Shown here: positions 1 through 37,871 of the stretch, in pieces | How the letters are laid out: every line of letters starts with the position of its first letter | How positions within the stretch are numbered: position 1 is the first letter of the stretch | NCBI GenBank assembly: GCA_002269645.1 | Contig: NIVC01000840.1 | Location: 1-37,871 of the forward strand | Reading direction: 5' to 3' | Source of the DNA: Macrostomum lignano | Lineage: Eukaryota | DNA: 37,871 bases | Made by a program: the position numbers and the translations under genes | The notes under the pieces: generated by a model | Databases searched by the model: none | Seen by the model: the letters and a program-made list of their open reading frames with translations, nothing else | Told to the model about the DNA's origin: nothing

Positions 1-651
1 AGCACCAAGGGGCGCCAGCACGAGTTTTGTCTATGGTCAAAGCAAAGTTCACGCTATGCAGAAAAAGCGATTAAGAAGCCGTCCTCAATCCGGATATTTT
101 ACGCGTCTAAATCCATGGAATTCAACCTTGCGCCGCATGTACTTTAAGCGAGTTAGCGAATCCCCCATTGAGCTGCTGGGGATGCAGTAAAACTAGTTCT
201 CTTAATCCCTAATCCAATCTCTCAATTTATAATAGACACCGTCAGAAGCTGGGCCATTAATGAGTGCCTGAGATCTGAGAGTGGGTTCTAAAGGAAAGAG
301 GATTAATAGCGTGTTATAAAGGTAAGCCAGAATTAATCAGCACCAGAGGCTGCTGCACTCACCGGTTAGCCGACTCCGATGCGGTTGTTATGCAGGCGGC
401 ACCTGCCAATAAAACGGCCACCAGGTGCACGTACTGAATCATTAATTTGAATTGGCAATCCTGGCCCACCTCAGGAGCTGGCTTTTGGCTTTTAACGCTT
501 GAGGTGCAGGTCAGTTTTTATTGAGGCTCGGAGCGCTGGAAAAACGGCATTAGGAAGTTACCAGTTCGTCATATAAAACAGTTCTGGCTTCCCCAAATTG
601 GAACAATTAAATAAAGTACATTTTGAGCCTCATTTTCTGGGGACTAGGGAG

Positions 652-1296
652 CCTAATTGCCTAATCCTTCTCAGATGGAAGTTTTGACTTCAAAGTCCCC
701 CTAATTTTTTAATCCTTCCCGGATGGAAGTTGTGAATTAAAAGTCGCCTAATTTTCTAATCCTTCCCGCGCGTCCCGGATGGAAGCTGTGGATTCAAATT
801 CGCCTAATTGTCTAATCCTTTCTGGATGGAAGTTGTGAATTCGAGGTCCCCTAATTGCCTAATCCTTCTCGAATGGAAGTTGTGAATTCGATGTCCCCTA
901 ATTGTCTAATCCTTTCCGGATGGAATTTGTGAATTCGAGGTCCCCTAATTGCCTAATCCTTCTCGAATGGAAGTTGTGAATTCGAGGTCCCCTAATTGCC
1001 TAATCCTTCTCGAATGGAAGTTGTGAATTCGATGTCCCCTAATTGCCTAATCCTTCTCGAATGGAAGTTGTGAATTCGAGGTCCCCTAATTGCCTAATCC
1101 TTCTCGAATGGAAGTTGTGAATTCGATGTCCCCTAATTGCCTAATCCTTCTCGGATGGAAGTTGTGAATTCGATGTCCCCTAATTGCCTAATCCTTCTCG
1201 GATGGAAGTTGTGAATTCGATGTCCCCTAATTGTCTAATCCATGATCCATCCCGGATGGAAGCTGTGAATTCAAAGTCCCCCTAATTGTCTAATCT
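652..1296. repeat. 47-bp minisatellite (cctaattgcctaatccttctcgaatggaagttgtgaattcgatgtcc), ~13 copies
   Basis: Directly visible period of 47 (tcgaggtcc at 841, tcgatgtcc at 888); copies degenerate at both ends. Confidence 0.95.
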
Positions 1297-1313
1297 AATC
1301 AAACTTTTTGCAG

Positions 1314-1502
1314 ATGAGACACATCAGACGGCGTGATGTGTCTAGAAATGTCAGGCAGGCGATCGGCTGGTTAATAAACATACAGGTTGAAAGCAATAGT
1401 TTCACTGATAGCCTCGCGAAAATCCAGCCTGTGTTCGTCAGGACTCTCGTATCGAAGCAGCCTCTCTATCCGGCCCTCGAGTCCTTTGAAACTTCACAAT
1501 AG
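1314..1502 (+). CDS. Possible terminal coding exon of an unidentified upstream gene (MRHIRRRDVS...ESFETSQ*)
   Basis: Good acceptor (aactttttgcag, AG at 1312-1313) right after the minisatellite; only phase 0 is open (62 codons). No recognisable domain and no matching upstream exon found. Confidence 0.2.
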   Translation: MRHIRRRDVSRNVRQAIGWLINIQVESNSFTDSLAKIQPVFVRTLVSKQPLYPALESFETSQ

Positions 1503-2061
1503 CAATCAGCCAAGCTCAAGGCTTCTCTTCTCTCCTCTCTTTAATCTAACTTTCTGTATGCTCAAGACCGATAGGAGAAACTAAATTTTCACCTTGAGTT
1601 GTTTACGGATGAATGAACCGATTTTTTTGTACCCCGTGACCGAATTGCTGCTTAATTTATTTCCATTTTTAAGAAAAACTAATTCTCACACGCAGTTGTT
1701 GCAGATTTTGCAAGCAATGCAAGAGAAAACATAGCCTAAGGCAAAATTAGTGAGCGTGTGATTGTGGGAAAAAGACCCTGCTGAACCAGAGGCTACCCGC
1801 TGATCTGAAGTACCAACGCTCTGCAGAGATGCAGAGAGAACGCTCAATTACCCTGCTGTAGCCAAGTATAGCCATAAGAAGTCCTACATAGAAAGACCTA
1901 GAGCACTGGTCTGCATTGCACGTGAAATAATGCCACGTTTTATAAGTAAAGTACATCCAAACTCACGCCTTTTATGGGCTACGTTGGTAAACCCGCAAAC
2001 TTTGAAGATTTGTAATGAGATCAGTGTTTTTGATAAGCACAAGGATTCAATCGTGTCTGAT

Positions 2062-2130
2062 GTCTGTCCGTCTGTCCGTCTGTCTGTCTGTCTGTCTGGT
2101 CTCCGCCCTTGCCGTGTGTCTGTCTGTCTG
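2062..2130. repeat. (GTCY)n microsatellite, possibly part of a Helitron/Helentron-type non-autonomous element
   Basis: gtctgtccgtctgtccgtctgtctgtctg run seen directly; GTCY tracts are a known hallmark of DINE-1/HINE-like elements (element identity is inference). Confidence 0.55.
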
Positions 2131-2453
2131 TTATAGAGGCTCGAAGGGGGTGGCTGGGAGCCCCTCCTATTAAACCGTTCTGCTGGGAAAACAGGAGGAA
2201 AGGGGGTGGAAGAGAGAGCTGGGGCTCAGTTTTTTGTCCAATAAGCACCTCGATAGTTCTCATTGGCTGGAGAAAGGCTATTTTGGTAAACAGTAAGGGA
2301 ACGAACCAACCCACGAACCCTGACAGACGTACGTACGTCTAACTAATCCATGATTACTATGTTGCATTGTGTCGGTGTGAACCATTGGACAAAACTGAAA
2401 GCAGAGATGCAATGGCGAGATGGCCGCTGGGAAAGGATTCAGTCTTTTTAGGA

Positions 2454-4352
2454 CTACAGAGGGGCGCCATCTACAGAGGGGCGCCAGCTACAGAGGGGGC
2501 GCCATCTACAGAGGGGCGCCAGCTACAGAGGGGGCGCCATCTACAGAGGGGCGCCAGCTACAGAGGGGGCGCCATCTACAGAGGGGCGCCAGCTACAGAG
2601 GGGCGCCAGCTACAGAGGGGCGCCAGCTACAGAGGGGCGCCATCTACAGAGGGGCGCCAGCTACAGAGGGGCGCCATCTACAGAGGGGTGCCAGCTACAG
2701 AGGGGCGCCATCTACAGAGGGGCGCCAGCTACAGAGGGGCGCCAGCTACAGAGGGGCGCCAGCTACAGAGGGGCGCCAGCTACAGAGGGGCGCCAGCTAC
2801 AGAGGGGCGCCAGCTACAGAGGGGGCGCCATCTACAGAGGGGGCGCCAGCTACAGAGGGGCGCCAGCTACAGAGGGGCGCCAGCTACAGAGGGGCGCCAG
2901 CTACAGAGGGGCGCCAGCTACAGAGGGGCGCCAGCTACAGAGGGGCGCCAGCTACAGAGGGGCGCCAGCTACAGAGGGGCGCCATCTACAGAGGGGCGCC
3001 AGCTACAGAGGGGCGCCAGCTACAGAGGGGCGCCATCTACAGAGGGGCGCCAGCTACAGAGGGGCGCCAGCTACAGAGGGGCGCCAGCTACAGAGGGGGC
3101 GCCAGCTACAGAGGGGCGCCAGCTACAGAGGGGCGCCAGCTACAGAGGGGGCGCCATCTACAGAGGGGTGCCAGCTACAGAGGGGGCGCCATCTACAGAG
3201 GGGCGCCAGCTACAGAGGGGCGCCAGCTACAGAGGGGGCGCCAGCTACAGAGGGGCGCCAGCTACAGAGGGGCGCCAGCTACAGAGGGCGCCAGCTACAG
3301 AGGGGGCGCCATCTACAGAGGGGCGCCAGCTACAGAGGGGCGCCAGCTACAGAGGGGCGCCAGCTACAGAGGGGCGCCAGCTACAGAGGGGCGCCAGCTA
3401 CAGAGGGGCGCCAGCTACAGAGGGGCGCCAGCTACAGAGGGGCGCCAGCTACAGAGGGGGCGCCATCTACAGAGGGGCGCCAGCTACAGAGGGGCGCCAG
3501 CTACAGAGGGGCGCCATCTACAGAGGGGCGCCAGCTACAGAGGGGCGCCAGCTACAGAGGGGCGCCAGCTACAGAGGGGCGCCAGCTACAGAGGGGCGCC
3601 AGCTACAGAGGGGCGCCAGCTACAGAGGGGCGCCAGCTACAGAGGGGGCGCCATCTACAGAGGGGCGCCAGCTACAGAGGGGGCGCCATCTACGGAAGGG
3701 CGCCAGCTAGAGGGAAAGCTCCAGCTACAGAGGGGGCGCCATCTACAGAGGGGCGCCAGCTACAGAGGGGCGCCAGCTACAGAGGGGCGCCATCTACAGA
3801 GGGGCGCCAGCTACAGAGGGGCGCCATCTACAGATAGGCGCCAGCTACAGAGGGGCGCCAGCTACAGAGGGGCGCCATCTACAGAGGGGCGCCAGCTACA
3901 GAGGGGCGCCATCTACAGAGGGGCGCCAGCTACAGAGGGGCGCCATCTACGGAAGGGCGCCAGCTAGAGGGAAAGCTCCAGCTACAGAGGGGGCGCCATC
4001 TACGGAAGGGCGCCAGCTAGAGGGAAAGCTCCAGCTACAGAGGGGGCGCCATCTACAGAGGGGCGCCAGCTACAGAGGGGGCGCCATCTACAGAGGGGCG
4101 CCAGCTACAGAGGGGGCGCCAGCTACAGAGGGGGCGCCATCTACAGAGGGGCGCCAGCTACAGAGGGGCGCCATCTACAGATAGGCGCCAGCTACAGAGG
4201 GGCGCCAGCTACAGAGGGGCGCCATCTACAGATAGGCGCCAGCTACAGAGGGGCGCCAGCTACAGAGGGGCGCCAGCTACAGAGGGGCGCCAGCTACAGA
4301 GGGGCGCCAGCTACAGAGGGGCGCCAACTACAGAGGGGCGCCAGCTACAGAG
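2454..4352. repeat. 17/18-bp GC-rich minisatellite (ctacagagggg[g]cgcca[g/t]), ~110 copies
   Basis: Directly visible; the unit lacks plus-strand stops, which explains the 447-aa and 515-aa pseudo-ORFs cycling through all three frames. Confidence 0.98.
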
Positions 4353-4871
4353 AAGTCTAAACAATGGTTTGGTAAAATAGTAGATTAGTAGACAACCAAA
4401 GCAGGCGGTATTCACACACTTTTGCAATTGCAACTCGTGGGAAGGTACATGTAGAATAGGCAGTAAGAACTTTAGGTCATGCATGCATGTAAAATGACGC
4501 AGCATTTTCCAACAGAACCTGACAAAAAACTCCGCCACAAAAAGCAGCAATTCTAAGCAATTAGCGATTGCAAGAACTCTTTAAGTAAACTGGAACTTGT
4601 AGAGAGTCTACTATTTAGCATAAGCGCTCCGCCTGTCTGGGTGCAGCTCGAAAGCGAGTCAAAGGCAGCGTTGTAATTCTCTCACTCCGCTCTGCGAATT
4701 TTGCATTGCGGGCTGTACTTTTGGTTTTATCTGTGTAAAAAACTTTTTTAATCATTTTTCAATAAATACTACTTGATAAATGGCTGGACTGCAGTAGAAA
4801 GTAAAGAAACAGCTGAGTAAAATCTATCCACATTTTTATCAAAAACTACAATCCATGGCTAAAAAATTCCA

Positions 4872-5473
4872 TGTACAAAAATCTGTATCGCTTACAGCTG
4901 CCTGTACAAGAATCTGTATAGTTTCCAGCTGCCTGTACAAGAATCTGTATAGCTTCCAGCTACCTGTACAAGAATCTGTACAGTTTCTAGCTACCTGTAC
5001 AAGAATCGGTATAGCTTCCAGCTACTTGTACAAGAATCTGTATAGCTTCCAGCTACCTGTACAAGAATCTGTATAGCTTCCAGCTACATGTACAAGAATC
5101 TGTATAGCTTCCAGCTACCTGTACAAGAATCTGTATAGCTTCCAGCTACCTGTACAAGAATCTGTATAGCTTCCAGCTACCTGTACAAGAATCTGTATAG
5201 CTTCCAGCTACATGTACAAGAATCGGTATAGCTTCCAGCTACATGTACAAGAATCTGTATAGCTTCCAGCTACCTGTACAAGAATCTGTATAGCTTCCAG
5301 CTACATGTACAAGAATCTGTATAGCTTCCAGCTAGCTGTACAAGAATCTGTATAGCTTCCAGCTACCTGTACAAGAATCCGTATAGCTTCCAGCTAGCTG
5401 TACAAGAATCTGTATAGCTTCCAGCTAGCTGTACAAGAATCTGTATAGCTTCCAGCTACCTGTACAAGAATCT
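4872..5473. repeat. 31-bp minisatellite (ctgtacaagaatctgtatagcttccagctac), ~19 copies
   Basis: Period 31 (tgtatagct at 5101 and 5132). Confidence 0.97.
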
Positions 5474-5982
5474 TCTGTGTACAGCACAGAAAAATCAAGA
5501 ATTGGATCAGTATAAAATGACAAAGCTGCTACATGTACATTAGCCTTTTAAACCACCCGGAAGGCAACCTCCCGGATCAGTTTAGCAATGATTAATTCTG
5601 ACGAGTCTGAAAGGTTTCTCAGCCAGCCAACTAGTAAAGGGTGGAAAAATGACTAAATATAGAATTCGAACTACTCGGAGGCATGAGCACAGCAGTTTGC
5701 ACCAATGATGCTATCTTAGATAATAAAAAGCACATAAAACTTTTTTATTTTATCAACTGTAGTCCTTCCTTGAGTCAGTGAACTGGCCTGTGCACACAAG
5801 CTCGAAGCGGCCAATATTAAATATTCTATTTTTAGACACAACACTTGGTACTCAATTCAAATCAGAATGCACATCATTATTTGAGACTCGGTCTATTTAA
5901 ACAGCAGAACACTCTCGCAGTTGCTCAGGTAAATTTAGAAACAAAATTAATTCGTTCTATCGCCATATTTACTAGACAGACA

Positions 5983-8064
5983 ATGCCGAATAACAGCAAA
6001 GAAACTGCTGATAAACTGGTGAATATTGAAGCAAATTTTGCTTGCTGGCAGCCGGCACTTGTTCTGGCATGCGTTGCTTTCATTTGCTCAACCGCAGTGG
6101 CCTCCTACTCGGTGTCCGTTTACATTAACAATCCGATTTTCGGTAGATCACCAGACGAACCGGTAAGATCTGTCACTTACCTGGGTAATAAATCAGATTT
6201 CTATAAGTGAAAATTTTCATCACAGTGAAAACAATTCATTCTAAACCATCATACTTTCGATAGGTCAGCATGCACTTTGTTTTGGATAAGCAAAAATTGA
6301 AGACTTGTGCGCGTTCGGGACTTCGTGTGAAGTATACCGACTTGCCGTGCATGAGATCGGACACTGAGTATTACACTATTGGTGAGGGGATGGGACTGGC
6401 TGCCCCACTTTTGTCTGGTGTGGATATGGTGGCTGTCTTAGAGGGGCTGTTTTAAGCGGGCTGTGGGACTGTGTTTAAGGGGGGTGCTGTAAAGGGGGGC
6501 TGTTTTAAGGGGGCTGTTTTAATGGGGCTGTTTTAATGGGGCTATTTTAATGGGGCTGTTTTAAAGGGGGCTGTTTTAATGGGGCTGTTTTAATGGGGCT
6601 GTTTTAATGGGTTGCTGTTTTAATGGGGCTCTTTTAATGGGGCTGTTTTAATGGGGGCTGTTTTAATGGGGCTGTTTTAATGGGGGGCTGTTTTAATGGG
6701 GCTGTTTTAAAGGGGGGCTGTTTTAATGGGGCTGTTTTAATGGGGCTGTTTTAATGGGGCTGTTTTAATGGGGGGCTGTTTTAATGGGGCTGTTTTAAAG
6801 GGGGGCTGTTTTAATGGGGCTTTTTTAATGGGGGCTGTTTTAATGGGGCTGTTTTAATGGGGCTGTTTTAATGGGGGCTGTTTTAATGGGGCTGTTTTAA
6901 TGGGGCTGTTTTAATGGGGCTGTTTTAATAGGGCTGTTTTAATGGGGCTGTTTTAATGGGGCTGTTTTAATGGGGTGCTGTTTTAATGGGGCTGTTTTAA
7001 TGGGGCTGTTTTAATGGGGCTGTTTTAATGGGGCTGTTTTAATGGGGCTGTTTTAATGGGGCTGTTTTAATGGGGCTGTTTTAATGGGGCTGTTTTAATG
7101 GGGGCTGTTTTAATGGGGCTGTTTTAATGGGGCTGTTTTAATGGGGCTGTTTTAAAGGGGGGCTGTTTTAATGGGGCTGTTTTAAGGGGATGTTTTAATG
7201 GGGCTGTTTTAAAGGGGGGCTGTTTTAATGGGGCTGTTTTAAGGGATGTTTTAAGGGGGCTGTTTTAAAGGGCGGCTGTTTTAGTGGGACTGTGTTTAAG
7301 GGGGGTGCTGTAAAGGGGGGGCTATTCTAGGAGGCTGTCTTAGAGGGGTTGCTTTAGGGGTGGTGTTTAGGGGGTGGTGTTTTAGGGGGGGGGACTTTCT
7401 TAGGGGGACTCACCATAAAACACGACATCATTAAACGCCAAACAGACGGATGCCTCGGACCCGTAGTCTGCCGAGACGAGTGCCAGTCGGACTCATCGCG
7501 CACAGTCGGCTGCCGTTGCCATGACAATGCCGGAGGTTTTAACTTGACCGGAAATTCGGGCAGCGTCGGATTAAATATGGGAGGTGTTTATCTGATTTAT
7601 GCCCAGGTAAGTGAGTTATCGATTTCTCAGTCAGTGGAATCCTGACCCCAGAGGAACCCCAGTCAGGGGAATCCCAGTCAGGGAAATCCCAGGCAGGGGA
7701 ATCTCAGTCGGGGGAATCCCACTCCGGGGAATTCCAGTTAGGAGAATCCCAGTCAAGAGCATTCCAGTCAGTGGAACGTTAATGTTGAACGTTGAACTTG
7801 GCAAATGATTTATCCCCAAACCAGGTCAGCTTTCGAGATTCCGAGTCCAGCCCAGTTGCCGTGTCGCTGCAGGTGAACGGCAAGCACACTTCGGCCCAGT
7901 GTCATCAGGCGAACTCGATGTCCAACGGCTCATACTGCGTCATCAATAGTCAAAGACGATTCAAAGTAGGCGATCGAGTGGCCGTGCACTCACCTGAGGC
8001 CTTCAGAGTTGTCAACGCAGATAGCGCAGTCACGTTCTGGGGACTGGTGCGCCTGTCTGACTGA
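5983..8064 (+). CDS. TNF-superfamily ligand (EDA/eiger/BAFF-like, EF-disulfide type), type II membrane protein, ~246 aa; join(5983..6162,6264..6381,7404..7606,7825..8064)
   Basis: All introns GT-AG with matching phases (0,1,0): ccg|gtaaga, ttcgatag|gtc, attg|gtgagg, ctttcttag|gg (alternative in-phase acceptor at 7445), cag|gtaagt, aaaccag|gtc. Exon 1 has a hydrophobic signal-anchor (ALVLACVAFICSTAVASYSV). Splicing creates the TNF signature GVYLIYAQ|VSF; C-terminus has KVGDRVAV and TFWGLVRL; strand A PVSMHF; Cys pair in AQC and SYC. Confidence 0.85.
6495..7285. repeat. 14-bp minisatellite (ggggctgttttaat), ~55 copies, inside intron 2 of the TNF ligand
   Basis: Directly visible; lies between donor 6382 and acceptor 7403. 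Confidence 0.97.
7651..7765. repeat. Degenerate 15-bp tandem array (agtcaGGGGAATCCC-like), 8 units, inside intron 3 of the TNF ligand; units match the NF-kB consensus
   Basis: 10-mers start at 7651, 7666, 7681, 7696, 7711, 7726, 7741, 7756; four match GGGRNWYYCC exactly. The repeat is seen; regulatory function is not shown. Confidence 0.8.
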
Positions 8065-8789
8065 CATCCTTAACAAGCGTACAAATTATTTTTGATAGCC
8101 TAGCTAGCTTGTCGCTCGAACATGAACTTTTAACGGACATGTAAATCATAGTTTTTTAGTTTGTCATTTAATGTATTTTTCTCATATAGGATTGCCATGT
8201 TTATAAAGAATAAGGTTAACCAAAGAAACTTGTACATAACTGATAAGTATTAAGTTTTTAGCTGATGCAGAAACTGCAAGAAATGACCTCGAATTCACCT
8301 GTGTAAAAGAGGATATGATATGAAAACAGAAAACGTCAATATGCCAATACTGTCTGTATGCAGGCACACACTCACACACGCTCATACAGGGTGTACAAGA
8401 TTGGACGTCACCATTCTTCATGAAACGCCACATGCCATCGAACTGCTACACTTTGTCTATCTGGATATATCGACATTATATTATATAGTATAGCTCGTAC
8501 ACAAGCTGTTGAAACCCGCGGATTTTGAACCCGGGGAATTCCAATCCCCGGAACTACTTTTGCATGTATTCTGAAATCTAAGGCCATACACAAACAAAAA
8601 CTTGTTAATAGTTAGTAGGATAGAGGTAGACATAAAATGGAGCACATTCGTGTAAAATTAGGGTTTGAGGCAAACGTTGATATTGTTGGCTGGGGTACTC
8701 CGCAGAATGCCAGGAAATGTCTGTCTGACTCTAAAACATGTGTTGGCAAACTCTGGCCTCTCCCTGACTCTCCCTATGTCCCTTGTATC

Positions 8790-9261
8790 CTTTAAAATTT
8801 CTATCGTCTCTTCTGTTTCCTTTCTTCTCTCTCGTCCCTCGTCTCTCCTCTCTCCTCTCTCTTCTCTCCTCTCTTCTCTCGTATCTTCCTTCATCTCTCT
8901 TCTCTTTCATCTCTCTTATTTCATCTCTTCCCTATTCTTTTCTCTCTCCACTCCTCTCTCCTTTCTACTTTTCGTTTTCTCTCTGCTCTCCTCTCTCCTC
9001 TCTACTTTTTCGTTTTCTCTCTCCTCTCCTCTCTCCCCCTCTTCTCTCGTCTCTTCCTTCTCCTCTCTATTCTTTTCTCTTATCTCTTAACTCTCTCCTC
9101 TACTCTCTCATCTCTCCTCTCTACTCTTTCCTTTCTCTCTCCTCTCTCCCCTTTTCTCTCGTCTCTTTCCTCACCTCTCTTCTCTCTCGTCTGCTCTTTC
9201 ATTTCTCCTTTCTCTTCCTTTATCTTTTCTCTCTTATCTCTTCTCGTTTCTCTCTGCTCTG

Positions 9262-9337
<76 letters not shown>

Positions 9338-10165
9338 TCTCTCCCATCTCTTTTCTCCTCTCTACTCTCTCCCCTCTTCATTCTCCTATTTCCTCTTCTC
9401 TCTCCCTGTCTCTCCTCTCTCCTCTAGTCTCTGTAATCTCTTCTCTCTTATCTTTCCTCTGTTCTCTCTACTCCCATCTCTCGTCTGTTCATTTGCTCTC
9501 TCATCTGTCATCTTTACTCTCTTATACGTTCTCTCACTTATCTCCTCTGTACTCGTCCCTTTCACCTCTTCTGACTCCTTTTTTCTTTACTCCTCTCTTC
9601 TTTTCTCTTCCCTCTTCTATACTCTCTCTCCTCTATTATCTTCTCTCGTCTCTCTGCACTCTCCTCTCACCTTTTTCATCTCTCATCTTTACTCTCTCAT
9701 CTCTCCTTTCATCTGTCTCATCTCTTTCCTCTCTCCTCCTCTTCCCTTTACTCTCTCATCTCTCCTTTCTCCCCTCTTCTTACACCCCTCTCTTATCACT
9801 ATCTCTTCTCTTCTCACTCCTCTCCCCCCATCTTATCTCCTCTCTTCTCTATCCTTTCTACTCTCTCCTTTCTAATCTCTCCACTCCTCTTGACCCTCTG
9901 TCATCTTCTTTCTGCTCTCTCATCTCTACTCTCTTTTCACTCTTCTCTACTCTCCTCTCATCGATCCTCTGTCTCATCTCTCCCCTCTTCTAACCTTACT
10001 CTTTCCTCTCCCTCCTTTCTCCCCTCTTCTCGCTTCTTCCTCCCTTCTTCTCTGCTCTCTCCTCACCACTTGTCTCTCCTCTTATATTCCATGTTTTCTC
10101 ATATCCCCCTCTCGCCTCTCCTCTCTTCTAATAGTCTATTCCTTCTCCTTTCCACTCTCATCTGG
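8790..10165. repeat. ~1.4-kb CT-rich low-complexity polypyrimidine tract including a pure (CT)n run at ~9268-9330
   Basis: Directly visible; source of the Leu/Ser/Phe-only ORFs. Confidence 0.97.
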
Positions 10166-11249
10166 CCTGAACATAAGCTGGATTCTTTATCTGGCTTCTG
10201 AAGTAAAAATCTACCCATTCCTGCTTGGAAAGCCAGTTTGTGGGACGTAGTAGTACTCTCATTTCTGTTCTCATGCTTTGATCACGTCATCTTTCTTGCC
10301 AATTTGCAGTCCTGAAAGGAATTTGTGTATTTTCAGCTCCACTGCAGTCTGCATCAGTCTAACAACCAAGGAAATACGCATTTCTTAGGAGGACATTTAA
10401 AATTTAAGGTACTTTTAAGAGAAACTTAAAATTTCCATGGTGTGCCTAATTTAGTAGGGTTGTATTGCATTGCATCACCTTTTCATAAATCTTTCGCTTT
10501 CACAAACCATGCCAGATTGCCTTGATTTGCCAATTGCCATCCACTGTTAAACTGCTGCAGAGTTTGCCAATACAGAGGTGAGGGCAGTGGTTAGAATTTC
10601 TCACTAAACTGTTGTGGCTAAACGTAGCCTCCACGGAGGTGCAAAGAAGGATATAAAGAAAGCTATTCCAAAACACTGTACATTTGTTATGTACATTCAG
10701 TCCTATCGCCTGACCCTTGGTCTGGCTCTGGGGGAATGAGTGAGTGAGTGAGTGGCACAAACAACAGAAAAAGCAGACAAACTTCACATGCTTACAGTTT
10801 CTGCTCTGAATGAGTTACAGAGTTGTAACTTTACATTTAGACAGAGAATGAGTCAATGAAGAATTTTGTCAAGATCAAAGTCAATCGCTTCACGTGGAGC
10901 AAACTTATGGCAGCCGAAAGTTAGTCAATTTTTAAACCCCTTTTACACATCTGGGCCCAGATCGGGAAAGAGAGGCAGGCGGACGGAGGTTGGGGTGGCT
11001 GTCTCGCTGAAAAAACAGCCTAACTTTAAAAGTGCACAGCGCCGTTCAAAATTGAGTTTGAGACTTGAAATAGTACACGATTGTGCCAAAATAGTTGAAG
11101 ATTGTCTGTGTCAAATTTGAAGAGAATCGGTAGAAGTGGAGCGGCGCTACGAAGGATTAAGTAAAAAAACGCGCATTTTGAGCAGTTTTTTGCACTTTTA
11201 GGTAGGAAGACTCAAATTTAAGAAATGTAAAAGTAGCCTAAGACATTCT

Positions 11250-11540
11250 CCGTAGTGAGTTTAGGGTGGGTGCAAAATTTGGTGTCATTTGGTTGAGTGG
11301 TTTGGGAGTCCATAGCGATCAAAATTGTCCACAGACAGACAGAACACAGACAGTTGTGATTTTTCTACGAGCGTATGTAGAGTAGAGATTAAAATGGCCT
11401 AAAGCCTGATCCGGAAAATTTGCAGTTTTCCCATATAAGTTTTGACGCTGACTTGCCAGGATTGTAGGAGTTCACTTGCAACATACAGACAGACAGACAG
11501 GCAAACATCGCGTCGGTTTTAGTATTAGGAGAGAAGAGAT
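11250..11540 (+). mobile_element. Two adjacent remnants resembling 3' ends of non-autonomous Helitron-like elements (acagacagac tracts followed by ...tag...agat)
   Basis: aaaatttggtgtcatttggttgagtggtttggga...acagacagacag and a second acagacagacagacag...ttttagtattagg...agat; resemblance to a known invertebrate element architecture only. Confidence 0.3.
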
Positions 11541-12012
11541 AAACGCTAGTGTTATTTTTTTAAATGAACCAATTATCTAACTCAGACAGAAGAGAAAAAC
11601 AGACAATAATCAAGACAATTTTAATACAGCAGGCTTGAGTGGAACAATGAAGTATTCAGAAGTGTCTGGCCGAGTCTTGAGCACAGAATAAATATAGGCA
11701 GAAAAGTAGAACTTCCCTTTTATTTGTCTAAACAAACTATTTAGACAGAGTTTCTTATGAATAAACACTGACTCATACTTATAGAGGTCAACTTAGAAAT
11801 TTAATCTCAAGCTCAGTGCAGTGTGCGCAGCACTGTACAGAGTGAGTTACACGTACATGTATTTTGAGTGGGCAATTCGAAAAGCTTGAAGTCAAAGAAG
11901 TAGAATTTTTACATGTGACAGTGAGATTGCAGCTATAGAAACAACTCAAAAAATGTCCTGTCTGAGCTTAGCTGATTTTTATAAAAATTTCAGTTTTGAG
12001 GGTAAAAATCTT

Positions 12013-12607
12013 GCTTGTGGCGCTAAAATCTTATTTGTGGCGCTAAAATCTTGTTTGTGGCGCTAAAATCTGGCTTGTGGCGCTAAGTCTTGCTACTGGC
12101 GCTAAAATCTTGATTGTGGCGCTAAGTCTTGGTAGTGGCGCTCAAATCTTGATTGTGGCGCTGAAATCTTGTCTGTGGCGCTAAAATCTCAGTTGCGGCG
12201 CTAAAATATTGATTGTGGCGCTAAAATAATGTCTGCGGCGCTAAAATCTTGGTTGCGGCGCTAAAATCTTAGTTGTGGCGCTAGAATCTGGCTTGTGGCG
12301 CTAAGTCTTGCTAGTGGCGCTAAAATCTTGATTGTGGCGCTAAAATCTCAGTTGCGGCGCTAAAATCTTGATTGTGGCGCTAAAATAATGTCTGTGGCGC
12401 TAAAATCTTGCTTTTTGCGCTAAAATCTTGCTTGTAGCGCTAAAATCTTGCTAGTGGCGCTAAAATCTTGCTTGTGGCGCTAAAATCTTGCTTGTGGCGC
12501 TAAAATCTTGCTTGTGGCGCTAAAATCTTGCTTGTGGCGCTAAAATCTTGCTTGTGACGCTAAAATCTTGCTTGTGGCGCTAAAATCTTAGTTGGGGCGC
12601 TAAAATC
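12013..12607. repeat. 20-bp minisatellite (gtggcgctaaaatcttgctt), ~29 copies
   Basis: Directly visible; most homogeneous toward the 3' end. Confidence 0.96.
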
Positions 12608-12796
12608 TGTAGCTTTAAAGTCTTGTAACACTAAAGTTAAAGTTTCCAACAAAGATTTACTCGAATTATCCTACTAAGCAGTCATACTGCAGACTACTTT
12701 AAGTAGCTATAACAGACGTACAAAGTTTTGGCCAATTTAGTGTTGCCAAAATCATTTCGAGACAAAAGCTTTGCTGATAAGTGCCAATTTTAATCC

Positions 12797-13100
12797 CACT
12801 GTATATAGCAGTGTCAGTTTTGGCGCCACTGCATATGGAAGTGTCAGTTTTGGCGCCACTGTATATGGAAGTGTCAGTTTTGGCGCCACTGTATATGGAA
12901 GTGTCAGTTTTGGCGCCACTGTATATGGAAGTGTCAGTTTTGGCGCCACTGTATATGGAAGTGTCAGTTTTGGCGCCACTGTATATGGAAGTGTCAGTTT
13001 TGGCGCCACTGTATATGGGAGTGTCAGTTTTAGGACCACTGTATATGGGAGTGTCAGTTTTGGCGCCACTGTATATGGGAGTGTCAGTTTTGGCGCCACT
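12797..13100. repeat. 30-bp minisatellite (gtgtcagttttggcgccactgtatatggaa), ~10 copies
   Basis: Units start at 12811, 12841 ... 13081; explains the APKLTLPYTV-type ORFs. Confidence 0.97.
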
Positions 13101-13645
13101 GGGAGTGTGAATTTTGCGTCATTAGAGTGTCAGTTTTGGCGCCACTGGGAGTGTGAATTTTGCGTCATTGGAGTGTCAGTTTTGGAGCCACTGGGAGTGT
13201 GAATTTTGCGTCATTGGAGTGTCAGTTTTGGCGCCACTGGGAGTGTGAATTTTGCGTCATTGGAGTGTCAGTTTTGGCGCCACTGGAAATGTGAATTTTG
13301 CGTCATTGGAGTGTCAGTTTTGGCGCCACTGGGAGTGTGAATTTTGCGTCATTGGAGTGTCAGTTTTGGCGCCACTGGGAGTGTGAATTTTGCGTCATTG
13401 GAGTGTCAGTTTTGGCGCCACTGGGAGTGTGAATTTTGCGTCATTGGAGTGTCAGTTTTGGCGCCACTGGAAGTGTGAATTTTGCGTCATTGGAGTGTCA
13501 GTTTTGGCGCCACTGGGAGTGTGAATTTTGCGTCATTGGAGTGTCAGTTTTGGCGCCACTGGGAGTGTGAATTTTGCGTCATTGGAGTGTCAGTTTTGGC
13601 GCCACTGGGAGTGTGAATTTTGCGTCATTGGAGTGTCAGTTTCAG
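13081..13645. repeat. 46-bp minisatellite (gtgtcagttttggcgccactgggagtgtgaattttgcgtcattgga), ~12 copies
   Basis: Period 46 (tggcgcc at 13321 and 13367); shares its first 21 bp with the adjacent 30-bp unit. Confidence 0.97.
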
Positions 13646-14262
13646 CGCTACTGTACGGGAGTGTAAAAATTTTAACGCTGCTAGAGGAACTGTCAATTTT
13701 GGCGCAGCATGAAGCGTCAGTTCCGGCGCCATTGAGAGTCGCAACTAAATGGTGCCATCTTAGCTCCGACATTGGCACCATGTCAGTATGTGTTGTCAGT
13801 TATGGCGCTACAGTTTTCATTGAAATTACAGCATTACAGAATGCATTAAAAGAGTAAAACCACAGGCGATCAGCTCTCTCTGTATACCGGCATATGACTG
13901 AGCTCATGTCAATGCACTCGCTACAATCTGGCAAGTCGCAGACAAAGCTAATGAAATTCTCGTAACACTGTCCAATCAGCGAAATTTGATAGAAAAGGGG
14001 AACTTTGGCTGTGTGCGCAGGGAACAAGGTTCTAAATAATAAGCACAGGTTAAAGGTGCGTACTTTCCGCTGGATAGAGGGTTGGGGTTGAGGCGAGAAG
14101 GTAAGAAAATGAGTGGGCGTTGAGCATGCCACTAAAGCAGTTGAAATAAAAGTTAAAAGCACAGAAAAGCAGACTATAATATGGAACCAACGCAAACGCT
14201 TAAAGAGCAGCTATAGTTTTTTAAAAAGTAAACTAAGAAACGAGTCTTACTTGAGCAGTTGC

Positions 14263-17200
14263 ATGACAACTAGCGGAATGTCTAATCCTATTTCATCCCA
14301 AAGGTCCTCTGTAGAAGACGATTCGCCAAATCAGCAGGAGCTTTCAACAGTCCCTAAAACTCCAGAGAAGACTGAGGAAGACCCAAGCGAACAAGCTCCA
14401 TTAAACGGGAAGCCTCGGAATCAGGAGCAGCAAGAGAACATTAAACTGGCAACAAGCCAACAATGCAACTGTAAAAGTATCTTCTATATGATTTGCGCAC
14501 TGCTTGGGATTGCGCTTTTAGCTGCCATCCTCTACAAGCTCTGTCAAGAAACTGACGACAAGATTTCTACAACACCTGCGCCAAACTTTGTCAGCGCCAT
14601 GAGCCGAATAAGTCCAGCAGCAGCAGGCATCACCACAGCTGCGACTGGATCGAAGATTTCCTCTACTCGTAGCACAACTGTAAGACTCGTTATACTTTTT
14701 AACTACTTTAAGTAACAATAACAATAGAAAAGCGTGTATAATGCGCATTTCAGCGGCCAACAATCTACTTCTCGATGGTCCTTGATCCTAAACGAATTGG
14801 CGTTTGCTCGGACAATAAAGAAACCAACTGCAGGCATGGCAAAAGACCAACTTTTATACTGCCGGGCGCCAATGGCCGTGAGTAATGGTTTCTGTGAGTA
14901 TGGCTCAAGCTTGGTAGCATAGGTTTTTTGTCTCCTTTTCGCCCTTTTTCTCAAAGGTCTACTCTAACTATCCATAACTAATCTTCGTTCCTGAAAAGTC
15001 CAAAAAAATCCCCGTGAAACGAAAAAATCGCACTTTGAAAATGATGAAAAATAACAAATATCAATAAATTAATCGCTTGCATATAAGTGATATAACAAAG
15101 GTTTTTAGCGTTTCTTGAGTCAGTTTTTTAAAAAGAGATTTTGGGTTTTTTGTTATTTTTCAAACAGTGTAGTTATAAATACTATTTTAGCTTTGAAAGT
15201 TTGTACTTTATTTTACTTGCTTAAAAATGTGATTTTTCGACATCCTCCATTTTCATACGCTCGTATTTGGTATGTGCTGGTGGAAAAGTCATGGGATTTT
15301 TAACGATTTTTCTCTAGCAGTAATACATAAATTATAGCGGACTTTTGAACAACGTAGAGCGACCGAAAGTGCATTACCCTTAGTATTTTTATTACACCTG
15401 CCCCAATGGGTAGATGCGCAACCGACAGCTCAGCCGCAGTTATTGCGCGGCGCATCTGAAGGCTGCGTACGGCTGTTCAGTCCAAGGACTGGGGGGTCGC
15501 CACACACCCTCAATTACCTCAGCTAATGCTGGCACCCATTTTACAGCTGGGTGAACTGAAGCAATGCAGAGTGAAGTGTCTTTTGCTCAACTTGCTCAAT
15601 TAGGAAAAATTGTTCCGAGTGAGTCTTTAGTCTTGCTCTAACTACTAGGCAACAACCCTCACTCTGGACCCCGTTTTGAGTTTCAGCATACCAATCGACT
15701 ACGCCAAACTGTTATTGTACTTTCAGATGCACAGAACCTGGGACCATTCACTTGCAAAGTAAACCATCAATGCGAGCAAGTGCAGACAATCGGCAATGAG
15801 TTTGTTTTTAAACGCCCCGGAAGAGTCAAGATCAGTGCCCAGGTGAGACGCTGTACACCTAAGTATGTTCCAAGCATATTATTACAACCAAATGACAACC
15901 AAAAATGACAACCAACAAATATAAATATAAACCTTTGAATGAAAATTCGTTATAGAATAAACAGAACCTGTATTAGGCCACTGCTAGCTACAGATGTCAC
16001 TCGCAAAGATGCGTTCATCAACTCTTTTTTAGTAGCTAAAGTTGCATTTCTGTCTTTCTGCAAGCGAAATAAAATAATTTACATTTTACGTTTTTGAAGC
16101 TTCAAAAAACAATAAGAAATTTGAGGTAGAAAATTTCATGAAAACTTGATAACGGCCTAAACCATTGCGTCTGCATAGCGAGCAAGAGAGAAAAGGGGTG
16201 GTGCCCCCAGCCCCCAGCCAGGCCGATAAATAGTTTGGCTTTCCTCTTGCCCGCTTGTGTCTGACTGTGACGACTCTCCTTACTGCTCTCTCATTGGTTG
16301 AGCTAGATTGGGCCTGCCCCCTAGGCTGGGTTTCGTCCGGTCTGACTTTGGACCCTCTCTCTCTCTTTACTGCTCTCTCATTGGCTGAGCTAGATTGGGC
16401 CTGCCCCCCTAGGCTGGGTTTCGTCTGGTCTGACTTTGACCCTAGCTCTCTCTCCTTACTACTCTCTCATTGGCTGAGCTAGATTGGGCCTGCCCCCCTA
16501 TGCTGGGTTTCGTCCGGTCTGACTTTGTCCCTCTCTCTTTACTGCTCTCTTATTGGTTGAGCTACATGTAGATTGGGCCTGCTCCCCCCTAGGCTGAGTT
16601 CTGTCTGTCGTACGTTCACTTGTGTACATCGAGTTCAATTCTTGTTGGTCCATCTTTAACCCCATATGCTCCCTGAGGCCGCAAACCCCGAGGAAGGAAA
16701 ATAAATTTTAACTGCCATATTAGATTTAAGTGACACTGCGCAGACTAACTACTGAAAAAAGAGTAGACGCTCAACTTTCTTCCAACTTTAATCGCAAGTG
16801 ACACACCCTGTGTTATTCGAGTACCTGTGCTCACTGCAAAACAATTACACCCGAAAGCAGAAAGAAACAAAATACTGATTTACCGATGAAAACCCGCCAA
16901 GACTAGACTCAATCAATGAAAGATGTCTATCAACTCACCAGTGATAAACTGACCAATTATTCCATGTAAGTAGTATAGCGCGCCAGGATTGCTAACAAAC
17001 AACTCATTTCTTGTATTTACTCCCTTCGAGACACACACTTACTCATTTTGAGCTCTGCAGTACGACTTTAACGAAGGGAGTACGAGAAATGAGAGGGGCT
17101 TCGACAAAGAAGTTCTAGCGCTTGTTGTATATACGACTCCATGGACAACCAAAGTAGAATTCTTAATTCTTAGTCTACACTCGAAAATCATGCAAATTAC

Positions 17201-17531
17201 GATAGGAAGTTTTTGAATGGTAACCCTCCGACCCTCATTTAAACTCATTAATTGCCACCCACGAACTATACAGGTGTCATTGGAAAGCGCCAACACAGGT
17301 CAGCAAGTCACCCTGGACTTGAGGCTCAATAGAAGCAGAATTGAGAAAAGAGTGTTCGATAAACTTCACCCAGGCAGCAAAGTTACTCTGCCGATTCACT
17401 CTGAGCGTATAAAATTGTCAGCAAACAGCACCATCGCTCTGAGATTGACTCTTGAATCTGGATTACCCGTGGAACTGCTCTACGCAATTGCTGACACAGA
17501 CGTCAGCTTCGAACTGTTACTGGACAACTGA
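14263..17531 (+). CDS. Divergent TNF-like type II membrane protein, ~326 aa; join(14263..14679,14728..14877,15687..15842,17274..17531)
   Basis: All introns GT-AG phase 0: act|gtaaga, acaatag|aaa, gcc|gtgagt, gagtttcag|cat, cag|gtgaga, ctatacag|gtg. Exon 1: acidic cytoplasmic region, TM (IFYMICALLGIALLAAILY), Ser/Thr stalk. Strand-A-like YNAHF; GRVKISAQ|VSL has the same intron position as GVYLIYAQ|VSF in the first gene; LGPFTC vs LGPVVC; IHSERIKLSANSTIAL vs INSQRRFKVGDRVAV. A likely 5'UTR intron lies at 14101..14258. Confidence 0.7.
15395..15655 (-). mobile_element. tRNA-derived CORE-type (MIR-related) SINE remnant in intron 2 of the second TNF-like gene
   Basis: cccattttacagctgggtgaactgaagcaatgcagagtgaagtgtcttttgctcaa (15535-15590) closely resembles the reverse complement of the MIR/CORE domain as recalled (cccattttacagatgaggaaactgaggcacagagaggttaagtaacttgcccaa); A-box-like head (minus strand gcctagtagttagagc) at ~15635-15650; B box not evident. 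Confidence 0.65.
16270..16600. repeat. ~83-89-bp tandem repeat, ~4 copies, in intron 3 of the second TNF-like gene
   Basis: cattgg(t/c)tgagctagattgggcctgcccc recurs at ~16292, 16379, 16468, 16551. Confidence 0.9.
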
Positions 17532-17609
17532 ACAATGTTGGCAATACCATTAATACTCGTGATTGATAATGGCTGTTTTTCAATGCGGTATAAGGGCGAT
17601 CTGCAAGAT

Positions 17610-17980
17610 AAGGGCTGATTCTTCAATGGGGCAGAGGGGTATAATTCTCAAGCTGATAATGGGGGTGACGGGTGATTCTTTAATGGGGGTGAAGGGCGAT
17701 TCTTTAATGGGGGTGAAGGCGATCCTTTAATTGAGTGAAGGGTGATTCTTTAATTAAGTGAAGGGCGATTCTTTAAATCAGTCAGAGGCGATTCTTTAAT
17801 TGAGTGAAGGGCGATTCTTTAAATCAGTGAAAGGCGATTCTTAAATTGAGTGAAAGGCGATTCTTTCATTGAGTGAAGGGCGATCCTTTAATTGAGTGAA
17901 AGGCGATTCTTTAATTGAGTGAAGGGCGATTCTTAATTTGAGTGAAAGGCGATTCTTTAATTGGGGTAAAGAGCGATTCA
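17610..17980. repeat. Degenerate ~23-bp minisatellite (gagtgaagggcgattctttaatt), ~15 copies, just 3' of the second TNF-like stop codon
   Basis: Directly visible; possibly within the 3'UTR if AATAAA at 18076-18081 is used. Confidence 0.9.
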
Positions 17981-18396
17981 AAAGCTTCAAAAGCGCGCAA
18001 TGACGACATTACGAGACATTTTTTTAAATTTAAAGTACCAAAGCAATTAACATCCCGCACCCACAAAGACGTTACAATAAAGTAATACATAAGCAAATCA
18101 TGAATGAATTTTTTATTGACCATCAATCAATATATTGCAGTTTAAATTGAAAAATATTCTTTTAAACATTTTTTCACTTTTTATTTATTTCCTTCACTTT
18201 CACCACTGAAAGTAGCATACACTGACTATTGAAAAATTAAATTGACTGATCAGGGTAAAAAAGTAACTATAAATATTTGAATTGAGTTTTGAACAAGCGG
18301 CCATAAGAAACAAATTACAAGCTAAAAATAGGCAATTGATGTGACCTAACTATAAAATCAGCATGCACAATTAAAAATTCAACGACAACGAAAGTT

Positions 18397-19085
18397 TGGC
18401 TGGCATAGCAACTGAGGATCTGGGAGGCTGGCATAGCAACTGAGGATCTGGGAGGCTGGCCCAGAAACTGAGGATCTGGGAGGCTGGCCCAGAAACTGAG
18501 GATCTGGGAGGCTGGCCCAGCAACTGAGGATCTGGGAGGCTGGCCCAGAAACTGAGGATCTGGGAGGCTGGCCCAGAAACTGAGGATCTGGGAGGCTGGC
18601 CCAGAAACTGAGGATCTGGGAAGCTGGAAAAGCAACTGAGGATCTGGGAGGCTGGCCCAGCAACTGAGGATCTGGGAAGCTGGCCCAGAAACTGAGGATC
18701 TGGGAGGCTGGTCCAGCAACTGAGGATCTGGGAAGCTGGAAAAGCAACTGAGGATCTGGGAGGCTGGCCCAGCAACTGAGGATCTGGGAAGCTGGTCCAG
18801 CAACTGAGGATCTGGGAGGCTGGAAAAGCAACTGAGGATCTGGGAGGCTGGCCCAGCAACTGAGGATCTGGGACTCTGGCCCAGCAACTGAGGGTCTGGG
18901 AAGCTGGTCCAGCAACTGAGGATCTGGGAAGCTGGAAAAGCAACTGAGGATCTGGGAGGCTGGCCCAGCAACTGAGGATCTGGGACTCTGGCCCAGCAAC
19001 TGAGGGTCTGGGAAGCTGGTCCAGCAACTGAGGATCTGGGACTGGGAGGCTGGCAAAGCAACTGAGGGTCTGGAAGGCTGGCCCA
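18397..19085. repeat. 28-bp minisatellite (gcaactgaggatctgggaggctggccca), ~24 copies
   Basis: Period 28 (aggctgg at 18481 and 18509); explains three overlapping minus-strand repeat ORFs. Confidence 0.97.
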
Positions 19086-19159
19086 GTGATCGGGGAGAAC
19101 GCCAGTTTCCCTATCTTAGGATAAATAATTAACAGTAATAGAAAACATTAGTTTGTTTT

Positions 19160-19165
19160 TTTATT
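19160..19165 (-). promoter_or_regulatory. Candidate polyadenylation signal (AATAAA) of the first Ig-TM gene
   Basis: tttatt on the plus strand ~100 nt past the stop codon. Confidence 0.45.
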
Positions 19166-19265
19166 GATATTATAGAATGGCAAAACGACTGTGAAGAATC
19201 AAATGAATGGAGAGTTTAGTTTCTCATTGCCAAGACATCCGTGAGCGATGGTCAAGGTCAGGTCG

Positions 19266-20036
19266 TCAGTCATCCGCCGCTGACGGTTTCGGCAGGGTGC
19301 TGTGGTGCCGATGCGACTTCAGGCCGCTTAGAGATGTCGATAAAGCTTCCTCATTGTCATCGACATCGTCGGCTGCTGCTCCGGCGGTGGCGGCGGCGCC
19401 GGTTGAAGCTCCGGCGCTCTCAGAGACTGCCCGACTTGGCTGGCGACTGTGCCGAATCTGCTGGTGGGGCTGCTGTTGCCTGCCAGCTGCTGCAGAGAAC
19501 TTGCCAGCAGAAGCATCCGGTGCAGTGCTGATGCTGGTACGCCGTGACAGCAGCAGAGAATGCAAGCCCAGCGCCAGGAATATGAACAACAGTACACCAT
19601 CCACGGCGTACACTACAGCAATCTGTGTCAGATAAGACGGCATGTTGTACACCTGCAGAGTAGTGCTAGCGTTGTACCGCCGATCAGGCACTGAGCAGAC
19701 ATAATCTCCTGAGTCCTCAACAGCCAGGTGAATAGCCGACATGGTGCCATTCACTGCACTGATATTAGCATGGGACCAGGCCCAATTATCAATCTGGCTG
19801 CCATTGGGAAAGTACCAGGCCAGCTCAGCAACGGAGTAATTAGTGGCCAGTTCCGGTGACAGATGACAGCTAACTGTGGTGTTGCTACCCACTAATAGGG
19901 ACTGCTGGTACGGTTCGGCAGCCAGAGGCGGAGTCTCTTCATCTGGCTCGCTGGCAACTGTCTGCTGAGGCGTTGAAAATAGCAGCAACAGGAAAAGCAG
20001 GAACACTGAATTGCTTTGGAGCATCGTTGTGGACAT
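19266..20036 (-). CDS. Single-Ig-domain (I-set-like) type I membrane protein, 256 aa, Asp in the TM helix, low-complexity Tyr-free tail
   Basis: Signal peptide (VFLLFLLLLFSTPQQTVA); Ig core VSC...LAWYFPNG...EDSGDYVC; TM IAVVYAVDGVLLFIFLALGL; six N-glycosylation sequons; uninterrupted ORF. Confidence 0.92.
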   Translation of the reverse strand: MSTTMLQSNSVFLLFLLLLFSTPQQTVASEPDEETPPLAAEPYQQSLLVGSNTTVSCHLSPELATNYSVAELAWYFPNGSQIDNWAWSHANISAVNGTMSAIHLAVEDSGDYVCSVPDRRYNASTTLQVYNMPSYLTQIAVVYAVDGVLLFIFLALGLHSLLLSRRTSISTAPDASAGKFSAAAGRQQQPHQQIRHSRQPSRAVSESAGASTGAAATAGAAADDVDDNEEALSTSLSGLKSHRHHSTLPKPSAADD

Positions 20037-20082
20037 GAATGAAAAAAGTTAAAGGTACTTTCAAAATGTCTAATGACACAAT

Positions 20083-21133
20083 CTACCATTGTCTAAATCT
20101 AATAGCATGATACACAATCTATCATTGTGCAAACCCAATAGCACGATACACAATCTATCATTGTGCAAACCAAATAGCATGATACACAATCTATCATTGT
20201 GCAAACCCAATAGCACGATACACAATCTATCATTGTGCAAACCAAATAGCATGATACACAAACTACCATTGTGCAAACCAAATAGCATGATACACAATCT
20301 ATCATTGTGCAAACCCAATAGCACGATACACAATCTATCATTGTGCAAACCAAATAGCATGATACACAAACTACCATTGTGCAAACCAAATAGCATGATA
20401 CACAAACTACCATTGTGCAAACCAAATAGCATGATACACAATCTACCATTGTGCAAACCCAATAGCATGATACATAATCTACCATTGGCTAAACCCAATA
20501 GCATGATACACAATCTACCATTGTCTAAACCTAATAGCATGATACATAATCTACCATTGTGCAAACCAAATAGCATGATACACAATCTACCATTGTCTAA
20601 ATTCAATAGCATGATTCACAATCTACCATTGTGCAAACCCAATAGCATGATACAAAATCTACCATTGTGCAAACCCAATAGCATGATACACAATCTACCA
20701 TTGTCTAAACCCAATAGCATGATACACAATCTACTATTGGCAAAACCCAATAGCATGATACACAATCTACCATTGTCTAAACCTAATAGCATGATACATA
20801 ATCTACCATTGTGCAAACCAAATAGCATGATACACAATCTACCATTGTGCAAACCAAATAGCATGATACACAATCTATCATTGTGCAAACCCAATAGCAT
20901 GATACATAATCTACCATTGTGCAAATTAAATAGCATGATACACAATCTACCATTGTGCAAACCCAATAGCATGATACATAATCTACCATTGGCTAAACTC
21001 AATAGCATGATACACAATCTACCATTGTACAAACCCAATAGCATGATACATAATCTACCATTGGCTAAACCCAATAGCATGATACACAATCTACCATTGT
21101 GCAAACCCAATAGCACGATACAATCTACCATTG
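20083..21133. repeat. 36-bp minisatellite (aatagcatgatacacaatctaccattgtgcaaaccc), ~29 copies, immediately 5' of the first Ig-TM gene (probably in a 5'UTR intron)
   Basis: Directly visible; explains the NSMIHNLPLCKP repeat ORF. Candidate minus-strand donor (gtaagc) at ~21242 and acceptor at ~20058 flank it. Confidence 0.97.
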
Positions 21134-21859
21134 CCTCGTTCGGGCCATAGACAGAAAAAAGCAAGTATTTGGCTTTATTATTTCTTCCACTAACGATTAA
21201 ATTGCCTACTTTTAGGCCCAATTATAATATTAGCATGCTTACATTTTTACCCACTCGAACAGGAATTTAAGTAAAACTAGGCTCTTTTAATCTATCAATT
21301 TTACGCTTAGCGAGGGTTGGCGAGAGTGTCCTCAATTAATGATAAGCGCCTGCCTCGGCTATTATAGAAATTTTAAGCCGAACAGATGCGACTGAAAGAC
21401 AGTCCTTTTGGAGGAAAGATGAATGAAACAATCTAAACGCTTTTTATTTTTTACAAAGTAGAACCCTTCAACACTTTCTCTCTCTCGTCCAAACGCTTTG
21501 CTACTGAAGGCTGCACAAAAATATATTTGAGGATAGTTGGTAATTTCCTATTCAAATAAATACATCTACAAAGTACAAACTTAAACATGAAACTATATAT
21601 TCGTGGGGACACACAGAAATTTTATACGATGAGAAGTTTCTGTAGGCTGCTGAACAACAAGCCTGTCATCATTAAATATAAAATATTAATTTTGTGCTAG
21701 CTATTAGATTTCATAGACGAAAGGGTATACTGAAGAGGTTTGAGGAGATATTGAAGATATGAGGTTATAGAGTGTGAGAAAAGGTCATTAGAGAGTGAGG
21801 ATAGATAAAGGCGTGTGAGAGATCAGGAGAGAAAATATCAGTGTCGTCACAGCTTAGTG

Positions 21860-22640
21860 GGTGTGAGGAGAGATCAGATGAGTGTGAGGAGAGATCAGGG
21901 GAGTGTGAGGAGGGATCAGGAAGTGTGAGAAGAGATCAATGCGTGTGAGGAGAGATCAGGGAGAGTGAGGAGAGATCAGGGAGGGTGGGGAGAGATCAGG
22001 GAGAGTGAGGAGAGATCAGGGAGAGTGAGAAGAGATCAGGGAGGGTGGGGAGAGATCAGGGAGAGTGAGAAGAGATCAGGGAGGGTGGGGAGAGATCAGG
22101 GAGGGTGAGGAGAGATCAGGGAGAGTGAGGAGAGATCAGGGAGAGTGAGGAGAGATCGGGGAGAGTGAGAAGAGATCAGGGAGGGTGGGGAGAGATCAGG
22201 GAGAGTGAGGAGAGATCAGGGAGTGTGAGGAGAGATCAGGAGGGTGGGGAGAGATCAGGAAGAGTGAGGAGAGATCAGGGAGGGTGGGGAGAGATCAGGG
22301 AGAGTGAGGAGAGATCAGGAGGGTGGGGAGAGATCAGGGAGAGTGAGGAGAGATCAGGGAGAGTGAGGAGAGATCGGGGAGAGTGAGAAGAGATCAGGGA
22401 GGGTGGGGAGAGATCAGGGAGAGTGAGGAGAGATCAGGGAGGGTGGGGAGAGATCAGGGAGGGTGAGGAGAGATCAGGGAGAGTGAGGAGAGATCACGGA
22501 GGGTGGGGAGAGATCAGGGAGGGTGAGGAGAGATCAGGGAGGGTGGGGAGAGATCAGGGAGTGTGAGGAGAGATCAGGGAATGTGAGGAGAGATCAGGGA
22601 GTGTGAGGAGAGATCAATGAGGGTGAGGAGAGATCAGGGT
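21860..22640. repeat. Purine-rich ~20-bp minisatellite (gagagtgaggagagatcagg / gagggtggggagagatcagg), ~38 copies
   Basis: Directly visible, two interspersed variants. Confidence 0.96.
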
Positions 22641-23049
22641 GAGATAGATAGGTGTGTGAAAGCCGAGCTGAGATACGCTTTAATCAGAGTTATTAGGGTG
22701 GCAAATGAAGCAAATAAAGTGAGTGCCTGTAAAGTAAATTGTCGTCATGAGAGCTCTTACGACAAAAATTTCCACATCCTTTATACGCTCGTAATCGCAT
22801 TAATTCTACTTTTTATCCAAAAAGAAATCGCTTAATTGGGGTCCACTTAGCTCGAAAATCTTCAAACATGATGCTTTCATCTCAGAAAATGAACCACTTT
22901 TAGGACAGAATTATTACCAAATAGATTGGTATTAGAGGGGCCGATTTAGAAAAATCTTCAAACATAATACTTTCACTTGCTACTTAATTAATCTATCAAT
23001 GAACTACTTTCAGGACAGAATTTTCATTGTCGTATGATAAAAACTCACT

Positions 23050-23850
23050 TAGACTCTAAAGTGAGTCATGCCCAAAATCCGTTAGTGTCTATATGGCATG
23101 CGAGGAGTTTAGGAAAAGCATAGTCGAAGCATGAAGCCCGACAAGACGCATTCTCAATTTTACAAGGCTACTCGCCTAAAACTCGGTGACTCAGCCACCA
23201 AAGTCCACCAAGATCTGGTAGATGCTTGGGGCGATGCTTTTCCATCCTTGAGAACCATACAGCGCTGGATGAAAGACGTCAATGACGGGACGCGGGAAGT
23301 GCTCGGCGATGGTGACCGACCTGGCCGGTCAAGGAGCTCAAGGACAGATGAGCTGGCGATGAAGGTTAAGGAGATGGTCTGCGAGAATCCCCACCTCTCG
23401 TCCCGTGATCTAGTTGACCTCTGGCGAACCGGAAACCTGTAACGTACTCTGAGCAAGATCAGCCTGCAAAAACGGACAATGCTCGACCGCATGTTGCAGG
23501 ACTCTTTAGGGATTTCCCCTGCAAGAGCGCTCTGTCACCGCGATTTGGAAGAGCCCTACAGTCCCGATCTGAACCTGTGTGACCGATTTCTGTTCCTCTA
23601 GCTAAAGAACGCACTCCGCGGCATGACCTTCAACAACTGTCAAGAGGTTGAAGAGGCCTCATTGCAGGTGTTGCGGAACATCTCTGAAAGTGCCCTCCGA
23701 GACCAGGTGGATGTGCCCCTGGACCACTACCAGCGCGTGATTGCAGTCAATGGACACTACGTTACTGATTAGAGTTAAAATGTTTCACGTTTTTACCTGT
23801 TTGCTTGCCTAGAGGTACTAACGACAAGACTTTTGTTCCACCTGGAGTAC
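23050..23850 (+). mobile_element. Degraded, internally deleted mariner (DD34D-type) element
   Basis: 23131-23442 encodes a mariner N-terminal HTH (FPSLRTIQRWMK...DRPGRSR); downstream frames give DNARPHVA and PYSPDLNLCD motifs and a C-terminus ending VNGHYVTD* (23772), with frameshifts and an in-frame stop; first catalytic Asp region is missing. TIRs only weakly recognisable. Confidence 0.88.
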
Positions 23851-25847
23851 GTATTGAAAATGATTTCGAAGTGGCGAATAAAAGTATAGTGATGGGAAGT
23901 TTTAAAGGCAAGATAAGATTAATCTTAATTTAGGCAAGATAAGTTATTTTTTTGGGAATGATACTAATAGATTTACTGGGATTATGGCGACAGTTGAAAA
24001 ATCCTGTCCAAAAAGCCCCTCTCATGACCACTACTCCAGTATCTCTAGTAATATGTCAATAAAATTGAAGAAATGAAGCCAGCAGTTCATCCTCAAAGGT
24101 ACCTACAGACTAATACAAAGAGTAAACGCTTGATTAAAGACTGCTGTCGTTCGCTTTCTCCTAGACCTTGTCGGAGCTTTGGATGCCAAGGTTTTAAATT
24201 CCTTTCAACCCGCGTTGATTACACAAAACTGCATTTGAGAAGACAACTAACCAAATTTGAACAGGCGTGTCTTTTAGCGCGCAGCAGTGTTGTCCAAAAA
24301 TAGATTTCCAAGAAACCCGGACAGGCGTCATAGAAAGGCAAAGACAAAAGCAAAAGCGAAAAATGTCGTGAAAGCGACGCGAGCTACAATCAACGATCGA
24401 GTTCGAACTAGAACACAGAGACGTCAATGGATTTCCCAGATACCCACGCCTTTCATTTTTTTTCTACAAAAGAAAGAGGCGTTCCAGGGCTGGCTTGAAT
24501 TGCTAGGCGCGGCGAGTCGATAATTTCTTTTCAAACTACCCGCATTTCAGTTGCCAGCCACGCCTACGCGCTGTTTTTGCTAGGGCGACATGGACAGATA
24601 AGGCAAAGGCATCTCAAAGCTCGCCTGCAGTAGCAGCTGCAATCAGGAAATGGGAGACTCCCCCAGGTAACGCAGGCCTTGCAACGCAGCGTAGGAAGGA
24701 AACGACAAGACAAGGAGCTAGCTTGGCTGGGCCAGTGCAGGGGGACGGACTGGCGACACAAAATCCGCCCCTCCCTTCCTCAGGATGTGCTGAGCAGCAG
24801 CATCATTATCATAGCTATCTGCTTCTTTTATTCCCAGCTGCAGAAGCCAACTGAGCAGAGGGCAAACCATCAATCAGCAGAGCCCACCGCCATGCCTAAT
24901 ATATCCACGAACTGAAAGGAGGAAACTTATTTTTTCGAATTATCTTTCTCTTTCTTTTCTGACTAACTACATTACATATCTATATAGATAGCGTCACGTT
25001 CAACTTGGGCCTTCATCTATCATCGCGTACCTAATGCCTATTATCCTGTGTCACGCGTCACCAAGTTGGAGAAAGAAAGCAAAAAAGTAGACAAACGTGG
25101 CATTGCCGAAGTCAGCCAAGCACAAAATAATGCTCATTTAATATGCTTTGTTAATAAAAAACATAACACACCAAACGCGTCGAGCTGGCCTAGAAAAAAA
25201 CTGAAAAAAATAGTTTGCAAAAGCAGCAAAAAACGCTGGCTATCACTAAAGAAAAACGGAAAATGGAATCATAGTTAACAGCATATATGGGGAAACGAGA
25301 CGTGGGCGAAAAACAGTCCGAGTTTTCCTCAAATCCCAGCTGACTCAAGGCTGGCAGCAAATATTAGTAGCAAGAAGATAAAACCGGATTACCCGCTTCC
25401 GAAACGTCACTTTTTCTTATAGGTCTGATCCAGACTGACTGACTGACTTTGGGTGATCGATTACTGAATTTTTTTCAACCTATATGCGCATATGAAACAG
25501 CGATAGTCCAGGATGGGATTTCAGATCGAACTTTTTATCTACTTGTAGGCTAAATTAGAAAAAAGTAAAACTTGTGTGTCCATCACCAAAATAATTAATG
25601 AAGTAGCACTTAAATAAGGCACAGAGCAATAAGCTGATACGCAACAATTCACCTAAGAAAGTGCAGCACCAAAATTTTTATAAAATCTATTAATATATAG
25701 CAAATTTTACACTACCACGTGACCAGAAATCAAACGAGCATTCTGAACTTAGACGTGGTTTGAAAGCGGTGACCTCAAGGAACTGAACAAAACCAATGCT
25801 AGAATCTATCTATGATCCTAAAAACTTACAAGTTAAACTGGCTCAAG

Positions 25848-26726
25848 GAACTGGTTCTGTTCCTTGGGTCATGGCTTCCATAACTGGTTCTGTTCCTTGG
25901 GTCATGGCTTCCAAAACCGGTTCTGTTTCTTGGGTCATGGCTTCCATAACTGGTTCTGTTCTTTGGGTCATGGCTTCCAAAACTGGTTCTGTTCTTTGAG
26001 TCATGGCTTCCATAACTGGTTCTGTTCTTTGGGTCATGGCTTCCATAACTGGTTCTGTTCCTTGGGTCATGGCTTCCAAAACTGGTTCTGTTCTTTGAGC
26101 CATGGCTTCCATAACTGGTTCTGATCCTTGGGTCATGGCTTCCAAAACTGGTTCTGTTCTTTGGGTCATGGCTTCCAAAACTGGTTCTGTTCTTTGGGTC
26201 ATGGCTTCCATAACTGGTTCTGTTCCTTGGGTCATGGATTCCAAAACCGGTTCTGTTCTTTGGGTCATGGCTTCCAAAACTGGTTCTGTTCTTTAAGTCA
26301 TGGCTTCCATAACTGGTTCTGTTCTTTGGGTCATGGCTTCCAAAACTGGTTCTGTTCTTTGAGTCATGGCTTCCAAAACTGGTTCTGTTCTTTGAGTCAT
26401 CATGCCTTCCAAAACTGGTTCTGTTCCTTGAGTCATCATGCCTTCCAAACCGGTTCTGTTCTTTGAGTCATCATATGCCTTCCAAAACTGGTTCTGTTCC
26501 TTGAGTCATCATGGCTTCCAAAACTGGTTCTGTTTTTTGAGTCATCATGGCTTCCAAAACTGGTTCTGTTCTTTGAGTCATCATGGCTTCCAAAACTGGT
26601 TCTGTTCTTTGAGTCATCATGGCTTTCAAAACTGGTTCTGTTCTTTGAGTCATCATGGCTTTCAAAACTGGTTCTGTTATTTGAGTCATGGCTTGCAAAA
26701 CCGGTTTTGTTCTTTGAGTCATGGCT
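25848..26726. repeat. 33-bp minisatellite (aactggttctgttctttgggtcatggcttccaa) changing to 36-bp units by CAT insertion, ~26 copies
   Basis: Directly visible; explains the EAMTQRTEPVL-type ORFs. Confidence 0.97.
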
Positions 26727-26886
26727 TCCGAAACGCGTCAAGATTCACGAACTCTCGCAGAAAAGCACTAGCCTTAATTAGACCAAAACAGCACATTGAA
26801 GCGACCCGGTATTTTTATGCAGAAAAATTGGATTAGAATCAAGTAAAAAGCTAATGAAAGCTGAACCAACCAACCAGAGACAGAGT

Positions 26887-26892
26887 TTTATT
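26887..26892 (-). promoter_or_regulatory. Candidate polyadenylation signal (AATAAA) of the second Ig-TM gene
   Basis: tttatt on the plus strand ~90 nt past the stop codon. Confidence 0.45.
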
Positions 26893-26979
26893 TAACAGCA
26901 GAACTGAATCATGGTAAAAAATTAACCATTGATTGCACTAGAAAAAAGCAGAATAAATTCCAATAGAAAAAACTTGCAA

Positions 26980-27489
26980 TCAAACTGCGCGACTAGATTG
27001 TCTAAAAGAGCCCAACAGAGACATAACGCATAACACGCCAGCCAAAATCGTTAGAGCACCATCAATAGAGTACACAATCGTTAAAACTGACGTATAAGAC
27101 GGCATTTTATAAATGACAACATTAACCGAAGCGGTCATGTTACACGAATTCAGACGGCACTGATAGTAACCACTGTCACCTTCCGTAGCCTTTAAACAGT
27201 TTAATTTACCATCGTTTGATTGAAACCGGCCTCTCAAAGACAAGCCAGTAATCATAGTGCCATTAGGCGAGTACCATTCCAACGAGCTACTATTAAACTT
27301 GCTGACGCAATCGCCCACAGCAACAGGCTTTGGCAAACGACAAGAGATTGTGAAGCTGCGACCAATTTCGGCTGAGGTTTGATTGAGCGATAAAATTAAA
27401 TAACTGGCAGCATGAACTGTCTGCTGGCCGAATACTAATATCGACAGAATTAGTGCACTCGCAATCGTTTTGTAAGCTGTGTAAGTCAT
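26980..27489 (-). CDS. Single-Ig-domain type I membrane protein, 169 aa, paralogue of 19266-20036, Asp in the TM helix, ~7-aa tail
   Basis: Signal peptide (IASALILSILVFGQQTVHA); Ig core ISC...LEWYSPNG...GDSGYYQC; TM VLTIVYSIDGALTILAGVLCVMSLL; four sequons; strong minus-strand acceptor (tcttttttcag at ~27524-27534) shortly upstream of the ATG indicates a 5'UTR intron or trans-splice site. Confidence 0.92.
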   Translation of the reverse strand: MTYTAYKTIASALILSILVFGQQTVHAASYLILSLNQTSAEIGRSFTISCRLPKPVAVGDCVSKFNSSSLEWYSPNGTMITGLSLRGRFQSNDGKLNCLKATEGDSGYYQCRLNSCNMTASVNVVIYKMPSYTSVLTIVYSIDGALTILAGVLCVMSLLGSFRQSSRAV

Positions 27490-29347
27490 TTGTTTGACTG
27501 TCTATAAGACTTAAATACACTTGCTGAAAAAAGACAAGTAAATGAAACAAATAGAAATTTTGTTACAGGCTGCAGTTTTTAATACTTAAAAGCTGGGATA
27601 TTCACATATATGTAATAATTAACGATATTCTAGCTATTACTGTGATAAACAACTTTGTGTCGTCACTTTATAAGAAGTTTAAATAAAGAAGTACCACCTG
27701 TTCCGATTTTGCAAATTCGATTCTTGGAAAAGAGACGCGTGTAACCTACAACTTTACGATGTAACCTGTATCAAACATACTCTAAAAAGTCCACAAAAGC
27801 TGAAAGGTAGCCATATTGCAATTTCAATTCACCGTACCTACTTAAATACTCGCCAAAGTACAGTTACCCAGGACTAATTTTTCCTATTTTTAGCTCGTGG
27901 CTGCTTTCAATAGCTGATTTGATAGGAGCCACTAGCAACATATCGACTTGAGCAGAGCATCAGTGCCCCAAGTGAGCCCAACGCTGGAAAGACACAAGTG
28001 GCAACTTATCTGACACTAATCTCGCCTCGCACTGACTATCGAACAGAATGCCTGGAGCAATTCAGACACATGCCAATTAAAAAATGCATTAACTGCAGAC
28101 ATTCTCTCATTTCACCCTTGACAGTTAATACAGACAGTGGAAAACTTGTCGACTAATGAAACACAGCTTAGTCCGATAGAGAACCGTTACAAGCCATTAA
28201 AGGCGATTTCCTATAGGTATGAACGATTAATTTGCACTCCGAACCCAATACGTTAACACCAAATTCACACAGGGATAGCTAGTAATATATGCCATGCGAA
28301 AGCGAATATACGAGTGTAAATAGATTATTAAATGCATAACCAGACTGTCAAGGTAAATAACCCAGAACTAATCCTAGTTTATTCAATTTGACATACGCTG
28401 TGATCCTAAGCTGATAATCTAGCAAGTCATTGACAGTACGGGATGGATAATCCTATCTCATAAGAAATCAAATCAAACGACAATGCATTTTTAAAAATCT
28501 TCCTGACCAAGCCGCTTAAATACATTTCGACTGTTAAGCCTATAAGAATAACTTCGTGCTAGATTGAGATTATGCCCCTTTCGTGTGCCTGCAGCTCTAA
28601 GCAGTTTTAAATTCTAAACATATTTAAAAAAACATTTGCTGGTAAGACAAGGTTTAATGAGTGGCATCGCATAACAATTCAGTCATACGAGCGTATGAGC
28701 AGGTTGCTATGTAACAAATTATCGTCGAAAAATACACGATATCATGATAAAATATTCGCCTGCTGTAGCTTACATAGCTATGCACGACTGCTCACCCTCT
28801 GCCTACCCCCGTGGAGCTCGTATGCTTTCTGCAGTTCAGTCATGAGACAACGACTGATGCAGAATTGCACAAAGTTCTCAACGCCCGGTTTTCCCTTTCA
28901 CTTTCACACAGCTAAAAATAAAGCAATTACTAATTTAACGATTACTAAGCCAAAAAACCCGACACGCCACAAAGAGATTGTAAGCTGTCCACTGACAGAG
29001 ACTCGTGTATTTAATTATCCGCCCACAGATCACCTCGCTTCACACAGAAAAAAAACTTTCTTTCTAGAAGGTTTATACGGGAGAAAAACAAAAACTATGG
29101 GGGGAATATTGACCGAAAGTTCATTTCGTTGTTTTTGCACGGGTCAATGACAATAGAGAGGAAAGAGGAAAAATAACCAACTAAGTTAAGCCCGCACAGA
29201 GGCGTCGTTGGATTGTTCAAATTCAAAGTTAGAGTCGGGACTTCAAAAGTGTCTGTTTTGTATATTTTAAATAGAAACTCTGCTCCCCAATCATTTATCT
29301 TCTATAGTAATTTTCCAACTGATGCGACGTGGGAGAGCTCAAGGCTG

Positions 29348-29680
29348 TTAGTCCAATCCCTTCAGCAGCGAGCCGATGTCAAGATTGTTGATGTCGTGGT
29401 GACGATCCATGGCCTGACCGGCTGGGCGGTAGCCAAGGCGACCCTGCTGCTGTCGCAGCTCCCGCTCTCGCTCCTGACGCTGCATGGACTCCATGAACTG
29501 CTCCCACATAGTCTCAAACTGCTCATCGTTCATCACGGGTCCGGAGGAGCTGCCGCTAGCGCTGCTGCTGGCGCCGCTGCGATGACCGTTGCTGCCAGAT
29601 ACAACGGCGGTAGCTGGCAGAGCAGTAACAGCAGCAGCCAGGGAAATAGCAACCAACAGATAGAAGGTAAAACACTTCAT
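29348..29680 (-). CDS. Small secreted protein / peptide precursor, 110 aa, function unknown
   Basis: Clear signal peptide MKCFTFYLLVAISLAAAVTA|LP; Ser/Gly linker, charged helical segment, amphipathic C-terminus; GC-rich coding-like composition against an AT-rich background. Confidence 0.8.
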   Translation of the reverse strand: MKCFTFYLLVAISLAAAVTALPATAVVSGSNGHRSGASSSASGSSSGPVMNDEQFETMWEQFMESMQRQERERELRQQQGRLGYRPAGQAMDRHHDINNLDIGSLLKGLD

Positions 29681-29756
29681 TATAGAACTTGGGCTTCGAA
29701 TTTTTTTACAAATAATTTTATCAGCTGTATATTTTGAGCCGTAACTAAATCAAACG

Positions 29757-29794
29757 AACTGGGTGCAGGACGTGAGAAAATTTCAGTTTTTATA
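29757..29794 (-). promoter_or_regulatory. Candidate TATA box (TATAAAA) and Inr-like CCAGTT upstream of the secreted peptide gene
   Basis: Minus-strand TATAAAA at 29794-29788 and CCAGTT at 29762-29757, ~34 nt apart and ~80-110 nt upstream of the ATG; AT-rich context makes chance plausible. Confidence 0.3.
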
Positions 29795-30774
29795 CATAAA
29801 ACGGCGATGAAAATCTACACTCGGCAAGTTAATCCCTATTGGACAGGCGAGTTCAGATTTTTTAAAATAATTTTTTAGACAATGGCTTTGACTTTTGATT
29901 GGTTTAGCCATGGGGGATGTCTAACTGCTATTCAATGGCCATAGCAGAGACAAAGTTCTAGAATAGAAAAATAAGCATATTTCATGCAAAACTACTTACA
30001 AGTAGCGAGTAAAGAAAATATTATAACCTACTAAGATACTAATTCACCTGAGGTGTATCATATAATAACCACATGAGCACATAGATAACCTTTATGACAA
30101 TAGCCATTTTCATGAATAATGCATAAATAAAGTGTCATATTCCTTTTTAAAGCAATCCCCTTAGCATTTATGCATGGCTGAATCTGCATCTACCACTCCT
30201 AGAAGTAGCTTAAGTACTCCTATGTAGGTACCCTTTCTAGTGCTGCTTTGACCACTCAAGCCAGGTCTTAAATATGCAAAAATGGCTTTCTAGAAAGTGC
30301 TGATGTCAGCTTTAGGAATAGCTAAAAGTTGCAGAGTATAAGGTCTGGCAAGTAAGATAGATAAGATAATAGATGAACCCTTTTACTATTCTAAATATAC
30401 ATGAATCGCAGCAATAGTGTGCAATGCTGCATTGTTATAGTGCAGTAGCAGCTTGGCAGTATGGAGAGTTCTTGCCTGCTATTGTCTCTCTTATGGCACC
30501 ATTTCTGTATAATACGGCAATTACAAAACTACCTATAAGAAGGATGTCCACTGCTAAAATACCCAAGGAATTAAAGAAAATTTTGAAACAACCTTTTCCT
30601 ACTTCTGAAACCAGTCTTTATTACTTTAGGCCTGGGCTTATCTAGACTAGACTATGTTGGACTGCTTATTCTTCATTGTAAAAAAAGAAATCTAGCATTT
30701 GTCACTTGTTACTATGTCAGACAAACTTTTGAGGCCATTGGGTTAAAACATCAGCACTATAGTCAGTAGATCAT

Positions 30775-30966
30775 CAGGGGCATAGGGAGGGGGGATAGGG
30801 GGATGTATCCCCCCCCCAAAGAGCCTGACCAAAACTTTTTTGTTGACATTTGTTGCTATACATGCTACTATGTGACTCTGTCATAGCACTTTTACATTGG
30901 TATATCCCCCCATAGAAAATTCACCTTGGTGTATCCCCCCATAGGAAATTCCTGGCTACGCCCTTA
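30775..30966. mobile_element. 192-bp hAT-type MITE
   Basis: Imperfect TIRs (caggggcatagggagg / cctggctacgccctta) flanked by a perfect 8-bp TSD TAGATCAT (30767-30774 and 30967-30974). Confidence 0.85.
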
Positions 30967-31981
30967 TAGATCATGTGCATATAAATAGCTTGCTGCTCTA
31001 TTGTAAACAGCTTATGCATGGTGATGTAGGTGCTATCATAGCTTATACCAAGCTTAGAAAGGAATCTTAGTATCATACTCTTAATTTTTATATATAACAG
31101 CTTCTATGAAGGCCATTGACCTTTAGCTTTGCCTTGGTTGCTAATTTCTAAGGCTATTTAGACTAGGTATGATTTAGGATACTTAATTGACCATAGGAAA
31201 AGTGCCATAAACTAGCATTCAATGATATGAAAAAGAAAACTGAAGCCAAATTGGCATAGATATTTATAGCCCAATCTAAGCTACATATGTATATAAATGT
31301 TAAAATGAATATGGTCTTTGAAAGGTTTTGCATAAAAGTTCAATCATACTAATAATTAAAAAAACAATTTCATTAGATAAATAGCAAAATTAGCTATTGG
31401 TACATATATAATTTTATTGTATTTAGTAAACCAAATGAACACTTTAAATTGATTATATAAATAGATAATAGATATCAAAATCTTATTATTAGTCTCAAAG
31501 GGACAGTGAGGGATTCAACATTATAAGCTTAGGTTTATAGTCTCTTAATTGTCTCCATGTTTGTTCTCTCCTATCCTAGGTCCAATATTTGTAACTTTTT
31601 TTGCCAAATCCAGCTTTTTGATATCATTATAAGTAGAATCACATATCATTTGTATACATAGGTTACTTAGGCTCTAATTTTTTAGCTCAAGTTGATAGGC
31701 CCTGTATATTATATGCATAATTACCAAGGTGAAATTTATCCCAAAACAAATAATATACTCTATGCAAAAATAAGTATATATGCATATAAAACTTCATTAA
31801 TTATTTTGATCCTAAGAGAGCTTTAGTAAATTATTATTGGCATTAATATTAATAGGTCTACACTTACATTTAAATCCAACAATATGTCTATATACACTTT
31901 TCTAGCAAAAAATCTACTATTCTATATACTTTTCTTGATCATTTTTTGTTATATTTACTTAATATATAAAGTATACAGTAC

Positions 31982-32401
31982 CAGTGGCATAGCCAGGAAT
32001 TTCAATTGAGGGGGGGGGGGGAAGGGCCAGGTTGGGTTGGCCTGGCTAGCCATACCTTATGCTATTGCCATTTTTGGCACCATAGACACTCATTTTGGCA
32101 TTGCAGACACTCATTTTTGGTGCCGCAGGCACTCTTTTTAGTGCTGCAAGCCCTCATTTTGGCACCACAGGCACTTATTTTAGTGCCATAGGCACTCATT
32201 TTAGCGCCACAGGCACTCATTTTAGTGCCATAGGCACTCATTTTAGCACCACAGGCACTCATTTTAGTGCCACAGGCACTCATTTTAGTGCCACAGGCAC
32301 TCAATTGCCTCATGGTTTTTTGGTACCCGCCGCGCCCAACCCTATCCCCCAGGCGATTGAGGGGGGGTGCAGCCTCCTAGGCCCCCCTGGCTATGCCACT
32401 A
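31982..32401. mobile_element. 420-bp hAT-type MITE carrying an internal 21-bp tandem array (gcactcattttagtgccacag, ~10 copies, ~32080-32300)
   Basis: TIRs cagtggcatagccagg / cctggctatgccacta (15/16); flanks tacagtac / catagtat differ only by C/T changes (decayed 8-bp TSD). Confidence 0.8.
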
Positions 32402-32502
32402 CATAGTATACTTTGACATAATTATAAAATATAAAAAATAGACTAATTAGACTGAAACTACTCAATGTAAATAATATTTTTAGAGCTTGCATATGCAGCA
32501 AC

Positions 32503-32907
32503 CCAAATTGCGGAAGGTTTTCTGTGTACACTAGCCACATTTTTATTGAATTTTCAATTGTACGCCAACAGATTTTAAATGTACGCCAACTTAAAAAATG
32601 GTAAAAAAATCAACGAATATTTAAATTTAAATTTAAACTACAAAAAATTGATAACGACATGACGATTGTTGTGACAATTCCAATAATTAAAATGATTGGT
32701 AAATGAGAAAATAATAGCAGAAAAAAGGTTTTTGAAATAACTTAACATAGAAAAAGCACAAAATTCTTTATAATTTCTATGCCAGTTGCCATACACCACA
32801 CTGTACGCCACACTGTACACAGCCAAGAAATGTACGCTAGTGTACGCCACGGAAATCAAGTGTATGCCGGAATTTTCCAGCATACACCCCACCGTCTGCA
32901 AAATTGG
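32503..32907. mobile_element. Possible ~405-bp insertion with weak TIRs inside the above element
   Basis: Ends ccaaattgcggaaggt / accgtctgcaaaattgg, flanked by cagcaac / cggcaac; removing it restores continuity with the intact copy. Confidence 0.35.
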
Positions 32908-32997
32908 CGGCAACTATCTACCTAGTATTTTAATTGCATACATGGTGGCTATCCACCTAGTGCTTTAATTGCATACATGGCAGCTATCTACCTAATA

Positions 32998-33980
32998 CGA
33001 AGGGTGTCCAAAAATAGTGATACTTTTAACCATAGCTCTTGTTCTATAGCTTCCTGTGATTTAAAATTTTATGAATTGATAGAAGCAAATCTCTTCTACA
33101 GACTGTTTTTTTAATTTTTAAAATTGATACCAGAGAACAAAAGTTATACCCATGAAAGTAACAGTACCTGTACCATAGAGTTACACAAATTATAGGTTGA
33201 GCTTCACAAGATCCATGCCAAGTAAGCTTCGATGAATTGTTGATTTCGCTTGTCCAACCTATCAGCGATCTCTCTAATGGTCATTTGGGAGTCCTCGTCA
33301 AGAAGATTCAGAATGGAGTCCGCCAGTATATCAGGTCAATGAACGTATGGCTGCCCTGTCTGATGCTGATCTGCCAAGTCAGTCCTTCCCTCGCTGAACT
33401 GCTCCATCCATCGATAAACTGTCATTTTGCTGACCATAGAGGATCCATGCACAGAGCAAAGTTTTGCGTGAATTTCTGAGGCACTATGGCCAGCACCCCA
33501 AAGAGTGAAGATAGTACTTTGCTGAGCAACAACTGAGTGCACATCCATGTGTGTTGTCGAGTATGGGCAATGAAATCAATTGCAAAATGCAAGCTCCTCT
33601 GTTTGCAAGTAAAGTAATGAATTTAATGCTTTATTTTTCTGCGCATGATTCTGTCCATAGACAAATTTCAGTCAGTCACAGTGAGCATCATTTTGCAATT
33701 GGGCTTTGGTATTGCTTAAACAAGACATTTATCAATGCCTTCTTAATGAATAAGTGCAGAAGTCGACTATCATAAATTTTGATATAGTTTGTGTAACTCT
33801 ATGGTACAGGTACTGTTACTTTTGTGGGTATAACTTTTGTTCTCTGGTATCAATTTTAAAAATTCAAAAAGCAGTCTGTAGAAGAGATTTGTCACTATCA
33901 GTTCATAAAATTTTAAATCACAGGAAGCTATAGAACAAGAGCTACGGTTAAAAGTATCACTACTTTTTGGACACCCCTTG
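32998..33980 (-). mobile_element. 983-bp non-autonomous Tc1/mariner deletion derivative with ~195-bp TIRs
   Basis: TA at 32996-32997 and 33981-33982; long near-perfect inverted repeats (cgaagggtgtccaaaaatagtgatac... / ...gtatcactactttttggacaccccttg); internal minus-strand mariner HTH relic 33336-33548 (SASEIHAKL...SKMTVYRWMEQFSEGRTDL). Confidence 0.92.
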
Positions 33981-34522
33981 TATTTTAATTGTATGCGCGG
34001 TAGCTAGTAGTTGGCCACAGTATAGGCCTAGTGAATTGGACCCTTTCCCTCAAATCTGCATATTGCTAGGTCCTTATTTACTGAACCTAATTAAAAATTA
34101 TTGTTTTTATTTGCTTTTATAATTTTTTATCCTATTTATACCATATATACCTAATTTAATCTCAATTCATTGCTATTTTTTATTAATTTAAATAGTATTT
34201 GACTTACTATATATAAAGATATGGCTACTAAGCATGCAATTAAAACATTGGATAGACAGCTGCTGTGCATACAAGCTCTTTGTAATATATAACAGCTATA
34301 ATAACAAACCTATGTAAATGTATTTTGTAAATGTATTGTAAATGTATTTTGTCTATTTGCATTAGGCCTATAATGTAAGGATATTAGATATATAATAGAA
34401 AAGATAAATCTAAGGACAAAAATTGCAATAGAAACAATATAGACAAATTTTGCTAAAGCTAACTTGGCAACAAGTTTTCTATGATTATATAATATATAAT
34501 AATTGACAATTATAAGTATTTC

Positions 34523-35896
34523 CAGTGGTGGCGCAGGAGGGATGAAGGGGCTATAGCCCCTGGGTGACTACTAGTCACTTCCCGCAGGGAATGACTATCC
34601 TTTATGCAAAAAATTCTAAAAATATGCGCAACGCCAGTGTTGGGCAAGTTACTCAAAAAAAGTAACTTGCGTTACTGTAACTTAAGTTACCAATTTTTAA
34701 AAAGTAACTTACGTTAGCCTAGTAACTTTAGACAAAAACCTGGTAACTTTTAAGTTACTGTCCATTACTCACTTCCGTTACCAGCCATGTTTTAAAATTT
34801 ACTGCTTTTTTCACATTGCACATTTTTTCATTGTTGTTACCGAAATTTGCCATTGGGGATTGGGATTAACCGATTAACAGACAGAGACAGGAATTGGCAA
34901 CACAATGTGAGGCAAGTAGAAGGACCAATGGGCAATGGCAATCAATAATTAAAATTATAAATGATAAAATATACGAATATCAATAATTCAATAGAGTAAA
35001 ATAAATAGAACTGTATAAAATGGTGTAGTGTACTGCAGTGCCAGTGGAGGGACTTGTGGAGGCTACAGATGAATTTCTTTCTTTGGTTGTTTGTTTGAAT
35101 CAAACTTGAAAATTTTTAGTAACGAAAATGGGCCTTTTCATATAGCTAGTTCTGGTTCCAGAACCAGAACCAATTTGTGAAGTATAACCTTTTGTCTCTA
35201 TAACTAGAGGGAGATACGTGCTATAAAGTTTTTATTATTGAATGAAAATCGCTAAGAAGAAAGTGAAAAATTGTGCTAAGTGAGGTTGTTAAGGCAGTCA
35301 AACATTCAACAGAATTAAATAGTTATACTGCTGTTTTTCTTGGAAGATCCTAACCGATTCTGATTCTGGAATTGGTAATATGAAAAGCCTCAATGAAAAG
35401 CGAAAATATTTTACCAATATTAACAAAGTAAAACATGTTTCAAGTATTTCTTCATTAATTAAGCGCAATACCATATGATACTATTCACTTAATTTTGAAT
35501 TTAGGAATGAAAAATGCAAAAACATGTGACAACTGGCGTACTAGCTAAGCATTTCAGTTTTAAATTTAAATATTGCGATTGTTGCAAAGTAACTGTAACA
35601 GACTTCCGAAATTTAAGTAACTTACCGTTACTCCGTTACTAAAATAAAAAAGTAACTTGCGTAAGGAATGCTTTATGAAAAAGTAACTTGCGTTAGGCCT
35701 ACCATTTGCAAGTTACTCGGTAACGGAAGTGCCCAACATTGCGCAAGGCCATAAAAAATTTATGAGATAAGGGCCTATCATTTAGTTCTAAGAATGCTTA
35801 TTGCCAAATGCCAAGGGTAGGAGGGCAAGGAGGATGACCACCCAACCATTGCCCCCTCCCTCCCAACTAAAAGTGCTGCACTACTAGCCACCACTG
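34523..35896. mobile_element. hAT-type MITE (~260 bp of its own sequence) split by a second hAT element
   Basis: TIRs cagtggtggc / gccaccactg; flanks agtatttc / agtaggtc (6/8). Confidence 0.65.
34635..35741. mobile_element. 1107-bp non-autonomous hAT element
   Basis: TIRs cagtgttgggca / tgcccaacattg; 8-bp TSD cgcaacgc / cgcaaggc (7/8); many subterminal gtaac/gttac motifs at both ends; no transposase ORF. Confidence 0.85.
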
Positions 35897-35950
35897 AGTA
35901 GGTCTATTTCTATTTGATTATCAATAAAATTGGTCAACACCTATTTATAT

Positions 35951-36333
35951 TGAAGAGCTTGCATGCATGGTAGCCATCCACCTAGTGTTTTAATTGCGTG
36001 CACAGTAGCCAATAGTTGGCCACAGTATAGGCCTAGGCCAAGTGAATTTGATCTTTTCCCTTAAATCCCCGCTATGCTGCCCCGCATTGCTTTGCTTTGC
36101 TACTAACTAAACCTAATTAAAAATTATTTTTACTATATCATTTTATCCCACGTATACCTTGTAGGCCTATGCAAATACAATCTCAATTTATTGGTATTTT
36201 TTAATTTGAATAGGCCTATTCATTTAAACAGTATGGGGGCAAATGGCCTTTATGACTTACTATTATAAGATGTGGCTGCCATGCATATAATTAGAACACT
36301 AGGTGGATGGCTGCCATGCATGCAAGCTCTTCA
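35951..36333. mobile_element. ~380-bp MITE-like element with ~45-bp TIRs, superfamily unclear
   Basis: tgaagagcttgcatgcatggtagccatccacctagtgttttaatt versus aattagaacactaggtggatggctgccatgcatgcaagctcttca (2 mismatches); TSD not clear. Confidence 0.75.
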
Positions 36334-37594
36334 TGTTTATATTGGCCTTGGCCTATTCATTAGCATTAGTTCTGCTTAACATTGTTTTATGCAGAATAGA
36401 CTAACAATATGGCATATGCAGCAATATGCTAGCTTGGCCTCATTTGTACAATACTAATAGAAATGCTAGCATAGTGTGCAATTTTGGGTAATGGCTAGAG
36501 TTCCGGCACTGGAACCCATTTTCTAACAGCTAGGGATCCAGCAGTGCTGTATATATATAGGTTAGCGAAATAAATATGCTTTGCATGTGTCTCTGACTCT
36601 GCTATGTTACCATGCAGTGCACCAAGTTTGATGGAGTTGACGGCTCAGACAGACGGAGTTGATGGATGTGGATTCGTGGAACGGCCGGATGAATTTTCTA
36701 AGATTAAACTTGTGCCAACTTTCTTAGAACTTTGTTTGATTATAACAAAAGTAGTGTTAATTTGAGTAAACTCTCTCTGCTGCTTTACTCAGGTCTAGGG
36801 GAGATAAATAGCTATAACTGCGACTAGAGCGATCCTAGATAATATTGGAACACTGAAGATTTCTGAATCGCAGTTGATCTCGGAGAGAGTTTTTTGCCGG
36901 CACATAAAATTAATCAGTTCTGAATTATCGGTTCTGAGGATGACACTTAAGTAAATGTACAGCGTATATGTGGAAGCAATTGTAATCTACAGTGTAAATG
37001 CCCCGCGTGTGCCTAGCAAGAATCTGCATGAGCATGTATTAACGAAAATCCCTTTGTTGGGAAGTGTGCGTTCACCGTTCTCTTTGATAGGGCCGGCACT
37101 TGTGTAAGGGTGGTATTATAATTATTTCCCAACATCATCGGAACCGATGTATTGTGGGTAGGGCGGCCGCTGCGGTTGTGTTCCTCGAAACCGCGGTGGT
37201 GGCGCAAGAAAGTCAGCGGATCCCTCCAGGAAGGCACTGCTGAAGGCGCCCTGATCCTCGTCGGTCATGAAGAAGCTTCTTTTCTTTCGTCAATATAATG
37301 ACCAATATAATTTCCATGTTTCAACTTCTTTGCGATCAGATACGTCGTTGGATGCAACCTCATATCAAAAGCTGGGGGTAAAGAAGCAAACTATAATTGT
37401 GATGCATGCTACGCGAGCGTACTGTTTGCAGTAGTGTGTTTAGGTATTTCAAAAGTTCGTAGAAAAGCCGTCTTTGCATAAAGCTATGGCCTTGAAACTT
37501 TTTACAAATACTATTTCATAAATCTATAGCCTGCAGCTAAATTTTCAGCAAAATTGATTGAAATGGCCACCAGAAATCTGCGATCAAACTCTGA

Positions 37595-37871
37595 ACCCCC
37601 ACTGCATTTCCTGCGTTCTCCAAGGAGCAGTCAAGAGCCATAATGCTGTTCCTGTTTCGTCGAGGCTCTAGCGCAAATGAAGCTGCTGCTGAGATGAAGA
37701 CTGTACTGCAAGATGAAGCTCCATCCCTCAGCACTGTGAACAAGTGGTTTGGTCGCTTTATAGAGCCGGCCATTTTAATCTGGCTGATGAGCCAGCCAAG
37801 AGAAGGTTGTCCAAGAACATCAACAGACTCATTGAATGTGGCTGCTGTGCAGTCAGCTTTGAACGAGGATG
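37595..37871 (+). mobile_element. 5' part of a mariner-like transposase relic running off the window end
   Basis: Plus frame from 37610: AFSKEQSRAIMLFLFRRGSSANEAAAEMKTVLQDEAPSLSTVNKWFGRF...REGCPRTSTDSLNVAAVQSALNED, a mariner HTH; the GHFNLADEP segment lies in another frame (compensating frameshifts). The minus ORF 37537-37773 is its shadow. Confidence 0.8.

Follow-up and report, generated by a model that had tools for sequence, protein, structure and literature searches.

Do the TNF ligand genes and the single-Ig membrane protein genes that lie side by side in Macrostomum lignano form a working unit, or have unrelated genes become neighbours by chance? The window analysed here is the entire contig NIVC01000840.1 (37.9 kb). 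A preliminary description had placed five genes in it, and all five were found with the coordinates and orientation claimed (Table 1): genes A and B on the forward strand, followed by Ig1, Ig2 and an open reading frame (ORF) for a 110-aa secreted protein on the reverse strand. We propose, with a probability of about 0.7, that the region consists of two independent local tandem duplications side by side together with an orphan secreted-protein gene, rather than being a dedicated signalling cluster.

Table 1 Features of the analysed window.
Feature	Position	Strand	Description
Gene A, TNF-superfamily ligand, 232 aa	5983..8064	+	type II membrane protein
Gene A exons	5983-6162, 6264-6381, 7446-7606, 7825-8064	+	intron phases 0, 1, 0
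Gene B, divergent TNF-like paralogue, 304 aa	14263..17531	+	type II membrane protein
Gene B exons	14263-14679, 14754-14877, 15727-15842, 17274-17531	+	intron phases 0, 1, 0
Ig1, 256 aa	19266..20036	-	intronless type I membrane protein; single-exon ORF
Mariner/Mos1-type transposase HTH remnant	23131..23442	+	Pfam HTH_32 + HTH_48; between Ig1 and Ig2
Ig2, 169 aa	26980..27489	-	intronless type I membrane protein; single-exon ORF
Secreted orphan protein, 110 aa	29348..29680	-	ORF; hydropathy and motif scan

Beyond the five genes, a Pfam scan of the window detected nothing except three mariner remnants. The HTH remnant within the cluster represents the insertion of a transposable element and is not itself a cluster member. 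The locus has three collinear copies in the assembly, and the gene arrangement is the same in all three; the unique sequence of these copies is 97-100% identical, therefore their collinearity provides no independent evidence of linkage. It had also been noted that all five genes encode secretory or membrane proteins. This holds, yet the five genes represent only three independent families. If the secretory and membrane share of an animal proteome is 30-40% (our own estimate), the chance of three independent families all being secretory is ~3-6%, for a pattern that was chosen post hoc.

Every splice junction of gene A is of the GT/AG type. The sole hydrophobic segment of its product (residues 26-44) is a signal anchor and the TNF homology domain (THD) is C-terminal, which results in a type II topology. 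Gene A scores 23.6 bits (E 5.2e-5) against the Pfam TNF profile PF00229, the cut-off of which is 23 bits, and the UniProt entry A0A1I8HE44 (“TNF_2 domain-containing protein”) is the same as gene A throughout the common region. The published M. lignano TNF ligands are M_lignano_0048272, 0005508 and 0007488 (Bertevello et al. 2020, PMC7519573, Additional file 10), and the RNA-seq-corrected M_lignano_0048272 lies wholly inside the gene A translation, with the exception of its own first and last residue. The proposal that the locus is undescribed is thus true only in part, since gene A is included in that catalogue and carries the TNF_2 name in UniProt. Similarly to the platyhelminth TNF ligands (PMC7519573), gene A combines a type II anchor with a TNF homology domain, and it carries the platyhelminth TNF motifs HxVxDxxxxxxC, LGPxxC and GxYxIxxQV. 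Judging from the family, the gene A product would trimerise via its TNF homology domain and, either membrane-bound or shed, may signal to the single NGFR-like, death-domain-bearing TNF receptor; M. lignano is reported to have a single NGFR-like TNFR.

Gene B corresponds to the NCBI model BOX15_Mlig010472g1, whose annotation is merely hypothetical, and equals in length the UniProt entry A0A1I8HQL9 (304 aa); it is absent from the published list of M. lignano TNF ligands (PMC7519573). The sole hydrophobic segment of its product spans residues 72-90. The identity of genes A and B is 20-24%, which bears out the view that this pair, like Ig1 and Ig2 (32% identity, E 1e-17), is an old duplication. 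The two TNF-like genes have the same succession of intron phases with junctions 0-2 residues apart, the AQ|VS junction being in an identical position, and hhalign relates gene B to the flatworm TNF alignment with a probability of 86.6% (E 4.5e-6). Along with the membrane anchor and the gene structure, gene B retains the four N-terminal cysteines and the LGPxxC and AQVS motifs. Unlike the platyhelminth TNF ligands, it shows no match to PF00229 even at E<=10, and it has lost both exon-4 cysteines that form the C-terminal disulfide, the RR and GD motifs of the flatworm TNF family and the Tyr of the GxY motif. Confidence in the AF2 model of gene B is low (pLDDT 46.8), and the presence of gene A in the input alignment may have biased the fold; the top Foldseek matches of this model are 4-1BBL, EDA and C1QL (TM-score about 0.46-0.55), which would point to a TNF/C1q-like fold.

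The missing Pfam match, the loss of two family-invariant cysteines together with the RR, GD and GxY residues, and the low-confidence structure prediction are what one might expect of a decaying or non-functional TNF paralogue rather than a working ligand. We regard decay as rather unlikely, however, as each of the three locus copies preserves an intact four-exon reading frame and canonical splice sites, the gene is annotated by both NCBI and UniProt, the N-terminal cysteines and LGPxxC persist, and the beta-sandwich predicted (with the reservations given above) resembles TNF ligands. Gene B would be an old tandem copy of gene A that has since lost the C-terminal disulfide and the RR/GD motifs, and its role is probably that of a ligand with an altered function or of a modulatory subunit.

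Ig1 appears in NCBI as an unnamed protein of 252 aa starting at Met5, while Ig2 is missing from the NCBI gene calls of contig NIVC01000840.1. Both proteins consist of a signal peptide, one I-set Ig domain and a TM helix with an Asp (Asp146 in Ig1) in the context YAVDG and YSIDG, respectively; the acidic tail of Ig1 is long and has HRHHSTLPKP at its end, and the tail of Ig2 is about 10 residues long. As single sequences, Ig1 and Ig2 score under the Pfam cut-offs. The profile of their family matches the I-set domains of DSCAM, titin and contactin with E 1e-45 to 1e-37, and in a 32-sequence alignment the Ig core Cys...Trp...DxGxYxC is evident, with C50, W72 and C111 invariant and D105, G107 and Y109 conserved in at least 90%. 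An AF2 model of Ig2 built with the family alignment (pLDDT 89, pTM 0.71) has a beta sandwich at residues 32-127 and a helix at 132-168. In Foldseek this model matches the Ig domains of LRRC4, NCAM and Robo1, as well as basigin and neuroplastin over Ig plus TM.

At E<=1e-10 the family of Ig1 and Ig2 comprises 60 representatives, and at E<=1e-3 it comprises 261; both figures include generic multi-Ig proteins alongside the small single-Ig members. The family occurs in 11 Schistosoma species and also in the annelid Owenia. Its hallmark is a juxtamembrane VYxMPSYFxEG motif together with a polar residue, Asn or Asp, halfway along the TM helix. The residue at this position is Asn in 26 and Asp in four of the 32 aligned members, the Asp being found in three of the four Macrostomum sequences vs one of the 28 others (P0024). 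The term “acidic-TM single-Ig”, previously applied to these proteins, is apt as regards the one Ig domain and the presence of the TM Asp; the Asp itself is a local substitute for the Asn conserved across the family. Smp_021220 of Schistosoma mansoni, which has been made as a recombinant “cell surface” antigen, and A0A8J1UYG6 of Owenia fusiformis (“Ig-like domain-containing”) belong to the same family, and have the signal peptide, the one Ig domain, the MPSY motif and the TM helix in common with Ig1 and Ig2, but their TM residue is Asn instead of Asp.

An older paralogous Ig pair, P0006 and P0010, is extant on contig NIVC01001726.1, and P0006 also possesses the TM Asp. Ig2 is 37% identical to P0006, and Ig1 is 30% identical to P0010, including a common tail motif, which implies that the pairing of a long with a short Ig protein is older than the duplication of the locus. 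The polar TM residue of Ig1 and Ig2 would drive helix-helix association in the membrane, which may lead either to a long/short heterodimer or, as with basigin and neuroplastin, to docking with a multi-pass protein.

The fifth ORF had been taken for a secreted peptide precursor. A signal peptide is indeed present (hydrophobic N-terminus at residues 3-21) and is followed by a Ser/Gly-rich stretch and then by a charged stretch that, on visual inspection, looks helical, with no Cys beyond the signal. As for the precursor, a motif scan of the whole ORF found zero KK, KR, RK or RR, thus dibasic sites are absent and the scan lends no support to a peptide precursor; reading the ORF by eye revealed no repeated peptide either. 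The ORF matches no Pfam family. NCBI calls it as a 5'-partial 87-aa product, and a copy with 98% identity is located on NIVC01000479.1.

The preliminary description assigned the families correctly, as TNF-like, as single-Ig carrying a polar residue in the TM helix and as secreted, and its caveat that linkage alone shows no common pathway proved to be the decisive point. TNF-Ig adjacency was found solely in the three near-identical copies of the NIVC01000840.1 locus. Four further Ig-family loci were inspected (L004, L007, L008 and L009), with 10 kb read on each side. Neither a TNF exon nor a homologue of the fifth ORF occurs within 10 kb of the P0006/P0010 pair. The Owenia gene and two other Ig-family loci also have no TNF within 10 kb; the search profile was made of flatworm sequences and might miss annelid-type exons, however, precomputed Pfam TNF matches are absent too. 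In Owenia and in these two relatives from ENA, the Ig gene stands alone, a tandem partner being absent from the 10 kb on either side, in contrast to the Ig1/Ig2 pair. Parasitic flatworms are reported to be without TNF ligands, hence the retention of the Ig family in the 11 Schistosoma species is evidence against a functional TNF-Ig link. The idea of a functional TNF-Ig locus does not withstand these observations, which suggest that the TNF genes came to lie beside the Ig genes by chance and that they do not form a working unit. Ig1 and Ig2 most likely function independently of TNF.

The four membrane-protein genes might nevertheless constitute a macrostomid-specific module, in which the Ig proteins act as co-receptors, chaperones or regulators of the TNF ligands in cis or in trans and adjacency serves co-regulation. 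Gene B and Ig1 are convergent with 1.7 kb between their stop codons, which leaves room for a shared 3' regulation of the two genes, both families operate at the cell surface, the change from Asn to Asp in the TM helix is concentrated in Macrostomum (see above), and none of the three locus copies departs from this arrangement. We consider such a module improbable: the near identity of the copies makes their collinearity uninformative, no TNF gene lies within 10 kb of the older Ig pair, in which P0006 also bears the TM Asp, and the Ig family persists in schistosomes, reportedly TNF-less. That the TNF and Ig pairs are functionally coupled in macrostomids, with the Ig proteins that bear a TM Asp acting as partners of the membrane TNF ligands or as their regulators, is in our assessment very unlikely; were it true, the locus would be a lineage-specific TNF-IgSF signalling module.

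In the human MHC class III region, the TNF ligand genes TNF, LTA and LTB adjoin the gene of a single-Ig membrane protein, NCR3, which has a V-set Ig domain and a basic TM residue. The notion that the M. lignano adjacency is a relic of an ancient linkage homologous to this region draws on the analogy of TNF ligand genes lying beside single-Ig membrane proteins with a charged TM residue, and is extremely unlikely, as no ORF or Pfam match for the proto-MHC anchor genes PSMB, RXR, PBX, NOTCH and BRD, proposed earlier as markers to be checked, is found in the 37.9-kb contig, the Ig1/Ig2 domain is I-set like that of neural adhesion molecules and not of the NCR3-type V-set, the TM charge is opposite to that of NCR3 and derives from an uncharged ancestral Asn, the adjacency is absent within 10 kb at the four loci tested, Owenia and the paralogous pair included, and flatworm TNFs are reported to form a lineage-specific cluster.

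The two gene pairs may also be compared with other known systems. Eiger, EDA and 4-1BBL are broader relatives of the platyhelminth TNF ligands to which gene A and, in a remodelled form, gene B belong. Ig1 and Ig2 resemble chains of the CD3, CD79 and DAP12 type, which are small, have a type I topology, bear an acidic residue in the TM helix and, in the case of CD3 and CD79, contain one Ig domain. Neither Ig1 nor Ig2 carries an ITAM (YxxL/I x6-8 YxxL/I): the Ig1 tail is without tyrosine and the Ig2 tail has about 10 residues. In addition, unlike those chains, Ig1 and Ig2 have Asn as the ancestral TM residue, and their family occurs in animals without lymphocyte receptors. Basigin, neuroplastin and embigin are Ig-TM auxiliary subunits of MCT transporters, PMCA and XKR8. 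In these, as in Ig1 and Ig2, a membrane-proximal Ig domain is directly followed by a TM helix with a conserved mid-membrane polar residue, and the predicted structure of Ig2 aligns with 7dce_B and 6a69_B over 133 columns that comprise Ig plus TM. Ig1 and Ig2 differ from them in having a single Ig domain and Asn/Asp rather than Glu as the polar residue, and a sequence relationship with the basigin-type TM region is undetectable. By analogy, the resemblance may indicate a possible mode of action and not family membership. More probable than a TNF-Ig module is that the locus brings together an unrecognised, remodelled TNF member (gene B) and an undescribed family of intronless Ig proteins with an intramembrane Asn, present in flatworms and an annelid, which may act as basigin-like auxiliary subunits.

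All five genes claimed in the preliminary description are present in the window, the complete 37,871-bp contig NIVC01000840.1 of the free-living flatworm Macrostomum lignano (assembly GCA_002269645.1): a pair of TNF-type ligand genes (A and B), a pair encoding single-Ig membrane proteins (Ig1 and Ig2) and a fifth ORF encoding a small secreted protein. The best explanation of the locus is a pair of tandem duplications lying next to each other, accompanied by an orphan gene. No further gene was detectable in the window, whose remaining long ORFs carry no Pfam domain except three mariner/Mos1-type remnants, none with an intact transposase ORF, and whose sequence gave no match to RNA families in Rfam. 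A literature search with the Mlig gene identifiers found no papers. Minisatellite arrays (period 14-46 bp, up to 110 copies) constitute about one quarter of the contig; the sites they occupy include gene A's first large intron and the intergenic sequence on both sides of Ig1 and Ig2.

Features of the M. lignano locus and of the loci compared with it (positions refer to the window unless another sequence is named)
Feature	Sequence	Position	Strand	Remarks
Gene A, exons	window	5983-6162, 6264-6381, 7446-7606, 7825-8064	+	start ATG 5983; canonical GT/AG; 232 aa
Gene B, exons	window	14263-14679, 14754-14877, 15727-15842, 17274-17531	+	304 aa
Ig1	window	19266-20036	-	single-exon ORF
Ig2	window	26980-27489	-	single-exon ORF
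Fifth ORF	window	29348-29680	-	clear signal sequence
Minisatellite arrays	window	2454-4352, 6496-7318, 8807-9954, 12005-13653, 18398-19086, 20076-21133, 21863-22643, 25849-26734		introns and intergenic spacers
Mariner/Mos1-type transposase HTH remnant	window	23131-23442	+	Pfam HTH_48/HTH_32
Mariner/Mos1-type transposase HTH remnant	window	33336-33548	-	Pfam HTH_48/HTH_32
Mariner/Mos1-type transposase HTH remnant	window	37595-37870	+	Pfam HTH_48/HTH_32
Second Ig pair	L004 (NIVC01001726.1:84842-105654)	7823-8335 and 10001-10813 (P0010)		tandem
Owenia fusiformis family member	L007 (CAIIXF020000004.1:24389772-24410350)	10001-10579	opposite to ICE1-like gene	ICE1-like gene, 2391 aa

Gene A is a genuine TNF-superfamily ligand homologue that has already been published. 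Its product includes all of the RNA-seq-corrected sequence M_lignano_0048272, bar the two end residues of the latter, a TNF ligand of M. lignano described by Bertevello et al. 2020 (PMC7519573, Additional file 10). This identity, the Pfam TNF score of 23.6 bits (gathering score 23), the UniProt entry, which is that of a TNF_2 domain protein, and the type II topology deduced from a single hydrophobic segment near the N-terminus together establish the assignment. In the four-exon models of both gene A and gene B, exon 2 was placed with the help of homology and of the published transcript. Homology searching against a word index had little sensitivity: queries with gene A, with the Ig pair and with the TNF alignment yielded self matches only. 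Gene A is missing from the NCBI gene calls for the contig though its frame is intact. M. lignano is reported to have a single NGFR-like, death-domain-containing TNFR, on which the product of gene A would act as a trimeric type II ligand.

Gene B adds to the known TNF family a new member of unusual divergence. It matches exactly the NCBI model BOX15_Mlig010472g1, labelled only "hypothetical protein", is not in the published flatworm TNF list (PMC7519573) and gives no match to Pfam TNF. Both genes have four exons with intron phases 0, 1, 0, and the exon junctions of gene B lie 0-2 residues off those of gene A, the position of the AQ|VS junction being identical. When compared by hhalign to eight aligned TNF ligands from flatworms, gene B matched with a probability of 86.6% (E 4.5e-6) over the HxVxD...C...C...LGPxxC...GxYxIxAQV region, and family cysteines 1-4 are kept. 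In its AlphaFold model, of low confidence (pLDDT 46.8), the C-terminal half forms eight strands and most resembles, among PDB structures, 4-1BBL, EDA-A1/A2 and C1q-like domains. Gene B has lost both cysteines encoded by its last exon, together with the RR and GD motifs and the GxY tyrosine. We read it as a TNF paralogue of old origin that has been strongly remodelled, and as a putative ligand; its product may be a diverged subunit or ligand, possibly one that joins a heterotrimer, acts as a modulator or has acquired a new specificity. The flatworm TNF ligand catalogue, which bears on the hypothesis that parasitic flatworms replaced an endogenous ligand with host TNF, thus gains a cryptic, highly divergent paralogue. 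Genes B and Ig1 are convergent, with stop codons about 1.7 kb apart (17532-19265); this short spacer is partly filled by a 28-bp minisatellite, so that the 3' UTRs possibly overlap.

Ig1 and Ig2 are 32% identical (E 1e-17), fall under the Pfam Ig cut-offs as single sequences and, like P0001, returned no entry in an exact-sequence look-up (for Ig1, with the full ORF). When their alignment was used for an exhaustive HMMER search, 261 proteins were retrieved at E<=1e-3, many of them of 145-270 aa and matching from the signal peptide through the TM helix. The 32 that align cleanly all begin with a signal peptide and have a single Ig domain, in which C, W and C are invariant and a DSGxYxC motif is present; they also share a juxtamembrane/TM motif, VYxMP(S/D/T)YFxEGMIxxxINxxLxVxF, and a basic tail. 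The family profile matches the I-set domains of DSCAM, titin, contactins, ROBO and NCAM (top matches E 1e-45 to 1e-37), and the pair belongs to an uncharacterised, ordinary-looking IgSF family. At every locus read, in M. lignano, Owenia fusiformis and two further relatives, the family member is encoded by one ORF without interruption. Ig2 is missing from the NCBI gene calls for the contig though its frame is intact. After an acidic low-complexity tail, Ig1 ends in a cytoplasmic HRHHSTLPKP motif (19266-19330) in common with its paralogue P0010; the short paralogues Ig2 and P0006 have no such tail altogether.

The acidic TM residue claimed for the pair exists as Asp in both Ig1 and Ig2, but across the 32 members the position is held by Asn in 26 and by Asp in four; what is conserved within the membrane is thus a polar position and no acidic hallmark. 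A CD3/DAP12-like reading of the pair is out, since an ITAM is lacking and Asn is ancestral at the TM position. The confident model of Ig2 built with the family alignment (pLDDT 89, pTM 0.71) shows a beta sandwich leading directly into a long helix. In Foldseek it resembles the Ig domains of LRRC4, NCAM and Robo1 and, over Ig domain and helix, basigin (in complex with XKR8) and neuroplastin (in complex with PMCA). The likeness to the latter two is one of manner of working only, no sequence relationship having been found, and the TM and juxtamembrane consensus gave only chance matches (ACE2, SERINC) among PDB sequences. The mid-membrane Asn/Asp and the rigid MPSYF-EG junction would point to a specific helix-helix interaction. 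This may be a heterodimer of the long and the short Ig protein, which would fit the retention of the pair at two loci, or the Ig proteins may dock onto a multi-pass membrane protein in the manner of basigin and neuroplastin. Conservation of the Asn and of the MPSYF motif hints at a specific partner in the membrane, worth identifying.

The fifth ORF had been described as a secreted peptide precursor. The signal sequence stands, but the ORF has no dibasic site, and "small secreted orphan protein" fits better. It has no Cys past the signal and no family match, and a search of the neuropeptide literature returned nothing relevant to it.

Besides the window, two collinear copies of the locus occur in the assembly, on NIVC01000479.1 and NIVC01000307.1. 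Outside repeats the three are 97-100% identical, whether exons or introns are compared. They represent homeologues or haplotigs of recent origin, in keeping with either the recent duplication of the M. lignano genome or its haplotype redundancy, and, being near-identical, are uninformative on conservation or selection. Length differences among them are mostly due to minisatellites. Between the window and NIVC01000479.1, Ig2 has six nucleotide differences resulting in five amino-acid changes. An older long/short Ig pair lies on NIVC01001726.1, where P0010 (270 aa, Ig1-like, with the C-terminal HRHHSTLPKP) and P0006 (170 aa, Ig2-like) are adjacent in the order and strand of Ig1 and Ig2; this like arrangement indicates that the Ig tandem duplication is older than the duplication of the locus. 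In the 10 kb flanking this second pair on each side, hmmsearch of the six-frame translation found no TNF-like exon, and the secreted protein likewise had no homologue there. A WC-rich/WCOB-domain gene adjoins the pair. Long/short pairing was met only in M. lignano.

In Owenia fusiformis the family member is lone and intronless, lying within an ICE1-like gene's intron beside a FYVE gene, with no TNF gene within 10 kb; the two further relatives, on long contigs, have neither a TNF neighbour nor a tandem partner in 10-kb flanks. The family is also present in eleven Schistosoma species, including Smp_021220, which has been produced as a recombinant cell-surface antigen and tested. Since parasitic flatworms are reported to be without any TNF ligands, its retention there argues that the Ig family is independent of the TNF ligand. 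Ig1 and Ig2 bring to light a family of small Ig-TM proteins that is widespread but has no name.

TNF-Ig linkage is hence not conserved at the loci examined, which speaks against the dedicated or ancient signalling cluster that had been proposed. Secretory and membrane proteins make up a high share of animal proteomes. That all five genes enter the secretory pathway comes down to three independent families, and this observation was picked out after the fact. Nor is the locus wholly undescribed, gene A having been published. The evidence points away from a functional neighbourhood. If it were functional, TNF-IgSF coupling could be studied in a tractable invertebrate, and ideas on the origin of MHC class III-like linkage would gain a foothold. 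The suggested proto-MHC parallel is not borne out, as linkage is not conserved and the contig carries no anchor genes; compared with the TNF/LTA/LTB-NCR3 arrangement of MHC class III, the Ig proteins of the window belong to another set, with a TM charge that is opposite and ancestrally neutral.

Follow-up and report, generated by a model that had tools for sequence, protein, structure and literature searches.

What joins two small immunoglobulin (Ig) genes lying on the same strand of one Macrostomum lignano contig, and does the motif shared by their transmembrane (TM) helices betray kinship with the CD3-zeta/FcR-gamma chains of vertebrates? The window analysed is the entire contig NIVC01000840.1 (37,871 nucleotides), and the two genes, hereafter A and B, are organised in it as follows.

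19266..20036, minus strand: gene A, intronless coding sequence including the stop codon, 256 aa (open reading frame, ORF)
19953..20036, minus strand: A signal peptide, aa 1-28, ending QQTVA; hydrophobic N-terminus, model helix 3-20, QQTV codons identical in B
19647..19925, minus strand: A Ig domain, aa 38-130; beta sandwich, AlphaFold2 (AF2) pLDDT above 90
19548..19652, minus strand: A juxtamembrane and TM block, aa 129-163, VYNMPSYLTQIAVVYAVDGVLLFIFLALGLHSLLL; family signature columns, single long model helix 135-171
19599..19601, minus strand: A Asp146 codon GAT, in the Asn column of the family
19284..19313, minus strand: A C-terminal motif HRHHSTLPKP, aa 242-251, preceded by an acidic stretch; common to A2
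20037..26979, no strand: 6.9 kb spacer from B to A, with both genes on the minus strand and B upstream; context, not a functional part
26980..27489, minus strand: gene B, intronless ORF including the stop codon, 169 aa
27409..27489, minus strand: B signal peptide, aa 1-27, ending QQTVHA; model helix 3-20
27109..27399, minus strand: B Ig domain, aa 31-127; Ig fold, AF2 mean pLDDT 91.6
27010..27114, minus strand: B juxtamembrane and TM block, aa 126-160, IYKMPSYTSVLTIVYSIDGALTILAGVLCVMSLLG; single model helix 132-168
27061..27063, minus strand: B Asp143 codon GAT; at or just inside the outer boundary by hydrophobic-window analysis

BLASTP aligns the two products with 41/130 identical residues (32%, E=1e-17); A and B are true single-Ig, single-pass paralogues, as the first-pass annotation had proposed. 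In each of them a signal peptide ending in QQTV precedes a single I-set Ig domain, from which a linker of 4 residues leads to the only TM helix, and the motif MPSY...VYxxDGxL is common to both; in the AF2 models of both proteins the Ig domain is directly joined to a continuous helix. The QQTV ending, already noticed in the first reading, precedes the predicted cleavage site in both proteins, and its 12 coding nucleotides are identical. That reading had also put the Ig domains at about 25-30% identity with the TM block retained. Indeed, identity is 27% (23/84) in the Ig part and 48% (10/21) in the block VYNMPSYLTQIAVVYAVDGVL / IYKMPSYTSVLTIVYSIDGAL. For the A/B pair alone this difference is not significant (Fisher p=0.11), and it is the family alignment that makes the conservation of the TM block convincing. 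Stalk Cys, CxxC and ITAM are absent from A and B; since neither tail contains Tyr, an ITAM is impossible, which agrees with the initial reading. Pfam gives only sub-threshold Ig matches for the two proteins. Besides the remnant of a mariner-like transposase, the spacer between the genes holds three minisatellites (36 bp x29, 20 bp x39, 33 bp x26).

The Ig domain of A contains Cys57-Cys114, Trp74 and six N-x-S/T sites, matches Pfam Ig_3 and ig below threshold, and finds its best Foldseek matches in NCAM Ig1 and the NGL/AMIGO Ig; the TM helix is followed by a 93-aa disordered acidic tail. The TM segment scores between about +0.7 and +1.4 kcal/mol on the Hessa hydrophobicity scale. Such marginal TM hydrophobicity is typical of helices that require a partner. 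The claim that the Asp lies within the bilayer holds for A, whose windows of lowest energy (139-157 and 139-163) both include D146, but is less secure for B, whose best 19-residue window (144-162) leaves Asp143 at the boundary. NCBI nr and UniRef contain the A protein as well (P0001, with M5 as its first residue), and since it is present in the NIVC annotation, which rests solely on RNA-seq transcripts, A is transcribed.

A second tandem pair is found on NIVC01001726, with B2 upstream of A2 in the same B-to-A order and 1.7 kb between them. B and B2 are 39% identical; A and A2 (P0027) are 27% identical, and HRHHSTLPKP is the sole tail part alignable between these distant paralogues. A2 is of the A type, with Asn in place of the Asp of A (string W..NG), B2 carries Y-x-x-D-G-x-L like A and B, and both are present in the RNA-seq-only annotation. 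This second pair is an ancient duplicate. Presumably, an ancestral M. lignano gene underwent a tandem duplication that gave rise to a nearly tail-less B type with three extra ectodomain Cys and an A type with a long acidic tail ending in HRHHSTLPKP, and the entire pair would then have been re-duplicated long ago.

A profile search of 1.84 billion protein representatives placed A and B, as divergent members, in an unnamed family of at least 46 clusters, composed of single-Ig proteins of 145-270 aa that are matched end to end through the TM helix and have the consensus L.VY.MP[SDT]YF.EGMII..IN[AG].L...F..C...RR. Among 48 family sequences, the conserved columns are Y130 (44), M132 (44), P133 (47), Y135 (48), E138 (38), N146 (41, plus four Asp), L149 (47), F153 (42) and C156 (41), which, with the exception of E138, are the best columns outside the Ig core. 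In this alignment, the juxtamembrane/TM block is the signature of the family. The Asp itself, previously presumed to be conserved, is not: its column reads N41/D4/G2/S1, with Asn in A2. The first reading had itself named such non-conservation as grounds for refutation. The Tyr column contains Tyr in 3/48 sequences, Trp in A2 and Gly in 16/48, and is aromatic only in M. lignano genes. YxxDGxL is therefore a variant, specific to this lineage, of [LVI]x I N [AG] x L, a family-wide Asn stripe. D146 is restricted to sequences without E138 (4/4 versus 6/44, p=0.001), this mutual exclusivity amounting to about two independent events, and one or other of the two residues is present in 42/48 sequences; an acidic group on this helix face may therefore matter. 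The information content of TM positions 133-163 has a periodicity peak at 100-105 degrees. This periodicity is alpha-helical and expected of a helix-helix contact face, so TM-mediated assembly, as first proposed, is reasonable, although the Asp-based basis modelled on CD3-zeta/FcR-gamma is unsupported.

Homology or functional equivalence with vertebrate CD3-zeta/FcR-gamma/DAP12 or CD3-gamma/delta/epsilon, with paired TM Asp residues recruiting a basic-TM receptor as in the TCR-CD3 three-helix assemblies, is in our judgement very improbable. In A, B and B2, Y-x-x-D-G-x-L does occur some 6-8 residues inside the helix, and CD247 and FCER1G have the same string at a similar depth. The likeness to CD3-zeta (CD247) and FcR-gamma (FCER1G) extends to an Asp a few residues into a marginally hydrophobic TM segment within Y-x-x-D-G/A-x-L; A and B also combine a single Ig with an acidic TM residue, and a phmmer search with full-length A touches FcR-gamma, though only at E=1.2. 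However, when all PDB chains, including the TCR-CD3, FcRI and BCR complexes, were searched by phmmer and hmmsearch with the TM segments or TM profile as query, no CD3-zeta, FcR-gamma, DAP12, CD3, CD79 or basigin came up even at E<=10. Moreover, the family ancestrally has Asn, preceded by an aliphatic residue at -3, and hence YxxDGxL arose within the M. lignano lineage, the Asp and Tyr of A and B being replacements specific to it; A2 has W..NG instead of Y..DG. CD3-zeta and FcR-gamma have almost no ectodomain, a disulfide-dimer Cys at the N-terminal end of the TM segment and ITAMs, whereas the ectodomain of A and B is a full Ig domain, and both lack that Cys and any tail Tyr. The CD3-type Ig matches in Pfam (E about 0.003-0.005, 1/48 members each) are at chance level. 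The string is a local family variant, and the likeness looks coincidental rather than a sign of kinship on the sequence evidence, in line with the early caution that the CD247 resemblance may be convergent.

Other known systems resemble A and B in part. CD3-gamma/delta/epsilon and CD79a/b also pair one Ig with one TM helix that carries a polar or acidic residue, and they work only within a multi-chain complex, a likeness that may extend to A and B. They differ in the CxxC stalk and ITAM that A and B lack and in the Ig, which in A and B is nearer to the NCAM/NGL I-set than to CD3, and there is no significant sequence match; the Foldseek alignment of the A Ig plus helix to BCR chain 7xq8_B is generic (TM-score about 0.3-0.5). 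Basigin, embigin and neuroplastin combine an Ig ectodomain with an unusually conserved TM helix bearing a charged residue, and multi-pass transporters and pumps depend on them as obligatory accessory subunits; the Ig plus TM Foldseek matches of the A model include the XKR8-basigin chain 7dce_B. They have 2-3 Ig domains, a mid-membrane Glu and another TM motif, and no basigin chain in the PDB was matched by the family TM profile. Sodium-channel beta subunits and the MPZ family are likewise small type-I proteins with a single Ig, one TM segment and a short tail that serve as channel accessory or adhesion subunits, but their Ig is V-set and they have no polar TM stripe; Nav beta-2, the only match of the TM profile there (E=0.32), aligns over a generic hydrophobic stretch and the basic stop-transfer. 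The best ectodomain matches, in sequence (LRRC4 Ig, E=2e-4) and structure (NCAM Ig1, NGL-3, AMIGO-1), come from NGL/LRRC4, AMIGO and NCAM, proteins that carry LRR or several Ig/FN3 domains and whose TM segments are unrelated.

Such neural adhesion-type (I-set) Ig domains would also suit ordinary adhesion or recognition molecules whose TM/juxtamembrane block is a sorting, retention or processing signal. Polar TM residues are known as retention and degradation signals as well, and Cys156 of the family, which lies in the inner-leaflet half, may be lipidated; the conserved face could serve, for example, as a handle for ER quality control, as a contact to rafts or lipids, or as the substrate site of an intramembrane protease. 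We find this rather unlikely, for the conservation extends as a heptad-like stripe over the full length between Y135 and C156 and is not confined to a local site, and the near-invariant MP.YF.EG linker, which fixes the Ig relative to the helix, is more in keeping with a rigid complex than with a sorting tag. Less easily set aside, yet still on the doubtful side, is that only A works at this locus, B being an unexpressed or decaying duplicate whose motif is merely family inheritance, with no joint function. B, which has a 9-aa tail, is missing from the transcript-only annotation at all three assembly copies and from the protein collection, and its 169-aa ORF would satisfy the coding filter; B at this locus may therefore be unexpressed. 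Between the copies B accumulated five non-synonymous changes and one synonymous (1.2% divergence), equal to the neighbouring non-coding DNA (1.4-1.6%) and with no sign of purifying selection, and the L003 copy has a 1-bp deletion that shifts the frame inside the TM region. In contrast, the three copies of A show 0 differences over 901 bp, against a divergence of about 1.5% in nearby unique DNA. On the other hand, six substitutions provide no statistical power, the L003 deletion is possibly a long-read assembly error, expression of B may be limited to few cells or to a life stage, and the ORF is intact in 2/3 copies (the window and L001). B retains all the invariant or near-invariant family residues, namely C50, W72 and C111 (the Cys50-Cys111 pair and Trp72 of the Ig domain), Y127, M129, P130, Y132 and L146, and keeps the three B-type Cys (61, 98 and 116) also found in B2. 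Since it is still 39% identical to B2, B must have been under selection for most of its history.

We favour, at roughly even odds, the explanation that A and B belong, as divergent members, to an uncharacterised small type-I family in which the polar TM stripe is a helix-docking surface and the protein a subunit of a membrane complex. The family layout, with a signal peptide, one I-set Ig sitting almost on the membrane (linker x-M-P-S), a TM helix and a short basic stop-transfer, has a conserved TM face made of Y135, E138/G139, I142, N146 (Asp in A and B), L149, F153 and C156 with 3-4 spacing. Helix-helix packing is the most likely mechanism for this stripe, the Asn or Asp, in most members together with the boundary Glu, forming inter-helical hydrogen or ionic bonds; in the model-peptide studies of Choma et al. 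(2000), Zhou et al. (2000) and Gratkowski et al. (2001), TM Asn, Asp, Gln or Glu reportedly drive helix association. A heteromer of tail-less and tailed chains is a possible refinement, weakened for the NIVC01000840.1 pair because B has neither transcript evidence nor a sign of purifying selection. Furthermore, since the M. lignano sequences lost the signature residues E138, G139 and M140 and partly F153 and C156, the ancestral partner is possibly no longer used by them. For the whole family, basigin, embigin and neuroplastin offer the best functional analogy; its members may act as homo- or hetero-oligomers or as accessory chains to a multi-pass protein, with the Ig domain binding something extracellular.

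The two immunoglobulin (Ig) genes that the first-pass annotation had proposed as a paralogue pair are both present in the Macrostomum lignano window as uninterrupted open reading frames:

19266-20036, minus strand: gene A, 256 aa
26980-27489, minus strand: gene B, 169 aa

Their products share 32% identity across 130 residues (E=1e-17). The contrast that had been drawn by eye between Ig domains diverged to about 25-30% identity and a better kept juxtamembrane/transmembrane (TM) block is seen on alignment too, with 23/84 identical residues (27%) in the Ig part versus 10/21 (48%) in the block VYNMPSYLTQIAVVYAVDGVL / IYKMPSYTSVLTIVYSIDGAL, although for these two sequences by themselves it falls short of significance (Fisher p=0.11); QQTV indeed ends the signal peptide in both proteins. 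Pfam gives only sub-threshold Ig matches on A and B. AlphaFold2 models built with the family alignment predict in both a confident Ig domain followed, after four residues, by a single long helix. In the model of A, the Ig domain spans residues 38-130 and the helix 135-171, while the tail is disordered; in the model of B (mean pLDDT 91.6), the helix spans residues 132-168. The ectodomain thus consists of about 100 residues of Ig, and the stalk (N-M-P-S in A, K-M-P-S in B) is free of cysteine. A carries no cysteine after C114 and B has, after the Ig domain, only C154, deep in the TM segment.

To define the relatives of A and B, a profile of A (residues 1-172) and B was searched exhaustively with HMMER against 1.84 billion cluster representatives. 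This family search, similar to one advocated in the first-pass annotation, delimited about 46 small single-Ig TM proteins of 145-270 aa, which align all the way from signal peptide to TM helix, with E-values of about 1e-31 to 4e-8; the matches extend to position ~172 of the profile, itself made from A and B alone. The same search returned many giant multi-Ig proteins matching in the Ig part only. Larger matches that reach the TM positions were considered as possible mis-merged tandem arrays and rejected, since they turned out to be multi-Ig proteins resembling CEACAM, hemicentin or butyrophilin, in which the motif is absent. Word-indexed searches with A, B and the 48-sequence family alignment recovered only A itself, two already-known family members and unrelated CEACAMs. 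No Pfam model matches family members beyond the Ig domain, and matches to Hemotin, CD47 V-set, Sp38 and the CD3-type Ig_4/Ig_5 were discarded as noise, since they occur in 1-4 of the 48 sequences with E-values no better than 1e-4.

Family members share a common layout, to which A and B both conform: a signal peptide, one Ig domain (Cys...Trp...Cys, with C57, W74 and C114 as invariant columns) and one TM helix, in about 150-270 aa. Their consensus reads ...NGTLxI....DsGxYxC...(N.T)..L.VY.MP[SDT]YF.EGMI(I/V)..IN[AG].L...F..C.......RR, in which the linker V-Y-x-M-P-[SDT]-Y lies right behind the last Ig strand (VYNMPSY in A, IYKMPSY in B). Judged by sequence, this wider family has a strongly conserved TM stripe that was previously undescribed. 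The matches represent 50% clusters and protein names were checked for 20 representatives in 90% clusters only, where all names found were those of M. lignano proteins; since the check was confined in this way, the family may well occur in annotated genomes. Sequences of the canonical members stem from metagenome assemblies and from contigs derived from SRA data. Each of two long environmental loci contains one intronless family gene, with no tandem partner within 10 kb, no synteny with the window and no Rfam or tRNA markers. The short contigs carrying family members look genomic, with acceptor-like sites 5' of the ATG and no spliced leader.

Columns of the family alignment in the numbering of A: residue, and sequences carrying it
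Y130: 44/48
M132: 44/48
P133: 47/48
Y135: 48/48
F136: 32/48
E138: 38/48
G139: 31/48
I145: 39/48
N146: 41/48 (D 4, G 2, S 1)
L149: 47/48
F153: 42/48
C156: 41/48

Information content over positions 133-163 is periodic, with a maximum at 100-105 degrees per residue, which indicates conservation along a single alpha-helical face (positions 135, 138/139, 142, 145/146, 149, 153 and 156). A and B retain this stripe in part. L149 is present in both and F153 in A, and the polar residue at 146 is Asp; E138, G139 and M140 are missing from both. As for the stripe Cys, A has none and in B it lies one position away. In terms of these columns, A and B are divergent members of the family.

The Asp of the YxxDGxL string, on which a likeness to CD3-zeta and FcR-gamma had been founded, occupies the Asn column of the family. 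Conservation of this Asp among relatives, the first-pass annotation's own test, fails: the column holds Asn in 41/48 sequences and in A2, the A-type protein of a second M. lignano pair, and Asp is found in A, B and B2, the B-type protein of that pair. Three positions before it, most sequences carry L, V or I (Y in 3/48, W in A2), and the residue after it is A or G. Since the family columns are thus Asn and aliphatic, YxxDGxL is not an ancestral motif but a local form of the pattern [LVI]-x-I-N-[AG]-x-L. The boundary Glu138 is missing from all four carriers of Asp146, namely A, B, B2 and the unrelated P0045, and is present in 38 of the 44 other sequences (Fisher p=0.001, the exclusivity perhaps reflecting two independent events). 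One acidic residue on this helix face, at 138 or 146, is found in 42/48 sequences. This hints that an acidic group is wanted on the stripe face and that, in M. lignano, it has been shifted two turns deeper. The Asn-to-Asp switch, together with the loss of the boundary Glu, could serve as a natural experiment on the rewiring of polar TM contacts. As for the depth of the Asp, TM windows were scored with the Hessa hydrophobicity scale. In A, the best windows (139-157 and 139-163) include D146 and are only marginally favourable. In B, D143 sits at the boundary of the best 19-residue window (144-162) and falls inside a 25-residue window. Accordingly, the Asp of A probably lies within the membrane as proposed, and burial of the B Asp is uncertain.

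The kinship with CD3-zeta/FcR-gamma is not supported. Among all PDB chains, phmmer gave no match at E<=10 to the TM segment (44-46 residues) of either A or B, and the family TM profile retrieves neither CD3-zeta nor FcR-gamma from the same chains at this threshold (hmmsearch), giving only generic hydrophobic matches such as SERINC3, Nav beta-2 (E=0.3) and the EpoR TM. Full-length A aligns with FcR-gamma at E=1.2 and with FcRI-alpha through Ig domains only. CD3-zeta and FcR-gamma have a tiny ectodomain, a dimerising Cys at the TM start and ITAMs (YxxL/I x6-8 YxxL/I), whereas A and B lack all of these; their tails contain no Tyr, in keeping with the lack of an ITAM already recorded for both. CD3-gamma/delta/epsilon carry a membrane-proximal CxxC(xE) stalk motif. 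They thus differ, by this CxxC stalk and by their ITAM, from A and B with their Cys-free stalks and Tyr-free tails. Furthermore, Ig_4 and Ig_5 do not match A or B, and match one of the 48 family members each at chance level (E ~0.003-0.005). The seven-residue resemblance to CD247 is real and, on sequence comparison, is best read as convergence, a possibility that the first-pass annotation had itself raised.

The ectodomain is nearest, by sequence and structure, to the I-set domains of NCAM, NGL/LRRC4 and AMIGO, and the best Foldseek matches are NCAM, NGL and AMIGO. When Ig domain and helix are aligned together, basigin (7dce_B) and a BCR chain (7xq8_B) come up as generic matches. Basigin, embigin and neuroplastin have at least two Ig domains, a conserved mid-TM Glu and their own TM motif, unlike A and B with a single Ig domain; membership of the basigin family was rejected, since the TM profile retrieves no PDB chain of that family.

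Two of the top family matches are M. lignano proteins encoded by adjoining genes on contig NIVC01001726:

B2: P0005, 170 aa, Mlig032533.g1, 1.7 kb upstream of A2 on the same strand
A2: P0027, 270 aa, Mlig013986.g1, downstream of B2

The B-to-A order is common to this contig and the window, with 39% identity between B and B2 and 27% between A and A2. Since both loci share a tail-less B-type and a tailed A-type gene, this tandem duplication is older than the duplication of the whole pair, itself old. B2 has MPSY...IYSIDGGL, and A2 has RTSLY...LVWLLNGAL, with Asn and without MPSY. The tails of A and A2 are long and acidic and can be aligned only at their terminal HRHHSTLPKP. This string follows the acidic stretch in the disordered tails (window 19284-19313, minus strand; ~10760-10790 of the A2 locus). 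It might, speculatively, be a short linear motif, such as a basophilic kinase site or a 14-3-3-like R-x-x-S/T-x-P. The B-type proteins carry, beyond the Ig pair, three extra ectodomain cysteines (C61, C98 and C116 in B, window 27109-27399, minus strand; C57, C90 and C108 in B2), an odd number that possibly leaves one free for an intermolecular disulfide. According to the model, C61 in the long BC loop and C116 in the FG loop could pair, with C98 left free. Locus-tag searches for expression data on the second pair were negative, both in full texts and in the supplements to the paper on flatworm-specific genes. A full-length LINE-type retrotransposon (12562-17303 of the A2 locus, minus strand) lies 1.7 kb downstream of A2, with an ORF1 and a 1272-aa ORF2 containing endonuclease, reverse transcriptase and RNase H.

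At the window locus, A and B lie among repeats:

18398-19086: 28-bp x24 minisatellite, 180 bp downstream of the A stop
20076-21133: 36-bp x29 minisatellite, starting 40 bp upstream of the A ATG
23131-23772, plus strand: degraded mariner-like transposase between B and A, with broken ORFs; HTH_32 and HTH_48 (Mos1-type) just below Pfam thresholds
25849-26734: 33-bp x26 minisatellite, 250 bp downstream of the B stop

Together with the array at 21863-22643, these minisatellites bracket A and B, and their copy numbers vary among the three assembly copies of the region. A B-to-A operon was rejected because satellites and a transposon remnant fill the 6.9-kb spacer. Elsewhere in the window are a large 17-bp x110 array (2454-4352, GC 0.64), a 14-bp x56 array (6496-7318) and a TC-rich (TCTCTCC)n tract of ~1.1 kb with extreme GC and AT skew (8807-9954); tandem repeats make up about one quarter of the contig.

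M. lignano, a free-living flatworm, is neopolyploid, and many blocks are duplicated almost identically in its assembly, Mlig_3_7 (genome paper). The A protein is encoded on three contigs of this assembly, the window (NIVC01000840.1) being one of them. The GenBank annotation of GCA_002269645.1 was built solely from RNA-seq-derived transcripts. That annotation includes A, A2 and B2, and B is absent from it in all three copies. Over 901 bp covering A and its flanks, the three copies do not differ; the unique DNA beside B differs by 1.4-1.6% among them. In B, six coding changes separate the window from the other two copies, five non-synonymous (Y30H, I32V, T138A, L150V, A151T) and one synonymous. 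Moreover, the copy on NIVC01000307.1 has one base deleted in the TM-coding part of B (~2520-2530 of that locus, CTCTAACG to CTCT-ACG), which may be a real frameshift or a long-read indel or assembly error. This pattern fits relaxed constraint, given small numbers, and it would agree with B being non-functional at this locus. Every invariant family residue is nevertheless retained in B. We regard loss of B function as a possible though minority reading, and it is compatible with the assembly role proposed below for A. At residues identical between A and B, the codons are the same in 11/11 cases within the QQTV, MPSY, VY and DG patches (window 19590-19660 and 19953-19970 in A versus 27050-27115 and 27409-27425 in B) and in 13/36 elsewhere; B2 codons differ at such residues (CCC AGC, GGC). 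Either chance or gene conversion over short tracts between the tandem paralogues could explain this identity.

The first-pass annotation proposed that these proteins assemble through the membrane. The conserved polar TM stripe supports this idea across the family. We give TM-mediated assembly about an even chance. The TM helix of a small Ig subunit would pack on another helix via the polar stripe, and the rigid MP.YF linker would keep the Ig domain near the membrane. The partner could be the protein itself, the tandem paralogue or a multi-pass protein. Contact is suggested by the general behaviour of Asn/Asp in TM helices and by analogies such as basigin; a non-interaction role of the TM/juxtamembrane block is an alternative that we consider unlikely, its conservation forming a stripe from Y135 to C156 and not a local site.

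Assembly by charge, as in CD3 or DAP12, has in its favour the Asp of A, B and B2, probably buried in A. The prevailing Asn of the family speaks against it, and no candidate basic-TM partner was seen in the window, where the two annotated neighbours are:

14113-17531, plus strand: multi-exon gene, 343 aa, whose first exon encodes a Ser-rich region and one TM segment (IFYMICALLGIALLAAILY)
29348-29680, minus strand: small secreted Ser/Gly-rich protein

Neither has a Pfam match or a basic TM residue, the TM segment of the ORF at 14113-14715 included. Charge assembly of this type seems very improbable. A more specific proposal, which we hold to be very unlikely, is that both ancient B-to-A pairs are heterodimeric receptors whose TM Asp (or Asp/Asn) jointly recruit a basic-TM third chain. 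The B-type chain would then lack a tail and carry an odd Cys that might form a disulfide, and the A-type would be the tailed chain with the conserved HRHHSTLPKP. If true, the flatworm would have independently invented CD3/DAP12-type charge assembly, starting from a wider, undescribed family of Asn-stripe accessory subunits.

The finding says nothing about how the signalling chains of vertebrate antigen receptors arose. In basigin and neuroplastin, as in the present family, the TM helix is better conserved than the ectodomain, and the discovery of these two proteins explained the surface delivery of transporters and pumps. Since M. lignano is tractable by transgenesis, the partner of A and B could be found directly. 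If the stripe is a docking face, these small Ig proteins would be accessory or receptor subunits of a family not described before.
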